A stretch of 64,000 bases of DNA from Ruminococcus sp. (lineage in GTDB: Bacteria; Bacillota; Clostridia; Oscillospirales; Ruminococcaceae). Positions within the stretch are counted from its first letter, which is position 1. The number at the start of each line of letters is the position of its first letter. Shown here piece by piece: positions 1-64,000 of this stretch. The stretch covers positions 186,066-250,065 of the forward strand of contig JAHABC010000001.1 in assembly GCA_018376535.1 (NCBI GenBank), read 5' to 3'. A model generated the notes under the pieces. That model did not search any database. It was not told the DNA's origin and was given only the letters and a program-made list of their open reading frames with translations. Made by a program: the position numbers and the translations under genes.

Positions 1-293
1 CTTTCAAGATATTCTTTAACTTTCAAGGCAAGTTTAAGATTATCATCTTTTTCGTACAAAGAGCCATCTTGAGAGATTGCACCAGTATCTGAACCACCAT
101 GACCAGCATCGATACAAACTGTTCCAGTCACCTCTATTGGAGTTTGTACAACCACATCAGAGGTATTATTATTTTGAATACATCTAACAACTATAAGCAG
201 TATGGATATAACTATTATAGCAGACAATCCTATAATTGCAGATATATTCTTATTTTGAACTATATACTGTTTAATACTTTTAAAATCTTTCAT
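1..293 (-). CDS. N-acetylmuramoyl-L-alanine amidase (amidase_3 family), N-terminal part; the gene runs off the left edge
   Basis: Reverse-strand translation from ATG at about 293 reads MKDFKSIKQYIVQNKNISAIIGLSAIIVISILLIVVRC...GTVCIDAGHGGSDTGAISQDGSLYEKDDNLKLALKVKEYLE. This is an N-terminal TM anchor followed by the IDAGHGG-DxGA start of the MurNAc-LAA catalytic domain. It is absent from the ORF table because it is truncated. Confidence 0.6.
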   Translation of the reverse strand, partial: MKDFKSIKQYIVQNKNISAIIGLSAIIVISILLIVVRCIQNNNTSDVVVQTPIEVTGTVCIDAGHGGSDTGAISQDGSLYEKDDNLKLALKVKEYLE

Positions 294-313
294 AAATAAA
301 AATCCCGATAAAG

Positions 314-1231
314 TTATTTTTTTAATTCTTTAAATCTAATAGATAGCACTGCTACTATAGTCAACACTATTCCTAGTAAGAGCGTCCAAAAAGTTATAGA
401 GTTTCGCAGATTATATATCTCACTAGTTGGAACTACACCCACTAATATGTCCTCATCATCGTAGATAGAATATCTTATATAGGACTTTTTACCACCTACT
501 GAACAGAAAAAACCTCCATTTTTTTTATTCAAGTCAAACTTATCTTGAGGTAATTGCGACGGCGTTCCTACTAAAGACGTTTCTGTATGACTAAGATATG
601 TATAACTTAAAGTATCAATAATAGCAGTAAAACCATTTTCAAATAGTGGATATTCCGAAGTTACTCTTGAAATGTCAGTAGATTTTAACATCTTACGCAT
701 ACTATCAGAGGAGAATGTTAATTGAATAATACCCACATCATCAAGACGGGTAGTACCTGTTATTATTCTACCAGAACTATCTATAATACTTTCGGTGTAG
801 CCGTTGTTATTTATATAAGATATAAATTCTTTATTCACGGTATCGCCCACTTGATATGTAGATGTACTATATTCAATTACACCAAAATTATCGCTAATTA
901 CAACCTCATCGGCATTAGATATAACTCTAATCTCCTCAAGACTTAGTTCATAAGAGAGTTGGTCAGAATTTTGAGCTATCAACATAGCGACCATTCTAGC
1001 TTTTTCCTCACAGTCGGAGAAAATCTCAGTCGTCAATAGATTTTTTTCGTCAGTATCCTCATTTAAGCGAGTTTCTATCTTTTGAAGTCTAATATCTATG
1101 ATATTTTTATAAGAATTAAACTCTATAACGCCCGAACAGTAGTACGCTAACAAGGATATTATTATAGTAACTATCAACATAGGTATGATAATTAATCTAT
1201 ACTTTATAAGTTCATTTTTCATAAAAAGCAC
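314..1231 (-). CDS. Membrane protein with two TM segments flanking an approximately 250-aa extracytoplasmic Cache-like sensor domain and no output domain
   Basis: 305-aa ORF. There is an N-terminal TM segment (IIIPMLIVTIIISLLAYY) and a C-terminal TM segment (FWTLLLGIVLTIVAVLSI), then RFKELKK and the stop. It lies directly upstream of the amidase on the same strand. Confidence 0.45.
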   Translation of the reverse strand: MLFMKNELIKYRLIIIPMLIVTIIISLLAYYCSGVIEFNSYKNIIDIRLQKIETRLNEDTDEKNLLTTEIFSDCEEKARMVAMLIAQNSDQLSYELSLEEIRVISNADEVVISDNFGVIEYSTSTYQVGDTVNKEFISYINNNGYTESIIDSSGRIITGTTRLDDVGIIQLTFSSDSMRKMLKSTDISRVTSEYPLFENGFTAIIDTLSYTYLSHTETSLVGTPSQLPQDKFDLNKKNGGFFCSVGGKKSYIRYSIYDDEDILVGVVPTSEIYNLRNSITFWTLLLGIVLTIVAVLSIRFKELKK

Positions 1232-1245
1232 CTTTTTGGATATAC

Positions 1246-1653
1246 TTAATCTTTAATTTTAATATCCACTTCCAAAGGAAAGCTAATATTATCATGATTT
1301 TCCATCTGTTGAAGTTCTAAATTACAAATTTTGCTATACAATAGGTATAGTTTTTGTGTATGATTTTCTAAATAATAGTAGTATGCAATGTATGGAACTA
1401 GTAATCCCAAGATTAATATTACTAATATTAAAACTCCTATATTAGACGTTACTAAGAATATTCCAAGACAGATAAACTCTATAATAGCGAACATCATAGT
1501 TACTAAAAAATGAATTAATCTTTCATGTTGAACGAATTGTATCTGTTTAATATGTTCCGATTTTATGTAATCAAAGTTAGATATTTTTCCCTCTTGCAAG
1601 AACTTTTCCAACATAGCTATATACTGTTCAAGATATTTTTTCAATAAAATCAC
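1246..1653 (-). CDS. Small membrane protein with two TM segments, hypothetical; first gene of the minus-strand operon with the sensor and amidase
   Basis: 135-aa ORF. The hydrophobic core is FLVTMMFAIIEFICLGIFLVTSNIGVLILVILILGLLVPYIAYYYYL. The downstream gene follows after a 14-nt gap. Confidence 0.4.
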   Translation of the reverse strand: MILLKKYLEQYIAMLEKFLQEGKISNFDYIKSEHIKQIQFVQHERLIHFLVTMMFAIIEFICLGIFLVTSNIGVLILVILILGLLVPYIAYYYYLENHTQKLYLLYSKICNLELQQMENHDNISFPLEVDIKIKD

Positions 1654-1817
1654 CTCTTAAAAAGATTTTTAAGTGTAATATCTTAATTATACCATTAGTA
1701 AAAATAATATTCAATAGATTTTTTTAAAACTTCTCAAAATTTATATTACAAAATATGGTATATTAAAATAATCATAAAAAATTCGGAAAATTTTTTTACC
1801 ATAAGTAAATAACTTCC

Positions 1818-1846
1818 TTGACTTTGAAAATTTTACATAGTATAAT
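1818..1846 (+). promoter_or_regulatory. Near-consensus sigma-A promoter TTGACT-17-TATAAT for the GGDEF gene
   Basis: ttgactttgaaaattttacatagtataat: the -35 is TTGACT, the spacer is 17 nt and the -10 is TATAAT, about 40 nt upstream of the ATG at 1884. Confidence 0.55.
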
Positions 1847-1883
1847 TAAATTGGACAAAAATTTCAACAAAGGATGTGTAATA

Positions 1884-3014
1884 ATGGTAACTTTGCTATA
1901 TTGTGAAGTCAATGCATTTGCAATATTTGTATTGGCTATACTACTATACAACGTAGTAACTGGTATAGACAAACAAAATCATCAATACTTATTCGTAAAC
2001 GTTTTAGCCAGTCAAATACTGTTTTATATATTAGATATCTTGTGGGCTTGTGCTCAAAGTGGCTACTTTAATATATCTAAAGATTTAAACTTTATAATAA
2101 GTGCATTATATTTCATAGCATCGGGATTGTGTGGATATAGTTGGTTTGTATACTCCGAAAACTTACAGAAATCCAAATTAGTAAATGAAAATAGGTTTAA
2201 AATTTTCAATCTTATTCCTTTTATAGCACTGACTATACTAACAGTTACATCATATAAAACACATTGGCTTATATATATTGATGACAATAATATATATCAC
2301 AGAGGAAAATTATATGTACTACAGATAATCTTAAGTTTTGGATATGTCATATTTACTACTATAAAAGCATTTTTAAAATCTTTAGATAAGAAAAATTATA
2401 TATATAAACATCAATACTTAAGTATATCATCGTTTGTTATTATACCACTTATATTTTGCATACTACAAGCGTTTATAAAAGACATACCATTATTATGTGT
2501 AGGAATTACTCTAGCTATGATAAACGTATATATAAGGTCGCAATCACAACTTATATCAATAGACCCTCTAACTCAATTGAACAATAGAAATCAGTTGATA
2601 AAGTATCTATCCAATAAGATAAAGTACTCCGAAAAGTCACTGTATCTGCTAATTATGGACTTAGATTACTTTAAAAAAATAAACGATAAGTTTGGTCATA
2701 TCGAAGGTGATAAGGCTTTAGTATGTGTTTCCAATACCTTAAAATTCGTATTCAATAAAAAGAATATGTTCATTGCTCGTTATGGTGGTGATGAGTTCAT
2801 TGTAATCTGCGAAGATTTAGAAGCCTATGAAATAGACAATCTATGCGTAACCGTAAACAAACAACTAGCTAAAGCGAATGCTAACAAGGACTACGTTCTA
2901 AAGTTAAGTATAGGTTATGCTAAGTATAATGATGCTGATTTGACTATCCAAGATTTTATCAACCTAGCAGATGAGCAACTTTACATGGTCAAAAAATCCA
3001 GAAAAAATTATTAA
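1884..3014 (+). CDS. Diguanylate cyclase: an N-terminal multi-TM sensor region fused to a GGDEF domain
   Basis: The ORF contains RYGGDEF, and also LIMDLDYFKKINDKFGHIEGDKAL (typical GGDEF N-terminal motifs). About 7 TM helices precede the GGDEF domain. The tabulated ORF starts at 1818, but that start lies inside the promoter. The ATG at 1884 has an AAAGGA RBS and is preferred. Confidence 0.8.
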   Translation: MVTLLYCEVNAFAIFVLAILLYNVVTGIDKQNHQYLFVNVLASQILFYILDILWACAQSGYFNISKDLNFIISALYFIASGLCGYSWFVYSENLQKSKLVNENRFKIFNLIPFIALTILTVTSYKTHWLIYIDDNNIYHRGKLYVLQIILSFGYVIFTTIKAFLKSLDKKNYIYKHQYLSISSFVIIPLIFCILQAFIKDIPLLCVGITLAMINVYIRSQSQLISIDPLTQLNNRNQLIKYLSNKIKYSEKSLYLLIMDLDYFKKINDKFGHIEGDKALVCVSNTLKFVFNKKNMFIARYGGDEFIVICEDLEAYEIDNLCVTVNKQLAKANANKDYVLKLSIGYAKYNDADLTIQDFINLADEQLYMVKKSRKNY

Positions 3015-3035
3015 ACATCAAATAGGGAAAAAATC

Positions 3036-3068
3036 AAGGGTACAGTTATTAAACTGTACCCTTTAATA
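3036..3068. terminator. Bidirectional rho-independent terminator between convergent genes
   Basis: The sequence is aagggtacagtt-atta-aactgtaccctt, a 12-bp stem flanked by A/T runs. It sits between the GGDEF stop at 3014 and the permease stop at 3086. Confidence 0.6.
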
Positions 3069-3085
3069 TTTATCACATAATATAG

Positions 3086-4090
3086 TTAGCCAGTCAAACC
3101 ACTACGTTCAATACCTTCAACGAACTGTTTTTGTAAGAAACAATATAACACTAGTATAGGTGTTATAGATATTAAACAACCTGCTTCCATCCAAACAATC
3201 TTTTCACGAACGGATACTTGTGCAGTAGCACTATTAAATAGAGTAGTATTAAGAGTAGTATCTAAGTTTTTAAGCATTAGAGCAATAGTCTTGTTCTCAG
3301 TAAAGAATGATGTACTTACATAGTAATCGTTCCAGTACCAAACTACGCTAAATAGAAATACTATCAAAAAGCTAGATTTTGCATTAGGTACCATAATTTG
3401 AATGAAAGTTCTAAATGGAGCACAACCATCTAAATAAGCAGCGTCCTCCAACTCTTTAGGAAGTCCTTTAAAGAACTGTCTAAATATTAAAATCATCAAA
3501 CCAGCACGGATACCGTTAGCCATCAAAGCTGGTAGATACATCGTCAATGGATTGTTAATTAAATTGATATCAGTACCCATAAAATATCTAAACTGGGTAT
3601 ATTGTGGAATTAATATAATCTGTTGAGGAACTAATATCATTAAGATAACTATTCCAAATAGAATATTTTTTCCTTTGAACTTAAATCTAGCGAAACCGTA
3701 TCCAGTTATGGCACAAGTTACCACTTGAACTAGTGAACAACCAATATTTAGTAGCAAAGTATTAGTTAAAGTTTCACCGAACTTCATAGCTGAAGCAGTT
3801 TCCTTAATTACTGATAGTGTTAAATTTCTAGGTATCCACATTACAGTAGGGTCGTTCATATCAGATTGTAACCTAAATGCACATGATACCATAAATATCA
3901 ACGGATACAATATTACAAAGCACAAACCAAATAAGATTAAAAATCTAAATACAGGCCAAACCTTTTCCATTATAGATTTATTTCTTAAATAAGTACGTTC
4001 TTCTTTGGTCATATACGCCTTATGAACCTTATCACTAACTTTAGCCTCAAACTTTTTATCACCCAAGGAATTTGAGCCAGGTATTGCCAT
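3086..4090 (-). CDS. Carbohydrate ABC transporter permease (MalG/LplC-like, with a long N-terminal extension)
   Basis: 334 aa with six TM segments. The EAA loop reads LEDAAYLDGCAPFRTFIQIMVPNAKSS. Confidence 0.85.
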   Translation of the reverse strand: MAIPGSNSLGDKKFEAKVSDKVHKAYMTKEERTYLRNKSIMEKVWPVFRFLILFGLCFVILYPLIFMVSCAFRLQSDMNDPTVMWIPRNLTLSVIKETASAMKFGETLTNTLLLNIGCSLVQVVTCAITGYGFARFKFKGKNILFGIVILMILVPQQIILIPQYTQFRYFMGTDINLINNPLTMYLPALMANGIRAGLMILIFRQFFKGLPKELEDAAYLDGCAPFRTFIQIMVPNAKSSFLIVFLFSVVWYWNDYYVSTSFFTENKTIALMLKNLDTTLNTTLFNSATAQVSVREKIVWMEAGCLISITPILVLYCFLQKQFVEGIERSGLTG

Positions 4091-4104
4091 TTAAAAACCC
4101 CTCC

Positions 4105-5016
4105 TTAATCTACTTCGTAGTAGATAAACTTATTAACGATAACAGTAATAATACCTACTGCAACCATTACTATAGCAAAATATGACCAAGCCATTGCAGC
4201 AGCCTCACCATACTTCCAGTCGGATTGAACTTCTAAAATTCTGTTCATAACAGAGTTAGAAGTATCAGTAAAGCTATCGATAATAGTAAATATCAAGTTT
4301 GCTAAAATCATAGGGGAAACGTAAGGGAAAGTAATCTTCCAGAAGTATTCCCAAGCAGTAGCACCTTCCATTTGAGCAGCCTCTTTAGCTGATACTGGAA
4401 TGTTCTGTAATGCTGCTAAGAATATCAAAATTTGAATACCAGAGTTCCAAACCAAGCTAAAAATATTGGTAGTTATACTTTGAATAGTTTCAGTCACGGC
4501 ATCGCTGATACCATATATACCAATAAACTCCATTAGTTCGCCTACTAAGTCTGTTTCAAACATGGTTGAAAATTGTGAAGCATCGCTACTACCACTAGAA
4601 CTCATATCACCAGATATTATTGCGTATACTGGACCTGTTGCTATAATTACTGGTAGAAAGAATACTGCTCTAGCAAAGCCTCTACCCTTAAACTTTTGAT
4701 TTAACATTACTGCTACAAACAATGAAAATATTATTATTAATGGAGTTTTAATAGCAGTATCTTTTAACACAGATACTAAGTACTTAGAATAGTTAGGGTC
4801 TACACCAAAAGCATATACATAGTTTTGAAATCCAACCCAAGACTCTTGAACACCTCCAGTTGCAGGAGTAACAGTTTCAAATGAATACTTTAAAGATGTA
4901 ATAAGTGGTATTAAAAACCATTTAATAGTACCCACTAACCATAAAGCTATAAATCCATAACCATAGAGGCTTTTTCTTTTTTCATAAGGCATTTGAATAC
5001 CTTTACTCTTCTTCAT
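4105..5016 (-). CDS. Polysaccharide/sugar ABC transporter permease (LplB/YtcP-like)
   Basis: 303 aa. The N-terminus is MKKSKGIQMPYEKRKSLYGYGFIALW, typical of LplB-type permeases. The EAA-like region reads AKEAAQMEGATAWEYFWKITFPY. A GAAGGAGG RBS lies 9 nt upstream. Confidence 0.8.
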   Translation of the reverse strand: MKKSKGIQMPYEKRKSLYGYGFIALWLVGTIKWFLIPLITSLKYSFETVTPATGGVQESWVGFQNYVYAFGVDPNYSKYLVSVLKDTAIKTPLIIIFSLFVAVMLNQKFKGRGFARAVFFLPVIIATGPVYAIISGDMSSSGSSDASQFSTMFETDLVGELMEFIGIYGISDAVTETIQSITTNIFSLVWNSGIQILIFLAALQNIPVSAKEAAQMEGATAWEYFWKITFPYVSPMILANLIFTIIDSFTDTSNSVMNRILEVQSDWKYGEAAAMAWSYFAIVMVAVGIITVIVNKFIYYEVD

Positions 5017-7354
5017 TACTTTGACCTCCTTCGATGGTTACATAGTCGGAGTATTTATACTCAGTGCCATTAAGTTTAATTGACATATCAGTAAGATTTA
5101 CTTCTGTTTTAGTGCCGTTTGCATACTCAGTAAGAATAGTATCATCTACTTGCTTATAAGATGTTATATAAGAACCACTAACAGCATTTAAGATATTCTT
5201 TGCAAAAGCATACTGTTGAGATGCAGTATCTACCCAATGTTGATAGTTTGCATAGTAAAGATTATCATACTCAGTATCTTTTAGAGTGCTAGTTTCTTCA
5301 TAAATCATATCGTAGCGAGGATTCATACCAGTTGCAATAGCCTGTAATAGTAGAGTATCACTATCAGCACTAGCATTTATAGGAGTAGTCGCCAATGGCA
5401 TAATTCCGTGCATCACTAGTTGATAGAATGGAATATCTGCATCAAAGATATCGTAGCCACTAGAAGATAGTGGTATATCTGTAATGTGGTCTAAGTAAGG
5501 TAGAGTGTACTCATTAGCACCTATTCCCAAAACTGAACCTACTGAAGATTGTATGTTACTTAAACTTTCTGTCATAATGTTTTGAGTATCTTCTCTAGAT
5601 AGTAGTTGTTTTCCGTAGTCACCATATAGCAAAGATGTCATACTTCCAATGGATACGCCCTCTAGTTTTGCTGATGAGTAGTTTTTAGCAAGTTTAGAAT
5701 ATATCTCACTAAACGAACTTGGTGATAGTAATGAATAAGAATCTTTATTCTTATCTTGTTCACCGAAAGCTAAATCGTAGGAAAGAACTCTTGAATATGA
5801 ACCAGAAACTCTAATGTTAGTATTTTGGAAAGTATAGTAACCTTGTCCAGATATAAAAGTATCGTTTTGTACTACTGGATATAGTTCTATATTGTTATCG
5901 CTTAGATACTTCTTTAAAGATTTAAAATCTCCACTACCACCCAAAGTGTTAGATGGACTAGCTTTAATATCAACTTGATTTTTAATACCAGCGTTAGTCC
6001 AATTATGATAGCTTACTACCATATTATCTGTGCCATTGCCCTTTAGCTGACTGATTATACTTTGAGCATCATCAAAAGATGTTATAGATGTCTTTAAAGT
6101 CATAGGTATACCACACACTGGAGTTAATTTTTCAACACCACCATATAAATCCACATACATATTAGATGCGTTTTCAGTTTCTTTTTGAGTAACTCCAACA
6201 TCTGATAGCAAATAGTTTCTATAACATTCTGCGATATTAGTATAATCTAAATCTTTGTCAGCAAGTGGATAGTATCTAACTTCAATAGTATCTGTTTTGA
6301 TACCACCCTTTTCAAACACCGTTAAAGGAGTAGTATCGCCACCCATGTAGTAAGTATCGGTACTGCGTAGAGTAAACTCAAAGTTACATATATTGTAACT
6401 GCTCTTGGATTGTATACTTACACTAGATTTTATACTAGCATTTGCATCACCTTGAACGGCTACAGCCATTAAACCGTTGCCATCATCTCTAACTATGCCA
6501 TACATTGGAAAGTTTACTTGCTTAGTATATGCCGATGCCGTAGTTGGTACCATAGCAGTATCCGAGCCGTAAATTTTGCCACTATAAGATTTTGAAAAAG
6601 TTTTACCATTATTAAAGTTTATCAAAGCACCAGAGCCATCTGGAATGACAAAATAGCCACCACAATCTTCTTGAGATACTGCACCAAAACTACCTAATAA
6701 GGTCATGGAAGTTAAAATTTGACCATCAGTATCGGAAGGATTATCCTCAACGATATCGGCAGTATTAACGACTACCCTTAAATAATCATCTTCAAGAGTA
6801 TATTGCACTGGAATAGTAATTCCAGCCTTTTTGAACTTAAAAGTAATCTCAACGCCGTTGTCAATCATTTTATAAGTGGATTTTCCGTTCTTAGCCGAAC
6901 GTTGATTAGATGTAGTTCTATCAGCAGGTTTACCGTATGTAAAACTCAAAGCAGATTTTAAATCTTGTCTTAGAGTATTTGTAGCATTTACATCACCCAT
7001 AGCGTTTACAGGTGATGACCACCAAACAAATCCATTAGATTTGTTTTCAAGAGCAAGTAAATCTTCGTCATCTTCTTCGTTTTCATTGATGTATAGAGCA
7101 AAGTTACTATTTTCAGCTAACTTAGTCATAGATTTCAAAAGTTTAGCTTCATCTCTAGCGACAAAGTCCTCATCAACGGCATCGGCTTGATATTCTTCCT
7201 CACCTTGAGCATCTTCTCCAGAAGTATCGACAGTAGTTTCAGTAGATGTTTCTTGTTCAGCATTGGTAATCATGTAAGCATTAACTGGCGATGTAGTCAT
7301 CATTGAAAGCACTAATATGGTAACGATAACCTTTTTAAAACTTTTACTTTTCAT
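5003..7354 (-). CDS. Large secreted protein of 783 aa with a signal peptide, function unknown; possibly a glycan-active enzyme of the uptake locus
   Basis: The N-terminus MKSKSFKKVIVTILVLSMMTTSPVNA is a signal peptide. Acidic low-complexity stretch near the N-terminus; no motif recognisable by eye. It is embedded between ABC permease genes. Confidence 0.4.
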   Translation of the reverse strand: MKSKSFKKVIVTILVLSMMTTSPVNAYMITNAEQETSTETTVDTSGEDAQGEEEYQADAVDEDFVARDEAKLLKSMTKLAENSNFALYINENEEDDEDLLALENKSNGFVWWSSPVNAMGDVNATNTLRQDLKSALSFTYGKPADRTTSNQRSAKNGKSTYKMIDNGVEITFKFKKAGITIPVQYTLEDDYLRVVVNTADIVEDNPSDTDGQILTSMTLLGSFGAVSQEDCGGYFVIPDGSGALINFNNGKTFSKSYSGKIYGSDTAMVPTTASAYTKQVNFPMYGIVRDDGNGLMAVAVQGDANASIKSSVSIQSKSSYNICNFEFTLRSTDTYYMGGDTTPLTVFEKGGIKTDTIEVRYYPLADKDLDYTNIAECYRNYLLSDVGVTQKETENASNMYVDLYGGVEKLTPVCGIPMTLKTSITSFDDAQSIISQLKGNGTDNMVVSYHNWTNAGIKNQVDIKASPSNTLGGSGDFKSLKKYLSDNNIELYPVVQNDTFISGQGYYTFQNTNIRVSGSYSRVLSYDLAFGEQDKNKDSYSLLSPSSFSEIYSKLAKNYSSAKLEGVSIGSMTSLLYGDYGKQLLSREDTQNIMTESLSNIQSSVGSVLGIGANEYTLPYLDHITDIPLSSSGYDIFDADIPFYQLVMHGIMPLATTPINASADSDTLLLQAIATGMNPRYDMIYEETSTLKDTEYDNLYYANYQHWVDTASQQYAFAKNILNAVSGSYITSYKQVDDTILTEYANGTKTEVNLTDMSIKLNGTEYKYSDYVTIEGGQSNEEE

Positions 7355-7376
7355 AATTTAAAAATCACCGACCTTT

Positions 7377-8006
7377 CTATACTTTCAATCTGTAAGCTAT
7401 TTCTGTATATACAGAGTACACAAATACATACACTTGTTGGAACAATGATAGCAATAATACTAATAAGAATAGTATAATTAACATAGCAAATATAGTTAAT
7501 ATTATATCAAATATGGTTTTTAAAACACCAAATTGATGTACTGTCTTTATAGCCATAAACATTAGTATAATACTCCAAAGAGTTCCTATAACTTGTATAG
7601 CTTGCATGAATATATACTCATCACGCACCAAAAAGTGAGATAAAAATACGTTTATAAATACTTGTGCTATATATGGAATTAATGCGTATGCACTAAATAT
7701 ACATATATTTTTCAAAGTACCTTCGCCATCTAGTAGAGTACTTATAGCCCAGTTACCTATAACCCATGTTGCAAACAGTATTATACTTTGAACTATATAT
7801 GGTATTACATTAAATAGCTTATCGTATACCACATAGAATTGAAAACCATACAATCTATCATAAGCCACCTGAGCCACAAAAAGTAGCAATACTATTATAA
7901 ACGAATACTTTAATGAACCACCTTTTTTCCAACGCAAATCCTCGTAACCTTCAAAGGGATGCATTATGGTATGCTTTACCCATTCTTTTTTAGACAAATC
8001 CATCAT
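7377..8006 (-). CDS. Yip1-family integral membrane protein
   Basis: 209 aa. The N-terminus HPFEGYEDLRWKKGGSL followed by five TM segments is typical of Yip1/DUF1282. The start overlaps the upstream gene stop by 4 nt. Confidence 0.5.
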   Translation of the reverse strand: MMDLSKKEWVKHTIMHPFEGYEDLRWKKGGSLKYSFIIVLLLFVAQVAYDRLYGFQFYVVYDKLFNVIPYIVQSIILFATWVIGNWAISTLLDGEGTLKNICIFSAYALIPYIAQVFINVFLSHFLVRDEYIFMQAIQVIGTLWSIILMFMAIKTVHQFGVLKTIFDIILTIFAMLIILFLLVLLLSLFQQVYVFVYSVYTEIAYRLKV

Positions 8007-9520
8007 ATGCTGTTAATCCCCTTTCCCTTTTTAAACTTGGATTTTATTGCATTAATCAACATTTTAAATACAGTAGTATTCAATTTTTTTCTAAGGAACA
8101 CATTAGCGATAGCAATAGCAATAAGTAGTATTATAACTGCGACTATCAAGCTAAAATGAGCGTCAATCCAATCTTGACGATAACCTTCAAAAGCTCTGTT
8201 ATAGCGTTTACCTGCATCGGCTAACTTAGAGTATTTCATAGCATCTTCATAGTCACCAGAGTTTAGTTTAGCACTAGCTATACCAATATAAGCGTTTCTG
8301 TAGTTACCATCACGTTTTAGGACTTCGTACCAAGGTTCAAGGGCTTCTTCATAATAGCCCTCGTTGTATAGGTCGGTAGCCTCATGAACTATAGAACCGA
8401 ACTCTGTTTCTTGAAAGATAGTAATAGTATTTTTCAAGCTATCGACAACGTATAGATTAGTTCCCATGCTTTCCACAGCAGATACTTGTTTAAATGAACC
8501 TAACTGTTCACCAGTAGTACCTACAATAAACATTAGATTACATTCTGCATCAAATTGAAACACTCTACCAGTAGTTAAATCTAAACAATTTATATAACCA
8601 TTGTCTGAAATATCTATATCGGTCATAGCTACCGTTTTAGTAGTTTGAGATGTAGTAGTATCATCACCCCAAAGAGCGTCAACGTTAGCGAATAGATTTT
8701 CACCCGCAGGATTTACCTTTTTAATAATATCGGTATTTTCGGACTGTGTACAAGTGTATATAAAGCCCTCACTATCTATATCGAAGTTATTAAAACCTAT
8801 TGGAACGCTTTTAGAACGTCTAGCACGCATTTCATCAGTAGCGATTAAGTTCCACATATAGTTGCTAATAACTTCGGCAGTTTGTTTTACCTTGTTAGCA
8901 CCATAAAATCCGACAAATTCGCCATCACTGTTGAACATTACAGCACCACTAGTAATATTGTTTACTACTACATATACATATCCAGCACTATCGACTAGCA
9001 CCTTTTGAGGTAGAAAAGTCAACTCTTGAGCATACACTTCTGAAGTAGGTTTAGTAAACTCAGATATTATGTTACCGTCCATATCAGACTTAATAACTCT
9101 AGCATTTTTATTATCAGCAATATACATAAATCCGTTAGAACTATCCACAAATATTCCCAAAGGATTGTTTAAAGTAGTATCTTTGCCATCTAAACCTTTA
9201 AAGGTGTCATAAATTTTAGTTACGTTGTTAAACTGACTATCAAAGACTACTATTCTGTTGTTGCCACTATCGACCAAGTAGAAGTTATCGTTATCATCTT
9301 TAAAGATATCGTTAGGTGATGAAAAATGTTCTATGTCGAAATCTTCGCCTGAGATACTTCTTTCAGCCAAATATCCAGCTTGTGATGGAATTGCTTCACC
9401 CCAAGTATCATAGTTGTAGACCTCATAAGGTTCGTCGGCAAAGACGGTAAGCATCATATTACTAATAGCCAACGTACTAGCGATAAAACCAGTAAACAAC
9501 TTTTTAAAACGTTTCTGCAC
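8003..9520 (-). CDS. Secreted NHL-repeat (beta-propeller) protein with a C-terminal TPR-like segment and a TM anchor
   Basis: 505 aa with a signal peptide. Repeated YxxDxxNNRIxxFD-type NHL motifs are present (NNRIVVFDSQ, KNARVIKSD). The C-terminal TM segment is HFSLIVAVIILLIAIAIANVF. The start codon is non-ATG (GTG). Confidence 0.45.
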   Translation of the reverse strand: MQKRFKKLFTGFIASTLAISNMMLTVFADEPYEVYNYDTWGEAIPSQAGYLAERSISGEDFDIEHFSSPNDIFKDDNDNFYLVDSGNNRIVVFDSQFNNVTKIYDTFKGLDGKDTTLNNPLGIFVDSSNGFMYIADNKNARVIKSDMDGNIISEFTKPTSEVYAQELTFLPQKVLVDSAGYVYVVVNNITSGAVMFNSDGEFVGFYGANKVKQTAEVISNYMWNLIATDEMRARRSKSVPIGFNNFDIDSEGFIYTCTQSENTDIIKKVNPAGENLFANVDALWGDDTTTSQTTKTVAMTDIDISDNGYINCLDLTTGRVFQFDAECNLMFIVGTTGEQLGSFKQVSAVESMGTNLYVVDSLKNTITIFQETEFGSIVHEATDLYNEGYYEEALEPWYEVLKRDGNYRNAYIGIASAKLNSGDYEDAMKYSKLADAGKRYNRAFEGYRQDWIDAHFSLIVAVIILLIAIAIANVFLRKKLNTTVFKMLINAIKSKFKKGKGINSI

Positions 9521-9548
9521 TTAATAATTCACCCTTTCCGTAGTAAAA

Positions 9549-10421
9549 TTAGTCTTTAATACCCGAATGAGCCATAGTTTCGATAACGTTCTTTTGTGCT
9601 ATTACGAATATCAAAATAGGAGGTATTAACATAAACACTGCCGATGCCATAGCAACACCAGCTCTTGCTAGACCAGCCGCAGCAGCCTGTTGAACTACTG
9701 TAGGTAAAGTTTTTAAAGTTTCATCGTAAACTAATCCACCACCTGCGATGTTCCAAGCACCTTGGAATGCAAATATAATCAAAGTCATAAGAGCAGGTTT
9801 TTGGTTAGGCATTACTATTTTCCAACATATAGTAAACATATTAGCACCATCTACTTTAGCTGCCTCAATCATAGCATCTGGAACTTGTGTCATAGATTGA
9901 CGCATTAAGAACAATCCCATAGGAGTTGCAATAGATGGAAGTATTAAAGCCCAATAAGTATCAATCATGCCAAGTTGAGCCATTACTATGTACTGCATGA
10001 TGTATATAACATTACTTTGATACAATAACGATACTACTATTATAGAGTTAAGTATCTTGTTACCAGGGAATCTACACTTTGCAAGTACAAACGCCGCCAT
10101 GGCAGATACAAAACAGTGACATACTGTAACTGTTATAGTTATAAATACACTATTGAATACATATCTTGAAAATGGAACCCATAAATCTCCAGCGACTTTA
10201 AACATATCTTTAAAGTTGTTTAAAGTAGGATTTAATGTATATAACTTAGGTGGGAATATAAAGAGTTCTTGAACTGGCTTTACAGACATTACTACTGCTA
10301 AATATATAGGTAATGCCATAAACAATCCTAATATAAGTAAGAATATAAAAATTCCAGTAGTACTACCTACTTTTGTACCAGCTTGTTTATTAGACTCTTT
10401 CATTTTTCGTGTATCAATCAT
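9549..10421 (-). CDS. Carbohydrate ABC transporter permease (MalG-like)
   Basis: 290 aa with six TM segments. The EAA loop reads IEAAKVDGANMFTICWKIVMPNQKPAL. Confidence 0.85.
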   Translation of the reverse strand: MIDTRKMKESNKQAGTKVGSTTGIFIFLLILGLFMALPIYLAVVMSVKPVQELFIFPPKLYTLNPTLNNFKDMFKVAGDLWVPFSRYVFNSVFITITVTVCHCFVSAMAAFVLAKCRFPGNKILNSIIVVSLLYQSNVIYIMQYIVMAQLGMIDTYWALILPSIATPMGLFLMRQSMTQVPDAMIEAAKVDGANMFTICWKIVMPNQKPALMTLIIFAFQGAWNIAGGGLVYDETLKTLPTVVQQAAAAGLARAGVAMASAVFMLIPPILIFVIAQKNVIETMAHSGIKD

Positions 10422-10439
10422 TTAGAATAACTCCCTCCT

Positions 10440-11375
10440 TTAATCCAAGTACTTATTAAGAGCCGTACTTATAACTTTATTAGCTACATACATGGCTATA
10501 AACAATACCATACATATAGCAGAGGCGTATCCCATTTCATAACGAACCCAACCATAGTCATAAGCATGAGTCATTATAGTATGTGCAGCATAGTCTGTAC
10601 TTGGGAAACCTACCAAGTTTCTACCAACTATATCGGCAGTAAATGAAGATACTATCTGCATAACCGCAGCGAACATCAATTGTGGTCCCATAGATGGTAT
10701 TGTAATATATATTAACTCTTGCCATCTATTTTTTATACCTTCAATAGCACCAGCCTCATATTGAGAACGGTCTATATTTTGGAAACCTGCTCTAAGAGCC
10801 AAGAAACCTGCACCTAAAGATATCCACATTTGAACTACTATTACTACACCTAAAATATAAGTGGAATCTGTTAGCCATTGTATTGGCGATGTTATTATTC
10901 CTAAGTTAATAAGCATAGAGTTTAAATATCCATAAGAGTCACCACTAAAAATCAATTGCCACACGGTGTATACGTTTGCCATAGATGGTGCATAGAATAT
11001 CAAAGTAAATATAGTCTTTAGCTTTGGGTGAAGTTCGTTAATCAACCAAGCCAGTAAAAAGCATAGAATGTAGCTTATAGGTCCTGTAAATATTGCAAAT
11101 ACTAGAGTTACTCTAATAGAACCTATAAATACTTTATCCGAAAGAAACAACGTGGTAAAGTTTGAAAGTCCTATAAACTTTGGAAACTGTACCATATTGA
11201 AGTCTGTAAAACCCATTGGCAAAGATAGGCACACGGGAACTATTGTAAATACAAAGAATAACGCCATAAATGGAATTAACATAAAATAACATTCCTTATT
11301 TTGCTTAACTTGAAGCCACATAATACGACGTTGTTCTTTTTTATCACGAACCCCAATCTTATCCTTTTCAATCAA
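10440..11375 (-). CDS. Sugar ABC transporter permease (MalF-like)
   Basis: 311 aa, multi-TM. The EAA loop reads YEAGAIEGIKNRWQELIYITIPSMGP. Confidence 0.85.
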   Translation of the reverse strand: MIEKDKIGVRDKKEQRRIMWLQVKQNKECYFMLIPFMALFFVFTIVPVCLSLPMGFTDFNMVQFPKFIGLSNFTTLFLSDKVFIGSIRVTLVFAIFTGPISYILCFLLAWLINELHPKLKTIFTLIFYAPSMANVYTVWQLIFSGDSYGYLNSMLINLGIITSPIQWLTDSTYILGVVIVVQMWISLGAGFLALRAGFQNIDRSQYEAGAIEGIKNRWQELIYITIPSMGPQLMFAAVMQIVSSFTADIVGRNLVGFPSTDYAAHTIMTHAYDYGWVRYEMGYASAICMVLFIAMYVANKVISTALNKYLD

Positions 11376-11405
11376 AGTTATCCCTCCTAAATGAAATTTG
11401 TCGTT

Positions 11406-14324
11406 TTAGTCATCAAGTCCAAGATTTTCACGTTTTCTTGTAATTTCTGCATTGATATCTCTATTATACCACATTAGAGTATCACGTGGATTTTCTGCAT
11501 TGTTTACAGTTTCTCTAAAAGCGTTCATAACGTTTCTAGTAACGGCATACGATGCTGGAATAATAGCTATCTCATTGAGTTCACTCTGTTGAGATTGTAA
11601 GGTAGCTAATTCACTAGAAGACCATGAAAGTTTAGTCAAAGCCTCAGTATTAGCAGTAGCATAACGTCCCATTTGACCCATCAAACCTTCTATGGAAGTT
11701 CCGTACTCAACTTGAACGTCCGTAGATGAGAACCATTTTAAGAACTTCCAAGCATCTTCTTCGCTTGAAACCTTATTGAATATGATTCCACAAGTACCCA
11801 TGGAGTTGGTTGCGTGTGAGATAGTACCATCTTCACGAACTGTACCAGGTATTACAGTCATATCCCAAAGACCATTAATCTCTGGAGAGGCAACTGCTAG
11901 TTGATTGAAAAATGAATAGTTTTGAATTACTATTGGATATTCACCAGTTCTAAAACGGTTAAAAGCATCGTAAGTTTGTTCAAAGTCGTATTTAGTATAG
12001 AAGTCTGTCCACTGTTCAAAGGATTGTACAGCCTTTATATTATCAAAAGATGTAGCAGTTTGGTCATCGTTGTAGTAGTTTAGACCATTTTGTAACATCA
12101 AAGTAGCAAACGTATGACCAGCCTCAGTAGCTGCGGAAACGTTTACAGTAGGAGTGACCAAACCTACAGACATATAACTTCTTTGGAAGGCTGGTAGCAT
12201 TTCAAGAAGTTCGTTCCAAGTTTCAGGAGCGTGGTCGAAACCTAACTCACTAAGAACGTCTTTACGATAGAACATCATAGGGAAATTTTGTTCCAAAGGA
12301 ATACCATAGCATTTGCCATCATAGGTATAAGGAACGGTAGCGTTTTCTTGGAAGTTGCTAGTTACTTCGTCGAAGTCGTCAAACTGAGATAAATCTGTTA
12401 AAAGACCTCTAACAGCCAAGTTTACTGGAAGTTCACCAGCTGAGAACAACGATATATCTGGACCTTTACCTGCTAGAGTAGCCTCTACTAGAGTTCCTTG
12501 CACTAGATTTACCGCTACTGGTATGCCAGTTTCTGGAATAAATTCCGATTCTACTAACTCTTTAACTACTTGTGCTTGGTCACGACCTAAACCTACCCAA
12601 ACTGTTATAGCGTCATTACTAGATGTATCGGAAAGCACATTATAGTCATCTGTAAACGAACCTACAAAAGATTTAAAATTAAAAGATGCCGATTTGAAAA
12701 AGTTCTCTTTAGTAGAAGTAAAATCTTGGTCAGCAGATGCCAACTCTATGTAGTCTATTTCAAGGGGTTGTTCACGATAATCTCTCATCCAAGAAGATAT
12801 TGCAGTAACATTATCTTTAATTTGCGATAGATAGTTAGGAATTTGTAAAGGTTTTTCAACACACTTATCAAGAATAACGGTCATCTGTTCTAGTGTAGAT
12901 GCCTCCGAACCCTCCGAATGTGAAAGAGATTCAATATTAGCTTGAATATCCTTTAAAGATTGTGATATCTCCTCAAAAGTTGGAACTAAATCTGGGATTT
13001 TAGTATGTACATAGTAGTCAGTATACTTATCTGGATTAGGGCTAGTAATCATTAAGATTTGTCTGTAATAGTTGTTAATTTTAAGAACTATATCGTCTAA
13101 TTGACGCATGGAGTCACCAATTTCACCAGGGATAACTTCCATAGCCAACTCGTGAGTGCCTTTAGTTAGATATACATATGTATCATTGCCATCTTCGTCT
13201 TGTGGAGTAACTACGCTCCAATCGGTACTATAGTAGAACTTAACTTGATTTAATTCCTCACAAGGAACTTGACCATCTATATAAATGCGTCTGTTAGAGT
13301 AGAAACCTCGCATTTCTTGTTGTCTAGATTTAATACCAAGTTTGTACCAACCATCATTTTCGACATTAACTTCCCATGTTATCGTTTGCAAAGCTTGTGA
13401 CCAAGTAGCATCACCGATAGTGTTGTACATCTGTTTAACTGGGTCAGATGGAGATACTAAGTAACTATCCTTATCGTAAGTAGGATAAAGTGTAGAGTTG
13501 GATTTATACTTAGCCTTTTCGCCCTCTACACGAATTAATGTAGATGGTGTGCTTTCTACTGTAACAGAAGTATCTATACTAGATATATAATCTTGGTAAG
13601 TGTCAACGTTTACAGGATTATGAAACTTAAGATATTCAATACATAAATCAGCCCTAGTACCATCTAAAGTTATGGTATGAGAACCCTTTTCTAAATAAAA
13701 GATAAGAGGGTCATTAAATAGTCCGTCAACATCTTTAATATCAGTAACTTGCCACATACCCTGTTGAACTTGCGATGGTCTTACTTGATTTCCTTTAGCA
13801 TCTTCTTTAATATCTTCCTCATTAATCCAAACCTTATTAAGTTGAACTCTATCGGCAGTACTATAAGGCACTTCTCCGTCTAACTTTACAGAGAGTTCTA
13901 TAGTATTAGAATTAGATACTATATTATAATAAGACATCTCTAAACAGTAGATACCACTTTCCTCGACATTAAAGTTATAAGTAACCGAACCTTCTAAGCT
14001 ATTCCAAATTAGGACATCATTAGAAGAGCCTTCATATTTACCAGTAGAAAAATCTCCATTTTCTGCGGTAGTGTAATCTGTTCCATTGATAAAAATTTCT
14101 TTATTTGGACGTGTTTGAGTTGAATATTTGTCATAATAGTCGCTATAGGTAGTCTGTTCAACGTATAACCCTTGATTACCTTCAGTATCCAAGCTAGTAG
14201 CAACTGCCATATCTGAAGAACCAACAGTTACATCTTCTGCCCGAATTGGTAAACTACGATAAGCAAAAGTAGTAGAAATGAAACATAAAGAAACTATCAT
14301 TGCAACTATTCTTTTTCTAACCAT
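11406..14324 (-). CDS. Very large extracellular solute-binding protein: an approximately 500-aa N-terminal accessory domain fused to an ABC family-1 SBP fold
   Basis: 972 aa with a signal peptide. The C-terminal half carries typical SBP_bac_1 features (ITVWVGLGRDQAQVVKELVESEF, YDGKCYGIPLEQNFPMMFYRKDVL). The N-terminal half is unassigned. Confidence 0.7.
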   Translation of the reverse strand: MVRKRIVAMIVSLCFISTTFAYRSLPIRAEDVTVGSSDMAVATSLDTEGNQGLYVEQTTYSDYYDKYSTQTRPNKEIFINGTDYTTAENGDFSTGKYEGSSNDVLIWNSLEGSVTYNFNVEESGIYCLEMSYYNIVSNSNTIELSVKLDGEVPYSTADRVQLNKVWINEEDIKEDAKGNQVRPSQVQQGMWQVTDIKDVDGLFNDPLIFYLEKGSHTITLDGTRADLCIEYLKFHNPVNVDTYQDYISSIDTSVTVESTPSTLIRVEGEKAKYKSNSTLYPTYDKDSYLVSPSDPVKQMYNTIGDATWSQALQTITWEVNVENDGWYKLGIKSRQQEMRGFYSNRRIYIDGQVPCEELNQVKFYYSTDWSVVTPQDEDGNDTYVYLTKGTHELAMEVIPGEIGDSMRQLDDIVLKINNYYRQILMITSPNPDKYTDYYVHTKIPDLVPTFEEISQSLKDIQANIESLSHSEGSEASTLEQMTVILDKCVEKPLQIPNYLSQIKDNVTAISSWMRDYREQPLEIDYIELASADQDFTSTKENFFKSASFNFKSFVGSFTDDYNVLSDTSSNDAITVWVGLGRDQAQVVKELVESEFIPETGIPVAVNLVQGTLVEATLAGKGPDISLFSAGELPVNLAVRGLLTDLSQFDDFDEVTSNFQENATVPYTYDGKCYGIPLEQNFPMMFYRKDVLSELGFDHAPETWNELLEMLPAFQRSYMSVGLVTPTVNVSAATEAGHTFATLMLQNGLNYYNDDQTATSFDNIKAVQSFEQWTDFYTKYDFEQTYDAFNRFRTGEYPIVIQNYSFFNQLAVASPEINGLWDMTVIPGTVREDGTISHATNSMGTCGIIFNKVSSEEDAWKFLKWFSSTDVQVEYGTSIEGLMGQMGRYATANTEALTKLSWSSSELATLQSQQSELNEIAIIPASYAVTRNVMNAFRETVNNAENPRDTLMWYNRDINAEITRKRENLGLDD

Positions 14325-14671
14325 ATTTTTTCCACCTTTCTAAAAATTAATATAGAATAAACTAATCAACTCGTGTTCTATAATAGGCAAAACACACCTA
14401 TATTTATAGAAATCAATATTCCTCTTATCATTATAACTAAATAATGTGTCATTGTCAAGATACAATAATTTACTTTTGAAGATAACAGAGTCATTTGTTT
14501 ATAGTATACAAATAAGCAGTATATTATTTGTGTAACTTTATAATTTGCTTTGATATTAAAAATATCTTGCAAAAGTTATAAAATTATGATACAATTAAGA
14601 AGTAATTTATTTTAAACATCTAAATTTAATGTTTAAGTAAAATATATATTACTATAGGAGATTTTTTTATT

Positions 14672-15109
14672 ATGATAGTTATAGGTTGTGACCACGCTGG
14701 ATATCCATTAAAAGTTGAAATTGTTAAATATCTTACTGAAAATGGTATCGATTTTGTGGACGTTGGTTGTAATGGTGAGTCTTGCGACTATCCTATTATA
14801 GCTAAATCACTTTGCGATAAGGTTACTGAAGATATATCTAACAATACAGGTATACTAGTGTGTGGTACTGGCGTTGGAATGTCTATATGTGCAAACAAAG
14901 TAAAAGGAATTCGTGCTTGTGTATGTTCCGATTACTTTTCAGCTAAGTACACTCGTATACACAATGACGCTAACGTTTTATGTCTTGGTGCTAGAGTAAT
15001 TGGCGTAGGTACTGCCATAGAGTTAGTCGATGTATTTCTTAATACTCAGTTTGAAAAAGGTGGTCGTCATCAAAGACGTGTTGACCTTATATCTAAGTTG
15101 GAAGATTAA
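14672..15109 (+). CDS. rpiB: Ribose-5-phosphate isomerase B
   Basis: 145 aa. It has MIVIGCDHAGYPLK, CGTGVGMSICANK, and the RpiB/LacAB family signature. A GGAG RBS is present. Confidence 0.9.
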   Translation: MIVIGCDHAGYPLKVEIVKYLTENGIDFVDVGCNGESCDYPIIAKSLCDKVTEDISNNTGILVCGTGVGMSICANKVKGIRACVCSDYFSAKYTRIHNDANVLCLGARVIGVGTAIELVDVFLNTQFEKGGRHQRRVDLISKLED

Positions 15110-15135
15110 TATTATTATATAGGAGTGATTTTTTT

Positions 15136-15771
15136 ATGAATATGAAAAATGTACACGTTATTGAACACCCTCTAGTTCAACACAAAATTTCTTTAATGAG
15201 GGACGCTAATACTGGCTCTAAAGAGTTTAGAGAGTTAGTATCTGAAACTGCTATGTTAATGTCTTATGAAGCTACTAGAGATTTACCTCTAAAGGAAGTA
15301 GAGATTAAAGCTCCTAGACACTATACTAAGTCTAAAGTAATATCTGGTTACAAGATGGCTTTAATTCCTATACTCCGTGGAGGTCTACCTATGGCAGAAG
15401 GAATATCCAAATTAATTCCTACTGTTAAGATAGGTCACGTTGGTGCTTTTAGAGAACCATCTACTGGCGAAACCGTTAAGTATTACGCTAAGTTCCCTGC
15501 AGATATACAAGAACGTCACGCAATAATAGTAGATACTATGCTTGCTACTGGTGGTGCAGGTGTATTAACTGCTAACGAACTTAAAAAATCTGGTGTTAAG
15601 GATATTAAGTATATGTGCTTAATAGCCTCCCCTGAAGGCTTAGAGGCTCTAACTTCTGCTCACCCAGACGTTGAAATATACTGCTGTTGCATAGATAAGG
15701 GTCTTGACGATGATAACTATATCGTTCCAGGTCTTGGCGATGCAGGTGACAGAATTTTTGGTACTAAGTAA
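15136..15771 (+). CDS. upp: Uracil phosphoribosyltransferase
   Basis: 211 aa. It has VHVIEHPLVQHKISLMRD and the C-terminal YIVPGLGDAGDRIFGTK. Confidence 0.95.
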   Translation: MNMKNVHVIEHPLVQHKISLMRDANTGSKEFRELVSETAMLMSYEATRDLPLKEVEIKAPRHYTKSKVISGYKMALIPILRGGLPMAEGISKLIPTVKIGHVGAFREPSTGETVKYYAKFPADIQERHAIIVDTMLATGGAGVLTANELKKSGVKDIKYMCLIASPEGLEALTSAHPDVEIYCCCIDKGLDDDNYIVPGLGDAGDRIFGTK

Positions 15772-15847
15772 TATGTTTAATACTTAAAATCGGTGATGGC
15801 TATAGCTATAGCCATCTCACTCCGATTTAACAAGGAGGTTTTTTATT

Positions 15848-17668
15848 ATGTGTGGTGTAGTAGGTTACGTTGGCGACAAAGATTGTACAGATGTACTTAT
15901 AAACGCACTATCTAAATTAGAGTACAGAGGTTATGACTCTGCTGGTATTGCCGTATTTGAAAAAAATAAAATAGTAGTTGAAAAATGTCAAGGTAAGTTA
16001 ACAAACCTAATAGACAAAATAAATTCTGAACACAAACCAATTGGACATTGTGGCATAGGTCACACTAGATGGGCTACTCATGGTGAACCATCTGATATTA
16101 ATTCCCACCCACACGGTAACAAAAGAGTTACTATAGTTCACAATGGAATTATTGAAAACTATCGCCAAATTAAAGATTTCTTATCTAATGAGGGTTACTC
16201 CTTTGAAAGTCAAACCGATACCGAAATAGTAGCTAAACTATTAGACTACTACTATGATGGCAACCCATTAGATACTATTATTAAAGTAATCGGTGAGATT
16301 AAAGGTTCTTATGCGTTGGGTATAATCTTTAGAGATTTCCCAGATACTGTATTCGCAGTTAGAAAAGATAGTCCTTTAATAGTAGGTCTTGGCGAAAATG
16401 AAAACTTTATCGCCTCCGATGTTCCTGCTATACTAAAATATACTAAAAAGTATAATCTGCTTGAACAGAATGAAATCGCAGTTATAAAAAAAGATGCTGT
16501 TAAAATCTATGATATTCACCAAAACTTAATCGAAAAAGAAGTTATGGTAGCAAATTGGGATATCAATGCTGCTGAAAAGTGTGGCTATGAACACTTTATG
16601 CTTAAAGAAATCCATGAACAACCTACCGCTATAAATAATACTATATCTCCTAGAATTATTGATGATATGCCTAACTTGGAAGAATGTGGCATAACTGTAG
16701 ATACTCTTAAAGGTGTAAATCAACTATTTATAGTAGCTTGTGGTACTGCTATGCACGCTGGTATAGTCGGCAAGTACGTCATTGAGGATTTAGCTAGAGT
16801 TCCCGTAACTGTAGATATGGCATCAGAATTTATATATAGAAATCCTATTATAAATCCTAACGATTTAGTCATACTAATATCTCAATCGGGAGAAACTGCC
16901 GATACTAAATCTGCATTAAAACTTGCTAAGGAACGTGGTGCGAAAACTCTATCGATAGTAAACGTAGTAGGTTCTTCTATTGCTCGTGAAAGCGATATGG
17001 TTATATATACTCATGCAGGTCCAGAGATTTCTGTAGCATCTACAAAGGCTTATTCTGTTCAACTTTCTATAATGTATCTATTTGCATTTGAACTAGCCTA
17101 CGCCAAAGAAAAGATATCACTTGATACTTGCAAGGAATATACATCTAAACTTTTAGATATTCCTAACTTAGTTACTCAAACTTTAGAACATAAGGATATC
17201 TGTCAAAAGGTTGCATCTAAGATTATGAACGCTACTAGTCTATTATATATAGGTCGTGGCTTGGATTACGCTCTAAGTATGGAAGGCTCTTTAAAATTAA
17301 AAGAGATTTCTTATATTCATTCTGAGGCTTACGCATCTGGTGAGTTAAAACATGGTACTATATCTTTAGTAGATGAGGAAATGCCAGTAATTGCAGTAGC
17401 TACGCAAGATAAACTTTTTGCTAAAACTATTAGTAATATCAAGGAAGTAAAAGCCCGTGGGGCAAAAGTAATTCTAGTATGTAAGGAAAACGCTAATGTA
17501 GATAGCGACGTTGCCGACTATATCATTAAAATTCCTGTTACTGATAACATTCTAATGCCTATGATTACTACAGTTCCACTTCAATTGATTGCTTATTATA
17601 CTGCAGTTCATAGAGGCAACAATGTTGACCAACCTCGTAACTTAGCGAAATCTGTTACTGTTGAATAG
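15848..17668 (+). CDS. glmS: Glutamine--fructose-6-phosphate aminotransferase (isomerising)
   Basis: 606 aa. It begins MCGVVGYVG (N-terminal nucleophile Cys), has two SIS domains, and ends with the C-terminal VE. Confidence 0.95.
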   Translation: MCGVVGYVGDKDCTDVLINALSKLEYRGYDSAGIAVFEKNKIVVEKCQGKLTNLIDKINSEHKPIGHCGIGHTRWATHGEPSDINSHPHGNKRVTIVHNGIIENYRQIKDFLSNEGYSFESQTDTEIVAKLLDYYYDGNPLDTIIKVIGEIKGSYALGIIFRDFPDTVFAVRKDSPLIVGLGENENFIASDVPAILKYTKKYNLLEQNEIAVIKKDAVKIYDIHQNLIEKEVMVANWDINAAEKCGYEHFMLKEIHEQPTAINNTISPRIIDDMPNLEECGITVDTLKGVNQLFIVACGTAMHAGIVGKYVIEDLARVPVTVDMASEFIYRNPIINPNDLVILISQSGETADTKSALKLAKERGAKTLSIVNVVGSSIARESDMVIYTHAGPEISVASTKAYSVQLSIMYLFAFELAYAKEKISLDTCKEYTSKLLDIPNLVTQTLEHKDICQKVASKIMNATSLLYIGRGLDYALSMEGSLKLKEISYIHSEAYASGELKHGTISLVDEEMPVIAVATQDKLFAKTISNIKEVKARGAKVILVCKENANVDSDVADYIIKIPVTDNILMPMITTVPLQLIAYYTAVHRGNNVDQPRNLAKSVTVE

Positions 17669-17690
17669 TTTATAAATATAAACATTATAA

Positions 17691-17728
17691 AAAACTCCAC
17701 TAAATATCAGTGGAGTTTTAATTTTTAT
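17691..17728. terminator. Bidirectional terminator between glmS and tsaB
   Basis: The sequence is aaaactccact-aaatatc-agtggagtttt followed by aatttttat. Confidence 0.6.
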
Positions 17729-18408
17729 CTATTATTAGATTTTAAATCTTTTTCAGCCTTAGTAGGTTGTAAATACAATGCTTGTAAATCTTGTGGAGTT
17801 TGTGGCTCAAGATTTCTAGCAATCTCGCAAAGACTACTTGCAGATTGCAACCTATCTTTAACACTAGCTAACGCTACATTGGATTTAAACTCATAAGAAC
17901 TATAAAAATCTTCTGCACCATCGCCAACTAATATGATATTTTTATCAATATTAGATAGCTTTTCAAAAAGCATCGATTTTTCTAAAATACAATCATCACT
18001 ATAGCGTGTAATAGATTTCATATTGCTTTGGAACAATCCACAATATACCAAATCTAAACGAGCCTTCATAATAGAACATATTACACCATCAAATCCGAAT
18101 ACATTGTAAGCCAAACTTTCTAATGTAGATATTCCGTTACAACCGATATTCAATGCAAAACACATTGCTTTTACTCCAGATATGCCTATTCTTAAACCAG
18201 TATAAGAACCTGGGCCACATGATACTACTATTCTATTAACATCTTGAAGTGTTTTTCCGACACTCTCAAGAAGTTTTTTACACATAGGCATAATTATCTG
18301 CGAATGAGTTAAAGTAGTATACACACTATTTTCAGCTAATAGAACATCATCTTGCATTAGCGATACTGATGCCATCTTTCCTGAAGTATCTATTCCTAAG
18401 ATTAACAA
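17725..18408 (-). CDS. tsaB: tRNA threonylcarbamoyladenosine biosynthesis protein TsaB (YeaZ)
   Basis: 227 aa. It begins MLILGIDTSGKMASVSL, the inactive Kae1/YgjD paralogue fold. Confidence 0.85.
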   Translation of the reverse strand: MLILGIDTSGKMASVSLMQDDVLLAENSVYTTLTHSQIIMPMCKKLLESVGKTLQDVNRIVVSCGPGSYTGLRIGISGVKAMCFALNIGCNGISTLESLAYNVFGFDGVICSIMKARLDLVYCGLFQSNMKSITRYSDDCILEKSMLFEKLSNIDKNIILVGDGAEDFYSSYEFKSNVALASVKDRLQSASSLCEIARNLEPQTPQDLQALYLQPTKAEKDLKSNNR

Positions 18409-18830
18409 AATCTATCACCACCATTTACAGTAATCTTTCTGGTACTGTCGTCCAAACGTTCAATAGATATCTTTATAGTACTATCGTTAAAGATTTCCTT
18501 AACGTTTTCTGACCATTCAATAATAGACACACTATCTTCAAGTGGATAGTCAAAGAAACCTATACTTTCTAAGCCGTCAATACCGTTAATTCTATACATA
18601 TCAAAGTGATACACATTTATATTATCGCCTCTATACTCATTGGATAGCGTAAAAGTAGGTGAAAACACATCATCTTTAAGACCTAATCCCATGACTATGC
18701 CTCTAGTAAGAGTAGTTTTTCCCATACCCAAACCACCAATATAGGCAATCATATCGCCCTTTTTAAGTTTAGAACCTATATACTTACCGAACTCTATGCT
18801 TTCTTCAGCAGAATGAGTTATCTTTTCCAT
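18402..18830 (-). CDS. tsaE: tRNA t6A biosynthesis ATPase TsaE (YjeE)
   Basis: 142 aa. The P-loop GGLGMGKTTLTRG is present. The gene overlaps tsaB by 7 nt. Confidence 0.85.
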   Translation of the reverse strand: MEKITHSAEESIEFGKYIGSKLKKGDMIAYIGGLGMGKTTLTRGIVMGLGLKDDVFSPTFTLSNEYRGDNINVYHFDMYRINGIDGLESIGFFDYPLEDSVSIIEWSENVKEIFNDSTIKISIERLDDSTRKITVNGGDRFC

Positions 18831-18844
18831 GAACCATCGCCACC

Positions 18845-20516
18845 TTAGAATAGACCAATAATATTACCATTATTGTCGCAATCTATAACCATGGCAGTAG
18901 GTTTTTTGCCTAAACCTGGCATAGTCATTACATCGCCAGTTAGAGCAACCACGAAACCTGCTCCAGCAGATAGCTTAACATCTCTAACGGTTATTGTGAA
19001 GTTTTGAGGTCTACCCAACTTAGTAGGGTCATCTGAAAGTGAGTACTGAGTCTTTGCCATACACACTGGAATGTTATCAAAGCCAATCTTTTCAATTTCC
19101 GCAATAGATTTTTCAGCTTGTTTAGTAAAAGTAACGCCATCAGCACGATATATTTCTTTAGCTATAGTGTTTAGCTTATCTTTAATAGATAAATTTACAT
19201 CATATATTGGTGCAAAGTTAGATGGCTCATTTTCGATAGTTTCTAATACCTTATTAGCTAAATCAAGACCACCTTCGCCACCCTTAGTGAATACTTCAGC
19301 TAAAGATACCTTAACATTTAAGCTATCGCATAGTTGTTGAATGTATTCAATTTCGGCAGTAGTATCGGTGTGGAACTTATTTATAGCTACTACTACTGGA
19401 ACTCCAAACTTCTTCATATTTTCAATATGAGTTACTAAGTTAATACTACCATCTTTAAGAGCCTGTAAGTTCTCATTGGATAGTTCAGCCTTTGGAACTC
19501 CACCGTTATACTTTAACGCTCTAATAGTGGCAACTATTACTGTACAAGATGGCTTTAAATCTGCAAAGCGACATTTAATATCAAAGAACTTTTCAGCACC
19601 CAAATCCGAGCCGAAACCTGCTTCAGTTATGCAGTAGTCACCTAGTTTTAAAGCCAATCTAGTAGCTCTAACTGAGTTGCAACCATGAGCTATATTTGCA
19701 AATGGTCCTCCGTGAATAAATGCAGGATTACCCTCTAGTGTTTGTACTAAGTTTGGCTTAAGAGCATCTTTCATTAGAGCAACCATAGAACCACATACTC
19801 CAAGTTGCTTTGCATATACTGGATTTCCGTCCAAATCGTAAGCTACTAAAATCTTTTCAAATCTAGCCTTAAGGTCATCAAGGTCTTTAGCTAGACAGAG
19901 TATAGCCATAATCTCAGATGCTACTGTAATTTGGAAACCATCTTCACGAGGAACACCGTTTATTTTTCCACCAAGACCTACTATAATATTTCTTAAAGCA
20001 CGGTCATTCATATCCATGCAACGCTTGAATAGTATGCGTCTTTGGTCTATGCGTAGTTCGTTGCCCTGTTGCATATGATTATCTATAACTGCACATAGTA
20101 GATTGTTAGCAGCAGTTATTGCGTGCATATCACCAGTAAAGTGTAGGTTTATATCTTCCATCGGAACTACTTGAGAATATCCACCACCTGCGGCACCACC
20201 TTTAATGCCAAATACCGGTCCTAATGATGGCTCTCTTAAAGCTACTATAGATTTCTTTCCTAATCTGCCCATGGCTTGTTGCAAACCTACAGATATAGTA
20301 GTCTTACCCTCACCCGCTGGTGTTGGGTTGATAGCAGTTACTAAGATTAACTTACCATCAGGATTATTCTCAACCTTTTTTAGTAGATTTTCCGATACTT
20401 TAGCTTTATAATGTCCATACTGTTCTATATCTTCATAATCTATTCCTATTTCCCTAGCTATATCTACAATAGGTTTCATTTTGCACCCTTGTGCGATTTC
20501 TATATCAGTCAACATA
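18845..20516 (-). CDS. fhs: Formate--tetrahydrofolate ligase
   Basis: The sequence MLTDIEIAQ...TPAGEGKTT... shows full-length FTHFS similarity. The start is taken at MLTDIEI, where an AAAGGAG RBS is present. The tabulated ORF extends 13 codons further upstream. Confidence 0.9.
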
Positions 20517-20604
20517 AAAAAACTCCTTTTCAGCGTGATAAAGATATTATACACTATATTAAAGACAAATTCAAGTGATATTCCATTTTAGAATGGCAAA
20601 AAAA

Positions 20605-21681
20605 TTACAATATAGTTCCTCCACCAAGAACGAACTCCCCTTGATACATAACTACAGCTTGACCTTTTGTGATGGCTCTTTGTGGAGTATCAAAGATTAC
20701 TTTTATCTTTCCATCATCTAATGGATACACTGTCGCTGACTGTTCTACTTGATTATATCTAGTCTTAGCCATAACTTTAAGAGGTTCTGTCAACTTTTCA
20801 ATAGATATAAAGTTTACATTATCAGCAATCAATTCCGATTTAAAGAGTTCTTCATTAGTACCCAAAGTTACGGTATTATCTAAGGAATTTTTATCTATAA
20901 CGAACATAGGTTTACCAAAGGTAACTCCAAGACCCTTTCTTTGACCTATAGTATAGTTTATAATACCTTGATGTTCTCCTAAGATGTTACCTTTAGTATC
21001 TATAAAGTTTCCTTTAGGAGAGGTATATCCTTGTTTGTTTATAAACTCCACATACTTTCCACTAGGAACAAAGCATATATCTTGACTATCGGGTTTTCTA
21101 GCGTTGATTAAGTCGTTATCTTGAGCAATTTGACGAACGGTATCCTTATCATAGTTAGACAGTGGAAACAAAGTTCTAGCCAATTGATACTGCGTTAGAT
21201 TATACAATACATATGTTTGGTCTTTGTGTCTATCTGCTGGACGCTTTAAAAGATATCTACCAGTAGTATCATCTTTTATTATGTGAGCGTAATGTCCAGT
21301 AGCTATATAGTCATATCCAAGAGTTTCAGCACGTCTGAGCATTGCATCAAACTTGATATGTTTATTACATTCAATACAAGGATTAGGAGTTCCACCATGG
21401 ATATAACTATCCACAAAGTTATCCATAACCGATTTTTTAAAGTAATCTTTAAAGTTAAAAACAACGTGTTCAATGCCTATTTTATAGGCGACACGTCTAG
21501 CGTCATCGACATCATCTAAAGAACAACAAGTTCTTTTAGCGTCCTCCGATAGAACTATGTCATCATTGGAGAAAAGTTTTAGAGTAACACCCATGACATC
21601 GTAACCTTGATTTTTTAGCAGTAATGCCGTAACAGAACTATCTACGCCACCAGACATTCCTACCATTACTTTTTTATTCAT
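20605..21681 (-). CDS. mnmA: tRNA-specific 2-thiouridylase MnmA
   Basis: The sequence begins MNKKVMVGMSGGVDSSV (PP-loop) and contains Cys-rich catalytic motifs. The ATG at 21681 has an AGAGGTG RBS. Confidence 0.9.
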   Translation of the reverse strand: MNKKVMVGMSGGVDSSVTALLLKNQGYDVMGVTLKLFSNDDIVLSEDAKRTCCSLDDVDDARRVAYKIGIEHVVFNFKDYFKKSVMDNFVDSYIHGGTPNPCIECNKHIKFDAMLRRAETLGYDYIATGHYAHIIKDDTTGRYLLKRPADRHKDQTYVLYNLTQYQLARTLFPLSNYDKDTVRQIAQDNDLINARKPDSQDICFVPSGKYVEFINKQGYTSPKGNFIDTKGNILGEHQGIINYTIGQRKGLGVTFGKPMFVIDKNSLDNTVTLGTNEELFKSELIADNVNFISIEKLTEPLKVMAKTRYNQVEQSATVYPLDDGKIKVIFDTPQRAITKGQAVVMYQGEFVLGGGTIL

Positions 21682-21693
21682 AATAAGCACCTC

Positions 21694-22380
21694 TTAAAAA
21701 GATTTTTTTACATAGATTAAAAAATCGTTAATAGATTGAAAAGATAAATCACATAGATTTTCAATACTTTGCCAATCGCTATTGTTAGATTTATCCCAAA
21801 TGGCTATCGTAAAAAATCCGTGATTTTTAGCAGTTTCCAAACAATAAAGACTATCTTCAACCACTGCAACACTTTTGGGAGATAGTTTTAAATTTTCAGC
21901 ACATTTGAAAAATATATTTGGGAACTCTTTACCCTTGCCGATTTCCGAACACGTTTCAAGAAATTTAATTCTATTGATTAAATTCAATCTAGTTAAACAT
22001 GAAGTAGCTAAACTTCTATAAGTAGCTGTAGCCACTCCATATGGAATATTTTTACTATCAAGATAGTCTAAAAGGTTAGATACTCCCTCTTTTAATGGAA
22101 TAGTATTCTTATAATTTTCAGCAACAATCTGTTCAATGCGATTTATAATCTGTTGTTGGGATATTTTTAAGTTAAAAGTATCAATAAAGTATCTTGAAGA
22201 TTGCTCAACTGTCATTTTTTTTACTATTTCCGATATGTTATCTGGAGGAGTTACACCATTTTCTGATAAAAATATTCTATCCACATTGTACCATAAAGGC
22301 ATACTATCTATTAGAGTGCCATCTAAGTCGAAGATGTACCCCTTAATATTGGATATATCAAAAATAAAAATCACCACCAT
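21694..22380 (-). CDS. HAD-superfamily hydrolase, beta-phosphoglucomutase-like subfamily
   Basis: FDLDGTLIDS is HAD motif I, and the C-terminal D-rich motif is present. Confidence 0.65.
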   Translation of the reverse strand: MVVIFIFDISNIKGYIFDLDGTLIDSMPLWYNVDRIFLSENGVTPPDNISEIVKKMTVEQSSRYFIDTFNLKISQQQIINRIEQIVAENYKNTIPLKEGVSNLLDYLDSKNIPYGVATATYRSLATSCLTRLNLINRIKFLETCSEIGKGKEFPNIFFKCAENLKLSPKSVAVVEDSLYCLETAKNHGFFTIAIWDKSNNSDWQSIENLCDLSFQSINDFLIYVKKSF

Positions 22381-22484
22381 TTTTAAATAATTATATCATA
22401 TTAGTACGAATAATGCAAACTTTCTTGACTTTTTCCAATCTTTATGTTAATATTTTAGTATATTAAATTAAGAAGGTGTTATTT

Positions 22485-23675
22485 TTGGAAATTTTAAAAA
22501 AAGCAATCTACGGAGTACTAGCCTTAACCTTGATATCTATACCTATTGCAAACCATGGTATATTAGATACTTCTGCTTTGAGTTCTGCAACTATTGGAAT
22601 TGAAAATTTTTCATATAGTGGTAAATGTGGCGAAAATTTAACCTACTCATTCGATACAGATACTAAAACCCTAACTATTAGTGGTACTGGCGATATGTTC
22701 GGTTTTAAACAGTACAACAAACAACCTTGGAACGGCTATCAAAAAGATATTCAAAAGATTGTAATAGAAGATGGTGTTACATCTATAGGTGACCACGCTT
22801 TCTGTTCGTTAGTAAACTTAACAGATATTTCAATTCCTGAAAGTGTTACATCTATAGGTGATATATCTTTTAGTAATATTGGCTTAACAGAAATACATAT
22901 ACCATCAAAAGTAAATGATTTACAACGTTCTATATTTGGTAACAACAAGACTTTAAAGATAATAGTTAGTGAAGATAGTCTATACTATACTACCATTGAT
23001 GACGTTATTTACTCTAAAGATATGTCTGAATTGGTTATATATCCCGATTGGAAAGATGATAAATCTTTTACAGTTCCAAATGGCGTTACTACCCTAAAAG
23101 ATGGCTGTTTCTTTAGCAATGGATATCTACAAGAATTAATCTTATCCGATACCGTTACAGATATTGGAAAATCTAGTATCAGTTTTTGTATAAAACTAAA
23201 GTCTTTAAAACTATCTAGTGGTTTAAAGACTATCCATACTGGAAATTTCGCAAATATGAAAAATTTACAGGTTGTAACCATTCCAGAAGGTGTTACAACT
23301 ATAGAATCTATGAACTTTTTTGGTTGTGACTATCAAATGGTTGTACAGTTGCCAAGCACTCTAACAGATATTAGTGAAAACTGTTTCTATACATCTAAAA
23401 ACGAACACTTTACTTTAGTTGCTCCAAAGGATTCATATGCGTGGAAATACGCCTCCGATAACAACATAAACATAACCGACAGCATGGATAATGTCACTAT
23501 ATATGAATTTGGAGATATAAACGCAGACCAAAATATCGACTATTTAGACGTTCTACTAATGAAAAAGTATCTTTTAGGTATGGATACTACTAAAAACGTT
23601 CTAGCAGATGCTAACAAAGACGGCAAGTACAATATTTTGGATTTATTACAAATAAAATCTACTGCTATTAAATAG
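22485..23675 (+). CDS. Cell-surface leucine-rich-repeat (BspA-type) protein with a C-terminal type-I dockerin
   Basis: There is a signal peptide and repeated LRR_5-like units (IPESVTSIGDISFSN, IPEGVTTIESMNFFG). The C-terminal GDINADQNIDYLDVLLMKKYLLG...ADANKDGKYNILDLLQIK is a duplicated dockerin Ca-binding segment. The start is a TTG at 22485 with an AGAAGGTG RBS. The tabulated GTG at 22476 is too close to the RBS. Confidence 0.7.
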   Translation: MEILKKAIYGVLALTLISIPIANHGILDTSALSSATIGIENFSYSGKCGENLTYSFDTDTKTLTISGTGDMFGFKQYNKQPWNGYQKDIQKIVIEDGVTSIGDHAFCSLVNLTDISIPESVTSIGDISFSNIGLTEIHIPSKVNDLQRSIFGNNKTLKIIVSEDSLYYTTIDDVIYSKDMSELVIYPDWKDDKSFTVPNGVTTLKDGCFFSNGYLQELILSDTVTDIGKSSISFCIKLKSLKLSSGLKTIHTGNFANMKNLQVVTIPEGVTTIESMNFFGCDYQMVVQLPSTLTDISENCFYTSKNEHFTLVAPKDSYAWKYASDNNINITDSMDNVTIYEFGDINADQNIDYLDVLLMKKYLLGMDTTKNVLADANKDGKYNILDLLQIKSTAIK

Positions 23676-23696
23676 TGCAATTCAATATATACCCTA

Positions 23697-23727
23697 TTGG
23701 AACAATGTATATTGTTCCAATTTTTTT
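23697..23727 (+). terminator. Rho-independent terminator after the LRR-dockerin gene
   Basis: The sequence is ttggaacaat-gtat-attgttccaa followed by ttttttt. Confidence 0.65.
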
Positions 23728-23739
23728 ATGTGAAAAAGG

Positions 23740-23768
23740 TTGAAAAAATTCGCTATGTATGATATACT
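23740..23768 (+). promoter_or_regulatory. Sigma-A type promoter for the GT2 gene (TTGAAA-17-TGaTATACT, extended -10)
   Basis: The sequence is ttgaaaaaattcgctatgtatgatatact, about 45 nt upstream of the ATG at 23815. Confidence 0.45.
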
Positions 23769-23814
23769 ATTATTGATTATTACTATCTTTTGAAAGGATT
23801 GATTATTTCTAGCT

Positions 23815-24750
23815 ATGAAATTGATATCGGTAGTAGTGCCTTGCTACAATGAACAAGAAGTTCTACCACTATTCTATGATAAGATTACTGAAATCATGGG
23901 TGGTATGGTTCAAAAGTATGGCATAGATTACGAACTAATGTTCGTAGATGATGGCTCTAAAGATAAGACTTTGGAAAAGTTTAGAGAACTATCACAAAAA
24001 GACAATAGAGTAAGATTTATCTCTTTTTCAAGAAACTTCGGAAAAGAAGCTGGTATGTATGCAGGTTTAAAGAACTCTAAAGGTGACTACGTCGTAGTAT
24101 TAGATGCAGATTTACAACACCCTCCAGAATTTATTCCTAAAATGTACGAATTTGTTAAAGATGGTCAGTTCGATTGTGCTACCACTAGACGTGTTAGTCG
24201 TAAAGGTGAATCTCCTGTACGTTCTTGGTTTGCTAGATTGTTCTACAAAATTATGAATAAAATCTCACAAACTGAAATTGTAGACGGTGCTCAAGATTTC
24301 CGTTTTATGACTCGTCACATGGTCGATAGTATTCTATCTATGTCCGAATATAATAGATTTTCTAAAGGTATATTCTCTTGGGTCGGATTTAAAACTAAAT
24401 ATATAGAGTACGAAAATGTCGAACGTGTAGCAGGAACTACCTCTTGGTCTTTTATGAACCTATTTAAATACTCTTTAGAGGGTATTATGGCATTTTCAAC
24501 ATTTCCGTTATCATTATCCATATTTTTTGGAATACTGTTCTGTATCATATCGCTACTAATGTTGATAATATTCGGTATAGTAGGCTTTGGAACAACTTCA
24601 GGAGTTCTAACGGGAGCTTTCTTTATTGGTGGAATAGTTCTATTATGTATGGGTATAAATGGAATGTATCTAGCAAAAACCTACTTGGAAGTTAAAAACA
24701 GACCTATCTATATAGTTCGTGAAACTGAAAAGGGTGTTGTTGAAAGATAA
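23815..24750 (+). CDS. Family-2 glycosyltransferase, GtrB/CsbB-like polyprenyl-phosphate sugar transferase, with two C-terminal TM helices
   Basis: It has VVVPCYNEQEVLPLF, VDDGSKDKT, and a DAD-like motif in DADLQHPPEF. The C-terminal double TM segment is typical of the bactoprenol glucosyltransferase family. Confidence 0.75.
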   Translation: MKLISVVVPCYNEQEVLPLFYDKITEIMGGMVQKYGIDYELMFVDDGSKDKTLEKFRELSQKDNRVRFISFSRNFGKEAGMYAGLKNSKGDYVVVLDADLQHPPEFIPKMYEFVKDGQFDCATTRRVSRKGESPVRSWFARLFYKIMNKISQTEIVDGAQDFRFMTRHMVDSILSMSEYNRFSKGIFSWVGFKTKYIEYENVERVAGTTSWSFMNLFKYSLEGIMAFSTFPLSLSIFFGILFCIISLLMLIIFGIVGFGTTSGVLTGAFFIGGIVLLCMGINGMYLAKTYLEVKNRPIYIVRETEKGVVER

Positions 24751-24820
24751 TCTTTTTATATACGGAACGTCTAAAGTATAGCGTTCCGTATAATATTGCT
24801 TGGATTGGTGATTTATTTAC

Positions 24821-25900
24821 ATGAGTGTTGATAAGTTAAAAAAATATAAGGTGATATTTTGCTCTATTTTGGGAACTCTAATAGTAGGCTCTCAATTTGG
24901 AGATAGTATGTATATATCTAAACATATGGATAAAACTCATATAACCTACGATATAAATAACAATGAAGTAGTAAACAGTTACTTTAATAACTCTATATTT
25001 TTGGTTAAAACTGCTAGAGGCTACTACGGTATAGTCAATGCTAATGGCAGAGATATTATCGCTCCAGTTTGGAACAGTATAGAAGTTTTATCGGAAAATA
25101 GATTTATAGTCGGTAGAGTTTTAAACAGTGCATCGGTATCGGTAGGCATTTTAGATGACTATGAAAATGTTATCGTGCCAATGTTGTTCAATAGCATATC
25201 ACAAGAAAATGAGTTCTTTAGAGTAGGTACTCTAAATGAAAACGGCAAAAAAATATTCTTTGATGCCTATGGAAACATTCAACTGTATCAAGATTGGGAC
25301 AGCTACGAAATTGATAATAACTCTGCTAAAGTGAAAAAAGACAACATAACTGCCATTATAACTGCTACTGAAGATGGTAAATGTTCATACTCATCAATAT
25401 ACATACCATCTAATATACTAGATAAGGACTTTTCTGTTACCATTAAAAATCCTATTTCAGATGGTACTTCTGTATTAAATGATTATCAAAACATTGTTAA
25501 AAATCTATCCATATATTGTGAGGCCATATTCAATTCCGATACCGATAGCATTAGAAAGATTACCAATGCCAAATATTATAACTCATTAATATCCAATATG
25601 TTGCCTAACTGTAAGTTGAACCATATAAGTAACGTATCGGTGTACGGAAAAAGTAGTCCCGATTTAGATGGTGCAATATTATATACGGCTGAAATTAAAT
25701 TAGCATATATATCCAAAAATTCCATGATTGAAAATCCTAAAACTCAAGAAATGGATACCATTCTACTAAAGTTGAACTTCTTTAGGGACCAAGATGGCTC
25801 TATAATATTGAGTTCTGCTGAAAAAATTCTAACCGATACAGACGATACACCATTTACAGAAACTACTACAAGTTCTTATGATAGTGCAGAATATCAATAG
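24821..25900 (+). CDS. Hypothetical exported or membrane-anchored protein with WG-like repeats
   Basis: 359 aa. The N-terminal hydrophobic segment is VIFCSILGTLIVG. Repeats of the type ARGYYGIVNANGRDIIAPVWNSIE are present. Confidence 0.35.
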   Translation: MSVDKLKKYKVIFCSILGTLIVGSQFGDSMYISKHMDKTHITYDINNNEVVNSYFNNSIFLVKTARGYYGIVNANGRDIIAPVWNSIEVLSENRFIVGRVLNSASVSVGILDDYENVIVPMLFNSISQENEFFRVGTLNENGKKIFFDAYGNIQLYQDWDSYEIDNNSAKVKKDNITAIITATEDGKCSYSSIYIPSNILDKDFSVTIKNPISDGTSVLNDYQNIVKNLSIYCEAIFNSDTDSIRKITNAKYYNSLISNMLPNCKLNHISNVSVYGKSSPDLDGAILYTAEIKLAYISKNSMIENPKTQEMDTILLKLNFFRDQDGSIILSSAEKILTDTDDTPFTETTTSSYDSAEYQ

Positions 25901-25957
25901 GTATACAAAAAGAACGCCTATATTAAGACGTTCTTTTTATAATATACTAATATTTAA

Positions 25958-27163
25958 CTACTTGGATATAATTTCAAGAGTATCTCTAGCAATTAGTAAC
26001 TCCTCATTAGTAGGAACTACCCAAAGTTGAACCTTAGAGTCATCTGTAGAGAACTTACCAAATTCACCATGAGTCATCTTAGCATTTAAATCTCTATCGA
26101 ACTTAATGCCTAAGTTTTCAAGATTTGCTAGTGCCTCTGCTCTAACTTCTGGAGCGTTTTCGCCGATACCACCAGTAAATAGAATAACATCTGCACCGTT
26201 CATAACTGCCATAAATGAACCTATATACTTTTTAATCTCATAAGCTAACATTTCGGAAGTTATTTCTGCTCTATGATTATGTTCATGTCTAGCCTTAGTG
26301 ATATCTCTGTTATCGCTAGATATACCAGAAACACCTATAAATCCTGACTTCTTATTTAGATAGTCACTAGTTTCCTTAGGAGATAGTCCCATCTTTTCTT
26401 GTAGATATGTTACGGCAGAAGCATCGATAGAACCGCATCTAGTACCCATAATTAAGCCATCAAGTGGAGTAAAGCCCATAGTAGTATCTATAGATTTACC
26501 ATCTTCAATAGCTGTAATAGATGAACCATTTCCTAAGTGACAAGATATAATCTTTAAATCCTTAACATCTTTGCCCATAAGTTCAGCTATTTTTTGGGAA
26601 ACAAATCTATGAGAAGTACCGTGGAAACCATACTTTCTAATCTTAAACTTTTCGTAACATTCGTATGGTAGAGCGTACATATAAGCCTTTTCTGGCATAG
26701 TTTGATGGAATGAAGTATCAAATACTACTACTTGAGGTACGTTTGATGGTAAAACACTCTTACAAGCATTTAAAGCTAACACATGAGCATGGTTATGTAC
26801 TGGAGCAAGTTCTGCAAGTTCATCAATTTTAGCGATAACCTCATCAGTAGCTATACAAGTTTTAGTAAAAACTTCAGCACCTTGTACTACTCTATGACCT
26901 ACTGCTAATATTTCGTTCATACTTTCAATAACCTTAGTATCGCCAGTAGTAAGAGCCTTAATTAGTTCATTAAAAGCCTCAGTATGAGTTGGGAAGTCAA
27001 CATCTTTTTCAAGAGTTACACCGTTAGCATTTTTATATGAGATATGTCCATCGATACCAATTCTATCGCAGTTACCCTTTGCGATAACTTTTTCATCGTC
27101 CATATCGATAAGTTGATACTTCAATGAGGAACTTCCTGCATTGATTACTAATATTCTCTTCAT
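25958..27163 (-). CDS. ackA: Acetate kinase
   Basis: 401 aa. It begins MKRILVINAGSSSLKYQL, the ASKHA fold. Confidence 0.95.
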   Translation of the reverse strand: MKRILVINAGSSSLKYQLIDMDDEKVIAKGNCDRIGIDGHISYKNANGVTLEKDVDFPTHTEAFNELIKALTTGDTKVIESMNEILAVGHRVVQGAEVFTKTCIATDEVIAKIDELAELAPVHNHAHVLALNACKSVLPSNVPQVVVFDTSFHQTMPEKAYMYALPYECYEKFKIRKYGFHGTSHRFVSQKIAELMGKDVKDLKIISCHLGNGSSITAIEDGKSIDTTMGFTPLDGLIMGTRCGSIDASAVTYLQEKMGLSPKETSDYLNKKSGFIGVSGISSDNRDITKARHEHNHRAEITSEMLAYEIKKYIGSFMAVMNGADVILFTGGIGENAPEVRAEALANLENLGIKFDRDLNAKMTHGEFGKFSTDDSKVQLWVVPTNEELLIARDTLEIISK

Positions 27164-27268
27164 GTTAATCTAAATCCTTTCATAAATGATTAAATATATA
27201 ATTATAATATTATTATATATCTAATTCAGACAAATTTCAAGCATTTTTTTATTTTAAGGAGCTTTTAT

Positions 27269-28435
27269 ATGAAAATTGGTGGAATTATAGCAGAATACAA
27301 TCCATTTCACAATGGGCATAGATATCAAATAGAACAGTTTAAACTTAAACACAATATAACTCACTTGGTTGTGGTTATGAGTGGTAACTTTGTTCAACGT
27401 GGAGATGTCGCCATTATAGATAAGTTTAAACGCTCTAAGATGGCTATTCAAGGTGGTGCAGATTTAATACTTGAACTTCCTGTATGTTATGCACTATCCA
27501 CGGCAGAATACTTTGCTTTAGGTGGAATATATCTATTAAATTCACTAGGTTGTGTGGATACTCTATCTTTTGGAAGTAGTTCCGATATAGATACTCTAAC
27601 TAAGATATCTAAACTATCCAATGAACTTCGCAACTCTAATGAAGTTCTTGAACTAATGAATAATGGTCTTACGTTTCCAAACGCCTTAGCTAAGGTTGTA
27701 TCTACACTAAGCTATGATTACTCTAATGTACTAGGCGAACCTAACAACGTCCTCGGCTTAGAATACATTCGGGCATTAAACAGATTACATTCTAACATAG
27801 AACCTACTACTCTAGTTAGAAAGAACGTTCAACATAATTCAACTGCTCCTTTGGATAACTTTGCTAGTGCATCTTACATTAGAAACGAAATATTAAAAGG
27901 TTCAAACGTTTCAAGGTTAATGCCCAACTACGATATAATCACTAGTAACGATATCCATAGCATTGAAAATTTAGAAAAAGTTATCTTATATAAGTTAAGA
28001 TGTGCCTCTATTGAGGAACTTCAATCAACTTTTGATGTTTCTCATGGCTTGGAATACAGAATACTTCAAGCTACAAAGAAATCCACAAGTTTAAACGATT
28101 TACTATTTAATATCAAGTCTAAAAGATACACTCTAGCCCGTATTAGAAGAATTATCTTAAACGTTCTGCTAGGCATAACTAAACAAGATATATCTACAAT
28201 GCCCCCATACGCTAGAATATTAGCCATGAATACTAAAGGTACTGAAATTTTATCTATTGCCAAAAAAAGAGCAAGTATCCCAATAGGAACATCTTTGGCA
28301 AAGTTAGAAAAAATATCTATAGAGTGCAAAAAGTTTGCTACTTTAGAAAGTAAATCTACAGATATTTATGAACTATCTAGTAGTAAAAGTATTCCATGTG
28401 GCACGGATTATACTCACAAAATAATTCTTAAGTAA
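27269..28435 (+). CDS. tmcAL: tRNA(Met) cytidine acetate ligase (TmcAL/YlbM, UPF0348 nucleotidyltransferase)
   Basis: 388 aa. The N-terminus MKIGGIIAEYNPFHNGHRYQIEQ is the nucleotidyltransferase HxGH motif typical of the family. Confidence 0.75.
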   Translation: MKIGGIIAEYNPFHNGHRYQIEQFKLKHNITHLVVVMSGNFVQRGDVAIIDKFKRSKMAIQGGADLILELPVCYALSTAEYFALGGIYLLNSLGCVDTLSFGSSSDIDTLTKISKLSNELRNSNEVLELMNNGLTFPNALAKVVSTLSYDYSNVLGEPNNVLGLEYIRALNRLHSNIEPTTLVRKNVQHNSTAPLDNFASASYIRNEILKGSNVSRLMPNYDIITSNDIHSIENLEKVILYKLRCASIEELQSTFDVSHGLEYRILQATKKSTSLNDLLFNIKSKRYTLARIRRIILNVLLGITKQDISTMPPYARILAMNTKGTEILSIAKKRASIPIGTSLAKLEKISIECKKFATLESKSTDIYELSSSKSIPCGTDYTHKIILK

Positions 28436-29001
28436 TTATAATTCATCGAAATATTGACCATTTTCAAACTCTTTATCAGTAAGAGTATGTACTTTTTTAA
28501 TAATAATTTTTGTTTCTTTAAAAGAGTATCTTTCATAATAACAAACGGCTGTTTTTTTGTATCCTGACTTTTTTTGCCACTTCCAAAAAGCAATATCTTC
28601 ATGAGCTGTTTGCCAAGTAATAGCATCTATTTCTTGTTGCCAAAATTCTAATGAATATTCATCATCGGTTGTAGGTTTTGGTGGATAAATTGGTTTAGTT
28701 TTTCGTGGATACAATCTGCAAACTATGTGCAAATCTGGACTATATTTTTTGCCATAATCATTAGGAGTATCATTATCGTGTTTAACAATATCTATCCAGT
28801 AGCCTTTTGTGTTTATTTTTTTTACTACATCACGAATAATATACACTCCTAATGCCTCATTAGAGTGGACATAATCTTTATATCCCTTGTATTTTTTATT
28901 TAATTCTTCTATCACCCTTTTTTTGATATCCTTTTTTGAATCTTTTGGAGATTTTTCAACTTTTTGTGAGTTTTTCTTTTCTTGATTTTTGTTCATATTC
29001 A
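28436..29001 (-). CDS. Lysine-rich hypothetical protein
   Basis: The preferred start is MNMNKNQEKKNSQKVEK, with an AAAGGA RBS. The longer tabulated ORF to 29101 adds a hydrophobic leader with no RBS. The stop codon abuts the tmcAL stop codon. Confidence 0.4.
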
Positions 29002-29355
29002 TAGTAACAAATCCTTTCGTAATTAAAATTAATAAAAAAAGCCAATCAACATTAAAAAACATTAGACAACAACTAATAGTGGATTTTATAATAAAAAACA
29101 CTACATACTAATGTATTTTAATATCGATTGGCTATACATATCCTTATGAATACACATAAAATTAAAATTACTGCTTTTTGCAAATAAACTTGATAGTTTA
29201 TCATAATTTTAATGCAATCATATATTATATTATTATTGTATCATAAAAAAAATAATTTGTCAATACATATTTTAAAAAAATTATAGGTTAAATAAACTCA
29301 TTATATACATAATTCGTTAAAAAGTAAGAAATATTCTTGTTGATTTTCTTAATAA

Positions 29356-29390
29356 AAAAGGAACGTTTTTTTAAAGCGTTCCTTTAATTA
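29356..29390 (-). terminator. Rho-independent terminator after the three-gene membrane-protein operon
   Basis: On the minus strand the sequence reads AAAGGAACG-CTTTAAAAAAA-CGTTCCTTT followed by TTTTATT. Confidence 0.6.
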
Positions 29391-29394
29391 ATAA

Positions 29395-29957
29395 TTAACA
29401 GAAGTATATATCACCATCATATATATACCAATCGCCATTGTACTTTATGACTACTACGGAAAGTTCCTCTGTACTATTACCAGTTTTGCCCTTATACTTC
29501 ATGGATACAGTCAACTTATAACCCTTTTTAATTTTAACTTCCGAACCATCGGTACATAAGGAAGTGGCATCTTTAGAGTACTGACTAAGTTCCTCTTTAG
29601 ATAGCTTAGTTCTATCTAAGACTTTGCAAGTTTCCTTGAAATTTTTTCCATACTTAGAAACATACCCATCATATATATTTTGCATATAGTTATCGCCATT
29701 GTCATAAGCGAAAATCATAAGATTTTCCAGACCATTATCGGTTAAAAAGCTAGGGAACACACTTTTATATAAGTTATAATCTTGTTTAGTAACAGCTTTA
29801 CAATAAGATTTCATAACTCCCTTATAGCCACCATTTGATATGGATATTGGTATAAAAAATATTAAAAATACAAAAACTATCGATACAGCTATAGCACCAA
29901 TATTTAACTTTCTTTTCTTTTTGGATTTTCTACCATGGTTCGATTGTATAGTAGTCA
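29395..29957 (-). CDS. Membrane-anchored exported protein; paralogue of the ectodomain of the upstream gene
   Basis: The start is taken at MTTIQSNHGRKSKKKRK, followed by a TM segment (IGAIAVSIVFVFLIFFIPI) and an ectodomain ending VVVIKYNGDWYIYDGDIYFC. The longer tabulated ORF would overlap the upstream gene. Confidence 0.45.
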
Positions 29958-29987
29958 TAAGAAACTCCCCTCTTTTAATATTTAAGA

Positions 29988-30674
29988 TTATTGTTGAGTA
30001 TCTACAGATGTGTTTATAGGATTGATAATGTTCATAATATACCATGAACCATCAAACTCCATTACAGCGACCATAGTATTCAACTTTTGATTACCTATAG
30101 AACCACTAAAAGTAATCTCTAAGCCAAGCTGATAAGCATCTTGAGCAGGATAATCTTCCATATTATAGTCATCAATATAGTCAAATATTGAAGTTAAGTA
30201 ATCATTTATGGCATCATCATCAAGATGTTGTTTATCCAAAATATTATAGGATACGCTAACATCACTACCATAAGATTTTACAATTTCGTCGCTTAAAAGT
30301 TCCATGTACTCATCAAAACCAGTTTCAGTCAAAGAACCTAAAGTATCTTTAATAACGCCTTGCATAAATTCCGGATAAGATTTCAAAAACTTATTAGGGT
30401 CATCATCAATCATTGCAGATATGTTCATATCTATAGCATCTACATAGGATTTTGCTCCCAACTTATTCTTACTAGTAACTATAGATACTACTACAAGACC
30501 TACTACTAATACTATACATATTATCACTACTAGTATAATAGTAGTCTTTTTTTTGGCTTTTTGACGTTGCTTATTGATTAATATTTCTGCTCCTGCGACG
30601 GCTTTTTCACATTCGGGACATTTTATAGCATTGTCGTCCATTTCAGCACCACAAAATCTACACTGTTTAGCCAA
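29988..30674 (-). CDS. Membrane protein with a zinc ribbon, one TM segment and an ectodomain
   Basis: The N-terminus is MAKQCRFCGAEMDDNAIKCPECEK (CxxC-N10-CxxC). The TM segment is TIILVVIICIVLVVGLVVVSIV. The ectodomain ends AVMEFDGSWYIMNI and is alignable with the downstream paralogue. Confidence 0.5.
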   Translation of the reverse strand: MAKQCRFCGAEMDDNAIKCPECEKAVAGAEILINKQRQKAKKKTTIILVVIICIVLVVGLVVVSIVTSKNKLGAKSYVDAIDMNISAMIDDDPNKFLKSYPEFMQGVIKDTLGSLTETGFDEYMELLSDEIVKSYGSDVSVSYNILDKQHLDDDAINDYLTSIFDYIDDYNMEDYPAQDAYQLGLEITFSGSIGNQKLNTMVAVMEFDGSWYIMNIINPINTSVDTQQ

Positions 30675-31638
30675 CTGCCGAACCTCCTTCCTCTTGATAT
30701 GTTATAAACCTTTCAATAAACTCATGAGCAATTTCAAAGTTTTTTTCCATTTTTTTATAAGAATCGTAGACTTTTTCTACTTTTCTAATACCGATGTACA
30801 TATCATCTGGAATAGAACCTTCATAGCCAATCTGTTGAGCGAAGTCGGTATCTTTTAGATAGTACTTATAATGGTCAACATTTTCATCGTCTTTAAAATC
30901 TTTGGATAGATTGTATAAAACTTCTTTAGGTTTTAGTATTTCCTCACAAGAGTCATCTGCAACTACTATTAGGGAGTTCGCCGATTGCATTTCACCAGAA
31001 AACTTAGCCATATAACTAGTATAGTTTACATCATTAGAATCGGTAGCTATAGGAATATAGTACACATTAACTGTAGATACACCATCGCCAGTATTATCAT
31101 CTACAAACTGTTCAAAGTAGTCGGACATTTGTTGTGTATAACCTGAAAGTTCACCATTAGTGACAAAGAACAGTACAGTAGCATCGGCTTTAGGAGTAGT
31201 AACTATACCATAAGTTATGTAACTAGCTATAATCAAGATAAATATTACAATCCAAAGCCACCAAACGTTATGATAAAAAAAGTTCCCTATCTTTTGAGGA
31301 AATGTCAACACTGGAGCTTCCTCATGAACTTCATGAATACTATCCGAATGGTCGATTACACCCTGTTTAAGACGAATTAACTCAATCTTATCTTGTTGTA
31401 ACTTTTTAGCATAATCTTCACGTTCTTTTTCATGTTGAGCAATAGCCTTTTGTTCACGTTCAGCTTGAAGTACACGTTCTTTTTCTTCGATTTCCTTAGC
31501 CCTATCAAAAAGACTTTTTTGTTTAGTGTTACCATCATCGTTATTAGAAGTATCATCTAATTGTAAAGATTTCTTGTCATCATCATGGGAAATATCATTC
31601 TTATCTTTATCCAAAAAAGCGACCTCCAATCTATACAA
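30667..31638 (-). CDS. Membrane-anchored protein: a charged, coiled-coil-like cytoplasmic N-terminus, one TM segment, and an approximately 190-aa ectodomain
   Basis: 323 aa. A KE-rich segment (EEKERVLQAEREQKAIAQHEKEREDYAKKLQQDK) is followed by a TM segment (WWLWIVIFILIIASYITYGIV). The gene overlaps the next gene by 8 nt, suggesting translational coupling. Confidence 0.45.
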   Translation of the reverse strand: MYRLEVAFLDKDKNDISHDDDKKSLQLDDTSNNDDGNTKQKSLFDRAKEIEEKERVLQAEREQKAIAQHEKEREDYAKKLQQDKIELIRLKQGVIDHSDSIHEVHEEAPVLTFPQKIGNFFYHNVWWLWIVIFILIIASYITYGIVTTPKADATVLFFVTNGELSGYTQQMSDYFEQFVDDNTGDGVSTVNVYYIPIATDSNDVNYTSYMAKFSGEMQSANSLIVVADDSCEEILKPKEVLYNLSKDFKDDENVDHYKYYLKDTDFAQQIGYEGSIPDDMYIGIRKVEKVYDSYKKMEKNFEIAHEFIERFITYQEEGGSAVG

Positions 31639-31707
31639 AAAATGCAGAATGAAAGATATATACTAGTAACTTTTACATTCTGCATTAAGTGTCAATAAGT
31701 TATAATA

Positions 31708-33225
31708 CTACGCTAATGGACGCATAGTAGGGAACAATAATACATCTCTAATAGATGGGCTATCAGTAAGTAGCATAACTAATCTATCAAGACCTAAACC
31801 TAAGCCACCAGTTGGAGGCATACCATATTCAAGAGCAGTAACAAAATCCTCATCTACTTGAGCGTTATTGCCACCTTGAGCACGTTTAGCTTTAACTTGT
31901 TTTTCAAATCTTTCACGTTGGTCAATAGGGTCGTTAAGTTCAGAGAACGCATTACCCATTTCACGACAGTATATAAAGTATTCAAAACGTTCAGTAAAGG
32001 CTGGGTTAGATGGTTTTCTCTTAGCTAATGGAGAGTTTTCTACTGGATAATCATAGATTATAGTAGGTTGTACAAGTTTATCTTCAACAAAGGCATCAAA
32101 GAAAGCTATCAACACATGACCCTTAGTAGCAGTGTCGCCTTCTTCTACTTCTACGTGGTGAGCCTTTGCACAAGCACGAGCCTCCTCATCAGTAGACCAA
32201 TCGTTGTAATCTACACCAGCATACTTTTTAACAGCCTCAACCATAGTTAGACGTTCCCAAGTTTCGCCTAGCTTTATTTCAACTCCTTGATACATTACAT
32301 TATCCGAACCACATATAGTCTTTGCCAAATGATGGTATAGATTTTCTATTAAATCCATCATACCAAAGTAGTCTGTATACGCTTGATACATCTCTATAGA
32401 TGTAAATTCAGGGTTATGGGAAGTATCCATACCTTCATTACGGAATATTCTACCAACCTCATAAACCTTATCAAAGCCACCAACTATCAATCTTTTTAGA
32501 TATAGTTCAGTTTCAATTCTAAGATACATATCTATATCCAATGCGTTGTGATGTGTTACGAAAGGTCTAGCAGATGCACCAATTTCAAGAGTGTGTAATA
32601 CTGGAGTATCAACTTCAATGTAACCTAGATTATCTAAGTAGTTTCTAATCTCCTTTAATATTTGACTTCTCTTGACAAAAGTATCCTTAACGTCTGGATT
32701 ACATATTAAATCCACATAACGTTGACGATATCTAGTATCAGTATCCTTTAAGCCGTGCCACTTTTCAGGTAGTGGTAGTAAAGATTTAGAAAGTAACTCT
32801 ATCTTAGTAGCGTGTACGGATATCTCACCAGTACGAGTCTTAAATACAAAACCCTCAATACCTACTATATCTCCGATATCCCACTTCTTGAACTCTTTAA
32901 ATTCATCTTCGCCGATATCGTTCATACGAACGTATACTTGCATTCTATCCGAACCATCACGAACGTTAATGAAGTTAGCCTTACCCATATTTCTCCAAGT
33001 GATAATTCTACCAGCAATCTTAACGGTTTGACCTTCCATAGCGTCGTAGTTTTCACGGATTTCAATATTCTTATGAGTATAGTCAAACTTAGTAATCTCA
33101 TAAGGATTGCAATTCTTAGCTTTAAGTTCGTCTAGCTTTTCAATTCTAATCTTTTTTAGTATGTTAATATCCTGTTGAGTTTCTTCCTCAACTGGAAGAT
33201 TGTTATTCTGTTGATTTTCTGCCAT
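31708..33225 (-). CDS. lysS: Lysine--tRNA ligase (class II)
   Basis: 505 aa. Class-II motifs are present, including the C-terminal GGLGLGLDRLVMLLTD. Confidence 0.95.
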   Translation of the reverse strand: MAENQQNNNLPVEEETQQDINILKKIRIEKLDELKAKNCNPYEITKFDYTHKNIEIRENYDAMEGQTVKIAGRIITWRNMGKANFINVRDGSDRMQVYVRMNDIGEDEFKEFKKWDIGDIVGIEGFVFKTRTGEISVHATKIELLSKSLLPLPEKWHGLKDTDTRYRQRYVDLICNPDVKDTFVKRSQILKEIRNYLDNLGYIEVDTPVLHTLEIGASARPFVTHHNALDIDMYLRIETELYLKRLIVGGFDKVYEVGRIFRNEGMDTSHNPEFTSIEMYQAYTDYFGMMDLIENLYHHLAKTICGSDNVMYQGVEIKLGETWERLTMVEAVKKYAGVDYNDWSTDEEARACAKAHHVEVEEGDTATKGHVLIAFFDAFVEDKLVQPTIIYDYPVENSPLAKRKPSNPAFTERFEYFIYCREMGNAFSELNDPIDQRERFEKQVKAKRAQGGNNAQVDEDFVTALEYGMPPTGGLGLGLDRLVMLLTDSPSIRDVLLFPTMRPLA

Positions 33226-33244
33226 TTAAAAAACTCCTTTTATA

Positions 33245-33718
33245 TTACTTTGAAATAGATATAACTTCAAATTCGATAACACCAGCAGGTGCTTCAACTA
33301 AGAAGTACTCTCCAACTTTTTTCTTCATGGCTGATTTACCAATAGGAGATTCATCAGAGATTTTACCATTAATAGGGTCAGATTCATTAGTATTAACTAT
33401 TTGCATTTTTTCTATTTTGCCAGTAGTCATATTTTTTATTTCTATTATAGAACTCATACCTATTTCTTCAGTAGAAATACTATCATCATCGACAATAACA
33501 GCATTTTCAAGAGTAATTTGAAGTTCTACTATTTCAGCCTCAAGTATACCTTGTTCATCTTTAGCGGCATCGTACTCAGCATTTTCGGAAAGGTCACCAT
33601 AGGAACGAGCTTCTTTTAGCTTTTCAGCGACTTCAACACGTCTAACGGTTTTTAGATATTCTAACTTTTCTTCTAACTTTTTAAAACCCTCACGGGACAT
33701 TTGTTTCTTTTCAGCCAT
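33245..33718 (-). CDS. greA: Transcription elongation factor GreA
   Basis: 157 aa. It has SREGFKKLEEKLEYLKTVRR and the acidic-tip motif EARSYGDLSENAEYDAAKD. It lies 19 nt upstream of lysS. Confidence 0.95.
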   Translation of the reverse strand: MAEKKQMSREGFKKLEEKLEYLKTVRRVEVAEKLKEARSYGDLSENAEYDAAKDEQGILEAEIVELQITLENAVIVDDDSISTEEIGMSSIIEIKNMTTGKIEKMQIVNTNESDPINGKISDESPIGKSAMKKKVGEYFLVEAPAGVIEFEVISISK

Positions 33719-33969
33719 AGTTATAGTACCTCACATTTCATGATTTTAAAAAATTCCTATACTATATTATTATATAACTTATAACATGGAATGTCAAGAT
33801 TATTTTTCTTAAAGAAATCTATAGAAAAACAAATAGTAGACAATAATTAATATCTAACAATTATTATTTATTAATTATTATCTATTAATTGAATATATAC
33901 CTATTGTGTTACTTTTGAATATATAGTATAATAATCTAAGATAATTCTATTAAAAAAGGAGTAGACTAT

Positions 33970-34746
33970 ATGTATAACAATATTTTTGATACACACTCCC
34001 ATTATACTGATGATGCCTTTAAGTTAGATAGTCTAGCTTTATTAGATGATATCCATACTAATAATGGCGTTAAACTGGTAATGTGTGCTACTGTAGATAT
34101 TCAAGATAGCTTAAATACTCTAAACTTAGCAAGTAAACGTGATTTTATATACTGCTCTGCTGGAATACACCCAGAAAATTTGGATAATCTTCAAGAAAAC
34201 TACATCGAACTGTTAGAAAACTTAGTTAAAGAAAATCCTAATAAGATTAAAGCCATCGGTGAAATAGGTCTTGACTATCACTATGAGGGTTATAATGCTG
34301 AACTTCAAAAAGAAGTATTTATATCTCAAATGGAGTTGGCTAAAAAATTAAATCTTCCAGTTATAATACACTCAAGAAACGCTTGTGAAGATACTCTTGA
34401 AATTTTAAGAGAATATCAAGGAGTTAAAGGCGTTATGCACTGTTATAGCTACTCTAATGAGGTTGCTAAGGAAATCTTAAAGTTAGGATATTATATCAGT
34501 TTTACGGGAGTAATCACATTTAAGAACTCTAAAAAGGCGATAAAATCTCTTGAAGTCGTTCCAATGGACAGACTTATGCTCGAAACTGATTGCCCTTATA
34601 TGTCACCTGAACCTTTTAGAGGTCAACGTTGTAACTCCTCTATGATATATCGCATGGCTGAAAAGGTAGCAGAAGTGAAAAATTTAAAACCTCAACAAGT
34701 TTTAGATATTACCTATCAAAATGGCTTGAAATTCTTTAATATCTAG
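33970..34746 (+). CDS. TatD-family metal-dependent hydrolase/DNase
   Basis: 258 aa. It has FDTHSHYTDDAF, and also GEIGLDYHY and the VIIHSR motifs. Confidence 0.85.
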   Translation: MYNNIFDTHSHYTDDAFKLDSLALLDDIHTNNGVKLVMCATVDIQDSLNTLNLASKRDFIYCSAGIHPENLDNLQENYIELLENLVKENPNKIKAIGEIGLDYHYEGYNAELQKEVFISQMELAKKLNLPVIIHSRNACEDTLEILREYQGVKGVMHCYSYSNEVAKEILKLGYYISFTGVITFKNSKKAIKSLEVVPMDRLMLETDCPYMSPEPFRGQRCNSSMIYRMAEKVAEVKNLKPQQVLDITYQNGLKFFNI

Positions 34747-34762
34747 GAAAGGGTTCGTTTTT

Positions 34763-35086
34763 ATGTATTTTGAAAATTTTAATTATGGAAGTAATATAAA
34801 ATCTAAGTATGTGAATTTTCCACTTGATATTAATTTAGAACTATCTAAACAAGTAGATTTACTCAAAGAAGATTTAATACAAATATATTATACTAATGGA
34901 CATATCTTAGATATTGGATATTATCCTGAATTTGATTTGAAAAATGGTTCATTTAAAATAGTTGTATCTAAAAAAAGGTATAATCATAAGATTATCAGTT
35001 ATTCTGCAAGTAATATTGATACTCTAATTAAGAATATTAATCTTGCAATTAATGTAATTCAAGATACTTTTCATACTAGTAAATAA
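34763..35086 (+). CDS. Hypothetical protein
   Basis: 107-aa ORF between tatD-like and rsmE on the same strand. It has a weak RBS and no recognisable motif. Confidence 0.3.
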   Translation: MYFENFNYGSNIKSKYVNFPLDINLELSKQVDLLKEDLIQIYYTNGHILDIGYYPEFDLKNGSFKIVVSKKRYNHKIISYSASNIDTLIKNINLAINVIQDTFHTSK

Positions 35087-35101
35087 AAAGGAGAAAATAA
35101 T

Positions 35102-35821
35102 ATGCCTAGATTTTTCGTAAACGTAGAAGATGAAAACAACATAATCATAGAGGGCGACGACGCTCGTCACATTGGACGCTCTTTAAGAATGAAATTAGGT
35201 GACGCTATCACGGTAACTTGCAAGGGTACAGATTATAATTGTACTATAAAAAGTATCTCCGATGAGGTTGTAACTTTAAACTTAATAGATAAACATATCT
35301 GTAAGAGTGAACCATCTGTAAAGTTGATACTCTTTCAAGCCATTCCAAAAGGTGATAAGTTTGAAACTATCTTACAAAAATCCATAGAGTTGGGTGCTAG
35401 TGAGATAGTTCCCGTATTAACTCGCAGATGCGTTTCTCGACCTACTGACAAAGATTTCTCTAAGAAGTTAAAGCGTTATGAAAAGATATCTGAAAGTGCA
35501 TCAAAGCAATCTGGTAGAGGAATAATTCCAAAGGTTCATAACATGGTAACTCTTGACAAAGCTATAGATATGATGAAATCTAACGATTTAAACTACATTC
35601 TATATGAAAACGGTGGAGAACGTTTTTCAGCTGAACGTCTAAAAGATGTTAAAACTATCGGAGTTTTCATAGGTAGTGAGGGTGGTTTCGATTTGGAAGA
35701 AGTCGAAAAAGTAAAGTCTAATGGAGGCGTTCCAATATGGCTAGGCGAACGTATCTTAAGATGTGAAACTGCTCCCCTATCTGCGATAACCATAATAATG
35801 CACTTAACTGGCAATATGTAA
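35102..35821 (+). CDS. rsmE: 16S rRNA (uracil1498-N3)-methyltransferase RsmE
   Basis: 239 aa. It begins MPRFFV...DDARHIGRSLRMKLGD (PUA-like N-terminus) followed by a SPOUT C-terminus. Confidence 0.85.
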   Translation: MPRFFVNVEDENNIIIEGDDARHIGRSLRMKLGDAITVTCKGTDYNCTIKSISDEVVTLNLIDKHICKSEPSVKLILFQAIPKGDKFETILQKSIELGASEIVPVLTRRCVSRPTDKDFSKKLKRYEKISESASKQSGRGIIPKVHNMVTLDKAIDMMKSNDLNYILYENGGERFSAERLKDVKTIGVFIGSEGGFDLEEVEKVKSNGGVPIWLGERILRCETAPLSAITIIMHLTGNM

Positions 35822-35835
35822 CGATTAAAAAAATA

Positions 35836-35867
35836 GTAGGTTCTAAAAAAGAACCTACCTTTTTTTT
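35836..35867. terminator. Bidirectional terminator shared by rsmE and the convergent EpsG-like gene
   Basis: The sequence is gtaggttc-taaaaaa-gaacctac followed by tttttttt. The minus-strand reading also has a T run. Confidence 0.65.
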
Positions 35868-36972
35868 ATGATGAATAGTTTAAAAAGCTCTGATATGGGA
35901 AAGTTCCGTGGAAACCACTTACCATACCAAAGATATTATATCCAAATGCCACAAGTATGGTCAATATTACAAGTATTGAATACTTAATCTTACCCGATTT
36001 AACTTTATCATCTTTAATAAAGTAATCTTTAAGGGAGTCTAAAACGTCTGGAACTGCTATCATAACGAATATATATACAAATATAGAAAATCTTTCAAGG
36101 ATAAAGTGCTTAGTTATAAAGAACCATATTCCAAAAGTAAATACGGCAGAGTTTACCAGTATATAACTATTATGTTTTTTATCGTAGCCACCCTCATGAT
36201 AACCAAACAACATAAGCAACATATACAAAGATGGTACTATTAAATACTTTTGATGCAATCCCGCATTTAAATACTTAGTATCTAAGTAAGCACCATATTT
36301 AGGAACTAATTCAGCTACAATATCTAATATATTATTAGAGAATATGTATAATACTATTAAAAATATCATACCACCGAATAAAATCTTAGTAGTAGGTTTT
36401 ATATAGGCTATCACAAAATATATAGGTATCATCAACAGTGCCGAAGAATGTATAGTAGAGGCTATCAGCACTACTACTATAAACGGAATAGTCTTTCTTT
36501 CGATAAACCATCTATATGCAAGAAATATTATAGTGGCTGCCAACGTTTGACGTACAAAGTTCATAGATGAATAATAAAACGTTAAACACACATACAAATG
36601 ACATGATAACCATACATTCTTACTATACTTAGCTATAATATATCCCGTGGGAGCTAAACACATAAAAGCCATTATTCCGTACATTATCCTGTATTTTTTG
36701 GTAAATAATGATATAAATTTAAATAGCAACATAAAACCTGGTTCTATTTGGTCATTAAGACATTCATTCCAATCATAAGATATTGCTCTAAGGAATATGT
36801 TTATATAAGAAAAATAATCATTACCAATACCATACCTAAAATAAGACAATCCAAATAGATACATAAACACTAATACGACATAAGCAACATTTTTAATCTT
36901 ATTAGGTTTATATATGCAAAATGGATACGCTAATGCAAATATAATTACTTCAGCAATTATATAAACAGTCAT
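35866..36972 (-). CDS. EpsG-family/Wzy-like polysaccharide polymerase membrane protein
   Basis: 368 aa with about 10 TM segments. The YFRYGIGNDYFSYINIF motif is typical of EpsG-type polymerases. Confidence 0.45.
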   Translation of the reverse strand: MTVYIIAEVIIFALAYPFCIYKPNKIKNVAYVVLVFMYLFGLSYFRYGIGNDYFSYINIFLRAISYDWNECLNDQIEPGFMLLFKFISLFTKKYRIMYGIMAFMCLAPTGYIIAKYSKNVWLSCHLYVCLTFYYSSMNFVRQTLAATIIFLAYRWFIERKTIPFIVVVLIASTIHSSALLMIPIYFVIAYIKPTTKILFGGMIFLIVLYIFSNNILDIVAELVPKYGAYLDTKYLNAGLHQKYLIVPSLYMLLMLFGYHEGGYDKKHNSYILVNSAVFTFGIWFFITKHFILERFSIFVYIFVMIAVPDVLDSLKDYFIKDDKVKSGKIKYSILVILTILVAFGYNIFGMVSGFHGTFPYQSFLNYSS

Positions 36973-37068
36973 AAGAATATCACCCTAATATTAAATTTTT
37001 TAGAACTTATTAAAATTCCAATACAATTATAGCATAATTATGTTAATAGGTCAACTAATATAGAACAA

Positions 37069-37100
37069 AAAAACACATCAACTTAATGATGTGTTTTTTA
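37069..37100 (-). terminator. Rho-independent terminator after pckG
   Basis: On the minus strand the sequence reads AAAAACACATCA-TTAAGT-TGATGTGTTTTT followed by a T run. Confidence 0.6.
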
Positions 37101-37122
37101 TATTAAGTGCAATACAATAATA

Positions 37123-38919
37123 TTACTTATTTAATCTAGCTTCTAGCTTGTCTAACTCATCAGAAAGAGCCTTAGGAAGTCTAGCGAATTGTTTGTAGTA
37201 GTTTCTCATTTCCTCAACTTCAGCTTTCCAAAGGTCAGTATCAACAGCAAGTAGTTGGTCAAGAACTTCAGGAGTTACTTCATCTTCAATACCTTCAAGA
37301 TTTAGGTCTTCCTTCTTAGGTAGATAACCAATAGCAGTTTCTTCAGCATCAACGACGCCTTCACAACGCTTAATAATCCAGTCAAGAACTCTCATATTAT
37401 CGCCAAAACCAGGCCAAATGAAGTTGCCATTTTCATCTTGCTTGAACCAGTTTACATTGAAAATCTTAGGAGCTTTATCGCCTAACTTTTCGCCCATTTC
37501 TAGCCAGTGACCCCAGTAGTCAGCCATATCGTAACCACAGAAAGGCTTCATAGCCATTGGGTCGTGACGAAGTACGCCAACAGCACCAGTAGCAGCAGCA
37601 GTAGTTTCAGAAGATACTGCAGAACCCATATAAGTTCCGTGAGTCCAATCGAATGATTGATATACTAGTGGAGTAGTCTTTGCACGTCTACCACCAAAGA
37701 TGATTGCAGATACTGGTACGCCCTCTGGATTATTAAATTCAGAAGATAGGCATGGACAGTTTACTGCAGGTGCGGTAAATCTTGAGTTAGGGTGTGCTAG
37801 AGTGTTGCCTTCAGCAATATATTCAGGACCATTTACCTTAGCACCCTTCCATTCAGTAGCATTTACTGGAGGATTCTTATCAAACTTTTCCCACCAAACA
37901 GTCATATCATCGTTATTGATAGCTACGTTAGTAAATATAGTGTTCTTCTTAGTGGATTCTAATGCATTATAGTTAGACTTTTCATTAGTACCAGGAGCAA
38001 CACCAAAGAAACCGTTTTCTGGGTTGATAGCGTATAGTCTGCCATCTTTACCAGGTTTCATCCAAGCGATATCATCACCAACAGTCCAAATCTTGTAACC
38101 AGCCTTCTTGTAGCCTTCTGGTGGAATTAACATAGCTAAGTTAGTCTTACCACAAGCAGATGGGAATGCAGCAGTGATATACTTAACTTCGCCATTTGGC
38201 TTTTCAAAACCTAAGATAAGCATATGCTCAGCCATCCAACCTTCGTTCTTACCTTGGAAAGATGCAATTCTTAAAGCAAAGCACTTCTTACCAAGTAGTA
38301 CGTTACCGCCGTATGCAGAGTTAATAGACCAGATAGTATTTTCTTCTGGGAATTGTACAATATATCTACCTTCTGGGTCAACATCAGCCTTAGAGTGTAG
38401 ACCTCTTACGAAATCGTTAGAAGTTTCGCCTAAGTTTTCAAATGCTTGAACGCCCATTCTAGTCATGATATTCATATTTAGTACAACGTAGATAGAGTCA
38501 GTAACTTCTACACCAACCTTAGCTAATGGAGAACCAATTGGTCCCATTGAGTAAGGAATAACATACATAGTTCTACCCTTCATAACGCCAGTGTACATAG
38601 GAATTAACTTAGCCTTCATATCTTCTGGGCTCATCCAGTTGTTAATAGGACCAGCATCTTCCTTATTTTTAGTACAGATAAAAGTTCTATCCTCAACTCT
38701 AGCAACATCGTTAGGTTTAGTTCTATGATATAGACAACCTGGAAGTTTTTCTTGATTTAATTCAATCATTTCACCAGTTTCGATAGCTTCTTTTCTTAAA
38801 GCTTGAAGTTGTTCTTCACTACCGTCAATCCAAACTACATTATCTGGAGTAGTAAGAGCAATCATTTCATCTACCCAAGCGACAACGTTTGGGTTTTTAG
38901 TTAATGGCTTCTTTGACAT
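37123..38919 (-). CDS. pckG: Phosphoenolpyruvate carboxykinase (GTP)
   Basis: 598 aa. It matches the GTP-dependent PEPCK family: the GSAYGGN-like kinase-1a motif (INSAYGGNVLLGKKCF) and FPSACGKTN. Confidence 0.9.
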   Translation of the reverse strand: MSKKPLTKNPNVVAWVDEMIALTTPDNVVWIDGSEEQLQALRKEAIETGEMIELNQEKLPGCLYHRTKPNDVARVEDRTFICTKNKEDAGPINNWMSPEDMKAKLIPMYTGVMKGRTMYVIPYSMGPIGSPLAKVGVEVTDSIYVVLNMNIMTRMGVQAFENLGETSNDFVRGLHSKADVDPEGRYIVQFPEENTIWSINSAYGGNVLLGKKCFALRIASFQGKNEGWMAEHMLILGFEKPNGEVKYITAAFPSACGKTNLAMLIPPEGYKKAGYKIWTVGDDIAWMKPGKDGRLYAINPENGFFGVAPGTNEKSNYNALESTKKNTIFTNVAINNDDMTVWWEKFDKNPPVNATEWKGAKVNGPEYIAEGNTLAHPNSRFTAPAVNCPCLSSEFNNPEGVPVSAIIFGGRRAKTTPLVYQSFDWTHGTYMGSAVSSETTAAATGAVGVLRHDPMAMKPFCGYDMADYWGHWLEMGEKLGDKAPKIFNVNWFKQDENGNFIWPGFGDNMRVLDWIIKRCEGVVDAEETAIGYLPKKEDLNLEGIEDEVTPEVLDQLLAVDTDLWKAEVEEMRNYYKQFARLPKALSDELDKLEARLNK

Positions 38920-39087
38920 CTTAAATAGCCCCTTTCGACATTTTCAATTTTTGGGAAATGTATACCAAAGGATATCATTTCTATAGATATAATTATAAAT
39001 CATTTTTGAAAATATGTCAATACATTTCGACATAGCTAACATAAATTTTATTGCATTCAAAAAAAAATTTAAGCATATATAATAAAC

Positions 39088-39128
39088 ATATCAAGATATT
39101 ATGTATATTATGCACAATATCTTGATAT
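39088..39128 (-). terminator. Perfect 13-bp inverted repeat (ATATCAAGATATT ... AATATCTTGATAT, 15-nt loop) downstream of the last cluster gene; either a terminator or a protein-binding inverted repeat
   Basis: It lies 30 bp after the TEII stop. A moderate T-rich tract follows on the minus strand. Confidence 0.35.
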
Positions 39129-39157
39129 ATATGTAAAGTATTTAATTTAATTAAGTT

Positions 39158-39946
39158 TTAGCGTACTAAAACACTTCTACTAGTCTTTTTATAAAGTAGA
39201 TTATATATATCATTTTTAATAACATCGATATAATAGTCGCCAAGGTCGAATATAAAAAAGTGTTCGCCTGAGTATTCGTACTTAGAGAACTTGCCAGTAG
39301 TTACATCTTTCCAAGCGTCCATCATTTTAAAACTAGCATCGTGGTCTTTAGAACCTGCATACGCTATTATAGGAATACTTAAAACTTCATTATTATAGAT
39401 AAAAGTTTCATTTAGCTTGTAGTCATTCTTGATAAACGGAATTATAATCTTTAATACTTCCTCATTTTCCAAGATTTCTTTAGGAGTACCACCCATAAGT
39501 TTTAGTTCATCTATTAAAGCACTGTCGTCCATATCGGTAGAATATCTATCGCTAAAGTGAATACACGCTGAATGTCTACCAGATACCATCAAGGCTAATG
39601 GCTTATTAGAATAGTTTTGTTCAAGCTCATAAGCAGTTTTGAATGCTACTGCTGAACCCATACTATGTCCATATAATATGTATCTTCTGCCATCTGCAAA
39701 CTCTGAGATAGCTTTAGCAATCATAGAAGATATAGTATCCATATTGAATATGTAATCTTCTGCCATTCTGCAACCCTTTCCAGGTAACTCAATTGGAATG
39801 AATGCTATATGCTCATCATTTTTCTTAGTCCAAGGCATATATACAGATGCTGAACCTCCTGCATGATGAAAACAAAATACCAATATAGTGTCATCATTTA
39901 AAGATATCTTTTTTGAAAATGGAAACCATTTTGTACAATCTGTCAT
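39158..39946 (-). CDS. Type II (editing) thioesterase of the PKS/NRPS cluster
   Basis: It has FCFHHAGGSASVY (the TEII N-terminal motif) and LYGHSMGSAVAF (GxSxG). The start is taken at MTDCTKWFPF, with a GGAAG RBS 17 nt after the megasynthase stop. The tabulated ORF extends to 39994. Confidence 0.8.
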   Translation of the reverse strand: MTDCTKWFPFSKKISLNDDTILVFCFHHAGGSASVYMPWTKKNDEHIAFIPIELPGKGCRMAEDYIFNMDTISSMIAKAISEFADGRRYILYGHSMGSAVAFKTAYELEQNYSNKPLALMVSGRHSACIHFSDRYSTDMDDSALIDELKLMGGTPKEILENEEVLKIIIPFIKNDYKLNETFIYNNEVLSIPIIAYAGSKDHDASFKMMDAWKDVTTGKFSKYEYSGEHFFIFDLGDYYIDVIKNDIYNLLYKKTSRSVLVR

Positions 39947-39962
39947 AAAAGACCACTTCCTT

Positions 39963-42900
39963 TTAAAGTATTTCCCAATTGTCGCTATTGGCAATTGTAT
40001 TTATAAAGTTTATATAATCATTGAACATATTGTCAATAATTTCTGCATCAAAGAGTTCGCTAACGTAGTCCCAAATCAAAACTAGTTCATTATTTCTAAC
40101 CAATGCTTGATGGTCTAACGATACTTGTGGCGTTTGACTTATAGAATATACTTCTTTTACGCTATCAAAGATATCATTTTCATTAGAACTACTTTCAAGA
40201 TTTCCAAAAATCATACTAGTAAATACTACAGGCATAACGGCTTTTAGAATATTATCATCGGAGAAGTGTTTTAATAGTTCCAAACCGTTATAGGTTCTAT
40301 GTTCTATAGCCTCTACAAGATAGTTCTTAGTTGAAGTTAAGCTATCCATAAAAGTAGAATTTTTGCTTTCAAAGTAAGGAATTAATGTAATATTAGTAAA
40401 ATCTCCCAATATGTTCCAAACATCATTGTGTAGAGGTAATCTATTAAATAGCGTTAGATTTAAAGTGAAATCGTGAGTATTACTATACTTAGATAATACA
40501 CTCATATAAGCAGTGCATATAACTGCCGATGCCGTTAAACCATACTTTTTAATCTTCTCATTTAATAGATGTGTCTTATTCTTATCTAATACGAACCTCT
40601 TACGCTTAAAGTGAGGCGTTTCTACTTGTGAGAAATCTACCTTATACTTCAACTCTGGAGCGTTTGGCAAACTTTGAACACTATTTTCCCAATATTCTAT
40701 TGCCTTTTTATGATATTCTTTATCTTCAAGGAATATGCTTTCATTTGTAACGTAATCCTTAAACGATAGTTGTGGCTTTTTGATAGTTCTACCCTCATAG
40801 ACTTCAAATATTTCAGAAATCATCATATTAGCACTCCAACCATCTAAAAGGATACAGTCGAAACTAAAGTGCACTATATAGTTATCATTACCCAAATCAC
40901 TGACAATTATGTCAAACATAGGCCACTTGCCTATTTCGTACTTATGTTCCGACCAAGTACTTCTAACCTGCAAGAGTTCCTCATTAGATACCTTACTAAC
41001 TTTAACCTTGTAGTAAGGCATATTTTCAAGAACTGCTTGAGTTCCGTTGGAAAACACTACCGTTTGAAGAATATCATTGTAACGAATAACCTTATTAATA
41101 GATTTTTCTAACTTAACTAAATCAAGATTATTCCATTCTATTTCGGTGTAGTAGTGAGCACTAGTTCCACCCAATTCATAATAGTTAGAACGTCCTAACA
41201 GATAAGCCTTCTGTAATGGTGTTAGTAAGAATGAATTTTCTTTAAAGTATTCGGCATCATGTTTTTCTTGTTCAGCCTTTACAGTTAGATACTCTATTAA
41301 GGATTGCTTATTAGCTATCAACTCTGCCTTTAACTGAGGTGTCATCTTGCCCTTAGATGCCTTAAACTTTAACTTACCATCTTCAAGATATAGTTCTATT
41401 CCTTGATTAGAATACTTTTCTAATGGATTTTCTTGTAACTCAGTAGTAGTATATACAAAGTTATCATCATCATCTGGTTGAGAGTTATCTTGTTGTTGAA
41501 CAAAGTTATTATTATCGTTAGCGACTTTTCCATCGAAGAAGTTAATAAGTTCACTTACAGACTTATAAGATATCATATCACTTATAGATGGTCTTTCACC
41601 ATATATACTTTCTAACTCATCAGCAAGACGTATCATATCAACGGAAGATACTCCAAAAGCACTAAAACTATCATCTTCAGTAATTTCGGATATATCCAAA
41701 ATTTCTCTAATCTTCTTCAATATAGGATTAACATTCTCATTAGAAGTATTTGACGCTTTACTACTATTCTTTATATCCTCATATATTTGATGTAACTTTT
41801 TCATATCGGATTTGCCATTAGCTGTTACTGGTAAATCTTCTATACAAATAATCTTATCTGGAATAAAGTACTTAGGTAGATACTTACCAAGTTCTTGTTT
41901 TAGTAGTTCTTGGTCTATAGTATCCTTTTGGATTAGAAAAGCAACTATCTTTTTGCGTGAATTTCCAACAGGCATTATAATAGCCTTGCTATCTATACCA
42001 CACTTTTTAATTGCAGATATAATTTCACCTATTTCAATTCTGTAGCCGTTTATCTTTATTTGACCATCTTTTCTACCAAGGAACTCTATAACGCCATCAC
42101 TGATATACTTACCGTAATCGCCAGTATTATATAGTCGTTCGCCAATAGATTTATGTACATAGAAAGCATTTTCAGTTAAAGAAGGTTCATTATAATAACA
42201 TTCTGCAAGACCGTCACCTGCTATGTGAAGTTTTCCTGATACATAGTCTGGACATCTTCTGTTAAAGTCATCTAAGATATAAAATCTTTGGTTTGCTAAA
42301 GGATATCCATATGGAATAGAGTTCCATTCAGGATTTAAAGTATCCACATTAAAGTAGTTAGACCAAATAGATGCCTCTGTTGCACCACCCATGCTAGTAA
42401 GTTCGGCATTAGGAAGTGCTTTATATAGTTTATCCAATAGGTTTAGAGGTATCCAGTCACCCGATAGGATAACTTTTCTTATACTTTCTGAAGTTAAAGA
42501 TTTTTTATTTAAGAAGTCTAAATATAAATCCATAATAGCAGGAACAGTATTCCAAACAGTGACATCGTTGTGTTTAACTAACTGATATTGACTTTTAGGG
42601 TCTATTTTTTCCTGTTCAGTAGGAATAACTATCTTACCACCTACAGATAGCATTCCAAAAACGTCATACACTGATAAGTCAAAACTTAATGAAGATATCG
42701 CTATAGTACTATCATTAGATGTTATATTATACTTTCTAGTTACGTCATCTATGGTGTTCATTGCCGAACCGTGTGCAATGTACACTCCCTTTGGATTTCC
42801 CGTCGAACCAGATGTATATATAATATATGCACCATCACTAGCAGATATTGTCGGTAGATTAGTACCATCACTGCTAGAACTTTCAAAGTCTATGATACTA

Positions 42901-45900
42901 TAGTATGTAATACCCATATCATTGAACTTATTATCACCGATTATAGCCTTTGGTATGGATTTTTCTATGATATTTATAGTCCTATTTTTAGGTTGTTTGT
43001 ATGTAATAGGTACATAAACAGCTCCAGCCTTTAAAATTCCGACTATAGAGTAAATCTGTTCAAAAGATTTTGGAAGTTCTACTAGAACTCTGTCGCCTAT
43101 AGTAACGCCATCTTGTATTAGTTGATTAGCTACCTTATTAGAACACTCATCAAGTTGCCTATATGTATAAGAATTTCCATTGGTTACAACTGCTACGTTA
43201 TTTGGATTTTCTAAGACATTCTTATTAAAGCCAGTAAGTAGAGTAACTGGAGTATACTCAATAGTTGTCATATTAGCCTTATCGTGAGCCTCTACTTGAT
43301 ATGATGGTCTTAAATCTATTAAAGTTTGATTAAAGAACTCTGGATTTTCAATAGCCTTATCTACTAAAGAAGTATATACATCAAACATAGCACTTACGAC
43401 ATTATCCATGAATACGCCATCAAGGGTATCCCAAGATAGAACTATGTCTTTATCCTCATAGAAAATTTGATGGTCTATACAAACTTGTGGTGTAGATGAT
43501 ATCAAACTATTTGAAGATTTTAAGAAGATAGCATCATTGTCTGAGATATCTTTATTTAAATCATCAATACCGATAGCACTAGTAAATACTACAGTATACA
43601 TTCTATCTTCGTTGAAGTGTTTTCTTAACTCACCAACGAACTCTGTAGCAGAGTACTCTGTATGAGATATACTATTCATGATAGTACTTTGAATATCCAA
43701 AGCATTTTTAGATACAGTTGTATCCTTTCTATGAACATCTATTAAAGCTAGTTTAGTGAAGTCACCAATTATCTTTTGAACATCTTTGTTAATATTTTCT
43801 CTGTTGAAAACTGTCATCATTATAGCAAATGAAGAACCTCCTCCAAATGCAGATAACACTTCAGCATACAACGTAAACAACGCAGATGATGGAGTTAATC
43901 CATACTTAGCACAATTTTGAGTAAACTTCTTCCATTGCTTTGGATTGATATTCTTTCTTCTTCTAACGAACTTATGTTTATTATCCACAAATTCCGAACT
44001 CTTAAATGGTAGTTCAGGGGATTTAGGAAAATCTTCTATTTTAGATAACCAATATTTTTTGTCTACATCATGTTTAGCCTTAATATCACTGGAATTATTT
44101 AAGTAGTTAAGATAATCTTTGTAAGTAATAGTTAGAGGTTCTAATATTTCACCATTGTACAACTTGCCCATATCTTTCCAGAAGATATATAAACTCATAG
44201 CATCGGCAATCATGAAGTCTATGGAGAAGTGTATTCTGTAGTTGATATCATCTAACTTAGTTATAGCAACTTTAAACATAGGTTTATCTATAGGTAGAAT
44301 TTCATAAGACATAGTAGTTCTTATGTTATCAAGATGTTTTTGCATATCACTAATAGATTTATAATCATATACCACTACTGTAGAATACTCATCTTTAACA
44401 ATATACTGTTTAGCGTCCTTGTTCATGCGACATCTAAGCATATCGTGACGTTGTTCCAAGCACTTTAGAGTATGTTTAAACTTTTCGATATCTAAGTTAG
44501 GCATATCTAACTCAAAGTAAGTACAACACGCATTATTAGATAACAACATATTCTTATTATCTCTACCAGCCCAGTAAGCATATTGAATATCGTTTAAGTC
44601 GAACATATCGTATCTATGTTGTTCGTCTATTGTAACTTGATTAACTTGCTTATCAGCAGAATTACTTACAGTTAAACCTTTTAACAACTCTTTCCAACCA
44701 GATACAGTACAGTTATTAAAGAAATCATTTAGATTTATTTCAACATTGAAATGTTTTTTAATATCGCCTACTATCTTAACGCCGTTTAAGGAACTCAAAC
44801 CTAAAGTTAGTAGATTAGTATTTTCATCAATATCAGATTTATCAATACCTAAATGATATACTAATAAGTTTACAATATATTCCGATATCTTTTCGTCAGT
44901 AAGTTCCAAACTACTATTAGAAGTTTCTTCAACTTCGTTTATAACTGGAGTTGCATAACTAACCTTTTCATATAGATTGTGTATATAAGGTATCTTTTTA
45001 GTATCAAAAGCGTAGTTAGGAATATCGCAAGTTTGAGCGTTAAAAGATTTATAATAACCTCTCATATTGAAAGGAATAGCATATAAAAACATTGATGATA
45101 AGATTTCAGCAATCTTATAATCAGCAGAAGTATCTTTAGATGCTGAATATATACAATCGGCGTTACCGTTGGATATTCTTCCAATAAGACCACTTAAAAT
45201 AGGCATTGCACCAACTTCTAAGAATAAGTATTCCGATAGGTTTCCTAAATTGAGTACGCTATCTAGGAAACGAACTTCTGAAACTATATGTTGTTTCCAG
45301 TAATCAGCAGTTGTAAATAGAGTCGTTTCTGCCTTAGATGTAACGTTTGAAATAATATTCAACTTTGGCTTTGAATATGTTACTGTCTTAGCCACTTCAA
45401 AGAAGTCATTAGATGCATCTTGCATAAATGGTGTATGGAATGGTCTAGTAGTATTCAAGATAGTATGTTTTATATCTTTAGCATTTAGTATGCCATCTAT
45501 TTCTAAAATAGATTTTTCACTTCCTGCAATGACTGTCTGTTGCTGACTATTCGACAATGATATATATACATCATTATAAGGCTTAATGATATCTTTAATA
45601 CATTCTTTATCGGTGAATATAGCCATCATTTTGCCAAATATAGATTTTTCTTGTATAGCTTTACCTCTTGTAACTACGAGTTTCATGGCATCTTCAAGAG
45701 AGAATACTCCCGATATACAAGCCGAAACGTATTCGCCTATACTATGACCAAATACTATACTTGGATTGATTCCATACTTTTGATACATATACGCTAATGA
45801 ATATTCTACTGAAAATATCGCAGGTTGAGTATATACAGTTTGTGATAAGTCATACTTTTCGGAAAATACTAAATCTATTAGACTACCTCCAGTAAGTTGA

Positions 45901-47651
45901 TTATAATACTTATCACACATATCGAAGGCTTGTTTAAAGTAAGGATTTTTATAAAAATCCTTGCACATATTGTTATATTGTGAGCCTTGACCAGTAAATG
46001 TAAATACAATCTTCTTTTTAGATAGTCCCTTTTGTGTGAATATGTTGCTATCCATTTGACCAGAAATAGCCTTGTTTAATAGACTTTTTAAATCATCAAG
46101 ATTTTTAGCCATAATAAGAGTTCTAACCTCTAATATGGCTCTGGTTACATTTTGCGTATATGATAGATTAGTTAAGTTTATATCTTTGCAAGTTTCAACG
46201 TAAGCTAGGAACTTCTTCATCTGTTCAATAAGAGCGTTCTCAGTTACTGCCGAAAACATAAATGGATATACTGGCATATCTTGAGTAGTAACAGTATCTT
46301 TGTTATACTCCTCAAGAACTATATGAACGTTAGTTCCAGAAAGTCCAAACGAACTAACACCTGCAACCCTATTTTTACCATTAGATTTATTCCAATCCAT
46401 TAAGTTTTGAGCAACCTTAACAGATATAGCGTTCCAATTAACATACTCCGATGGTACGTTATAGTTTATACTTTTAACAATCTTTTTGTGTTCAAGCATA
46501 AGAGCAGTTTTTATCACACTAGCAATACCAGAAGCAGGTTCTAAGTGACCGATACTAGCCTTTAATGAACCTATATATAAAGGTTCGGTTCTATTAGAAC
46601 CTATTACGTTAGATATCGATTTTATTTCAATAGGGTCGCCTAGAGCAGTTCCTGTACCATGAGTTTCAATGTAGTCTATATCGTTAGGAGTAATACCACT
46701 CTTAATCCAAGCAGATTTCAAAAGTTCTTCTTGAGCAAATCCATTAGGTGCAGTTAGACTAGTACTAGCACCATCATGATTAATATAGCTACCCTTGATT
46801 ACACAATGTATACTATCATTATCGGCAGTGGCTTTGGATAGATTTTTCAATAGTATAGCACAACAACCTTCGCCTCTAACAGTACCATTAGCGAACTTAT
46901 CAAAACTTTTTAGTTCGCAAGTTTTGGATAGTATGTTCAATGCGGATAGCTTCTTAGTAGTTTCAGGTGAAAACATTATATTAACACCACAAACTATAGC
47001 CATTTCACAATCGTTATCTCTTAGCGATTTTATAGCTTGATTTATAGCACTCGCTGATGCTGAACAAGCAGTATCTATAGTTAAAGCTGGACCATGAAAA
47101 CCAAAAAAGTAAGATATTCTACCAGATATAAACGATACGTTCATACCAGTAACATCAATATCATGTTCATTTCTAGTTATGTTTTCGTTTAAGAAGTCTG
47201 TTTGAGCGACACCACAAAATACGCCTATTTTTTTACCTTTCAATTCTGTAGGAGAGTATCCTGCATTTTCAAGAACTTCCCAACAAACTTTTAGAACCAT
47301 TCTCTGTTGAGGGTCAATATAAGATGCCTCTTTAGGAGGAATTTTAAACAATCTACTGTCAAATTCTTCAATATCTTCAGTTAAAAAACCTGCCTTTTGC
47401 AAGTATGGATTTTTTAAAAGTTCATCTTTATCATACTCATTCCATCTATTTTCTGGGACGTTTATAATGTCATCTTGACCACTTTCAAGAGATTGCCAAA
47501 AATCTTGAGTATTTTTTATACCATTAGGTAACCTACAAGCCATTCCTATGATGGCTGTAGGTTCATTAGATATAGTTTTTTCTGATAAAAGTTTTTTTAA
47601 TCTTTGAATTTCAAGCAAAGCTTTTTTCATTAAATCTTTATTTTCAGACAT
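39963..47651 (-). CDS. Hybrid PKS-NRPS megasynthase: KS-AT-ACP-Cy-A(Cys)-PCP-Cy
   Basis: KS domain: DTACSAS, HGTGT, GHLEPASG. AT domain: GQGSQ, GHSIGE, and an RPFH malonyl-type motif. ACP: LGLSSL. Cy1: FDLNDIQYAYWAGR and DFMIADAMS (DxxxxDxxS). A domain: YIIYTSGSTGNPKGV, FDLSVYD, GGATEASIWS and LSGDWIP, which are Cys-type signatures. Other A-domain motifs are NTGDYGKY and GRKDGQIKINGYRIEIGEI. PCP: FGVSSVD. Cy2: LTPLQKAYLLGR and DCILLDGWS. A GGAGGT RBS is present. The start abuts the FAAL gene stop. Confidence 0.85.
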   Translation of the reverse strand: MSENKDLMKKALLEIQRLKKLLSEKTISNEPTAIIGMACRLPNGIKNTQDFWQSLESGQDDIINVPENRWNEYDKDELLKNPYLQKAGFLTEDIEEFDSRLFKIPPKEASYIDPQQRMVLKVCWEVLENAGYSPTELKGKKIGVFCGVAQTDFLNENITRNEHDIDVTGMNVSFISGRISYFFGFHGPALTIDTACSASASAINQAIKSLRDNDCEMAIVCGVNIMFSPETTKKLSALNILSKTCELKSFDKFANGTVRGEGCCAILLKNLSKATADNDSIHCVIKGSYINHDGASTSLTAPNGFAQEELLKSAWIKSGITPNDIDYIETHGTGTALGDPIEIKSISNVIGSNRTEPLYIGSLKASIGHLEPASGIASVIKTALMLEHKKIVKSINYNVPSEYVNWNAISVKVAQNLMDWNKSNGKNRVAGVSSFGLSGTNVHIVLEEYNKDTVTTQDMPVYPFMFSAVTENALIEQMKKFLAYVETCKDINLTNLSYTQNVTRAILEVRTLIMAKNLDDLKSLLNKAISGQMDSNIFTQKGLSKKKIVFTFTGQGSQYNNMCKDFYKNPYFKQAFDMCDKYYNQLTGGSLIDLVFSEKYDLSQTVYTQPAIFSVEYSLAYMYQKYGINPSIVFGHSIGEYVSACISGVFSLEDAMKLVVTRGKAIQEKSIFGKMMAIFTDKECIKDIIKPYNDVYISLSNSQQQTVIAGSEKSILEIDGILNAKDIKHTILNTTRPFHTPFMQDASNDFFEVAKTVTYSKPKLNIISNVTSKAETTLFTTADYWKQHIVSEVRFLDSVLNLGNLSEYLFLEVGAMPILSGLIGRISNGNADCIYSASKDTSADYKIAEILSSMFLYAIPFNMRGYYKSFNAQTCDIPNYAFDTKKIPYIHNLYEKVSYATPVINEVEETSNSSLELTDEKISEYIVNLLVYHLGIDKSDIDENTNLLTLGLSSLNGVKIVGDIKKHFNVEINLNDFFNNCTVSGWKELLKGLTVSNSADKQVNQVTIDEQHRYDMFDLNDIQYAYWAGRDNKNMLLSNNACCTYFELDMPNLDIEKFKHTLKCLEQRHDMLRCRMNKDAKQYIVKDEYSTVVVYDYKSISDMQKHLDNIRTTMSYEILPIDKPMFKVAITKLDDINYRIHFSIDFMIADAMSLYIFWKDMGKLYNGEILEPLTITYKDYLNYLNNSSDIKAKHDVDKKYWLSKIEDFPKSPELPFKSSEFVDNKHKFVRRRKNINPKQWKKFTQNCAKYGLTPSSALFTLYAEVLSAFGGGSSFAIMMTVFNRENINKDVQKIIGDFTKLALIDVHRKDTTVSKNALDIQSTIMNSISHTEYSATEFVGELRKHFNEDRMYTVVFTSAIGIDDLNKDISDNDAIFLKSSNSLISSTPQVCIDHQIFYEDKDIVLSWDTLDGVFMDNVVSAMFDVYTSLVDKAIENPEFFNQTLIDLRPSYQVEAHDKANMTTIEYTPVTLLTGFNKNVLENPNNVAVVTNGNSYTYRQLDECSNKVANQLIQDGVTIGDRVLVELPKSFEQIYSIVGILKAGAVYVPITYKQPKNRTINIIEKSIPKAIIGDNKFNDMGITYYSIIDFESSSSDGTNLPTISASDGAYIIYTSGSTGNPKGVYIAHGSAMNTIDDVTRKYNITSNDSTIAISSLSFDLSVYDVFGMLSVGGKIVIPTEQEKIDPKSQYQLVKHNDVTVWNTVPAIMDLYLDFLNKKSLTSESIRKVILSGDWIPLNLLDKLYKALPNAELTSMGGATEASIWSNYFNVDTLNPEWNSIPYGYPLANQRFYILDDFNRRCPDYVSGKLHIAGDGLAECYYNEPSLTENAFYVHKSIGERLYNTGDYGKYISDGVIEFLGRKDGQIKINGYRIEIGEIISAIKKCGIDSKAIIMPVGNSRKKIVAFLIQKDTIDQELLKQELGKYLPKYFIPDKIICIEDLPVTANGKSDMKKLHQIYEDIKNSSKASNTSNENVNPILKKIREILDISEITEDDSFSAFGVSSVDMIRLADELESIYGERPSISDMISYKSVSELINFFDGKVANDNNNFVQQQDNSQPDDDDNFVYTTTELQENPLEKYSNQGIELYLEDGKLKFKASKGKMTPQLKAELIANKQSLIEYLTVKAEQEKHDAEYFKENSFLLTPLQKAYLLGRSNYYELGGTSAHYYTEIEWNNLDLVKLEKSINKVIRYNDILQTVVFSNGTQAVLENMPYYKVKVSKVSNEELLQVRSTWSEHKYEIGKWPMFDIIVSDLGNDNYIVHFSFDCILLDGWSANMMISEIFEVYEGRTIKKPQLSFKDYVTNESIFLEDKEYHKKAIEYWENSVQSLPNAPELKYKVDFSQVETPHFKRKRFVLDKNKTHLLNEKIKKYGLTASAVICTAYMSVLSKYSNTHDFTLNLTLFNRLPLHNDVWNILGDFTNITLIPYFESKNSTFMDSLTSTKNYLVEAIEHRTYNGLELLKHFSDDNILKAVMPVVFTSMIFGNLESSSNENDIFDSVKEVYSISQTPQVSLDHQALVRNNELVLIWDYVSELFDAEIIDNMFNDYINFINTIANSDNWEIL

Positions 47652-47653
47652 AA

Positions 47654-49756
47654 CTATATATTACCTCCAAGTTCTTGATTAAGTAAGTCTGCGATATCAT
47701 CTTCAGATAGTTCATCATTAGAGTTATCAAAGTACTTGTTATATACATATTCGGAGAAAGTATCGATAGTGTTATAGTTAAATATATCTACTATTTCAAG
47801 ATTTATTTCAAGACCTTCATTAATTTCACTTATTATATCCACTGAAGATTTAGAGTTTATACCCATCTGCATAAAAGGTATGGATTTATCTATATTAGAC
47901 TTATCAACACTTAAATGACTGGATATTAAAGTTAATACTAAGTCTACCATTTCATCTTTATTAGATGGCTTAACAAAGTCAATCTTAACAGATTTAACGT
48001 TATCGGAAACGTATAAAATATCCTTTAGAGTGTTATTTAGATATGCTTTTTTAGTAGCCAATCTCATAATCTTGCCACTGTAGGTTCTAAGAATACTATT
48101 CTCAGCTACAAAGATAACTTTTCCTACCGATAGCTTAAACGATTGTAATATATTATTTCTTATCTTATTAGCAATGTTAGATAACTCCTCTACAGATACA
48201 TCTTCAGCAACCTCTTGAATTAGAGTTAAACTATCTTCATCATCGCTAGAGTTTGAAAATACACAACTTGCATAGTTTAAGCGATTATCACTCTCATAGG
48301 AAACTTGTTCAATATCTTGAGGGTAATAGTTTACACCTCTAATGATAATAATTTCCTTAAATCTACCAGTGATAAATAACGCACCTTTTTCACTAAGGAA
48401 ACCAGCATCACCAGTATGTAAGATAACTTCTCCAGAAGTTTCATCTTTAACAAAGGAGTCTAAAGTATCAGCTTCATTCTTCCAATAGCCCTCAGCAACC
48501 GATTCGCCCAATACACAAACTTCACCAATTTCAAAAGGTTTAAGCTGATTGCCTTGGTTATCTAAAACCATAACTTTATCACCAATATCAATAGGAGAAC
48601 CGTTCCCTACTAGATACGTTACATTACTTTCATTTTCATCTACATAGTTTAGAAAACTATCTAAAACACCAGAAGATATTACAGATACTCTATTTTCGGA
48701 TAGTTTTTTAGTATCCAATTTAATCCATTCAGTATCTTCACCTGTGTAGTTGGCACTTACACAAAGAGTAGCCTCTGCAAGACCATAAGCACCCATAACA
48801 GCACTATCACGCAAACCCAGTTTATTAGCACACTTTATAAACTTTACAAGAGTATTAAATCTAACAGGTTCAGAACCGCTAATTATTCTAACTAAGGAAT
48901 CTAATCTAATACCATAAGCATTACTGTCATCATTTTCAATCTTTTCAAGAATGTTAGCTAAAATCTCGAAGGCAAAGTTAGGAGCAACTGTAAATGTAGC
49001 CTTATAATCGGATATAACTTTTAACCATATAATAGGATTTTTCTTAAAAGATGTTGGCGACATAAATATATCTTGACAACCGGAAGATATACTAGTTAAA
49101 AGTCCAGCAATAAGTCCCATATCGTGATAGTATGGCAACCAACTAACCCATCTACTAGTTTCATTAAGTCCTAGTTTTGCCATTATGTTCTGTAGATTGT
49201 TTATCAACGATAGATTAGTTACCATAACGCCTTTAGGCTCTTTTGTAGAACCAGATGTATATTGTAACAAAGCGATATCATTTATAACGCATAGTTCCTC
49301 ATTAGACTTTCCATCAGTTTGAGCGTATACTGGAGTGCTATTAAACTCTGCATTACTAGTAGCAGAAATTTTTTCTAAAATATCATTATTAGTTAAAATA
49401 CAAGATGCCTCACAATTATTGATGATACCTTTCCACTTTTTAAACTCACCATCAAATAGAGGCATATCCACTGGCACTATTATAGCACCTATTAAGTTAC
49501 AAGCCATAATACCAACCACAAGTTCTAAGTTGGCATGATACATAAGTATACATCTATCATTTTGTTTAACATTGTTCTCTAATAGATAGTTCGCAAAAGA
49601 CTCAGATTGTAAGTATAGTTGACTATATGTAATAGATGACTTATTTCCATCATCATCAATAAAGATATATGCTTCAACATCTGGAGTTATATCTGCACGA
49701 TATTTTAATATTTCTCCAATACTTTTAAAACTATCGATTTGAAAGTTACCCATCAT
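47654..49756 (-). CDS. Fatty acyl-AMP ligase with a C-terminal ACP (starter-unit loading didomain)
   Basis: 700 aa. The FAAL-type adenylation region carries LQYTSGSTKEPKGV and GDAGF. The C-terminal carrier reads FMQMGINSKSSVDII. The position directly upstream of the KS module is typical of lipopeptide/hybrid initiation. Confidence 0.8.
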   Translation of the reverse strand: MMGNFQIDSFKSIGEILKYRADITPDVEAYIFIDDDGNKSSITYSQLYLQSESFANYLLENNVKQNDRCILMYHANLELVVGIMACNLIGAIIVPVDMPLFDGEFKKWKGIINNCEASCILTNNDILEKISATSNAEFNSTPVYAQTDGKSNEELCVINDIALLQYTSGSTKEPKGVMVTNLSLINNLQNIMAKLGLNETSRWVSWLPYYHDMGLIAGLLTSISSGCQDIFMSPTSFKKNPIIWLKVISDYKATFTVAPNFAFEILANILEKIENDDSNAYGIRLDSLVRIISGSEPVRFNTLVKFIKCANKLGLRDSAVMGAYGLAEATLCVSANYTGEDTEWIKLDTKKLSENRVSVISSGVLDSFLNYVDENESNVTYLVGNGSPIDIGDKVMVLDNQGNQLKPFEIGEVCVLGESVAEGYWKNEADTLDSFVKDETSGEVILHTGDAGFLSEKGALFITGRFKEIIIIRGVNYYPQDIEQVSYESDNRLNYASCVFSNSSDDEDSLTLIQEVAEDVSVEELSNIANKIRNNILQSFKLSVGKVIFVAENSILRTYSGKIMRLATKKAYLNNTLKDILYVSDNVKSVKIDFVKPSNKDEMVDLVLTLISSHLSVDKSNIDKSIPFMQMGINSKSSVDIISEINEGLEINLEIVDIFNYNTIDTFSEYVYNKYFDNSNDELSEDDIADLLNQELGGNI

Positions 49757-49772
49757 AATTCAATCCTTTCTT

Positions 49773-49790
49773 AGTTAGCTAGTGCTAACT
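49773..49790. promoter_or_regulatory. Operator-like palindrome AGTTAGC-tagt-GCTAACT abutting the FAAL RBS
   Basis: A perfect 7-4-7 inverted repeat 17 bp upstream of the FAAL start codon. It is one of five related copies in the cluster. Coordinates are accurate to about 2 nt. Confidence 0.5.
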
Positions 49791-49838
49791 TTTTCACAAA
49801 AAAAATTAAGTTAAAATATTTAAATCGGTTTAATTTCA

Positions 49839-49855
49839 GTTAGCAACTGCTAACC
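49839..49855. promoter_or_regulatory. Operator-like palindrome AGTTAGC-aact-GCTAACC (distal FAAL site)
   Basis: 7-4-7 inverted repeat with one mismatch, 66 bp upstream of the first copy. Confidence 0.45.
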
Positions 49856-50153
49856 AAAAATCTAAAAATCGACTTGAATACGTACTTTAATTAAATTAAA
49901 AGCTACGTTATCAAGTTCGGGATAATTATAGCACAATCCAATTGAAAAGTCAACATAATTATTAGCAACTGTATATTAAACCAAACAGATTATACTATTA
50001 TGTTAAATATGTACAAATATTAGTCATGGTTTACATCTTGACAGTTTTAAATCGTTGTGATACACTATATTCGGTTAAAATTTAGCTTTTATAAGCTACT
50101 ATACACATATTAGCCATACTAGAATATTTTTCTAGCATTATTTTTTAAATACT

Positions 50154-50171
50154 AGTTAGCCAATACTAACT
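50154..50171. promoter_or_regulatory. Operator-like palindrome AGTTAGC-caat-ACTAACT (distal site for the ABC operon)
   Basis: 7-4-7 inverted repeat with one mismatch, 67 bp upstream of the proximal site. Confidence 0.45.
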
Positions 50172-50220
50172 AAATACAATATATTAATAACTATTTTTTA
50201 TAGATGTTATTGTATCTTGC

Positions 50221-50238
50221 AGTTAGCTAAAGCTAACT
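50221..50238. promoter_or_regulatory. Operator-like palindrome AGTTAGC-taaa-GCTAACT abutting the RBS of the ABC ATPase gene
   Basis: A perfect 7-4-7 inverted repeat immediately 5' of the AAAGGAGGAG RBS. Confidence 0.5.
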
Positions 50239-50255
50239 TAAAGGAGGAGTATATT

Positions 50256-50954
50256 TTGTATCTTAGTGTACAAAACTTAAAAAAGAGTTATGGCAATGGT
50301 TCTAGCCAAGTACAAGTTTTGAAGGGTATAAATACAGAGATTGAAAAAGGTCAAATGTGTGTTATACTAGGACCAAGTGGTTCAGGAAAATCCACTTTTT
50401 TAAACCTTATAGGTGGTCTTGATACCATAGACAGCGGAAATGTAATAATAGATGGCTTAAATATAGCGGGTATGGATAGTAATAAACTATCTAAGTACAG
50501 ACGTGACTATCTAGGATTTATATTTCAATTCTACAACTTAGTTCCAAATTTGACTATATATGAAAATATTCAAGTTTGCGAAAATCTAACTCAAAAAGCC
50601 TTGGATATAAACGAACTCTTAGATATATTAGGTCTAACTGAACATAAAAATAAGTTTCCATCACAACTATCTGGAGGTCAACAACAAAGATGTGCTATTG
50701 CTAGAGCTTTAGTTAAAAATCCTAAGTTACTACTATGCGATGAGCCTACTGGTGCTTTGGATTCTAAAACATCTAAAGAAATACTAGTCCTATTGGAAAA
50801 GGTTAATAAGATGTATAATACTACTATGCTAATAGTTACTCACAATACGGCTATTAAAGATATGGTTCATAAGGTTATCAAAATTAAAGACGGTCTTATT
50901 AGCAAAGATTATATAAATGATAATATTATATCGGCAAATGACATAGAATGGTAA
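50256..50954 (+). CDS. ABC transporter ATP-binding protein (MacB/FtsE-like, pairs with the FtsX-type permease)
   Basis: It has Walker A GPSGSGKST, signature LSGGQQQR and Walker B LLLCDEPTGALD. The TTG start at 50256 sits 6 nt after the AAAGGAGGAG RBS. The tabulated ORF start at 50217 is upstream of the RBS. Confidence 0.85.
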   Translation: MYLSVQNLKKSYGNGSSQVQVLKGINTEIEKGQMCVILGPSGSGKSTFLNLIGGLDTIDSGNVIIDGLNIAGMDSNKLSKYRRDYLGFIFQFYNLVPNLTIYENIQVCENLTQKALDINELLDILGLTEHKNKFPSQLSGGQQQRCAIARALVKNPKLLLCDEPTGALDSKTSKEILVLLEKVNKMYNTTMLIVTHNTAIKDMVHKVIKIKDGLISKDYINDNIISANDIEW

Positions 50955-50969
50955 CTTGAGGTATACATT

Positions 50970-53900
50970 ATGGTTTTGAATAAAAGAATTTTAAGAAATA
51001 TTAAGAAAAATTTCTTTCGATGGTTTGCACTTTTCTTATTGGTAGTTCTTGGAATTTATATGGTACTAAGTTTAATCGCAGCTGCCGAAACTGTAACTTA
51101 TGGCGTAAATACCTATGCCGATGAACAAAATCTTGAAGATGGTGAGTTTACAGTATTCGTTCCATTAACTAATGATAATTTAGAGTATATATCCGATAAG
51201 GGCTACTCCCTTGAGGAAAACTTCTACATAGATTTCGCTATGAACGACGATAGAAACTCTACACTTAGAATATTCAAAAATAGAGAAAATATAAACGTTC
51301 AAATAGCTAATGATGGCTCTATTGCATCAAAAGATAATGAGATACTATTAGAACATCACTACGCCGAACTACACGGATACAATATCGGTGATACTATATC
51401 TATTGCTGATTTGGATTTCAAAGTAGTAGGTGTTGGTGCTTCTCCAGACTATGACGACTGTAGACAAAATCTATCCGACGCAGGTACTGACCACAACGTC
51501 TTTGGTATGGCTTTTGTTACACCTAATGCCTACGATAAACTAAAAGCTACCGATAAGTATAAAAATACTGAAGAATATCTTTATAGTTACAAACTCGGAA
51601 AAGATAACTCCGATGACGACCTTAAAGAACTTCTTCAAGCTTTAGACTTCGATTTGACAGATATCAAAGATAAGTACGTCCGTGAATTGATTGACGATGT
51701 GGAAGATGAAAAAAATGACATCATTGATGGTGTAAATAAACTTCAAGACGCTAGTTATGAATTAAAAGACAATCTAAAAAAATTCTCCGATGGTACTAAA
51801 GAACTCAGCGACGGTGTTCAAACATTTAATGATAAAACTTCCGAATTTTTTGACGGTATAAATCAACTTTATGATGCTCTTAATACACTATCTTCTAACA
51901 ATTCTAAGTTACTAGATGGTGCTAATTCGGTATATGATGCACTATTTTCTATGGTAGAAAGTTCTCTTGCTGAAAATGATATAAAAGTAAATCTAACTAT
52001 AGATAACTATAAATCCGAATTAAATAAGGTTATGAACAATCCAAGTAAGATATCCGACAATACTAGAAAACAGATTAACGATTTAATATCTTCCTTAGAT
52101 AGTTATAATCAATTTTACACTGGCTTAAAAGAATATACTTCTGGTGTGGATAGCTTAACTGCTGGAGCATCTAGCTTGAGCAACGGAACTACTCAATTAA
52201 GTGATGGTGTTCATGTGTTATCAAGTGGATTGGAACGCATAGTAGCTAATAACAGTAGTATAAACAATGGAACATCAACCTTATTAGATAGTCTATTGGG
52301 AATGGTTCAAGGACAATTAAATCAATATGGTTTTGACGTTCAACTAACAAAAGATAACTATTCTGCAACTTTACAACAGATATATGACCAACTTTCAACA
52401 GTATCTCCTGAAAGTGCCGAAAGTATTATGAACTTAAAATCTTCCATTGATGGCGTTGTAACATTAAATAATGGTATAGCATCATATACTGGTGGAGTAT
52501 CCGAAGTATACAACGGAGTTAATAGTTTAAGTAGTGGTGTATCGGAATTAAGTAATGGTTGCAATACTCTCCTAGAGGGTTTACAGACTTTAAGTACATA
52601 CAATAGTAGTCTAGTGAGTGGTTCTCAAGATGTTTTTAACGCTCTATTGAGTACTGCACAAACTCAATTAAAAAGTGGTGGTATAGATGTTAATCTTACT
52701 ATAGATAACTATTCTTCCCAATTGAGCAACATTGCAAATAACATCGATACTTATACTAGCGATGCTTTAAAATCACAATTGACATCTGCAATTGAACAAC
52801 TAGACAGTTACGGAGAGTTCTACAATGGTATAGTAGATTACACCGACGCAGTAAACTCTATATATGATGGTGCTAAAACTCTAAATGACAGTTGCAAAGA
52901 TATTACTAATGCTATCGATGAGTTAGCAGACGGTTCTAATGAAATAGATGAAAACTCTATTAAACTATACGATGGCTCTGTTGAGTTCGCCGATGCTATT
53001 GATACTCTAGCTGACAATATATACGACATAGTGGACGAAGTTTTCACTATCGACATAGATAACTTAACTATGTTCCTAACTGCTGAAGATAACATTAGAA
53101 TAAAAGCCTCCATTGATGACGTAGCTATCAATAAGAGTGGTGGTCTAGTTGGAGGAGTAATATTAATAATCTTATTTGCATATGTAATATCGGTATTCAT
53201 AATACACGAAATTAATGACGAAAGTGCTGTAATAGGTGCATTATACTCCATGGGTGTAAGTAAAAAGACTCTTTTAATGCACTATATAACTCTACCTATG
53301 ATTATAGCCTTTGTAGGAGGTCTATTAGGAACTATTTTAGCATTTACTCCATTAGGTGTAGGAAATCAAATAAAGAGTGCTGTTACATACTACTCATTAC
53401 CAAACTTAGAGTATGTATATCCAATATATGCTTTAATCTATGGTATAGTGTTACCTCCAGTAATAGCCTTGATTGTAAACGTAATAGTAATAAATAGTGC
53501 ATTATCTCAAACACCTTTGAGTTTATTAAGAAAATCCAATAAGAATAAAATTCGTACTATAAACTTGAGTACTGGAAAGTTAAGTTTTACCAATCAATTT
53601 AGAGTTCGTCAGTTCGTTAGAGAACTTAGAACTAGTATAACACTATTCTTTGGAATGTTAGTAGCTCTACTACTATTGATGTTAGGTCTAACTTGTTATT
53701 TTTCAATAAATAACTATCAAGTTCAAAATAAACAAGATTTAAACTATAAATATCTATACTCCTTGAAGTACGAACTAGACAAGGAAGATATTCCTACAAA
53801 TGCCGTACAATGCTACTCCGAAAGCGTTAATAAAGAGATTTTAGGTCAAGATATGAAAGTAACTCTAATGGGAATAGATGGCAATAGCAAATATTTCAAC

Positions 53901-54629
53901 TTTGATGTCCCAGATAAAAAGAATACTGTCGTAGTAGGTAGTTCAATGGCTATAAAGTTCGGTTTAAAAGTTGGCGACGTTGTATACTTCAACGATGAAC
54001 TAAACGACAGAGTTTACTCCTTTGAAGTTGCTGATATAGTTCAATATTCAATTGGTTTGTATATGTTCATGGATATTGACAGAATGAGAGATTTATACAA
54101 TCAAGAGGACGATTATTTCAACGTATTAATATCCGATGAGGAACTAAATATCGATATAAACAGAGTGTACTCCACTATTAAGGATACCGATATTTTAAGT
54201 ATATCTGCTATATTTAAAGAAAGTATGAGTGGTATGATAACTATGTTATTAGTAATATCGGTAGTTATATTTGTAGTGGTAATGTATCTAATGATAAACA
54301 TTATGCTAGATAAATCGGCTAATAACATATCACTGATAAAAATATTCGGATATAATGACAAGGAAGTTAAAAACCTCTACCTTGATGGTAACTTCTTTGT
54401 AATATTAATATCATCATTGATAAACGTACCTATATCAAAGATGTGTATGAATGCTTTGTGGCCATCAATGGTATCCAATATGCAATGTGGCTTTGATACT
54501 TCAATACCTGCGTATATGTACATAGTAGTATTCCTAGTTATATTCATATGTTACTTTGTAGTAAGCCTTCTATTGATGCGTAAGCTAAGAGGAATATCCC
54601 CTGCTGAAGTTCTAAAGAACAGAGAATAA
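50970..54629 (+). CDS. Giant FtsX/MacB-family ABC permease (1219 aa) with two FtsX 4-TM modules and an approximately 700-aa ectodomain carrying three tandem, approximately 115-aa YhgE/Pip-like repeats
   Basis: An N-terminal TM segment is followed by an ectodomain with repeats (VNLTIDNYKSELNKV / VQLTKDNYSATLQQI / VNLTIDNYSSQLSNI). The first FtsX block spans about aa 745-870 and the second lies at the C-terminus. The gene is coupled to the upstream ATPase by a 15-nt gap. Confidence 0.75.
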   Translation: MVLNKRILRNIKKNFFRWFALFLLVVLGIYMVLSLIAAAETVTYGVNTYADEQNLEDGEFTVFVPLTNDNLEYISDKGYSLEENFYIDFAMNDDRNSTLRIFKNRENINVQIANDGSIASKDNEILLEHHYAELHGYNIGDTISIADLDFKVVGVGASPDYDDCRQNLSDAGTDHNVFGMAFVTPNAYDKLKATDKYKNTEEYLYSYKLGKDNSDDDLKELLQALDFDLTDIKDKYVRELIDDVEDEKNDIIDGVNKLQDASYELKDNLKKFSDGTKELSDGVQTFNDKTSEFFDGINQLYDALNTLSSNNSKLLDGANSVYDALFSMVESSLAENDIKVNLTIDNYKSELNKVMNNPSKISDNTRKQINDLISSLDSYNQFYTGLKEYTSGVDSLTAGASSLSNGTTQLSDGVHVLSSGLERIVANNSSINNGTSTLLDSLLGMVQGQLNQYGFDVQLTKDNYSATLQQIYDQLSTVSPESAESIMNLKSSIDGVVTLNNGIASYTGGVSEVYNGVNSLSSGVSELSNGCNTLLEGLQTLSTYNSSLVSGSQDVFNALLSTAQTQLKSGGIDVNLTIDNYSSQLSNIANNIDTYTSDALKSQLTSAIEQLDSYGEFYNGIVDYTDAVNSIYDGAKTLNDSCKDITNAIDELADGSNEIDENSIKLYDGSVEFADAIDTLADNIYDIVDEVFTIDIDNLTMFLTAEDNIRIKASIDDVAINKSGGLVGGVILIILFAYVISVFIIHEINDESAVIGALYSMGVSKKTLLMHYITLPMIIAFVGGLLGTILAFTPLGVGNQIKSAVTYYSLPNLEYVYPIYALIYGIVLPPVIALIVNVIVINSALSQTPLSLLRKSNKNKIRTINLSTGKLSFTNQFRVRQFVRELRTSITLFFGMLVALLLLMLGLTCYFSINNYQVQNKQDLNYKYLYSLKYELDKEDIPTNAVQCYSESVNKEILGQDMKVTLMGIDGNSKYFNFDVPDKKNTVVVGSSMAIKFGLKVGDVVYFNDELNDRVYSFEVADIVQYSIGLYMFMDIDRMRDLYNQEDDYFNVLISDEELNIDINRVYSTIKDTDILSISAIFKESMSGMITMLLVISVVIFVVVMYLMINIMLDKSANNISLIKIFGYNDKEVKNLYLDGNFFVILISSLINVPISKMCMNALWPSMVSNMQCGFDTSIPAYMYIVVFLVIFICYFVVSLLLMRKLRGISPAEVLKNRE

Positions 54630-54651
54630 TCTACACAATAATAGATGCTTT

Positions 54652-54690
54652 AAAATCCCCTATCATAAAATATAGGGGATTTACTTATAT
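54652..54690 (+). terminator. Terminator of the ATPase-FtsX operon
   Basis: The sequence is aaaatcccctat-cataaaa-tataggggattt followed by a T-rich tract. Confidence 0.6.
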
Positions 54691-54708
54691 TTAAACTTAT
54701 ATATAAAG

Positions 54709-54745
54709 AAATAACTCCAATATAATTACTGGAGTTATTTCTATA
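54709..54745 (-). terminator. Terminator of the convergent ABC half-transporter operon
   Basis: The sequence is aataactcca-atataattac-tggagttatt. The minus-strand transcript has a T-rich tail. Confidence 0.5.
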
Positions 54746-54773
54746 GTTTCAACGTTATATTTTATGTGATGTA

Positions 54774-56540
54774 TTAATGTTTAACATTATCATATATGTT
54801 CCACTTTTCTACACGCTTACGAACGTTTATAAAGTCACGATATTTACCCTCTTGTTTAATAAGTTCCTCATGATTTCCTTGTTGAACTATTCTACCATCA
54901 TCGACTACTAGTATACAATCTGCATTTTCGATAGTAGCCAATCTATGAGCGATTGTAATTACTGTCTTACCCTTAGTAAGTTCCGAAATAGCCGATTGTA
55001 TTAAGTGTTCATTTTCAGGGTCTATACTAGCAGTAGCCTCATCTAGTATTATTATTGGAGCGTTTTTCAACATTGCTCTAGCGATTGAAATTCTTTGTTT
55101 TTCACCACCAGAAAGTGTTCCACCACCCTCACCGATTACTGTATCGTAACCATTAGGTAGCTTGGATATAAAATCATGACAACAAGCCTTTTTAGCTACT
55201 GCTATCATATCTTCTTCGGTAGCGTTAGGATTTCCAAAGCATATATTATTTCTTATAGTATCGTTGAATAGGTACACGTTTTGAAATACCATAGATATGT
55301 TAGATAGTAAACTATCACAAGTGAACTCTTTTAAATTGTGACCACCTATACTTATACTACCAGAGTTTACATCGTAAAAACGAGCAATTAGGTTACAGAT
55401 TGTGGATTTACCACTTCCAGATGGACCTACTATCGCAGTTGATGTATTTTCTGATATCTTAAAGTTTACATCTTTTAATATCTGTCTAGTATCGTAACCG
55501 AAGTTTACGTTTTTGAACTCTATATCAAAGTTAGATAGTTTTATATCTTTACCATCACCATCGATATAACTTTCATCATTCTTTAAGACATCTAATTGGT
55601 CCATAGCATCATCTATTACACCTAGAGTATGAGCACCATCGCTAATAGGTTCAAGACTAGCGAATATGTTCAATGAGAAGAATGCAAATATTAGAGTCAT
55701 TTTAATATCCATTTGACCACTTAGTCCCAAACACAAAGATGATATTACTAAACCTATAGATGCAACCTTTAAAGCTAGTAAGTGCATACAGTTTGGAAGT
55801 GTATAACCCCATTCGATTTTTAAACTTATATCTTTACTTTCTTTACAAGCACTCTTCATAGCGTTTATGGACGCTCCACCTTGACCAAAAGATTTTACTA
55901 TTGATAAACCTCTAGCATACTCTATAGTTGCGTTGGTAAGATTTCTTACTGCATCGGCAGACTTTGGAGCGTTCTCCTTACTATGTTTAGATACCACTAG
56001 CAAAAATACAAAAGATAATCCTACACCTAACACGGATATTAATGATACTAACGGATTAACAAAGAACAAACACAAGAATATACATAAAAAGTTTAGATAT
56101 CCACCGATAACGGTATCTAGCATACGAATACCCATATTTTCAAGGGTACTAAGTCCAGTAGTTATAGAGTTCAATATATGACCAGTATCCATCTTTTGAA
56201 AGTATCCTAAAGATACTCTTTTTAAAGCGTCACCAACGACTAAACGGTCACGAGCAACCAACTCATAACTGATAGTTTCTTGAAACTTTGCTCTAAAGTA
56301 GTCGAATACAAATCTAAGTATAACCAATCCTAATATGATTAGACAACTTAACCAAATCCATTTAGTATCGAATGTAGCTATACCTTGTTTATCTTCAATT
56401 AGCATACCAATGGTATACGCCGACACCATTATTGGCAAAGATGCAAACCATGTGGAAAAGAATGATAATACAAAACCTATGTATAATCTACCTTTAAAAT
56501 CTCCACACCAATCTATTATACGTTTTATAGTTTTAAACAT
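54774..56540 (-). CDS. ABC half-transporter (TMD-NBD fusion, type I exporter fold), subunit B of a heterodimer
   Basis: 588 aa. Six N-terminal TM segments are followed by Walker A GPSGSGKST, signature LSGGEKQR and Walker B ILDEATASID. Confidence 0.85.
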   Translation of the reverse strand: MFKTIKRIIDWCGDFKGRLYIGFVLSFFSTWFASLPIMVSAYTIGMLIEDKQGIATFDTKWIWLSCLIILGLVILRFVFDYFRAKFQETISYELVARDRLVVGDALKRVSLGYFQKMDTGHILNSITTGLSTLENMGIRMLDTVIGGYLNFLCIFLCLFFVNPLVSLISVLGVGLSFVFLLVVSKHSKENAPKSADAVRNLTNATIEYARGLSIVKSFGQGGASINAMKSACKESKDISLKIEWGYTLPNCMHLLALKVASIGLVISSLCLGLSGQMDIKMTLIFAFFSLNIFASLEPISDGAHTLGVIDDAMDQLDVLKNDESYIDGDGKDIKLSNFDIEFKNVNFGYDTRQILKDVNFKISENTSTAIVGPSGSGKSTICNLIARFYDVNSGSISIGGHNLKEFTCDSLLSNISMVFQNVYLFNDTIRNNICFGNPNATEEDMIAVAKKACCHDFISKLPNGYDTVIGEGGGTLSGGEKQRISIARAMLKNAPIIILDEATASIDPENEHLIQSAISELTKGKTVITIAHRLATIENADCILVVDDGRIVQQGNHEELIKQEGKYRDFINVRKRVEKWNIYDNVKH

Positions 56541-56549
56541 ATTAAATTA

Positions 56550-58322
56550 CTACTCCTTTCCCGATACAGATACAGCCCAATCTTTAGCACCAATATGAGC
56601 CTTCCACATTTGAGCGTATAATGGACACTTTTCAAGTAACTCTTGTTGTGTACCTTGAGATAGTATACTACCATCTTTAAGAACCACAATATTATCGGCA
56701 TTACTAATAGTTGAAAGTCTATGTGCAATAACTAATAAAGTCTTACCCTTAGTAAGTGCAGATATACTTTCTTGTATCTTATCTTCATTTTCTGGGTCAG
56801 TAAAGGCAGTAGCCTCATCTAGTATAACTATCGGAGCGTTTTTCAACATCATTCTAGCTATGGCAATACGTTGTTTTTCTCCTCCAGATAGACGCTTACC
56901 AGCCTCACCAGCAGGAGTATTATAACCATCAGGAAGTTTATTAATAAAGTCCTCACATTGAGCCAACTTAGCTACTCTATACACTTCCTCATCAGATGCC
57001 TTAGGATTTCCTAAACGTATATTTTCCAAAATAGAACATCTAAATAAGAAGTTATCTTGAGTAACGAAACTTACAGTATCTGCTAGTTGAGAAATAGGAA
57101 TGTTTTTGATATCCACGTCACCTATCTTTATAGTACCACCAGTAGTATCCCAAAATCTAGCGATTAGCTTTGCTACTGTAGATTTTCCTCCACCAGATGG
57201 ACCTACTAACGCTGTAAAACTACCTTGAGGTAGATTTAAACTTATATTATGTAATACATTATCTTTAGCGTCGCCACTATAAGAGAAAGTTACACTGTCT
57301 AATTTAACATCGTAGCCGTTTAACTTTGCAGATGTATTTGGTTCTGGTAATGATGGCATTTCTAAATACTCTTGTAGTTCATCTACGGTAAATTGAACTT
57401 GTCTTAAACTTTCTGAGAAAACTTCCAACTTTGCCAAAGAACCTATCATTGACATGGATAACATTACTCCTAAGGCTACTTGTGCTATTGAGATACTTCC
57501 GTTAGTACATAGATACAAACCCATCGGTAGAGTTCCTAAAAGTGTAGATGGAAATAGTGCAAAAGTCAACTTCATAGTAAACCATGTGGATTGCAACCAC
57601 TTAACTACAAATGTACGATAATCTGTAATAGCCTTTGCATACTTTTCATAAGATACTCCTGCTCTACCAAATGCTTTTATAACCTCAATACCTTCAATAT
57701 ATTCTACAATAGTACTGTTCATGTAGGCAGTTGCCTCGTTGTACTTATCGAAGTTTTGACCACTTATTTTGAAGGTAAGTCCCATGCACACTATCGATAG
57801 TGGCAAAGTAACTAACGATGCCAATGCAATCTTCCAATCTATAGTGCATAACAAGATAAAACTTATTATTGGTAATATAATATGTCCAGAACCCTCTGGA
57901 ACAAAGTGTGCTATTGGAGGTTCTATATTATCAATCTTATCGACAATAATGCCTTTTATCTCACCAATAGAATGTGATGTTACTTTTCCTAAAGGTGCGT
58001 GTAGAAATCTATCTACTACACGAAGTCTTAACTTTTCCAAGATTGTAAACGCCGCAGTATGTGAAATTCCTGTAGATAATCCAAATAATACCACTTTCAC
58101 CACATAACCTATTAAGCCTATCAATCCCCAAAAGATTATATCTTTACTAGATATACTACTTTCAGTATACTTTTCTATAATCTTGTATATAGAAAAGTAT
58201 GGTACCATTCCAGATAGTATACTAACTATAGATAGTATTACTGAAATCACTAAATCTTTTTTACTTTCACTAGCATAACTCATCAACACGTTAAACCAAG
58301 ATTTCTTTTCTTGTTTTTCCAA
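56550..58322 (-). CDS. ABC half-transporter (TMD-NBD fusion), subunit A of a heterodimer
   Basis: 590 aa. Six TM segments are followed by GPSGGGKST, LSGGEKQR and ILDEATAFTD. The downstream partner follows after a 9-nt gap. Confidence 0.85.
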   Translation of the reverse strand: MEKQEKKSWFNVLMSYASESKKDLVISVILSIVSILSGMVPYFSIYKIIEKYTESSISSKDIIFWGLIGLIGYVVKVVLFGLSTGISHTAAFTILEKLRLRVVDRFLHAPLGKVTSHSIGEIKGIIVDKIDNIEPPIAHFVPEGSGHIILPIISFILLCTIDWKIALASLVTLPLSIVCMGLTFKISGQNFDKYNEATAYMNSTIVEYIEGIEVIKAFGRAGVSYEKYAKAITDYRTFVVKWLQSTWFTMKLTFALFPSTLLGTLPMGLYLCTNGSISIAQVALGVMLSMSMIGSLAKLEVFSESLRQVQFTVDELQEYLEMPSLPEPNTSAKLNGYDVKLDSVTFSYSGDAKDNVLHNISLNLPQGSFTALVGPSGGGKSTVAKLIARFWDTTGGTIKIGDVDIKNIPISQLADTVSFVTQDNFLFRCSILENIRLGNPKASDEEVYRVAKLAQCEDFINKLPDGYNTPAGEAGKRLSGGEKQRIAIARMMLKNAPIVILDEATAFTDPENEDKIQESISALTKGKTLLVIAHRLSTISNADNIVVLKDGSILSQGTQQELLEKCPLYAQMWKAHIGAKDWAVSVSGKE

Positions 58323-58384
58323 TTTAAAAATGCTCCTTTCAAGATAATATATTTATTATAATATAAAAATATTATACACTACCA

Positions 58385-59773
58385 TTAAAATATTTTAGTC
58401 AAGGTTAGAACCTTATCGCAAGTTAAGTTCATGAACTCTCTATCGTGGGATACTATTATTATAATATGTCCCTCACTAGCGAGTTTTTTTACTATCTTAC
58501 AGACTTCAATCATGTGTTTATAATCCAAGCCACTGGTAGGCTCATCAAATATAAGAACTCTTTTTTTAGATAGCAATGCTAAAGCAATAGCTAACCTTTG
58601 TTTTTGCCCACCAGATAAAGCCATTGGGTGACTTTCTTTAAAAGGTAACAAATCGCATTGAGATAGAATATCATCAATGTTAATATTTTCGTCATCAACA
58701 GATTGCAAACATTCATTTTCAACGCTATCGTAAAAAAGTTGATGGTTTACATCTTGCATTACACAAAAACTTACTTTCTGTCGATTTTTATGATTAAGTA
58801 CAACACTATCTAAAGTAATAGTTCCAGATTTTTGTTTTATAAGTCCACATAGACAGCGTATCAAAGTAGATTTACCTGAGCCATTCTGTCCAGTGATTGC
58901 TAAAACTTCTCCTTGATTGACACTAAAAGAGATATCTTTTAAAATAGTAGCATCTTTTTTGTAGCCATAACAAAGATTTTCCACCTTAAAACTTTGATTA
59001 CTATTAAATGTCGCTTTTGGAATGTTTAAACTTTCATATAGTAAGGTACGCAATCCAAGACTAATTCTGTAGTCATTAGATATCTTTTTAAAACTTTCGC
59101 CCGAATACTCCGAAACGATTTTACCATCTTTTAGATATATAACTCTATCAACCAAATCCATTAAGAAGTATAATCTATGTTCAGCAATTATGATAGTATT
59201 TCCATTACTTTTTAAGAACTCTATCTGTTTTCTTAAATTTTCTATAGCTTTTTCATCTAAGTTAGCAGTAGGTTCGTCTAAGACGTAGATATCTGGGTTC
59301 ATAGTATATATACTTGCAAAAGCGATGGTTTGCTTTTCACCTCCGGACAGTGAAAAGATATTCTTATCTATTAGATGCTTTATGTTTAAACTCTTGATAG
59401 TTCTATCTAAGCGATAGTTTATATCTATTGGTGATACCCCCGCATTTTCTAAACCAAAGACTATCTCATCGGTAGTATTTAGATTAAAAAACTGGCTCTT
59501 AGGATTTTGAAACACTGAACCTACTTTTTTAGAAATTTCATACAGTTCAGTATTAGCGACTACCATATCTTCAATATATACTTTACCATCTAAAAAGCAA
59601 TCGTTAATAAAGTGAGGAATAAGTCCATTGATAGTCTTAGTTATAGTAGTCTTTCCACAACCACTTGCACCACATAACAGAACACATTCACCACTTTTAA
59701 TATTAAGGTCTATATTATATAAATCCATGCGATTTTTATTGTAACCAAAAGATAGATTATCTATTTTAATCAT
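58385..59773 (-). CDS. ECF-transporter energising ATPase, fused duplicated EcfA-EcfA' type
   Basis: 462 aa with two complete NBDs (GASGCGKTT...LSGGEKQ...VLDEPTANLD and GQNGSGKST...LSGGQKQR...IFDEPTSGLD). Confidence 0.8.
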   Translation of the reverse strand: MIKIDNLSFGYNKNRMDLYNIDLNIKSGECVLLCGASGCGKTTITKTINGLIPHFINDCFLDGKVYIEDMVVANTELYEISKKVGSVFQNPKSQFFNLNTTDEIVFGLENAGVSPIDINYRLDRTIKSLNIKHLIDKNIFSLSGGEKQTIAFASIYTMNPDIYVLDEPTANLDEKAIENLRKQIEFLKSNGNTIIIAEHRLYFLMDLVDRVIYLKDGKIVSEYSGESFKKISNDYRISLGLRTLLYESLNIPKATFNSNQSFKVENLCYGYKKDATILKDISFSVNQGEVLAITGQNGSGKSTLIRCLCGLIKQKSGTITLDSVVLNHKNRQKVSFCVMQDVNHQLFYDSVENECLQSVDDENINIDDILSQCDLLPFKESHPMALSGGQKQRLAIALALLSKKRVLIFDEPTSGLDYKHMIEVCKIVKKLASEGHIIIIVSHDREFMNLTCDKVLTLTKIF

Positions 59774-59788
59774 ATATAAATAACTCCT

Positions 59789-60475
59789 TTACTTAAAAAA
59801 AATCAAAGCCATGATAAAAATAACTGCAAAAATTGAGATAATAATATCATATGGCTTAATTTTTAATTGGGTTATGGTCGTCTTAGGTGCAGGATTTTCT
59901 ATACCTCTAGTGACTGCTGCTGAAGATAGTTCCTCAGAAGTTTCTATAGCAGATACCATTAAAGGTACAATATAAGCCTCTACCTTTTTTATTCCGTGAA
60001 TGTTTCTAAGACGCATAGCATCTTTAATGTAACTAGCCTCCTCACGAATAGCTGGGAAGTATCTAATAGTTACGGTAATTGGAATAATAATCTTTTGAGA
60101 TATATGTAGCTTTCTTAAAGCCTCAGTGAACTGTTTAAGCGATACCGTCTTTATAATAAGATTTCCTACCATTAAACACGGAAAAACTTTTCTAGCATAA
60201 GTCACTATAAGAGAAAAACTCATTGATATAGCTTTGGGAGCGTATACTACTATGTACTTCTGTAATAGCAACATTATGACAAAAAACAGCAACCACTTTA
60301 TCCCAGATTTTTTAACTCCACTTATAAAATACAATATACCCACAAAAAGTATATATCCTACTTCAAGATATATACTACTTTGAGCAAATGCTATAATATT
60401 AGATGTTATTAATAATAAAAGTTGTATTCTAGGGTCTATAAGCAGTTTAGATTTATTTTGTTCTAAAGTATTCAT
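59789..60475 (-). CDS. ecfT: ECF transporter T (transmembrane coupling) component, EcfT/CbiQ family
   Basis: 228 aa with five TM segments and the conserved C-terminal Ala-Arg-Gly-like coupling region (AAVTRGIENP). Confidence 0.7.
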   Translation of the reverse strand: MNTLEQNKSKLLIDPRIQLLLLITSNIIAFAQSSIYLEVGYILFVGILYFISGVKKSGIKWLLFFVIMLLLQKYIVVYAPKAISMSFSLIVTYARKVFPCLMVGNLIIKTVSLKQFTEALRKLHISQKIIIPITVTIRYFPAIREEASYIKDAMRLRNIHGIKKVEAYIVPLMVSAIETSEELSSAAVTRGIENPAPKTTITQLKIKPYDIIISIFAVIFIMALIFFK

Positions 60476-60477
60476 AA

Positions 60478-61074
60478 TTATAACATACCAGCCTTCTTGA
60501 AGTGTTTATTAAACATTGCTTTAGTTATAAACAATCCTATAATAGAACATATTATTGGTGCTACAAATAGAACTATCAACATTGGTGTAGATGAAAAACC
60601 TTCTAAGGTTGCAATATAGTCAGCAGACATACCTTGTTCCTTTAGTTGGTTAAAAAAGCTATCGTGTATTAGCCATACTGGAAGTGGTGAACCTACCATT
60701 CCTAATGAAAATAATACAAATGATACAGCATTTCCTTTAAAAGTATTGTATTTAAACAGATATCTAACTAATTCAGCCAAAAGACAACTTATCAAGAAAC
60801 TTACAAGAATTATTACAGTAAACTGTCCAGTAACGAAGTATATCAAGCCAGTAATAAAGCCCATTATTAGAACTGCTCCAAACTTTTGAACCTTTGTACA
60901 CATCAACATATATGGAATACCTGATAATAATGATATAAGTGCAGGAAGTAGTATCCAAACTATAGGGTGCAAACCACTTAATATCATAAATATGAAGTTT
61001 ATTACAAAGTATATAGCCGAAAATATACCTATTGTAATTAAATCTTTGCCTTTTAGAGTTTTATTATTATCCAT
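60478..61074 (-). CDS. Putative ECF-transporter substrate-specific (S) component, a small 6-TM membrane protein
   Basis: 198 aa and highly hydrophobic. It lies immediately upstream of EcfT with a 2-nt gap, in the standard S-T-A gene order of a dedicated ECF module. An AGGAGG RBS is present. Confidence 0.55.
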   Translation of the reverse strand: MDNNKTLKGKDLITIGIFSAIYFVINFIFMILSGLHPIVWILLPALISLLSGIPYMLMCTKVQKFGAVLIMGFITGLIYFVTGQFTVIILVSFLISCLLAELVRYLFKYNTFKGNAVSFVLFSLGMVGSPLPVWLIHDSFFNQLKEQGMSADYIATLEGFSSTPMLIVLFVAPIICSIIGLFITKAMFNKHFKKAGML

Positions 61075-61115
61075 AAAATAGCCTCCTAAGAATATTATAC
61101 AATAAACACTCTAAA

Positions 61116-61132
61116 GGTTAGCAGAGCTAACC
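61116..61132. promoter_or_regulatory. Palindrome GGTTAGC-aga-GCTAACC (same half-site as the FAAL/ABC operators, with a 3-nt spacer) between the NRPS stop and the ECF S gene
   Basis: The extended form AAGGTTAGCAGAGCTAACCTT is a perfect 9-3-9 inverted repeat, about 45 bp upstream of the S-component start. It could alternatively act as a weak terminator hairpin for the NRPS gene. Confidence 0.45.
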
Positions 61133-61155
61133 TTTTAGAATATCTATTATTTGGA

Positions 61156-64000
61156 TTAAAATTGTTCTATTAATTCAGCCAATTTCTTAGCATTAGTAGG
61201 GTCTTCAACACAAGAATAGTGGTTTCCATCAGCATAAAAGACCTCAAAATCTCCTAAGCAGATATCTCGCCAGAACTCCATACTTCTTTCGTTGCTATAG
61301 AATGAGTTATACGATTCTTTAGCATTAACATAACGAACATCGCCAACGTAAGCATCAATATCCGATGTTATACAGTGTGTAGTTTGAGCAAATATCTCAA
61401 AGTAGCTTTTTAAGATATCTGGAGATATCTTTTCATTAGATTTTTTATTAACAATATCGGCATACTTTTGGAAACGCTCATCTTTAGACATTGTTGAAAG
61501 TTTTTCTAATGGAACGCTCATATAAGATAGTTCACTATCAGATTTAATCTTATCAAGAACATCTTCTGGAATACAACCGAACTTTTCAGTTATCTTCATA
61601 AAGTCGAAAGTATCGCCTACTATACCCAACTCATTGAAATCCACATTAAAGTTAGGCATGAACATCAATTCCATGAATAGTTCGTTGTTAATCTTCCAAG
61701 GAATAGTTTGAGCATCTATTAGAACCATATCCACGATTTCAACATCTGCCTCTTGAAGTCTGTTAGCAGTTTGAGTGGATAACCAAGCACCAAAAGAATG
61801 TCCAATCAATTGAACTTGTTTGTAACCAGTTTCTAATATCAACTTAGCATAGTCATCAACTAGAGTTTGTAAGCAAGTATCCTTATTCAATTGACAATAC
61901 TGTTTAATATCTCTAATGGATATAGTCATAACCTTACCTTTATTTTGATGTATCATTTCAGTTATCAAGTTAGACATATTGTTTACAGTACCCAATCCCG
62001 AATGGAACACCACTCTAAGAGGGCCATCACCAGCATCATAGAACTTAACTTCTCCAATACTGTTATTAGAACTATTATCATTAGAAGTATCTTGTACACA
62101 AGATTTATCTTCTATAAATCTTGATAGTTCAATAATAGTAGGGTGATTTAATATAAATCTAAGTAACTCATCAAAAGGAATGTTTTTAGCAATACTTTCT
62201 CTAAGTTTACCAGTTATTTGAGCCATTATTAAAGAGTCTGCACCATATTCAAATAGATTATCATTTAATTGAATACCTCTAATACCAGTATTTTCACATA
62301 TCGAAAGAATTTCTTTTTGAAGTTCTGTATAGTTTTGATTATCTACACTTACAGACTTAACACTTACACTATTAGATATCTTATTTTTAGCAAGTTCAAG
62401 TAACTGTTTTCTATCTATTTTGCTATTAGCAGTTATAGGTAGATTGTCTAACATTGAAAAACTAGAAGGCATCATGTAAGTTGGAAGATACTCTTTAATA
62501 TAGTCTTTAAGTTCGGAACTTTCAAGATTATACTTGTTAGTCTTGAACTGTTTTATAAATAGTTCCAAGCCGAAACTCTTTAAAGGACTATCATTTTTAG
62601 GGAATACTACAGTAGATGCGTTATTATCTACAATATTTAAAGCGTTCAACCAATCATTAGAGTCTAAAAAGGCTTTATTCTGTCTTAAAGAGTCCTCTGG
62701 TTTGGTCATCAAGAAACCTTGAGAAGCTAATATCCAAACTTCTTCCTTAACTGGTTCGGTGAATAAGAAGAATCCATTAGGTTTAATCAACTTTTTGATG
62801 TTGTTCAAACTATTTAAGATATCTTTAGCATTTTCTAATACACCTACTGCTATGATTATATCATAAGAGTTATCAGAAAAACCTTGTGCATATATATCTT
62901 CATCAATGTTAAGTGGATATACACTTACTCGATTATTATTTTCAAACTTCTTTTTAGCGTTAGGAATAAAGAACTTATTAATATCTGTAACATGATAAGT
63001 ATAGTTGCTATCACCAAGAGTTCTCATAACCTGTTCCGATGTTGCACAAGTACCAGCACCAACTTCAAGGATATTAACTTTTCTATCTTGTGATTTAACA
63101 AATCTATTAACAAACTCGCAAATGCAGATGTTTAAATATTTAGACATCTTATTATTTACATACATATCCAATACTATATCATTTTTACCATCTGGATATA
63201 ATAGTTTAATAGGGTCTTCTTGTTTGCATAGTAGCTTGTTCAATCTAGTGGAACTCTTATATAGGTAGTCATAGAATATATCTGCACCCATCTCCGATAG
63301 CCAATTAGATTTTAAATCTGCCCATAGAGAGTTAATATCTTCCATAGATACGTTACTATACTTAGCATTAATCTTGTAAGAGTCGTTACTTTTGGTTATA
63401 TAATTGTTATTAACTAATAGTTTAACCCAATATTCAACTAACCATTTATATTGATTATCAATTGAACCACACTCTAAGAGTTGTTGCATAGTAAACTCAT
63501 CACTATTGATACAATTCTTAATTGCAAAAATCATAGATTGCATAATAGCATTATCTTTAACTAATACGGCATCATCAAGCACTTTTTTAGTTAGATGGTT
63601 CATAGTCAATTCTGCGTTTGCATTAAGATTTTCATACAATCTTTCAGACTTTTCTAAAATTGAACTTCTTTCTTCTTTAGAATTAACCTTAGTTTCGTAG
63701 TAGCACAATAAAGATTTTTCATCATTACTTTCATAGTATACAACGGCACTATTTTCAACCTTAGGATTTTCGTCTATAGCGTGTTCAATTTCGCCCAACT
63801 CTATACGATGTCCATTAAGTTTTATTTGATGGTCTGCTCTACCTAAAAATTCAATTTCGCCATTAGAATGATATTTTCCTAAATCACCAGTTTTGTACAT
63901 CATTTCGCCAGTAGATTTATCTTTAATAAATTGAGCGTTAGTCTTTTCGATATCGTTGTAATATCCAGTAGCTAGACCCTTACCCAAGATATATATTTCA
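61156..64000 (-). CDS. NRPS terminal module, 5'-truncated at the window edge: ...A(with embedded methyltransferase)-PCP-TE (PchF-like)
   Basis: The frame is open to the window end (EIYILGKGLATGYY, the A6 motif). The tabulated M is an internal TTG. A-domain motifs are YKTGDLGKY (A7) and GRADHQIKLNGHRIELGEIE (A8). An approximately 400-aa insert with the SAM motif ILEVGAGTCATS follows, then NLPITANSKIDRKQL (A10). The PCP reads FEYGADSL. The TE has GHSFGAW (GxSxG). Confidence 0.85.
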   Translation of the reverse strand, partial: EIYILGKGLATGYYNDIEKTNAQFIKDKSTGEMMYKTGDLGKYHSNGEIEFLGRADHQIKLNGHRIELGEIEHAIDENPKVENSAVVYYESNDEKSLLCYYETKVNSKEERSSILEKSERLYENLNANAELTMNHLTKKVLDDAVLVKDNAIMQSMIFAIKNCINSDEFTMQQLLECGSIDNQYKWLVEYWVKLLVNNNYITKSNDSYKINAKYSNVSMEDINSLWADLKSNWLSEMGADIFYDYLYKSSTRLNKLLCKQEDPIKLLYPDGKNDIVLDMYVNNKMSKYLNICICEFVNRFVKSQDRKVNILEVGAGTCATSEQVMRTLGDSNYTYHVTDINKFFIPNAKKKFENNNRVSVYPLNIDEDIYAQGFSDNSYDIIIAVGVLENAKDILNSLNNIKKLIKPNGFFLFTEPVKEEVWILASQGFLMTKPEDSLRQNKAFLDSNDWLNALNIVDNNASTVVFPKNDSPLKSFGLELFIKQFKTNKYNLESSELKDYIKEYLPTYMMPSSFSMLDNLPITANSKIDRKQLLELAKNKISNSVSVKSVSVDNQNYTELQKEILSICENTGIRGIQLNDNLFEYGADSLIMAQITGKLRESIAKNIPFDELLRFILNHPTIIELSRFIEDKSCVQDTSNDNSSNNSIGEVKFYDAGDGPLRVVFHSGLGTVNNMSNLITEMIHQNKGKVMTISIRDIKQYCQLNKDTCLQTLVDDYAKLILETGYKQVQLIGHSFGAWLSTQTANRLQEADVEIVDMVLIDAQTIPWKINNELFMELMFMPNFNVDFNELGIVGDTFDFMKITEKFGCIPEDVLDKIKSDSELSYMSVPLEKLSTMSKDERFQKYADIVNKKSNEKISPDILKSYFEIFAQTTHCITSDIDAYVGDVRYVNAKESYNSFYSNERSMEFWRDICLGDFEVFYADGNHYSCVEDPTNAKKLAELIEQF

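Follow-up and report, generated by a model that had tools for sequence, protein, structure and literature searches.

The window analysed here, a 64,000-nt stretch from an uncultured human-gut Ruminococcus sp., carries a biosynthetic cluster that spans ~32.6 kb and ends at about window-equivalent 71.8 kb, ~7.6 kb past the window end (Table 1). The original prediction had foreseen the continuation past position 64000 and had put the cluster at ~25 kb, a size that is corrected here; its gene and domain layout was recovered, with 11/11 window genes present as uninterrupted ORFs. The genes fall into three units: a minus-strand unit encoding FAAL-ACP, a KS-AT-ACP-Cy-A-PCP-Cy synthase and a type II thioesterase; a plus-strand unit with an ABC ATPase and an FtsX/MacB-type permease; and a second minus-strand unit with a terminal NRPS, ECF S, T and AA' components, and two fused TMD-NBD ABC genes. 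Neither a PPTase nor a regulator gene was found in the cluster or the window, and the cluster contains no salicylate or DHB chelator-biosynthesis gene.

Table 1. Positions of genes, domains and DNA sites of the cluster within the window
Feature	Position	Strand	Basis or remark
Type II (editing) thioesterase	39158-39946	(-)	Pfam Thioesterase, E 2.2e-36; last gene of FAAL operon
Hybrid PKS-NRPS, 2562 aa	39963-47651	(-)	Pfam; KS-AT-ACP-Cy-A-PCP-Cy
C-terminal Cy2	39978-41237	(-)	Pfam
Internal TubC_N docking domain	41286-41423	(-)	Pfam; N-terminal to Cy2
PCP1	41502-41699	(-)	Pfam
A1 (Cys)	41727-43226	(-)	Pfam
Cy1	43314-44621	(-)	Pfam
ACP of hybrid synthase	44682-44906	(-)	Pfam
AT	45195-46007	(-)	Pfam
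KS	46059-47564	(-)	Pfam
N-terminal docking helix of hybrid synthase	47568-47651	(-)	
FAAL-ACP	47654-49756	(-)	First gene of operon; FAAL 48023-49699, ACP 47711-47962
Palindrome AGTTAGCTAGTGCTAACT	49773-49790		Upstream of FAAL start codon
Palindrome AGTTAGCAACTGCTAACC	49838-49855		Upstream of FAAL start codon
Palindrome AGTTAGCCAATACTAACT	50154-50171		Upstream of ABC ATPase gene
Palindrome AGTTAGCTAAAGCTAACT	50221-50238		Abuts GGAGG ribosome-binding site of ABC ATPase gene
MacB/LolD-type ABC ATPase, 232 aa	50256-50954	(+)	Pfam ABC_tran; TTG start 50256
Giant FtsX/MacB-family permease, 1219 aa	50970-54629	(+)	Pfam FtsX x2 + MacB_PCD
Terminator-like hairpin	54653-54682	(+)	Closes plus-strand unit; convergent with next
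Terminator-like hairpin	54742-54707	(-)	Closes long minus-strand unit
ABC half-transporter (fused TMD-NBD), 588 aa	54774-56540	(-)	Pfam ABC_membrane + ABC_tran
ABC half-transporter (fused TMD-NBD), 590 aa	56550-58322	(-)	Pfam ABC_membrane + ABC_tran
ECF fused A-A' ATPase	58385-59773	(-)	
ECF T component	59789-60475	(-)	Pfam CbiQ
ECF S component	60478-61074	(-)	Pfam Trep_Strep, E 1.6e-60
Terminal NRPS, 1805 aa	61156->64000	(-)	Pfam; C-terminal 947 aa inside window
TE of terminal NRPS	61159-61950	(-)	Pfam
PCP3	62113-62301	(-)	Pfam
A3 C-terminal subdomain	62368-62700	(-)	Pfam
Embedded methyltransferase (inside A3)	62728-63165	(-)	Pfam

The loading protein matched the Pfam families AMP-binding, DIP2-like C-terminal domain and PP-binding, and the best solved relatives of its ligase are all FAALs (7r7f, 3kxw, FadD23, FadD32, 3pbk and FadD28). 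Its acidic C-terminal tail, LSEDDIADLLNQEL, lies opposite the N-terminal coiled coil of the PKS. By motif reading, the KS keeps its Cys-His-His residues and the AT carries the malonyl-type motif GHSIG...RPFH. The PKS module lacks KR, DH and ER domains, as had been predicted, and its AT-ACP gap is only ~100 aa; the single malonyl extension that was predicted along with this is an assumption.

FAAL-ACP and the synthase are collinear in alignments with a 4231-aa protein of Ralstonia solanacearum (Pfam string FAAL-ACP-KS-AT-KR-ACP-Cy-A(MT)-PCP-Cy-PCP; 29% identity over the FAAL, 32% over KS-AT and 36% over Cy-A), which we take to be of the micacocidin MicC type, the record itself carrying no mic label. 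The MicC PKS is described as iterative and makes 6-pentylsalicylate. The KS-AT-ACP module might likewise be iterative and join several malonates into a chain that, for want of a KR, would cyclise to an alkyl-resorcylate-type aromatic cap, yielding an aryl-thiazoline siderophore with a true phenolate ligand. Such a ligand would be in keeping with what is known of the family's chemistry as a whole, and micacocidin is the one characterised pathway known to have this domain order, with the FAAL fused to the PKS (PMC11837247). We nevertheless consider repeated extension unlikely, given that DH/TH-like and product-template domains are missing along with the KR, that only ~100-127 aa separate AT from Cy1, and that the KS-AT is no closer to the MicC-type protein than to ordinary modular PKSs (31-37%). 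It also counts against this possibility that a poly-beta-keto chain which is neither reduced nor handled by a cyclase is prone to depart as a pyrone.

Both condensation-type domains of the synthase have the DxxxxDxxS core (DFMIADAMS in Cy1, DCILLDGWS in Cy2) in place of HHxxxDG and retain the VFTS Thr and the TPQVxxD Asp. Among solved structures, their best relatives are heterocyclization domains without exception, with E-values of 1e-53 to 1e-75, compared with ordinary C domains at 1e-10 to 1e-19. The A1 code, DLYNISMIWK, reads as Cys-type. The type II thioesterase (ATG start 39946) has a GHSMG serine motif and shares 27% identity with YbtT (E 1e-28) and 43% with its C. butyricum orthologue.

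The full terminal NRPS has the order dock-Cy3-A(MT)-PCP-TE, with its N-terminal portion (TubC_N dock, Cy3 and the remaining part of A3) beyond the window. It carries the SAM motif ILEVGAGTC in the embedded methyltransferase and GHSFG in the TE; in the Cy3 core, EFIIADWTS, Glu replaces the first Asp, a substitution conserved in the family. The remainder of the cluster encodes a thiazolinyl imide reductase (TIGR01761 at 235 bits, cut-off 189; 28% identity to YbtU), an EqbM-like member of the saccharopine dehydrogenase family and a stand-alone A(MT-like)-PCP protein, A*-PCP, which aligns collinearly with the A(insert)-PCP of HMWP2. Irp3-MT fusions occur in relatives, suggesting that reduction is tied to methylation, as in pyochelin. 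Motif reading gave two further Cys-type A codes (DLYNLSLIWK in A3, and DLFNLSLIWK), which brings the totals to three Cy, three Cys-coded A and three PCP domains. Together with the two oxidoreductases these predict a tris-heterocycle rather than the (bis)-heterocycle first proposed. The features on which that proposal was built all withstood analysis, namely the Cy cores, the Cys-type A domain, the methyltransferase within the terminal A domain, the editing thioesterase and the YbtPQ-like ABC pair, as did the reading of a thiazoline line of pyochelin/yersiniabactin logic in which salicylate loading has given way to a FAAL and a PKS module without KR.

The ABC half-transporters share 33% identity with YbtP (E 1e-98), 31-45% with YbtQ and 47-52% with a C. 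butyricum pair. The ECF genes are 48-52% identical to identically annotated C. butyricum genes, and the S component matches TIGR02185, the MptD-family ECF S component, at 137 bits (cut-off 76). For the plus-strand ABC ATPase, the start had been placed at 50217 and is corrected to the TTG at 50256, the gene callers likewise giving 232 aa; its NCBIfam matches (LolD, DevA, MacB-like) are all under the curated cut-offs. The permease ectodomain is a long coiled coil with an xxxLxxG repeat and a match to the TIGR03057 heptad repeat. The MacB/FtsX permease is missing from all orthologous clusters examined, yet here it lies behind the shared operator described below.

Six copies of the palindrome AGTTAGC-N4-GCTAACT lie ahead of all three operons; a scan of the window allowing ≤2 mismatches returned 5 matches, where 0.34 were expected by chance. 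The core, GTTAG-N6-CTAAC, is the centre of the EqbA operator, which was proven by EMSA and is bound by EqbA in an Fe2+/Zn2+/Mn2+-dependent manner (PMC3672683). In a related MAG this core also stands ahead of feoA-feoA-feoB, and it precedes the orthologous clusters of three related Ruminococcus MAGs; it is absent from the orthologous C. butyricum cluster, where there is an AraC gene instead. Variation in the palindrome arms is not compensatory, which favours a DNA site over an RNA hairpin. The best-scoring promoter-like sites, from a class of matches no more frequent than chance, place the palindromes in the transcribed leader and not over the promoter; upstream of the FAAL gene (-35 at 49953, -10 ending 49925) two palindromes lie between the site and the start codon. 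The cluster apparently is switched by metal supply: an EqbA-like (DtxR-family) metal-dependent repressor, encoded elsewhere, would repress all three operons from two GTTAG-N6-CTAAC operators at each.

The palindromes could instead bind an unrelated regulator, with the product a bioactive lipopeptide (an antibiotic, toxin or signal resembling curacin-like alkyl-thiazolines or bilothiazoles) and the transporters serving export and self-protection. Carrying three transport systems, including a MacB-like one, is typical of self-resistance, the lack of salicylate or DHB genes would fit, and the arylthiazoles of a gut Bilophila cluster are antibacterial (PMC11934131). However, the operator core is that of EqbA and recurs upstream of feoAB, and the reductase, thioesterase and ABC pair have their homologues in YbtU, YbtT and YbtPQ. 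ECF transporters are importers, and in S. equi the equivalent eqbHIJ are needed for 55Fe uptake, as eqbM is for production (PMC3672683); the related mpt/sid island of M. avium subsp. paratuberculosis is metal-regulated and zinc-responsive (PMC4298942). On balance, a bioactive lipopeptide appears quite improbable.

Clostridium butyricum, C. estertheticum and Pelosinus harbour orphan clusters orthologous to this one, and the hybrid synthase has further homologues in Paenibacillus and Aquimarina. Gene order here is rearranged relative to C. butyricum and the Ruminococcus relatives, and the PPTase carried by relatives and an extra gene of ~350 aa kept by three Ruminococcus-type relatives are both missing; in one relative the FAAL gene is two ORFs. 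A silent or incomplete remnant that makes nothing, having lost its PPTase and local regulator, been rearranged and acquired a foreign MacB/FtsX pair, might look like this. It is very unlikely to be one, since the window genes are all intact and operators are retained ahead of each of the three units. In six independent human-gut assemblies the compared genes (window 50970-63987) were all intact, with a clear excess of synonymous over nonsynonymous differences (~2.5:1). Encoding the PPTase elsewhere in the genome is common, as for ybtD (PMC3672683).

We therefore favour, with a probability of about 0.6 for the reading as a whole, a complete, selectively maintained island of ~32.6 kb that encodes a metal-regulated, fatty acid-primed lipo-thiazoline(-idine) metallophore pathway, with chemistry of the yersiniabactin/equibactin/micacocidin kind in which a fatty acid, not salicylate, is the starter; the original interpretation is in this sense partly supported. 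In such a pathway the FAAL would adenylate a fatty acid and load its own ACP, and KS-AT-ACP would add malonate without reduction, presumably in a single round, to give a beta-keto (enolisable) acyl chain. Cy1/A1/PCP1 would add and cyclise the first cysteine, Cy2 would act in trans on the free-standing A*-PCP protein, and Dock-Cy3-A3(MT)-PCP3-TE would add the third cysteine, in what we infer to be the order of action. One or two rings may be reduced by the thiazolinyl imide reductase, possibly with the EqbM-like oxidoreductase; methylation would fall to the embedded methyltransferase and hydrolysis to the TE. The expected product, judged from gene content, is an acyl-beta-keto tris-thiazoline(-idine) carboxylate, which may well be a metallophore; the enol oxygen beside the first ring nitrogen could serve as metal ligand in place of the salicyl hydroxyl. 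To our knowledge, neither a beta-keto donor for a Cy domain nor an enol as metal ligand has a tested precedent. Export would proceed via the ABC pair and/or the MacB/FtsX pump, and the complex with the presumed metal would be re-imported via the MptD-type ECF transporter, these being putative directions.

No identical characterised cluster was found. The claim that such pathways are undescribed from such organisms was nonetheless overstated, because micacocidin is a known yersiniabactin-like pathway primed by a FAAL and PKS, genomes with orphan orthologues are public, and the literature describes equibactin-type clusters sharing this reductase, ECF importer and ABC pair in Streptococcus equi, Clostridium kluyveri and C. 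difficile (PMC3672683, PMC6814731). Equibactin (eqbA-N on ICESe2 in S. equi, with related clusters in C. kluyveri and on 023_CTn1 of C. difficile RT023) is likewise a Firmicute product of a Cy-domain NRPS that activates Cys. Its counterparts include EqbF (thiazoline reductase), EqbM (saccharopine-dehydrogenase family), EqbG (PchF-like terminal NRPS) and a type II thioesterase, and the order reductase, NRPS, ECF S, T, AA', ABC, ABC equals eqbF-G-H-I-J-K-L, a likeness of gene order and content. In contrast to the FAAL-ACP and PKS module here, equibactin starts with a salicylate-AMP ligase and ArCP, and it has one A domain where the present cluster has three; here Cy2 would be paired with a separate A-PCP protein. 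The Ruminococcus cluster lacks an EqbA gene, a PPTase and the EqbN hydrolase, has the extra MacB/FtsX pair and is not on a recognisable ICE.

The MicC-type system shares the domain order FAAL-ACP-KS-AT-(KR)-ACP-Cy-A-PCP-Cy; a thiazolinyl imide reductase comes next, and a YbtPQ-like ABC pair lies close by. It differs in its KR and second ACP, the fusion of FAAL to PKS, an MT-like insert in the A domain, a PCP after Cy2 in cis, and a TonB receptor for uptake where the Ruminococcus cluster has an ECF transporter. Like the pathway predicted here, yersiniabactin (HMWP2/HMWP1, YbtU, YbtT, YbtPQ; 27-33% identity, E 1e-26 to 1e-98) combines three rings derived from Cys with a single reductase, an editing thioesterase and an exporter-fold ABC heterodimer, but it starts from salicylate, loads all three PCPs from a single A domain, places a PKS module with KR and C-MT mid-chain and uses the AraC regulator YbtA and an outer-membrane receptor. 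In pyochelin (PchE/PchF/PchG, PchHI), the PchF/PchG arrangement of Cy-A(MT)-PCP-TE plus thiazolinyl imide reductase, which gives an N-methyl-thiazolidine, recurs here, whereas the two rings, the salicylate starter and the lack of a PKS do not; the best solved relatives include PchE. The mptABC/mptDEF and sid island (LSP14) of M. avium subsp. paratuberculosis, likened by description, places an MptD-family ECF S component beside an IrtAB/YbtPQ-like ABC system and a siderophore-like NRPS, but is actinobacterial and under Zur (zinc) regulation. In C. butyricum CDC_51208 (megaplasmid pNPD4_2, NZ_CP013238.1, 362-402 kb), all biosynthetic, ECF and ABC components are orthologous at 30-52% identity, including A*(MT-like)-PCP and a hybrid synthase of 2608 aa that is 44% identical over its full length. 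That cluster differs in having all genes in one direction, a PPTase, an AraC regulator, a MATE pump and a reductase fused to a methyltransferase, without the MacB/FtsX pair; the same orphan cluster is present in a culturable species.

An ORF scan with Pfam of 39158-64000 gave 11 uninterrupted ORFs in three blocks, and the domains agree with the layout of the original prediction (see table). Intergenic gaps within each block measure -32 to +80 nt, and terminator-like hairpins lie in convergent arrangement at 54653-54742. The cluster had been expected to run past position 64000, and it does: six human-gut contigs that are 99.0-99.5% identical to the window (two of the six from Hadza/Nepal samples) extend past its end and carry the remainder of the terminal NRPS and three further genes, for a thiazolinyl imide reductase, a saccharopine-dehydrogenase-family (SDH-like) protein and a free-standing A-PCP protein, here A*-PCP. 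The size of ~25 kb grows to about 32.6 kb with this part included (39158 to ~71.8 kb in window-equivalent positions). In the index of public assemblies, 432 blocks hold the exact ECF S protein. An exact protein look-up leads to an NCBI MAG, 'Ruminococcus sp.', with locus tag prefix KH373_. Among species-representative genomes, A*-PCP had no match, and PEPCK matched only relatives at no more than 86% identity.

Features of the cluster, its palindromes and related loci (window positions unless a contig is named; L001 and L087 are sequences that cover the cluster beyond the window)
Feature	Position	Strand	Basis or remark
Type II thioesterase (TE II), likely start ATG 39946	from 39158, first position of cluster	minus	Pfam; one block with FAAL-ACP and hybrid
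Hybrid, KS-AT-ACP-Cy1-A1-PCP1-(TubC_N dock)-Cy2, 2562 aa	39963-47651	minus	Pfam
TubC_N-type dock inside hybrid	41286-41423		between PCP1 and Cy2
FAAL-ACP, 700 aa	47654-49756	minus	Pfam
Palindromes between the divergent operons	49773-49790, 49838-49855, 50154-50171, 50221-50238		AGTTAGC-N4-GCTAACT
ABC ATPase and FtsX/MacB-type permease (1219 aa)	permease 50970-54629	plus	Pfam
ECF S/T/AA' set, then two fused TMD-NBD ABC genes	61074 to 54774	minus	Pfam; downstream of NRPS
NRPS, C-terminal 947 aa: A with embedded methyltransferase, PCP, TE	to window end	minus	Pfam
Terminal NRPS, full 1805 aa: TubC_N dock-Cy3-A3(MT)-PCP-TE	L001 4502-9919		part beyond window
Reductase and SDH-like gene together	L001 2297-4481		just past window end
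Thiazolinyl imide reductase			TIGR01761, 235 bits against cut-off 189; ahead of terminal NRPS, beyond window
SDH-like protein, 364 aa			PF03435, E 7.5e-11; ahead of terminal NRPS, beyond window
A*-PCP, 950 aa			A domain with degenerate methyltransferase-like insert; ahead of terminal NRPS, beyond window
Palindromes ahead of A*-PCP operon	L087 9164-9181, 9267-9284		beyond window
Gene of ~320-355 aa in three relatives	L089 19134-20102, L093 18571-19638, L094 19103-20155		between TE II/PPTase and A*-PCP genes
Reductase-methyltransferase fusion, 756-764 aa	C. estertheticum L091 387-2657, Pelosinus L092 1069-3339, C. butyricum L095 6992-9286		SAM methyltransferase

Housekeeping genes (Smr-like, DUF4358, DUF4230, TsaD, RimI-like and PolA) lie upstream of the genes found beyond the window. 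In a relative (L016), PolA-GNAT-TsaD directly adjoins the PEPCK gene that flanks the cluster on the window side, with no cluster between; because TsaD adjoins PEPCK there, we regard the cluster as an island. It is absent from the PEPCK neighbourhoods of 80 relatives, and its G+C content of 0.30-0.35 is no different from that of its flanks. In the stretch 38992-39141, the GTP-dependent PEPCK gene is itself preceded by a perfect (12/12) sigma-70-like promoter, TTGACA-17-TATAAT, and an imperfect inverted repeat of 33 nt (39075-39141) lies just 3' of the TE II gene. Elsewhere in the window, an operon at 3086-14324 combines four ABC permease genes with genes for a 972-aa solute-binding protein, a DUF5696 protein (783 aa), an NHL-repeat protein and a Yip1 membrane protein, and looks like a large glycan-uptake locus. 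One protein (22476-23675) joins BspA-type leucine-rich repeats to a type I dockerin; no other dockerin turned up among window ORFs of at least 150 aa, which lends the earlier label 'cellulosomal' limited support.

The assembly line had been described as thiazoline-forming, and that reading of its chemistry and logic holds. The Cy cores of the hybrid (DFMIADAMS in Cy1, DCILLDGWS in Cy2) carry DxxxxDxxS as predicted, and a motif search found no HHxxxDG anywhere in the Cy-bearing proteins. The top eight PDB matches of the Cy domains are all Cy (HMWP2, EpoB, BmdB, Irp2, PchE, FmoA3; E 1e-32 to 1e-75). Had Cy1 and Cy2 been ordinary condensation domains, C domains should have been their nearest relatives; these matched at E 1e-10 to 1e-19 or weaker, a gap of 30 to 60 orders of magnitude. 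Core motif and structural relatives thus both assign the condensation-type domains to the heterocyclization subclass, as far as sequence can tell. All three retain the Thr of Cy6 (VFTS) and the Asp of Cy7 (TPQVxxD), reportedly the cyclodehydration residues in the BmdB study. The core of Cy3, EFIIADWTS, has Glu at the first Asp position, kept in four orthologues. ExxxxDxxS (EF[IL]IADW[TA]S) was seen in the terminal Cy of every family member inspected (L001 of the source species and the relatives L089, L091 and L092).

Ten-residue A codes, read by eye with the FDxS and GGxTE motifs and the A10 Lys as anchors, were DLYNISMIWK for A1, in line with the Cys-type code first proposed, DLFNLSLIWK for A* and DLYNLSLIWK for A3, so that all three A domains are predicted to be of the cysteine type (DLYNLSLIWK-type code). 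With three Cy and three Cys-type A domains, the two rings (bis) of the original prediction give way to a predicted three. The methyltransferase placed inside the terminal A domain is present, with a canonical SAM motif (ILEVGAGTC) in the A3 insert; the A* insert has no such motif.

The best PDB matches of the starter enzyme were all FAALs (7r7f, 3kxw, FadD23, FadD32, 3pbk and FadD28; E 1e-81 to 1e-43), and Pfam places a PP-binding domain in the same protein; the adenylating enzyme coupled to the ACP is accordingly classed, from its nearest structurally defined relatives, as a predicted fatty acyl-AMP ligase. In the PKS module, the KS has its Cys-His-His residues and the AT motif GHSIG...RPFH is of the malonyl type. 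Pfam found no KR, DH or ER in this module, as had been claimed, and only ~100 residues separate AT and ACP, which leaves no room for them. TubC_N docking domains usually stand at the N-terminus of a protein; the one inside the hybrid, with an acidic low-complexity linker ahead of it, looks like the trace of a gene fusion in which the dock was kept.

These classes suggest an order of assembly. The C-terminal tail of FAAL-ACP (LSEDDIADLLNQEL) would lie opposite the N-terminal coiled coil of the PKS. No carrier follows Cy2 at the end of the hybrid, which is true of all orthologues whose sequence was inspected. A*-PCP is the only carrier without a condensation domain of its own, and its acidic C-terminus (EMEDIEEGEL) would suit binding to a TubC_N docking domain; there are two docks of this type, ahead of Cy2 and ahead of Cy3. 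Because Cy2 has no carrier, A*-PCP has no condensation domain and an acidic tail, and two docks are available, we propose that A*-PCP would take the chain at Cy2 and pass it on at Cy3. The expected product would be an acyl-beta-keto tris-thiazoline(-idine) carboxylate. Three relatives, C. estertheticum, Pelosinus and C. butyricum, have a single protein that joins the reductase to a SAM methyltransferase, and this couples reduction with methylation, as happens in pyochelin PchG/PchF; in the source species the methyltransferase sits within the last A domain and is not fused to the reductase. No solved relative of the SDH-like protein was found.

The cluster contains a recurrent palindrome, AGTTAGC-N4-GCTAACT, with four copies between the divergent operons and two ahead of the A*-PCP operon, that is, two per operon for three operons. 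Spacing within a pair is 65-103 bp, and the proximal copy adjoins the ribosome-binding site in two of the three operons. At no more than two mismatches, the window holds five matches against 0.34 expected. The core, GTTAG-N6-CTAAC, forms the middle of the 36-bp eqbB operator, which the DtxR-like repressor EqbA requires for its Fe2+/Zn2+/Mn2+-dependent binding, as measured by EMSA (PMC3672683). It also stands upstream of feoA-feoA-feoB in a related Oscillospiraceae MAG (L018, 4399) and ahead of SDH or ECF genes in the orthologous clusters of three Ruminococcus-type relatives, L089, L093 and L094 (50-56% protein identity). We rejected an RNA hairpin as the reading of the palindromes, since the arms keep their sequence and the few changes in them do not compensate one another; no Rfam family matched anywhere in the window, so a riboswitch does not appear to be involved. 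CIRCE, Fur, Zur, PerR, LexA and classical DtxR/IdeR boxes differ in half-site or spacing. The best promoter-like sites would put the boxes in the leader, an observation that counts for little in either direction.

The palindrome is a candidate operator of the EqbA type. Its core occurs six times, and neither the cluster nor the ORFs of at least 150 aa in the 64-kb window include a DtxR-family gene; the same ORF set holds no PPTase. A seventh intact core (AGTTAGGCATATCTAACT) lies at 44495-44512, within the hybrid coding sequence near the ACP/Cy1 junction, and could be either chance (~0.07 expected per window) or an internal operator. In L018, a second box (GTTAGTTAAAGCTAAC) directly precedes a DUF2325 gene beside feoAB (L018 3941-4258), whose product may belong to the same metal regulon as feoAB.

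None of the orthologous clusters examined has the MacB/FtsX pair. Since the pair nonetheless comes with two boxes in the source species, it appears to have been drawn into the regulon there. The permease, annotated at NCBI only as hypothetical, has a ~650-aa ectodomain rich in coiled coil and xxxLxxG heptad repeats (TIGR03057).

Full-length homologues of the hybrid with the same domain string occur in Ruminococcus MAGs (48-56% identity), C. estertheticum (44%), Paenibacillus arenosi (43%), and Cohnella, Pelosinus, Sporomusa and Aquimarina (42-44%). The SDH-like gene, terminal NRPS, FAAL-ACP and TE II were present in all five neighbourhoods examined, the ECF module in four (Pelosinus being the exception, within the stretch read) and a Pfam-recognisable reductase also in four (the exception being L093, a Ruminococcus-type relative). 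A complete orthologous cluster, with all components 30-52% identical, lies on an 820-kb megaplasmid of C. butyricum CDC_51208; a PPTase, an AraC regulator and a MATE pump come in addition there, and the GTTAG-N6-CTAAC box is lacking. The ~320-355-aa gene of three relatives had no family match except a faint one to DUF7411 (PP-loop-like) in L094; the source species has neither this gene nor a PPTase in its cluster. Seven genes were compared across six strains of the source species; all were intact, with 47-86 synonymous against 18-33 nonsynonymous codon differences. In the Ruminococcus relative L089 the FAAL-ACP gene is called as two ORFs of 204 and 488 aa (23081-25180), which may reflect a frameshift or a pseudogene in that lineage.

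Taken together, the data allow the reading that a prevalent, strictly anaerobic human-gut Ruminococcus sp. (Oscillospiraceae) and scattered anaerobes including C. butyricum make an unseen class of metallophores, acyl-beta-keto/enol tris-thiazoline(-idine) carboxylates, in which an enolised polyketide carbonyl would serve as ligand in place of the salicylate phenol, a free-standing A-PCP would shuttle between two dock/Cy units, and the metal complex would be re-imported by the ECF transporter under an EqbA-type metalloregulon shared with feoAB. We give this reading as a whole a probability of roughly one in three. The pointers to a metallophore function, namely the operator, the ECF importer and homology, are indirect.

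Strict anaerobes are, to our knowledge, seldom credited with siderophore-type systems, and no such system has been characterised for commensal Oscillospiraceae. In the literature covered, itself a part of the whole, we found no characterised FAAL-primed thiazoline product from Clostridia and no characterised product of this cluster family, and a 2025 review of FAALs has none from Clostridia among its entries (PMC11837247). The claim that no such pathway is described nevertheless went too far: the kind is known from equibactin, micacocidin and yersiniabactin, and orthologous orphan clusters are already public. The novelty lies in four points: a FAAL/PKS starter that lacks a KR, a split A*-PCP carrier served by two docking/Cy stations, a set of putative EqbA-type operators with no regulator nearby, and a prevalent commensal anaerobe of the gut as host. 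If a metal carrier is made, it bears on the competition of fibre-degrading gut bacteria with one another for iron or zinc, and on that with yersiniabactin-using pathogens and with the host; a beta-keto/enol in place of the salicyl cap would widen the known ligand set of thiazoline metallophores. The question is testable now, with a culturable C. butyricum that bears an orthologous cluster on a megaplasmid, a defined 18-bp candidate operator and an importer of the MptD-type ECF family.

Compared with yersiniabactin (comparators from the annotated ybt locus on a Salmonella plasmid), the cluster has homologues of YbtU (reductase, 28% identity, E 5e-26), YbtT (TE II, 27%, E 1e-28) and YbtP (590-aa ABC protein, 33%, E 1e-98); YbtQ matches the 590-aa protein at 31% identity over 565 aa and the 588-aa ABC protein at 45% over the NBD. 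The editing thioesterase and heterodimeric exporter-fold ABC pair first noted are both present. A*-PCP is collinear with the interrupted A-PCP of HMWP2 (31% over 832 aa). In contrast, YbtS, YbtE, a mid-chain PKS with KR and C-MT, and a TonB-dependent receptor have no counterpart in the Ruminococcus cluster. Two Klebsiella plasmid matches were rejected as yersiniabactin, being an unrelated NRPS/PKS locus.

Pfam reads a 4231-aa Ralstonia protein as FAAL-ACP-KS-AT-KR-ACP-Cy-A(MT)-PCP-Cy-PCP, which we take to be the MicC architecture of micacocidin, the database record having no mic label. It is 29% identical to the FAAL, 32% to the KS-AT and 36% to the Cy-A part. The Ruminococcus proteins are collinear with it but lack the KR and the second ACP, and the AT-to-Cy1 gap is ~590 aa in the Ralstonia protein against 127 aa in the hybrid; the micacocidin-type starter order, FAAL-ACP-KS-AT-KR-ACP ahead of Cy-A-PCP-Cy, does not appear in the predicted Ruminococcus domains. 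Micacocidin does use a FAAL fused to a PKS (PMC11837247).

Equibactin has a salicylate-AMP ligase and aryl carrier as starter, whereas Ruminococcus has FAAL-ACP and KS-AT-ACP instead, with no salicylate-AMP ligase or aryl carrier gene between PEPCK and the housekeeping flank. Equibactin is encoded on an integrative conjugative element, and related clusters are known from C. kluyveri and a C. difficile transposon (PMC6814731); the Ruminococcus island has no integrase, conjugation gene, tRNA or flanking repeat at its borders. By family, the ECF S component is an MptD protein; the family name comes from the mpt/sid island of M. avium paratuberculosis, which responds to zinc (PMC4298942). In the eqb locus, eqbHIJ is an ECF-type importer needed for 55Fe accumulation, eqbKL are fused ABC genes 28-30% identical to YbtPQ, eqbF is a reductase, eqbG a PchF-like NRPS and eqbM a member of the saccharopine dehydrogenase family without which there is no production; the locus also has a type II thioesterase (PMC3672683). 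Both systems share the pair of thiazolinyl imide reductase and SDH-like protein, and the order eqbF-G-H-I-J-K-L (as in PMC3672683) is the Ruminococcus order, in which the terminal NRPS is followed at once by ECF S-T-AA' and then by two fused ABC genes.

What the first reader, a model, noticed from the sequence alone, without database searches (positions are those of the whole stretch)
39963..47651. The megasynthase ends in a second heterocyclisation domain with no cognate carrier protein (tandem Cy, trans-acting)
The domain order is KS-AT-ACP-Cy1-A-PCP-Cy2-stop. Both Cy domains have the N-terminal Cy1 motif (FDLNDIQYAYWAGR, LTPLQKAYLLGR) and DxxxxDxxS cores (DFMIADAMS, DCILLDGWS). The single A domain shows Cys-type signatures (FDLSVYD, GGATEASIWS, LSGDWIP). 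A C-terminal Cy with no downstream PCP in the same protein implies one of two things. It may condense onto an aminoacyl-PCP of another protein, namely the split A(MT)-PCP-TE module. Alternatively, the A domain may load Cys in trans, as HMWP2 does. A Ser/Asn/Asp-rich acidic linker (NDNNNFVQQQDNSQPDDDDNF, about 41470-41530) separates PCP from Cy2 and may be a docking or flexible element. The PKS module lacks any reductive domain, so a beta-keto group is delivered to Cy1.
Basis: partly seen in the sequence, partly recalled or inferred. Interest (0 to 1): 0.75.

Follow-up and report, generated by a model that had tools for sequence, protein, structure and literature searches.

The report
Synthetase ending in a trans-acting cyclisation domain
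A giant enzyme gene from an uncultured human-gut Clostridia bacterium really does end in a ring-forming (Cy) domain with no carrier of its own. Its most likely partner is a separate loading-and-carrier protein encoded just past the window edge, an arrangement with known precedents and many uncharacterised relatives.

Summary
ORF 39963-47651 (- strand, 2562 aa) reads KS-AT-ACP-Cy1-A1-PCP1-linker-Cy2-stop. A type II thioesterase and then housekeeping PEPCK follow, so no PCP is hidden downstream.

Cy2 looks active:
- It keeps the Cy1 motif, DxxxxDxxS and the Thr/Asp cyclodehydration dyad.
- It models confidently as a Cy fold.
- It is under purifying selection across 10 strains.

The "split A(MT)-PCP-TE module" is a window-edge artefact. 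The full protein is dock-Cy3-A3(MT)-PCP3-TE, with its own Cy.

The likely partner of Cy2 is a standalone 950-aa A2-PCP2 protein about 8.5 kb beyond the window, with a PchE-type Cys code. It is the only A-PCP without a Cy.

Relatives support this:
- The closest relatives of dock-Cy2 include free-standing dock-Cy proteins in Clostridia clusters; every context examined also holds such an A-PCP.
- At least 18 protein families end in dock-Cy.

Precedents exist: TlnC/TlnD, AngN and, from memory, BlmIV/BlmIII. This is a new member of a known kind, in an uncharacterised pyochelin/equibactin-like lipo-thiazoline cluster. The pairing is inferred, not demonstrated.

The parts
39963..47651 (-). PKS-NRPS megasynthase, 2562 aa: KS-AT-ACP-Cy1-A1-PCP1-linker-bhD-Cy2
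   Evidence: ORF; translation; Pfam. The ORF is intact in 10 further assemblies.
46461..47564 (-). KS domain (residues 30-397). It has the DTACSAS active-site Cys. An N-terminal coiled-coil-like segment precedes it.
   Evidence: Pfam ketoacyl-synt and Ketoacyl-synt_C; motif; N-terminus printed.
45195..46007 (-). AT domain (residues 549-819), with GHSIG and RPFH motifs. No KR, DH or ER lies between AT and ACP.
44688..44879 (-). ACP (residues 925-988, LGLSSL)
43302..44618 (-). Cy1 (residues about 1012-1450). Motifs: FDLNDIQYAYWAGR, DFMIADAMS, VFTS, PQVCID.
41811..43226 (-). A1, Cys-type adenylation domain (residues 1476-1947), code DLYNISMIWK
   Evidence: Reference codes come from PMC3672683 Table 1.
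41532..41744 (-). PCP1 (residues about 1970-2040, FGVSSVD)
41424..41531 (-). Asn/Asp/Gln-rich acidic linker (residues 2041-2076). It is predicted disordered. Strains differ here by a one-codon indel (D2060) and a P/L change (2059).
41286..41423 (-). Internal TubC_N-type beta-hairpin docking domain (residues 2077-2122)
   Evidence: Pfam PF18563, E 2.5e-13. It aligns to the EpoB docking region and to Kj12B-NDD. [quoted passage not shown]
39966..41243 (-). Cy2, C-terminal heterocyclisation domain (residues about 2137-2562). Motifs: LTPLQKAYLLGR, DCILLDGWS, VFTS (Thr 2478), PQVSLD (Asp 2513). The protein ends ...SDNWEIL*.
   Evidence: Best PDB match is BmdB Cy2 5t3e, E 1.3e-74. Motifs. Catalytic columns are invariant in 42 homologues. 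AF2 mean pLDDT is 89.6. 25 of 29 variable codons are synonymous.
39158..39946 (-). Type II thioesterase (262 aa, GHSMG)
47654..49756 (-). Fatty-acyl-AMP-ligase-like A domain fused to an ACP (700 aa). It is the presumed starter-loading protein.
   Evidence: Pfam AMP-binding, AMP-dom_DIP2-like and PP-binding.
61156..64000 (-). C-terminal part of the 1805-aa bhD-Cy3-A3(MT)-PCP3-TE protein (PchF-like). It is cut by the window end inside A3.
   Evidence: A3 code is DLYNLSLIW(K). TE has GHSFG.
58385..61074 (-). ECF-type transporter genes: Trep_Strep S component, CbiQ-like T component, and a double ABC ATPase
   Evidence: Trep_Strep and CbiQ genes also sit next to related clusters in L099 and L103.
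54774..58322 (-). Pair of fused permease-ATPase ABC half-transporters (588 and 590 aa). Their architecture resembles YbtPQ and EqbKL.
   Evidence: The comparison rests on domain architecture as described in PMC3672683.
49774..50237 (.). Four copies of the palindrome GTTAGC-N4-GCTAAC (49774, 49839, 50155, 50222). They lie at the divergent promoter between the FAAL-ACP gene and the MacB-like ABC genes: three in the intergenic region, the fourth just inside the listed start of ORF 50217..50954. Two more copies lie upstream of the A2-PCP2 gene, outside the window.
   Evidence: There are 6 matches in the window to the looser pattern against 0.07 expected by chance.

Best explanation
Proposed mechanism. 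Cy2 is the condensation/cyclodehydration half of a split NRPS module. Its adenylation-carrier half is the standalone 950-aa protein A2(MT-like insert)-PCP2, which is the first gene of the cluster, about 8.5 kb beyond the window end.

Proposed assembly line:
1. FAAL-ACP loads a fatty acyl starter.
2. KS-AT-ACP adds one malonyl unit, and the beta-keto group is kept.
3. Cy1/A1/PCP1 adds Cys as the first thiazoline.
4. Cy2 takes the chain from PCP1 in cis. It condenses and cyclises it onto Cys-S-PCP2, which A2 has loaded, in trans. This gives the second thiazoline.
5. The conserved C-terminal tail of PCP2 (...EEGEL) docks on the beta-hairpin docking domain of the PchF-like subunit.
6. Cy3/A3(MT)/PCP3 adds the third Cys. 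The Irp3/PchG-like reductase and the embedded MT convert it to an N-methyl-thiazolidine.
7. The TE releases a carboxylic acid.

Origin. The mega-enzyme arose by in-frame fusion of an originally free-standing dock-Cy gene onto the 3' end of the front-end PKS-NRPS gene. The internal docking domain and the variable linker are the fusion scar.

Shown versus inferred. Shown: domain content, motif integrity, selection, orthology to free-standing dock-Cy proteins, co-occurrence with A-PCP proteins, and the domain bookkeeping. Inferred: the physical Cy2/PCP2 pairing, the order of steps, and the product.
For: 1. Bookkeeping. The whole cluster has three Cy, three Cys-type A and three PCP domains. Cy2 is the only Cy without a cis A-PCP. 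A2-PCP2 is the only A-PCP without a C or Cy domain (A starts at residue 33), and unrelated DUF genes lie upstream of it.
2. A2 looks functional. Core motifs A1-A8 and A10 are present, as is the PCP Ser in GGDSL. Its code DLFNLSLIW(K) equals the PchE code, and A3's equals the PchF code (PMC3672683 Table 1).
3. Cy2 looks functional. All catalytic motifs are kept and are invariant across 42 homologues. The Cy fold is modelled confidently. 25 of 29 variable codons are synonymous across 10 strains, the lowest amino-acid variability per residue of any large domain apart from KS.
4. Orthology. dock-Cy2 is 43% and 38% identical over its full length to the free-standing dock-Cy proteins of Clostridiaceae bacterium M8S5 and Ruminiclostridium sufflavum. 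The PchF-like (43%, 39%) and Irp3-like (44%, 40%) proteins show the same divergence. Identity to its own Cy1 is only 28%, and to Cy3 31%.
5. Co-occurrence. All 7 other contexts examined hold a standalone A(MT-like)-PCP of 938-1116 aa. In R. sufflavum that gene overlaps the end of the dock-Cy gene. In L100 it lies immediately upstream. The domain counts balance the same way in the M8S5 and R. sufflavum clusters.
6. One pathway. In L103, a different species with the same fused architecture at 41% identity, the genes A2-PCP2, reductase-MT, dock-Cy3-A3-PCP-TE, FAAL-ACP, the megasynthase and TEII are contiguous on one strand.
7. Co-regulation. The palindrome GTTAGC-N4-GCTAAC marks both promoter regions of the two sub-operons.
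8. Docking tail. 8 of 8 A2-PCP2 homologues end in a near-invariant x-E/I-G-E/A-I/L tail. This is the expected kind of partner for a beta-hairpin docking domain (PMC9113145).
9. Precedent. A PKS-NRPS ending in Cy that acts on Cys-S-PCP of a separate A-PCP protein has been reconstituted in vitro for TlnC/TlnD (bioRxiv 10.1101/2024.12.18.629141). Free-standing AngN acts in trans in the same sense (PMC5524678).
Against: - No direct evidence of a Cy2/A2-PCP2 interaction exists.
- A2-PCP2 has no recognisable N-terminal docking element, with only 32 residues before the A domain.
- In our species the two halves lie in different sub-operons, 13 kb apart.
- The PchF-like Cy3 carries ExxxxDxxS rather than DxxxxDxxS. 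Some redistribution of condensation duties cannot be excluded.
- If donor docking is now covalent, retention of the docking domain is unexplained by this model alone.
- A2-PCP2 could in principle be a loading module for Cy3 in a separate short pathway.
Confidence: 0.68

Rival explanations
1. Cy2 condenses onto the aminoacyl-PCP of the A(MT)-PCP-TE terminal module (PCP3), so that module is 'split' and Cy2 is its missing Cy.
For: Within the window only A(MT)-PCP-TE is visible. The Cy3 of that protein has a variant first catalytic residue, EFIIADWTS.
Against: The full protein is 1805 aa. It has its own N-terminal docking domain and a Cy3 that keeps the Cy1 motif, the second Asp, VFTS and PQVFID. 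ExxxxD is conserved in 5 of 7 orthologues, so it is a family trait and not decay. This model also leaves A2-PCP2 with no Cy and one Cy too many for PCP3.
Confidence: 0.08
2. HMWP2-style trans loading. A1 aminoacylates a carrier on another protein, and Cy2 works on that carrier without a dedicated A domain.
For: The domain order Cy1-A-PCP1-Cy2 copies HMWP2. Trans loading by a single Cys A domain is described for yersiniabactin and equibactin (PMC3672683) and for PxbF (PMC9396620).
Against: There are three A domains for three PCPs. A2 and A3 have intact core motifs and canonical Cys codes. No orphan PCP exists in the cluster.
Confidence: 0.07
3. Two separate pathways. In one, A2-PCP2 plus dock-Cy3-A3(MT)-PCP3-TE make a small Cys-Cys product. 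In the other, Cy2 is an off-loading or non-canonical domain. It might release the lipo-thiazoline chain onto a free nucleophile. It might instead perform a TlnC-like sulfur transfer or thioester chemistry, with TEII assisting release.
For: In our species the two gene sets are separate sub-operons. The megasynthase operon has its own thioesterase. Non-canonical Cy chemistry is documented for TlnC and PxbG.
Against: Cy2 has the canonical Thr/Asp dyad, not the Asn/Asp of TlnC. Even TlnC needs Cys on a separate A-PCP. dock-Cy travels with the A-PCP/PchF-like/Irp3-like cassette in clusters that have quite different front ends. All genes are contiguous in L103. The two promoter regions share an operator-like palindrome. 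The 262-aa thioesterase is of the type II (PF00975) kind, usually an editing enzyme.
Confidence: 0.1
4. Cy2 is a non-catalytic relic or a purely structural or dimerisation element left by a gene fusion.
For: The internal docking domain looks like a fusion scar.
Against: All catalytic residues are kept and are invariant in the family. Selection is strongly purifying: 4 amino-acid changes in 426 codons against 25 synonymous-only sites. The architecture is conserved between proteins only 41-56% identical.
Confidence: 0.03

Closest known systems
Thiolactomycin TlnC (PKS-NRPS ending in ACP-Cy) with TlnD (A-PCP-TE)
   Same: A hybrid synthase ends in a Cy domain. The Cys-loaded A-PCP it works on is a separate protein. 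This was reconstituted in vitro (bioRxiv 10.1101/2024.12.18.629141).
   Different: TlnC Cy has an Asn/Asp dyad and performs sulfur transfer to give a thiocarboxylate, with no thiazoline formed. Cy2 here has the canonical Thr/Asp dyad, a PCP rather than an ACP as donor, and a docking domain in front of it. The trans partner here lacks a TE.
Bleomycin BlmIV / BlmIII
   Same: From memory, BlmIV ends in a Cy domain whose A-PCP(-Ox) partner is the separate protein BlmIII. [quoted passage not shown]
   Different: From memory, the BlmIII A domain is inactive and its PCP is loaded in trans by BlmIV. Here A2 looks intact. Here there is no Ox domain, so thiazolines rather than thiazoles are expected. 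The domain order of BlmIV could not be verified in the held library.
Yersiniabactin HMWP2 (ArCP-Cy1-A-PCP1-Cy2-PCP2)
   Same: The run Cy1-A-PCP1-Cy2 is the same. The A code is close (DLYNISMI against DLYNMSMI). HMWP2 Cy domains are strong PDB matches: 7jtj at E 1.5e-63, and 7ry6.
   Different: HMWP2 keeps PCP2 in cis and uses one A domain for three PCPs. Here the carrier after Cy2 is on another protein with its own A domain. The starter is fatty acyl plus a PKS unit, not salicylate.
Pyochelin PchE / PchF / PchG
   Same: The A2 code equals PchE and the A3 code equals PchF (PMC3672683 Table 1). As in PchE, A2 carries a degenerate MT-like insert (that PchE has one is from memory). As in PchF, the last module is Cy-A(MT)-PCP-TE. 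An Irp3/PchG-like reductase is present.
   Different: In PchE the Cy is in cis with A-PCP. Here the Cy has been separated and fused to the preceding synthetase. The front end is lipid/polyketide plus an extra thiazoline instead of salicylate.
Anguibactin AngN (free-standing Cy-Cy protein)
   Same: Cy domains act in trans on Cys that is activated and carried by other proteins, AngR and AngM (PMC5524678).
   Different: AngN is a true tandem Cy-Cy protein with no other domains. Here the Cy is fused to the donor synthetase.
Free-standing dock-Cy proteins of Clostridia clusters (e.g. Clostridiaceae bacterium M8S5, Ruminiclostridium sufflavum DSM 19573). These are uncharacterised.
   Same: They are 38-43% identical over docking domain plus Cy. 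They sit in the same cassette: A(MT-like)-PCP, saccharopine-dehydrogenase-like protein, Irp3-like reductase, and dock-Cy-A(MT)-PCP-TE.
   Different: They are separate 470-520-aa proteins. Here the same unit is fused to the C-terminus of the front-end PKS-NRPS.
Equibactin (eqb) locus of Streptococcus equi
   Same: It is a Firmicute yersiniabactin-like cluster. It has a thiazoline reductase (EqbF), an essential saccharopine-dehydrogenase-family protein (EqbM), a type II TE (EqbB), a three-gene importer (EqbHIJ) and a YbtPQ-like ABC pair (EqbKL) (PMC3672683).
   Different: Equibactin uses a salicylate starter, a single A domain and all Cy domains in cis. Homology of the transporter genes to those here was not tested directly.
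EpoB docking-Cy bidomain (PDB 5t7z, 5t81)
   Same: [quoted passage not shown]
   Different: In EpoB the docking domain is at the protein N-terminus and receives EpoA. Here it is internal, 30-odd residues after PCP1.

Membership tests
NRPS heterocyclisation (Cy) domain - applied to Cy2 | DxxxxDxxS in place of the HHxxxDG motif of C domains | tested here: met
   DCILLDGWS at residues 2265-2273. Both Asp and the Ser are invariant in 42 homologues.
NRPS heterocyclisation (Cy) domain - applied to Cy2 | Thr/Asp cyclodehydration dyad (BmdB T1196 and D1226) | tested here: met
   VFTS (Thr 2478) and PQVSLD (Asp 2513) align to the BmdB FTS and QVYLD positions, which lie 30 residues apart in BmdB, matching T1196/D1226. 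Both are invariant in the family. The significance of the dyad is as stated.
NRPS heterocyclisation (Cy) domain - applied to Cy2 | Cy fold (V-shaped C-domain superfamily fold matching solved Cy domains) | tested here: met
   AF2 mean pLDDT 89.6 and pTM 0.86. The Foldseek top hit is 5t3e (target-normalised TM-score 0.90, rmsd 2.1), followed by EpoB and HMWP2 Cy domains.
NRPS heterocyclisation (Cy) domain - applied to Cy2 | Catalyses amide bond formation plus cyclodehydration on a PCP-bound Cys, Ser or Thr | not testable with these tools
   This requires biochemistry.
Beta-hairpin (TubC_N-type) docking domain | Sequence match to PF18563 above the gathering score | tested here: met
   50.3 bits against a cut-off of 26, residues 2077-2122. 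The domain is also detected in the fused homologues P0128, P0138, P0145 and P0140.
Beta-hairpin (TubC_N-type) docking domain | [quoted passage not shown] | tested here: met
   The model shows H36-42, E45-50, E53-58, H65-73 and H75-99. The fold definition comes from PMC9113145.
Beta-hairpin (TubC_N-type) docking domain | Located at the N-terminus of a subunit, receiving the C-terminal short linear motif of another subunit | tested here: not met
   The domain is internal, 36 residues after PCP1 in the same polypeptide. It works like, or derives from, such a domain, but it is not at a subunit boundary.
Beta-hairpin (TubC_N-type) docking domain | Binds a cognate short linear motif | tested here: inconclusive
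   A conserved candidate motif (...EGE[IL]*) exists on A2-PCP2. The PchF-like docking domain is an equally good receptor. No binding test was possible.
Split Cy | A-PCP module (BlmIV/BlmIII and TlnC/TlnD type) | The synthetase polypeptide ends in a Cy domain with no carrier after it | tested here: met
   The stop comes 0 residues after ...NWEIL, and the next gene is TEII.
Split Cy | A-PCP module (BlmIV/BlmIII and TlnC/TlnD type) | A separate A-PCP protein lacking any C or Cy domain is encoded in the same cluster | tested here: met
   The 950-aa A2-PCP2. It lies outside the window. It is present in all 7 related contexts examined.
Split Cy | A-PCP module (BlmIV/BlmIII and TlnC/TlnD type) | The Cy domain demonstrably uses that trans PCP as acceptor | not testable with these tools
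   This is inferred from domain bookkeeping and co-occurrence only.
HMWP2/EqbE-type single-A trans aminoacylation | Fewer A domains than PCPs, with orphan PCPs loaded in trans | tested here: not met
   Three Cys-type A domains serve three PCPs, and A2 and A3 core motifs are intact.
TlnC-type sulfur-transfer Cy | Asn replaces Thr in the dyad (N-D) | tested here: not met
   Thr 2478 is present. The feature is as described. That paper also shows N-to-T did not restore thiazoline formation, so the residue is indicative and not decisive.
Pyochelin/yersiniabactin/equibactin-type thiazoline metallophore cluster | Multiple Cy domains with Cys-specific A domains, an Irp3/PchG/YbtU-like thiazoline reductase, an A-embedded MT and a terminal TE | tested here: met
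Pyochelin/yersiniabactin/equibactin-type thiazoline metallophore cluster | Aryl-acid (salicylate or DHB) starter with an ArCP | tested here: not met
   The starter is a FAAL-like A-ACP plus a KS-AT-ACP module. No salicylate-type A domain or ArCP is present in the cluster.
Pyochelin/yersiniabactin/equibactin-type thiazoline metallophore cluster | The product binds metal and is re-imported | not testable with these tools
   The only support is the neighbouring ECF-type and ABC transporter genes.

The most novel reading that the evidence does not exclude
The docking domain kept inside the fused synthetase may not be a dead fusion scar. It may recruit the acceptor protein instead. It would bind the near-invariant C-terminal ...EGE(I/L) tail of the standalone A2-PCP2 and so bring PCP2 to Cy2. 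The docking domain of the PchF-like subunit would then use the same tail. One short linear motif would thus serve two Cy domains, once as acceptor and once as donor.

This would explain two observations. In clusters with a free-standing dock-Cy, the donor synthetases end flush with their last PCP and carry no tail. In fused synthetases only 41-56% identical to each other, the docking domain is still conserved.

The whole cluster would then encode an undescribed lipidic tris-thiazol(id)ine metallophore of a common uncultured human-gut Oscillospiraceae-like bacterium.
Probability: 0.25. Interest if true: 0.6.

Novelty: new member of a known kind. Interest (0 to 1): 0.4.

Why it matters
For annotation. 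A synthetase that ends in a Cy domain should prompt a search for a standalone A-PCP, possibly in another operon or beyond a contig or window edge. It should not be read as an orphan or unusual terminal domain. Here the window edge created a false 'split module'.

For enzymology. The family offers natural free and fused versions of the same dock-Cy unit. Free-standing versions dominate the closest short relatives. At least 18 fused protein families appear among the top 150 representatives. This is a ready-made comparative system for asking what a beta-hairpin docking domain does once docking has become covalent, and how a Cy finds a trans acceptor carrier.

For microbiome chemistry. The cluster's proteins are indexed in 141 collection blocks (thioesterase) and 432 blocks (Trep_Strep protein), and the loci retrieved came from human-gut metagenome assemblies. 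It resembles pyochelin and equibactin machinery with a lipid/polyketide front end and dedicated transporters. It is therefore a candidate for an uncharacterised metal-binding metabolite from an uncultured commensal.

Tried and rejected
- **Scan for A2-PCP2 relatives in the GTDB species representatives.** The exact-peptide-pattern scan found nothing. The method reaches only close relatives, so absence is weak evidence.
- **PEPCK as an anchor.** I used it to name the organism and to look for the cluster in related genomes. The best matches are only 86% identical, to uncultured Clostridia, Ruminococcus or Oscillospiraceae MAGs. None of the 80 loci carries the megasynthase or TEII next to PEPCK. 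The species is therefore not pinned down, and the cluster appears lineage-restricted.
- **Word-indexed homologue search.** It returned no protein longer than 913 aa and no self hit. That gave the impression that all close relatives of dock-Cy2 are free-standing. The exhaustive HMMER search corrected this: many long synthetases end in dock-Cy.
- **AF2 model of linker-dock-Cy2.** I wanted to see whether the acidic linker lies on the docking domain like a bound motif. The linker came out disordered (pLDDT below 50). It has no alignment depth, so the result is uninformative rather than negative.
- **Literature searches for this gut cluster or for the Clostridia cassette.** They found nothing specific. 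The library is limited to open-access papers.
- **The BlmIV domain order.** It could not be verified in the held papers; only titles were seen. It is marked as memory.
- **Hidden PCP.** I considered a frameshift or assembly error hiding a PCP after Cy2. I rejected it because the ORF is intact, with the same end, in 10 further assemblies, and the next ORF is fully accounted for by a thioesterase domain.
- **Cy3 inactivity.** I considered whether the ExxxxD variant means Cy3 is inactive. I rejected this as unlikely because the variant is conserved in 5 of 7 orthologues.

Full report
**1. What is in the sequence**

The finding's coordinates are exactly one ORF on the minus strand, 39963..47651, of 2562 aa. 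Pfam gives the following domains:
- KS, residues 30-397
- AT, residues 549-819
- ACP, residues 925-988
- a first condensation-family domain (Cy1, about 1012-1450)
- an AMP-binding domain, residues 1476-1947
- a second PP-binding site (PCP1, about 1970-2040)
- a second condensation-family domain running to the last residues (Cy2, about 2137-2562)

No KR, DH or ER was detected.

The stop is followed by a 262-aa thioesterase gene (39158..39946) and then by GTP-dependent PEPCK and other housekeeping genes. So no carrier protein is hidden downstream.

One element was missed. A TubC_N beta-hairpin docking domain sits at residues 2077-2122, between PCP1 and Cy2 (E 2.5e-13, 50.3 bits against a cut-off of 26). 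It lies directly after the Asn/Asp-rich linker, residues 2045-2065, window 41457-41519.

**2. It is not an artefact**

An identical copy occurs in a further assembly. Nine more gut-metagenome assemblies carry an intact 2561/2562-aa ORF at 98.9-99.6% nucleotide identity.

Among these strains, Cy2 has 29 variable codons, of which 25 are synonymous only. The whole protein has 58 variable amino-acid columns, and only 4 are in Cy2. That is the signature of a domain under purifying selection.

The linker is the opposite. It carries a one-codon indel and a Pro/Leu change.

**3. Cy2 looks catalytically competent**

- Its best solved relative is the BmdB Cy2 domain (5t3e, E 1.3e-74). The HMWP2 Cy2 domain (7jtj), EpoB (5t7z) and the HMWP2 Cy1 domain (7ry6) follow.
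- In the alignment, the BmdB positions FTS and QVYLD lie 30 residues apart, matching T1196 and D1226. They align to VFTS (Thr 2478) and PQVSLD (Asp 2513).
- Together with DCILLDGWS and LTPLQKAYLLGR, all residues considered essential are present. They are invariant in an alignment of 42 homologues.
- An AF2 model built on that alignment is confident (mean pLDDT 89.6, pTM 0.86). [quoted passage not shown]
- Foldseek returns BmdB Cy2 (target-normalised TM-score 0.90) and the EpoB 'cyclization-docking bidomain' as the top hits.

**4. The surroundings, including what lies beyond the window**

Upstream on the same strand:
- a FAAL-like A-ACP gene (47654..49756)
- a MacB-like ABC system on the opposite strand (50217..54629)
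- two fused ABC half-transporters (54774..58322)
- an ECF-type transporter (58385..61074)
- an NRPS ORF that runs off the window end (61156..>64000)

I fetched the same locus from other assemblies of the same species (99% identical). I also fetched one contig that extends further. These show that the truncated ORF is the last 943 aa of an 1805-aa protein with the order TubC_N dock, Cy3, A3 with embedded MT, PCP3, TE.

Further upstream come three genes:
- an Irp3/PchG-like thiazolinyl reductase (362 aa)
- a saccharopine-dehydrogenase-family NAD-binding protein (364 aa)
- a 950-aa protein that is the first gene of the cluster

In that 950-aa protein the A domain begins at residue 33. It carries a roughly 350-aa degenerate MT-like insert and a PCP at residues 875-935, and it has no C or Cy domain. 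Beyond it are unrelated DUF genes.

**5. Bookkeeping and specificity**

The complete cluster has three Cy domains, three A domains besides the FAAL, and three PCPs. Cy2 is the only Cy lacking a cis A-PCP. A2-PCP2 is the only A-PCP lacking a C or Cy.

Specificity codes were read off the core motifs and compared with Table 1 of PMC3672683:

| Domain | Code | Reference match |
|---|---|---|
| A1 | DLYNISMIWK | HMWP2: DLYNMSMI |
| A2 | DLFNLSLIW(K) | PchE: identical over the eight positions tabulated |
| A3 | DLYNLSLIW(K) | PchF: identical over the eight positions tabulated |

A2 has the A1-A8 and A10 core motifs that were checked and the PCP serine. Its insert lacks a SAM motif I, which the A3 MT has. 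HMWP2-style trans loading is therefore unnecessary.

**6. Relatives**

*Free-standing relatives.* The word-indexed protein search returned, as closest relatives of dock-Cy2 (35-43% identity), free-standing proteins of 470-520 aa. They consist of just TubC_N plus Cy, and many come from Clostridia.

Their genomic contexts all contain the same cassette: a standalone A(MT-like)-PCP of 938-1116 aa, an Irp3-like reductase, usually the saccharopine-dehydrogenase-like protein, a dock-Cy-A(MT)-PCP-TE protein, and a variable front-end NRPS. Two details:
- In Ruminiclostridium sufflavum the A-PCP gene overlaps the end of the dock-Cy gene.
- In L100 the A-PCP gene lies immediately upstream of the dock-Cy gene.

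The domain counts balance in the same way in the M8S5 and R. sufflavum clusters.

*Orthology.* Our dock-Cy2 is as similar to these free-standing proteins (43% and 38%) as the neighbouring PchF-like (43%, 39%) and Irp3-like (44%, 40%) proteins are to their orthologues. It is only 28% identical to its own Cy1 and 31% to Cy3. Cy2 is thus the orthologue of the cassette's free-standing Cy, fused here to the end of the front-end PKS-NRPS.

*Fused relatives.* The exhaustive HMMER search shows this fusion is not unique. At least 18 of the best 150 cluster representatives are long synthetases that end 0-17 residues after a dock-Cy unit. P0128, P0138 and P0145 are 56%, 45% and 41% identical to our protein. 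They have exactly the order KS-AT-ACP-Cy-A-PCP-TubC_N-Cy.

In the P0145 locus the genes for A2-PCP2, a reductase-MT fusion, dock-Cy3-A3-PCP-TE, FAAL-ACP, the megasynthase and TEII are contiguous on one strand. This argues that the two sub-operons of our window belong to one pathway.

*Shared operator.* A palindrome, GTTAGC-N4-GCTAAC, supports the same conclusion. Four copies lie at the FAAL/MacB divergent promoter and two lie upstream of the A2-PCP2 gene. Only 0.07 matches per window are expected by chance.

**7. Mechanism proposed**

1. FAAL-ACP loads a fatty acyl starter.
2. KS-AT-ACP extends it once, without reduction.
3. Cy1/A1/PCP1 makes the first thiazoline.
4. Cy2 takes the chain from PCP1 in cis. 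It condenses and cyclises it onto Cys-S-PCP2 of the standalone protein.
5. The PCP2 tail docks on the PchF-like subunit.
6. Cy3/A3(MT)/PCP3, the Irp3-like reductase and the TE finish an N-methyl-thiazolidine carboxylate, by analogy with pyochelin.

The accessory genes have functional counterparts in the equibactin locus: a saccharopine-dehydrogenase-family protein, a thiazoline reductase, a type II TE, a three-gene importer and a YbtPQ-like ABC pair. In that locus the first is essential for production and the importer for iron uptake (PMC3672683). A metallophore is therefore a reasonable guess at the product.

The pairing of Cy2 with PCP2, the order of steps and the product are inferences. The domain content, motif integrity, selection, orthology and co-occurrence are shown.

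**8. Precedents**

- A PKS-NRPS that ends in ACP-Cy and acts on Cys carried by a separate A-PCP-TE protein has been reconstituted for thiolactomycin (TlnC/TlnD). That Cy has an Asn/Asp dyad and performs sulfur transfer rather than thiazoline formation.
- AngN is a free-standing Cy protein that acts on Cys activated by AngR and carried by AngM.
- From memory, BlmIV ends in a Cy whose A-PCP-Ox partner is BlmIII. Only the title of the relevant paper could be seen here.

The terminal, trans-acting Cy is therefore a known kind of arrangement.

**9. What remains unexplained**

All eight standalone A-PCP homologues end in a near-invariant pentapeptide...(E/V)EGE(I/L)*. Ours reads ...EDIEEGEL*. This is the kind of C-terminal short linear motif that beta-hairpin docking domains bind through its last five residues. 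One such motif can recruit more than one docking-domain-bearing subunit (PMC9113145).

By contrast, the front-end synthetases that should hand the chain to a free-standing dock-Cy stop flush with their last PCP. This was seen in L085, L099 and L101.

The docking domain has also been kept in fused synthetases that have diverged to 41% identity, although donor docking is now covalent.

One reading is that the docking domain of Cy2 binds the PCP2 tail and so recruits the acceptor. Others are a dimerisation or purely structural role. The tools here could not test this.

Two smaller oddities:
- The dock-Cy family ends in a conserved (D/E/N)-W-(E/D)-x-(I/L/V) segment.
- The PchF-like Cy3 has ExxxxDxxS in 5 of 7 orthologues.

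**10. Organism**

GC content is about 32%. The PEPCK next to the cluster is at best 86% identical to proteins of uncultured Clostridia, Ruminococcus or Oscillospiraceae MAGs. None of 80 related PEPCK loci carries the cluster. All retrieved copies come from human-gut metagenome assemblies.

**11. Verdict**

This is a new member of a known kind: a split Cy | A-PCP module in a pyochelin/equibactin-like thiazoline cluster. Two points of moderate interest remain: the conserved internal docking domain, and the fact that the cluster belongs to a widespread but uncharacterised family in gut Clostridia.

Noticed in passing
window 49774-49789, 49839-49854, 50155-50170, 50222-50237; L097 12304-12319 and 12407-12422: A 16-bp palindrome, GTTAGC-N4-GCTAAC, occurs four times at the divergent FAAL-ACP / MacB-like promoter (three copies intergenic, the fourth just inside the listed start of ORF 50217..50954) and twice upstream of the A2-PCP2 gene. 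Only 0.07 matches per window are expected by chance. It looks like a shared operator. No regulator gene was identified in the cluster, whereas related clusters carry TetR genes. Two copies also occur in the related locus L100, upstream of a LytTR regulator gene and of the biosynthetic operon.
   Followed up: partly
L097 9409-12261 (- strand), and homologues in L085, L086, L098, L099, L100, L101 and L103: All eight standalone A(MT-like)-PCP proteins end in a near-invariant C-terminal pentapeptide, ...(E/V/L/I)(E/I)G(E/A)(I/L)*. This is a candidate short linear motif for a beta-hairpin docking domain. The front-end synthetases in clusters with a free-standing dock-Cy have no such tail.
   Followed up: partly
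L001 4502-9919 (the PchF-like protein, whose last 943 aa are window 61156-63987): Its Cy3 has EFIIADWTS, so Glu replaces the first Asp of DxxxxDxxS. The same substitution is found in 5 of 7 orthologues, namely those with an embedded MT. The Thr/Asp dyad is kept.
   Followed up: partly
window 50217-54629 (+ strand): An ABC ATPase and a 1219-aa FtsX/MacB-type permease with a long central coiled-coil-like region are inserted, on the opposite strand, between the two biosynthetic sub-operons. They share the palindrome-bearing promoter region.
   Followed up: no
window 58385-61074 (- strand); also L099 21383-21497 and L103 23808-25135: ECF-type transporter genes (a Trep_Strep S component and a CbiQ-like T component) accompany this cluster and at least two related clusters in other organisms. 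This suggests that an ECF system imports the product.
   Followed up: no
window about 34747-35101, corresponding to L088 14850-15635: Strain-level gene-content difference. One assembly (L088) carries a 261-aa methyltransferase gene between the RsmE-like and TatD-like genes. The other assemblies have a 107-aa ORF at that position.
   Followed up: no
window 39963-49756 against loci L005-L084: None of 80 loci around the PEPCK orthologue in related Clostridia genomes (up to 86% PEPCK identity) carries the megasynthase or the TEII. The cluster appears to be a lineage-restricted insertion next to PEPCK.
   Followed up: partly
L097 9409-12261, residues about 490-860 of A2: The A2 domain carries a roughly 350-aa insert with only a weak methyltransferase match (E 1e-3) and a degenerate SAM motif (VAIYGVSSG). 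From memory, this resembles the MT-like epimerisation insert described for PchE. Some homologues give stronger MT hits.
   Followed up: no

What the first reader, a model, noticed from the sequence alone, without database searches (positions are those of the whole stretch)
49757..50255. Four copies of an AGTTAGC-N4-GCTAACT palindrome organise the 460-bp divergent promoter region of the cluster; a fifth related copy precedes the ECF genes
The copies lie at about 49773, 49839, 50154 and 50221. Each divergent operon has a proximal perfect copy placed immediately 5' of its RBS and a distal one-mismatch copy 65-67 bp further upstream. This mirror-symmetric arrangement is typical of a dimeric repressor or activator that loops DNA or binds cooperatively. 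A fifth copy, GGTTAGC-AGA-GCTAACC at 61116-61132, sits in front of the S-component gene. All three units therefore probably form one regulon. The half-site GGTTAGC resembles the half-site of the DtxR/IdeR iron box (TTAGGTTAGCCTAACCTAA), but the spacing is 3-4 nt wider. Metal-dependent control is therefore a hypothesis only. No regulator gene is present between 39 and 64 kb.
Basis: seen in the sequence. Interest (0 to 1): 0.75.

Follow-up and report, generated by a model that had tools for sequence, protein, structure and literature searches.

The report
Repressor boxes controlling a metallophore gene cluster
The repeated 18-bp palindrome is real and is most likely the DNA binding site of a metal-sensing repressor encoded elsewhere in the genome, which switches off a siderophore-like gene cluster and its transporters in a common uncultured human-gut Ruminococcus.

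Summary
AGTTAGC-N4-GCTAACT lies at 49773, 49838, 50154 and 50221, and GGTTAGC-AGA-GCTAACC lies at 61116. That is 4 core matches against 0.02 expected. Two more copies flank a consensus promoter about 7.7 kb beyond the window end, in front of the remaining NRPS operon.

The genes form a hybrid FAAL/PKS/NRPS cluster. It has a thiazolinyl imide reductase, a MacB-type exporter, an MptD-type ECF importer and an ABC pair. This resembles pyochelin and yersiniabactin clusters.

The same box recurs at matching places in related clusters from at least seven other organisms (35-57% GC). In one Ruminococcus MAG it lies over the start site of a feoAB iron-uptake operon. A control of 1.43 Mb has no core match.

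The core GTTAG/CTAAC never varies. Positions 1, 4 and 7 vary without compensation, and some copies lie outside or across transcript starts. This points to a DNA operator, not an RNA hairpin.

No regulator gene lies within about 81 kb.

The best reading is an unlinked metal-responsive repressor, probably of the DtxR family. The regulator's identity and the metal dependence are inferred, not shown.

The parts
49773..49790 (.). Box w1. Perfect AGTTAGC-N4-GCTAACT, proximal to the FAAL-PKS/NRPS-TE operon (- strand). It ends 4 nt before the RBS.
   Evidence: Half-sites invariant in 11 strains; 3 of 4 spacer positions vary.
49838..49855 (.). Box w2. Distal box of the FAAL operon, centred 65 bp from w1. 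The outermost C is a T (perfect palindrome) in 6 of 11 strains.
49925..49953 (-). Predicted sigma-70 promoter of the FAAL operon: TTGACT-17-TATAAT with an upstream TG, 11 of 12 matches. The predicted start is near 49918, so w2 and w1 are centred near +71 and +136.
   Evidence: Invariant in 11 strains. This is a consensus match only; the start site is not mapped.
50038..50066 (+). Predicted sigma-70 promoter of the ABC exporter operon: TTGACA-17-TACACT with an upstream TG, 10 of 12 matches. The predicted start is near 50073, so w3 and w4 are centred near +89 and +156.
   Evidence: Invariant in 11 strains. Consensus match only.
50154..50171 (.). Box w3. Distal box of the ABC ATPase/FtsX operon: AGTTAGC-caat-ACTAACT. 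The same A variant in the gene-proximal arm is found at the orthologous ABC-operon boxes of L103 and L110.
50221..50238 (.). Box w4. Perfect palindrome, proximal to the ABC ATPase gene (TTG 50256). It ends 3 nt before AGGAGG.
   Evidence: The gene start 50256 is confirmed by called genes.
61116..61132 (.). Box w5. GGTTAGC-AGA-GCTAACC, the only copy with a 3-nt spacer. It sits inside a 10+3+10 palindrome, 24 nt after the NRPS stop and 41 nt before the mptD-type S-component start. Its right arm occupies the -35 position relative to a TATAAT at 61094-61099 (- strand).
   Evidence: invariant in 12 sequences. The scan reports no strong promoter. The orthologous mptD boxes in L112 and L119 have N4.
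44495..44512 (.). Candidate intragenic box AGTTAGG-cata-TCTAACT inside the PKS-NRPS gene. It differs from the consensus only at the tolerant innermost positions.
   Evidence: 0.08 core matches expected per shuffled window. Function uncertain.
41183..41200 (.). Candidate intragenic box AGTTAGA-acgt-CCTAACA inside the PKS-NRPS gene.
   Evidence: Function uncertain.
39158..49756 (-). Regulated operon 1: FAAL-ACP (47654-49756), PKS-NRPS KS-AT-ACP-C-A-T-C (39963-47651) and thioesterase (39158-39994).
50256..54629 (+). Regulated operon 2: MacB-type ABC ATPase (50256-50954) and a 1219-aa FtsX-type permease (50970-54629).
54774..61074 (-). Regulated unit 3: MptD-family ECF S-component (60478-61074), EcfT (59789-60475), fused EcfA-A' (58385-59773) and two half-ABC transporters of 590 and 588 aa (56550-58322, 54774-56540).
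   Evidence: (TIGR02185 above cutoff).
61156..64000 (-). 3' part of regulated operon 4: an NRPS of 1805 aa (TubC_N-C-A-MT-T-TE). The operon continues beyond the window with the thiazolinyl imide reductase, a Sacchrp_dh-like gene and a 950-aa NRPS. Its promoter carries boxes w6 and w7 (L108 6987-7004 and 7090-7107, about 7.7 kb past the window end).

Best explanation
The palindromes are DNA operators. The core is TTAGC-N4-GCTAA inside (A/G)GTTAGC-N4-GCTAAC(T/C). Each probably binds one dimer of a repressor encoded elsewhere in the genome.

The repressor is most likely a metal-loaded (iron-type) regulator of the DtxR/IdeR family. When the metal is plentiful it would occupy every box. The boxes lie over or just beside start sites, or between the start site and the RBS, usually two per promoter. 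Binding would block initiation or elongation of four transcription units:
- the FAAL-PKS/NRPS-TE operon;
- the MacB-type exporter operon;
- the NRPS/thiazolinyl-reductase operon;
- possibly the MptD-ECF/ABC importer unit.

When the metal is scarce the repressor would leave and the whole lipo-thiazoline metallophore pathway would be expressed together.

Shown here: the boxes, their restriction to the cluster, their conservation across species at orthologous places, their position relative to promoter-like sequences, the lack of RNA covariation, and the absence of a linked regulator.

Inferred: repression, the metal signal, the DtxR-family identity, and any looping between paired boxes.

My sub-confidences: DNA operator of a dimeric protein about 0.85; metal-responsive about 0.65; DtxR/IdeR family about 0.45. 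The overall figure of 0.6 is for 'operator of an unlinked metal-responsive repressor'.
For: 1. Non-random and cluster-specific. There are 4 matches against 0.02 expected. Six N4 core matches were seen against 0.08 expected. There are 7 intergenic copies in the cluster and none in 46 kb of flanking DNA of the same genome.

2. Conserved across species. Loci found through the rare Sacchrp_dh-like gene (11 clusters in 5.8e9 proteins) or through the FAAL carry the box before the ABC-exporter operon (L103, L110), before the Sdh/reductase operon (L105, L110, L111, L112, L118, L119), before mptD (L112, L119), before a TE gene (L104) and before an AraC-ABC operon (L110). The core has 13 hits in 188 kb of related loci and 0 in 1.43 Mb of control loci.

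3. DNA, not RNA. G2, T3, A5 and G6 are invariant in 36 half-sites. The innermost pair is broken in 8 of 18 sites, and pairing is no better than in shuffles (88.9% against 87.8%, 127 of 500).

4. Position relative to promoters:
- w6 lies 3 nt upstream of the -35 of a 12-of-12 consensus promoter, so outside that transcript.
- The boxes of L112 and L119 start 5 nt after a TTGACA-17-TATAAA -10 (by eye) and span its start site, as does the box of L242.
- The boxes of L103 and L110 start 12 and 10 nt after the -10.

5. Metal link:
- The thiazolinyl imide reductase passes the curated TIGR01761 cutoff and the S-component passes the MptD-family cutoff.
- In L242 the box AGTTAGAaataACTAACT lies 6 nt after TTGACA-17-TAAACT of an operon encoding an HMA-like protein, FeoA, FeoB and a FeoC-like protein.
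- The analogous mptABC/mptDEF plus sid island of M. avium paratuberculosis is under Zur control (PMC4298942).

6. DtxR geometry. The IdeR one-dimer consensus is TTAGGNNNNCCTAA. Its minimum requirement is T at quintet position 3 and C at position 1 or 2; position 1 is tolerant and A4/A5 changes are only weakening (PMC8464063). In the boxes here the equivalents of C2 and T3 never vary. Variation falls on quintet position 1, on position 4 and on the flank.

7. No regulator gene lies in the window or its extensions. This is how Fur relates to the pch and ybt clusters (my own knowledge).
Against: - No DtxR-family gene, or any candidate regulator, could be tied to the box. The source genome could not be scanned.
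- The invariant G just outside the quintet (position 2) is not explained by the published IdeR contacts.
- No full 19-bp two-dimer box occurs.
- w5 has a 3-nt spacer that a rigid dimer should dislike.
- Several boxes (w1, w4, L104:835, L105, L111) sit right at the RBS with no recognisable promoter close by. This is also what an RNA-level element would look like.
- The promoters are consensus matches only.
- The feoAB link rests on one locus and a box with 2 mismatches.
- The mycobacterial TetR repressor BkaR binds a very similar palindrome, so the sequence alone does not fix the protein family.
- The exact 18-mer also occurs in many unrelated phage contexts.
Confidence: 0.6

Rival explanations
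1. The boxes are operators for a dimeric helix-turn-helix repressor of another family (TetR-like, a small FeoC/ArsR-like winged helix, Xre, MarR or GntR). It would respond to a non-metal signal such as the cluster's own product or a precursor. The DNA mechanism would be the same, but the protein and the signal would differ.
For: - The TetR repressor BkaR binds AGTTAAT-N4-ATTAACT and GGTTAAT-N4-ACTAAC, the same 7-4-7 layout with a GTTA...TAAC frame (PMC3920632).
- Related FAAL/PKS-NRPS clusters L240 and L242 carry TetR genes next to their ABC pairs.
- The feo operon of L242 encodes an 86-aa HTH_5/FeoC-like protein that could regulate itself.
- L185 shows that some phage protein uses the same palindrome in an array.
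Against: - No such gene lies in or near the cluster in this genome or in L103-L119.
- The TetR gene of L240 is preceded by its own, different long palindrome.
- The presence of the box on a feoAB promoter and on a thiazoline-siderophore-type cluster points to a metal signal.
- ArsR-type logic, in which metal releases the repressor, is the wrong way round for uptake genes (my own knowledge).
Confidence: 0.25
2. The palindromes act as RNA hairpins in the 5' leaders. A 7-bp stem next to the RBS would stabilise or process the mRNA, or bind a translational regulator.
For: - With the central promoters, all four copies of the divergent region are transcribed.
- Many copies end 3-13 nt before an RBS.
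- w5 has a different loop size but a longer stem.
- The leaders fold better than shuffles, with z of -4.5 and -2.9.
- Spacers vary freely, as loops do.
Against: - There is no covariation. The loop-closing pair is broken in 8 of 18 sites and position 4 in 3 of 18. Pairing equals the shuffled controls.
- w6 lies upstream of its promoter.
- The L242 box and the L112 and L119 boxes (by eye) straddle the start site, so the 5' arm would be partly untranscribed.
- The folding z-scores are expected for any repeated palindrome.
- No Rfam family matches. The best hit is emrB-Lactobacillus at 22 bits against a gathering score of 60.8, E = 2.2.
Confidence: 0.07
3. The copies are a repeated genomic element or a chance feature of AT-rich DNA (REP-like palindromes or terminator stems) with no regulatory role.
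For: - The exact 18-mer is found more than 120 times in viral contigs, often as a terminator stem (GAGC-AGTTAGC-TTTT-GCTAACT-GCTC-TTTT) or inside genes.
- On the + strand w1 is followed by TTTTT.
Against: - Shuffles give 0.02-0.08 expected copies.
- There are no copies in 46 kb of neighbouring DNA.
- The box is conserved at orthologous positions in genomes of 35-57% GC whose flanks are unrelated.
- The terminator scan finds none in the sense direction.
Confidence: 0.03

Closest known systems
IdeR/DtxR iron box, especially the one-dimer 14-bp form TTAGGNNNNCCTAA (Saccharopolyspora erythraea IdeR, PMC8464063)
   Same: - Inverted TTAG(G/C) quintets separated by 4 bp.
- The quintet positions that IdeR needs (C2, T3) are the invariant ones here, and the tolerated ones (position 1, A4) are the variable ones.
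- The targets are a siderophore-type NRPS cluster and metal transporters.
- The regulator is not encoded in the cluster.
   Different: - The innermost base is C/G swapped (TTAGC...GCTAA).
- An extra invariant G flanks each quintet.
- No 19-bp two-dimer box is present at any site, and boxes come in separated pairs instead.
- The hosts are Clostridia (Oscillospiraceae, Lachnospiraceae), not Actinobacteria.
- The protein has not been identified.
Fur boxes of the pyochelin (pch) and yersiniabactin (ybt) clusters, with AraC-type PchR/YbtA as a second tier (my own knowledge)
   Same: - The cluster has thiazoline-forming NRPS/PKS genes, a thiazolinyl imide reductase and YbtPQ-like ABC half-transporters.
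- There is one box per operon for a global, unlinked metal repressor.
- One relative (L110) has an AraC-type gene, itself preceded by a box.
   Different: - The box sequence is not a Fur box. A scan for TGATAAT-N-ATTATCA showed no enrichment.
- No AraC gene is present in this genome's cluster.
Zinc-responsive island of Mycobacterium avium subsp. paratuberculosis (mptABC, mptDEF, sid NRPS; Zur boxes; PMC4298942)
   Same: - It combines an MptD-type ECF transporter, an IrtAB-like ABC pair and an NRPS siderophore-like operon.
- Several boxes of an unlinked metal repressor are present, including one in a 5' UTR.
   Different: - Zur boxes (TGAAAATGATTTTCA type) are unrelated in sequence.
- The responsive metal here is unknown. 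The feoAB link suggests iron.
BkaR (TetR family) operator of mycobacteria (PMC3920632)
   Same: A 7-4-7 palindrome, (A/G)GTTA(A/G)T-N4-A(C/T)TAAC(T/C), which differs from the present box at one or two inner positions of each half-site.
   Different: - In BkaR sites position 6 is mostly A, whereas here G is invariant.
- BkaR is encoded next to its targets and controls keto-acid catabolism.
- No TetR gene is linked to the box here.
GalR OE/OI-type paired operators flanking a promoter (my own knowledge)
   Same: At the NRPS operon, w6 and w7 are centred near -47 and +55. They are 103 bp (9.8 helical turns) apart and bracket a consensus promoter. The inner boxes of the divergent region are 316 bp (30.1 turns) apart and enclose both promoters.
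   Different: Looping is purely conjectural here. The 65- and 67-bp pairs are not in helical phase.

Membership tests
DtxR/IdeR-family operator (iron box) | Two inverted CCTAA-type quintets separated by 4 bp (one-dimer consensus TTAGGNNNNCCTAA) | tested here: met
   All 18 aligned N4 sites read TTAGn-N4-nCTAA apart from T4->A in three half-sites. The definition is from PMC8464063. Exception: w5 has N3.
DtxR/IdeR-family operator (iron box) | Each quintet has T at position 3 and C at position 1 or 2 | tested here: met
   The equivalents (A5 and G6 of each half-site, and their complements) are invariant in 18 of 18 sites and both arms.
DtxR/IdeR-family operator (iron box) | Classical 19-bp box of four quintets that binds two dimers on opposite faces | tested here: not met
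   No site has flanking quintets at a 5-bp offset (flanks listed). Only the one-dimer form fits.
DtxR/IdeR-family operator (iron box) | A DtxR-family protein in the same genome that binds the box with a divalent metal as co-repressor | not testable with these tools
   No such gene lies in the ~81 kb seen.
DtxR/IdeR-family operator (iron box) | The regulon contains metal-acquisition genes | tested here: met
   The box is found on a feoAB promoter in L242. The regulated genes include a thiazolinyl-reductase-containing NRPS cluster and an MptD ECF transporter.
Fur box | A 7-1-7 inverted repeat, TGATAAT-N-ATTATCA, at the regulated promoters | tested here: not met
   There were 21 matches at up to 3 mismatches against 18.3 expected. 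None is convincing at the cluster promoters.
Structured cis-regulatory RNA (riboswitch, leader or protein-binding hairpin) | Base pairs maintained by compensatory change; match to a curated RNA family | tested here: not met
   Pairing is 88.9% against 87.8% in shuffles, and the inner pair is broken in 8 of 18 sites. No Rfam hit comes near a gathering score.
Intrinsic terminator | A G+C-rich stem followed by a U-run in the direction of transcription | tested here: not met
   No terminator-like site was found in the sense direction at w1-w5. The only hit, at w7, is on the antisense strand.
TetR-family operator with a cluster-situated regulator | A TetR gene adjacent to, and usually divergent from, the regulated genes | tested here: not met
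   No TetR_N domain was found in the window or in L081-L119. The TetR genes of L240 and L242 belong to more distant clusters, and the L240 gene has its own different palindrome.

The most novel reading that the evidence does not exclude
Gut and rumen Clostridia (Oscillospiraceae and Lachnospiraceae) may have an iron- or metal-responsive regulon built entirely from one-dimer DtxR-type boxes, TTAGC-N4-GCTAA. The boxes would be used in separated pairs that bracket or follow promoters and may be bridged by looping. In a highly prevalent uncultured human-gut Ruminococcus this regulon would control a previously undescribed lipo-thiazoline metallophore pathway that is imported through an MptD-type ECF transporter. 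This would be the first case where the 'half' iron box is the rule and not the exception. It would also give a direct handle on metal competition by an abundant commensal.
Probability: 0.35. Interest if true: 0.65.

Novelty: new member of a known kind. Interest (0 to 1): 0.5.

Why it matters
- The boxes mark out a complete co-regulated unit in one of the commonest uncultured Ruminococcus lineages of the human gut. The unit covers biosynthesis, export and two importers of a siderophore-like natural product.
- They predict the inducing condition, metal limitation, which is what is needed to elicit the product.
- The box is a searchable signature. A PWM scan of Oscillospiraceae and Lachnospiraceae genomes should return the rest of the regulon, and probably the regulator.
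- If the regulator is a DtxR homologue, the regulon would show that the one-dimer iron box recently described for IdeR is used systematically outside Actinobacteria.

Tried and rejected
- The GTDB genome scan with the FAAL protein returned only relatives at 45% identity or less, none with the box.
- The FAAL homologue P0002 lies in an unrelated context.
The metagenome scan with the Sacchrp_dh alignment solved this (L108).
- No cis-encoded regulator was found. All plausible ORFs of the window, of L108 and of the related loci were scanned. Only an AraC gene (L110), an Xre-AbrB gene 7 kb away (L104) and TetR genes (L240, L242) turned up, and none is consistently linked.
- Full-text searches for the box sequence found no description of it. 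Searches for a clostridial DtxR regulon were unproductive.
- The MtsR paper gave no useful comparison.
It gave no frequency estimate and showed only that the palindrome also occurs in unrelated phage contexts.
- The L104 sites are weaker evidence than first thought. The orthologous positions in L116 are degenerate, and L104:384 may be held by coding constraint.
- L116 and L117 carry no box.
- The Fur-box and terminator readings were rejected.
- The last protein-homology search was not spent, because no context look-ups remained to use its results.
Full report
**1. Observation**

- w1, 49773-49790, AGTTAGCtagtGCTAACT.
- w2, 49838-49855, AGTTAGCaactGCTAACC.
- w3, 50154-50171, AGTTAGCcaatACTAACT.
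- w4, 50221-50238, AGTTAGCtaaaGCTAACT.

The fifth copy, w5, is GGTTAGCagaGCTAACC at 61116-61132.

GTTAGC-N3-4-GCTAAC occurs 4 times against 0.02 expected. The core GTTAG-N6-CTAAC occurs 6 times against 0.08 expected. The two extra core matches, at 41183 and 44495, lie inside the PKS-NRPS gene.

w1 and w4 end 3-4 nt before the ribosome-binding sites of the FAAL gene (ATG 49756, - strand) and the ABC ATPase gene. Gene callers start the ATPase gene at TTG 50256. w2 and w3 are centred 65 and 67 bp further out.

**2. What the genes are**

On the - strand:
- FAAL-ACP.
- A 2562-aa KS-AT-ACP-C-A-T-C synthetase.
- A thioesterase.

On the + strand:
- A MacB-type ABC ATPase.
- A 1219-aa FtsX permease.

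Further right, on the - strand:
- Two half-ABC transporters of 588 and 590 aa.
- A fused EcfA-A', an EcfT, and a Trep_Strep S-component that passes the NCBIfam "MptD family" cutoff.
- The 3' end of an NRPS.

Contigs carrying identical proteins show that the cluster continues beyond the window. The NRPS is 1805 aa (TubC_N-C-A-MT-T-TE). Upstream of it lie a 362-aa protein that passes the curated cutoff for thiazolinyl imide reductase (TIGR01761, 235 bits against 188.8), a 364-aa Sacchrp_dh-like protein and a 950-aa A-T NRPS.

This is the gene content of a pyochelin/yersiniabactin-type thiazoline metallophore pathway with a fatty-acyl starter. That is an inference from domain content, and the product is unknown.

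The organism is an uncultured human-gut "Ruminococcus sp." (Oscillospiraceae) of about 32% GC. It was seen in more than 400 assembly blocks.

**3. Promoters**

The best sigma-70 matches in the 499-bp region are back to back in its centre:
- TTGACT-17-TATAAT on the - strand, 49953-49925, 11 of 12 matches, with an upstream TG.
- TTGACA-17-TACACT on the + strand, 50038-50066, 10 of 12 matches, with an upstream TG.

If these are used, all four boxes lie downstream of the start sites, near +71 and +136 for the FAAL operon and near +89 and +156 for the ABC operon. These are consensus matches, not mapped starts.

**4. Two more copies beyond the window**

L108 is the same species and reaches about 7.7 kb past the window end. 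It shows:
- w6, AGTTAGGcagtGCTAACT, at 6987-7004.
- w7, AGTTAGCgtttGCTAACC, at 7090-7107.

These bracket a perfect TTGACA-17-TATAAT promoter (12 of 12 matches, upstream TG, 7008-7036) in front of the 950-aa NRPS gene. w6 ends 3 nt before the -35 element, so it is not part of that transcript. w7 lies near +48.

Upstream of w6 are an Smr-domain gene, lipoproteins, DUF4230, tsaD, a GNAT gene and polA. The left border of the cluster is a PEPCK gene.

The cluster therefore has seven intergenic boxes. There is no regulator gene inside it or within the roughly 81 kb examined. The 46 kb of non-cluster DNA has no site with 2 or fewer mismatches.

**5. Conservation in other organisms**

The Sacchrp_dh-like gene is a rare marker, with 11 clusters at E <= 1e-20 among 5.8 billion proteins. 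Loci were found through it and through FAAL homologues, not through the motif. They carry the same box at corresponding places:

- L103 (40% GC): AGTTAGCgacaACTAACT, 12 nt after the -10 of TTGAAT-17-TATAAT, before the ABC ATPase operon.
- L110 (41% GC): AGTTAGCgcggACTAACC, 10 nt after TTGACA-18-TAAAAT of the ABC ATPase/FtsX operon. GGTTAGCtacgACTAACT lies before the Sdh/reductase operon. By eye, a degenerate AGTAAGTcgcaGCTAACC lies before an AraC-ABC-ABC operon.
- L105-L107: a perfect AGTTAGCttaaGCTAACT before the Sdh gene.
- L111 (50% GC): TGTTAGTttatACTAACA before the Sdh gene.
- L112 (a Pseudobutyrivibrio MAG by its contig) and its close relative L119: AGTTAGAttttGCTAACT and ...ACTAACT. They start 5 nt after the -10 of TTGACA-17-TATAAA (by eye), before mptD, and so overlap the start site. 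GGTTAGTttaaACTAACG lies before the Sdh gene.
- L118 (48% GC): two sites.
- L104 (57% GC): GGTTAGCgataGCTTACT, 3 nt before the RBS of a TE gene.

The core motif has 13 hits in 188 kb of these loci and none in 1.43 Mb of unrelated FAAL loci. With 2 or fewer mismatches the counts are 10 in 144 kb against 4 in 1.43 Mb.

Not every relative has the box. L116 and L117 lack it, and the orthologues of the L104 sites are degenerate there.

**6. DNA site or RNA hairpin**

Eighteen N4 sites were aligned in the sense orientation. G2, T3, A5 and G6 and their partners never vary.

Counting the 7-bp helix gives:
- 88.9% paired cells against 87.8% in shuffles (127 of 500 shuffles as high).
- The loop-closing pair broken in 8 of 18 sites.
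- Position 4 broken in 3 of 18 sites, and position 1 in 3 of 18.
- Only two double-sided changes.

Both arms are therefore conserved as sequence, not as a helix.

w6 lies outside its transcript. The L242 box and the L112 and L119 boxes (by eye) span the start site.

The leaders fold better than shuffles (z of -4.5 and -2.9). Any repeated palindrome does that, so it is not informative.

Rfam gives nothing near a gathering score.

Among 11 strains the half-sites are invariant except for the outermost base of w2. Five of 16 spacer columns vary, against 18 of 460 elsewhere (odds ratio 11, p = 5e-4). This rate is above the neutral intergenic level and is unexplained.

I conclude that the element is a protein-binding DNA palindrome. 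Its positions over and downstream of start sites indicate a repressor.

**7. Which protein**

No regulator is linked to the boxes, so the regulator acts in trans.

*The feoAB lead.* L242 comes from a Ruminococcus sp. MAG (42% GC) and carries a related FAAL/PKS-NRPS cluster. There, AGTTAGAaataACTAACT lies 6 nt after the -10 of TTGACA-17-TAAACT (10 of 12 matches, upstream TG). It heads an operon encoding a 121-aa HMA-like protein, FeoA, FeoB and an 86-aa FeoC/HTH_5-like protein. The same box on a ferrous-iron uptake promoter argues for a metal-responsive global repressor.

*The geometry lead.* The IdeR-DNA structures show each subunit on one CCTAA quintet, with one dimer on quintets 1+3 and the other on 2+4. 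The authors redefine the target as the 14-bp TTAGGNNNNCCTAA. They show that one dimer binds such a half box. They also find that T3 and a C at position 1 or 2 are required, while position 1 is tolerant and A4/A5 changes only weaken binding (PMC8464063). The present box is TTAGC-N4-GCTAA. Its invariant bases are the equivalents of C2 and T3, and its variable ones are quintet position 1, position 4 and the flank.

*Against a firm assignment:*
- The invariant flanking G is not accounted for.
- No 19-bp box occurs.
- w5 has N3.
- The TetR repressor BkaR binds a near-identical layout, AGTTAAT-N4-ATTAACT (PMC3920632).
- No DtxR gene could be looked for in the genome.

A Fur box is excluded.

**8. 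Proposed mechanism**

The metal-loaded repressor binds one dimer per box. Paired boxes then act in three ways:
- They bracket the NRPS promoter at about -47 and +55, which is 103 bp or 9.8 helical turns apart.
- They follow the two divergent promoters.
- The inner pair, w2 and w3, is 316 bp (30.1 turns) apart and encloses both promoters.

Occupancy blocks initiation or elongation. Loss of the metal releases all units together. Looping or bridging between boxes is conjecture.

w5 may control the ECF/ABC importer genes from the -35 position of a weak promoter. Alternatively it may only mark the junction with the upstream NRPS operon.

**9. Comparison with known systems and novelty**

In logic this is the arrangement known from three systems:
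- Fur at the pch and ybt clusters (my own knowledge).
- IdeR at the mycobactin and other siderophore clusters.
- Zur at the mptABC/mptDEF/sid island of M. avium paratuberculosis (PMC4298942).

In each, an unlinked metal repressor has a box at every operon of a metallophore cluster. One relative, L110, has an AraC-type second-tier regulator like PchR or YbtA.

The new elements are:
- The box sequence. I found no description of it.
- Its exclusive one-dimer form and its paired layout.
- Its hosts.
- The cluster it controls.

I rate it a new member of a known kind.

**10. Open points**

- The N3 spacer of w5.
- The hypervariable spacers.
- The intragenic core matches at 41183 and 44495, and also L104:384 and L242:16376.
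- A shared extension, GCTAACC-n-TTAGA(A)TATCTATTAT, after w5 and w7.
- The lack of a recognisable promoter between terminator and box in L105 and L111.
- The occurrence of the same palindrome in phage arrays and terminator stems.

Noticed in passing
window 39158-64000 and about 8 kb beyond (L081 1-10000; L108 6987-21092): A roughly 33-kb FAAL/PKS/NRPS cluster with a thiazolinyl imide reductase, MT and TE domains, a MacB-type exporter, an MptD-type ECF importer and an IrtAB/YbtPQ-like ABC pair. It belongs to a very prevalent uncultured human-gut Ruminococcus sp. The product is unknown, and I found no description of the cluster.
   Followed up: partly
window 49780-49783, 49845-49848 (alignment A1): Among 11 strains, 5 of the 16 spacer positions of the four boxes vary, against 18 of 460 other intergenic positions (odds ratio 11, p = 5e-4). 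The centres of the palindromes look like mutational hot spots.
   Followed up: partly
window 41183-41200 and 44495-44512: Two further GTTAG-N6-CTAAC matches lie inside the PKS-NRPS coding region (0.08 expected per shuffled window). Similar intragenic matches occur at L104:384 and L242:16376.
   Followed up: no
window 61133-61152 (+ strand) and L108 7108-7127; L110 6638-6650: Boxes w5 and w7 share an almost identical 20-nt extension, GCTAACC-(n)TTAGA(A)TATCTATTAT. L110:6620 has GCTAACCtTTAGATAAC. This could be a duplicated segment or an extra recognition element.
   Followed up: no
L185 4566-4723 (viral contig IMGVR_UViG_3300031992_000100): Five (A/G)GTTAGC-N4-GCTAAC(T/C) palindromes lie 26-52 bp apart, start to start (three consecutive gaps of 26-35 bp), in a 470-bp intergenic region upstream of a TTGACA-N17-TATAAT promoter. 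This is an iteron, centromere or operator array that uses the same palindrome in a phage.
   Followed up: partly
L124, L132, L139, L173-L175, L184, L207, L227, L236 (viral contigs): A family of gut phage contigs carries AGTTAGCATATGCTAACT inside a 65-bp direct repeat near a contig end. Many other phages use GAGC-AGTTAGC-TTTT-GCTAACT-GCTC as a terminator stem.
   Followed up: no
L110 5295-6266 (- strand) and 6291-6308: An AraC-family regulator heads the ABC-pair operon of a related cluster and is itself preceded by a degenerate box. This resembles the Fur to PchR/YbtA hierarchy. A direct repeat, attttattctgcc, follows both boxes of that intergenic region.
   Followed up: partly
L242 18531-21392 (- strand): The feo operon encodes a 121-aa HMA-like protein, FeoA, FeoB and an 86-aa HTH_5/FeoC-like protein, next to a TetR-ABC-ABC operon and a related FAAL/PKS-NRPS cluster. 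The small winged-helix protein is an alternative candidate for the box-binding factor.
   Followed up: partly
L240 12190-12260: A long palindrome, TATAATAACGTTGTTATG...CATAACAACGTTATTATA, lies just upstream of the cluster-situated TetR gene. It is probably that regulator's own operator and is unrelated to the box studied here.
   Followed up: no
L118 230-540: A perfect box (315-332) lies inside what looks like a disrupted alpha/beta-hydrolase gene upstream of the Sdh operon. The intact hydrolase is present at the same place in L111.
   Followed up: no
L103 16700-16830: The roughly 150-nt leader between the box and the ABC ATPase start contains a strong hairpin, GGAAATCCGGCTAAGCCGGATTTCC, followed by GATTTAAT. 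It may be an attenuator.
   Followed up: no
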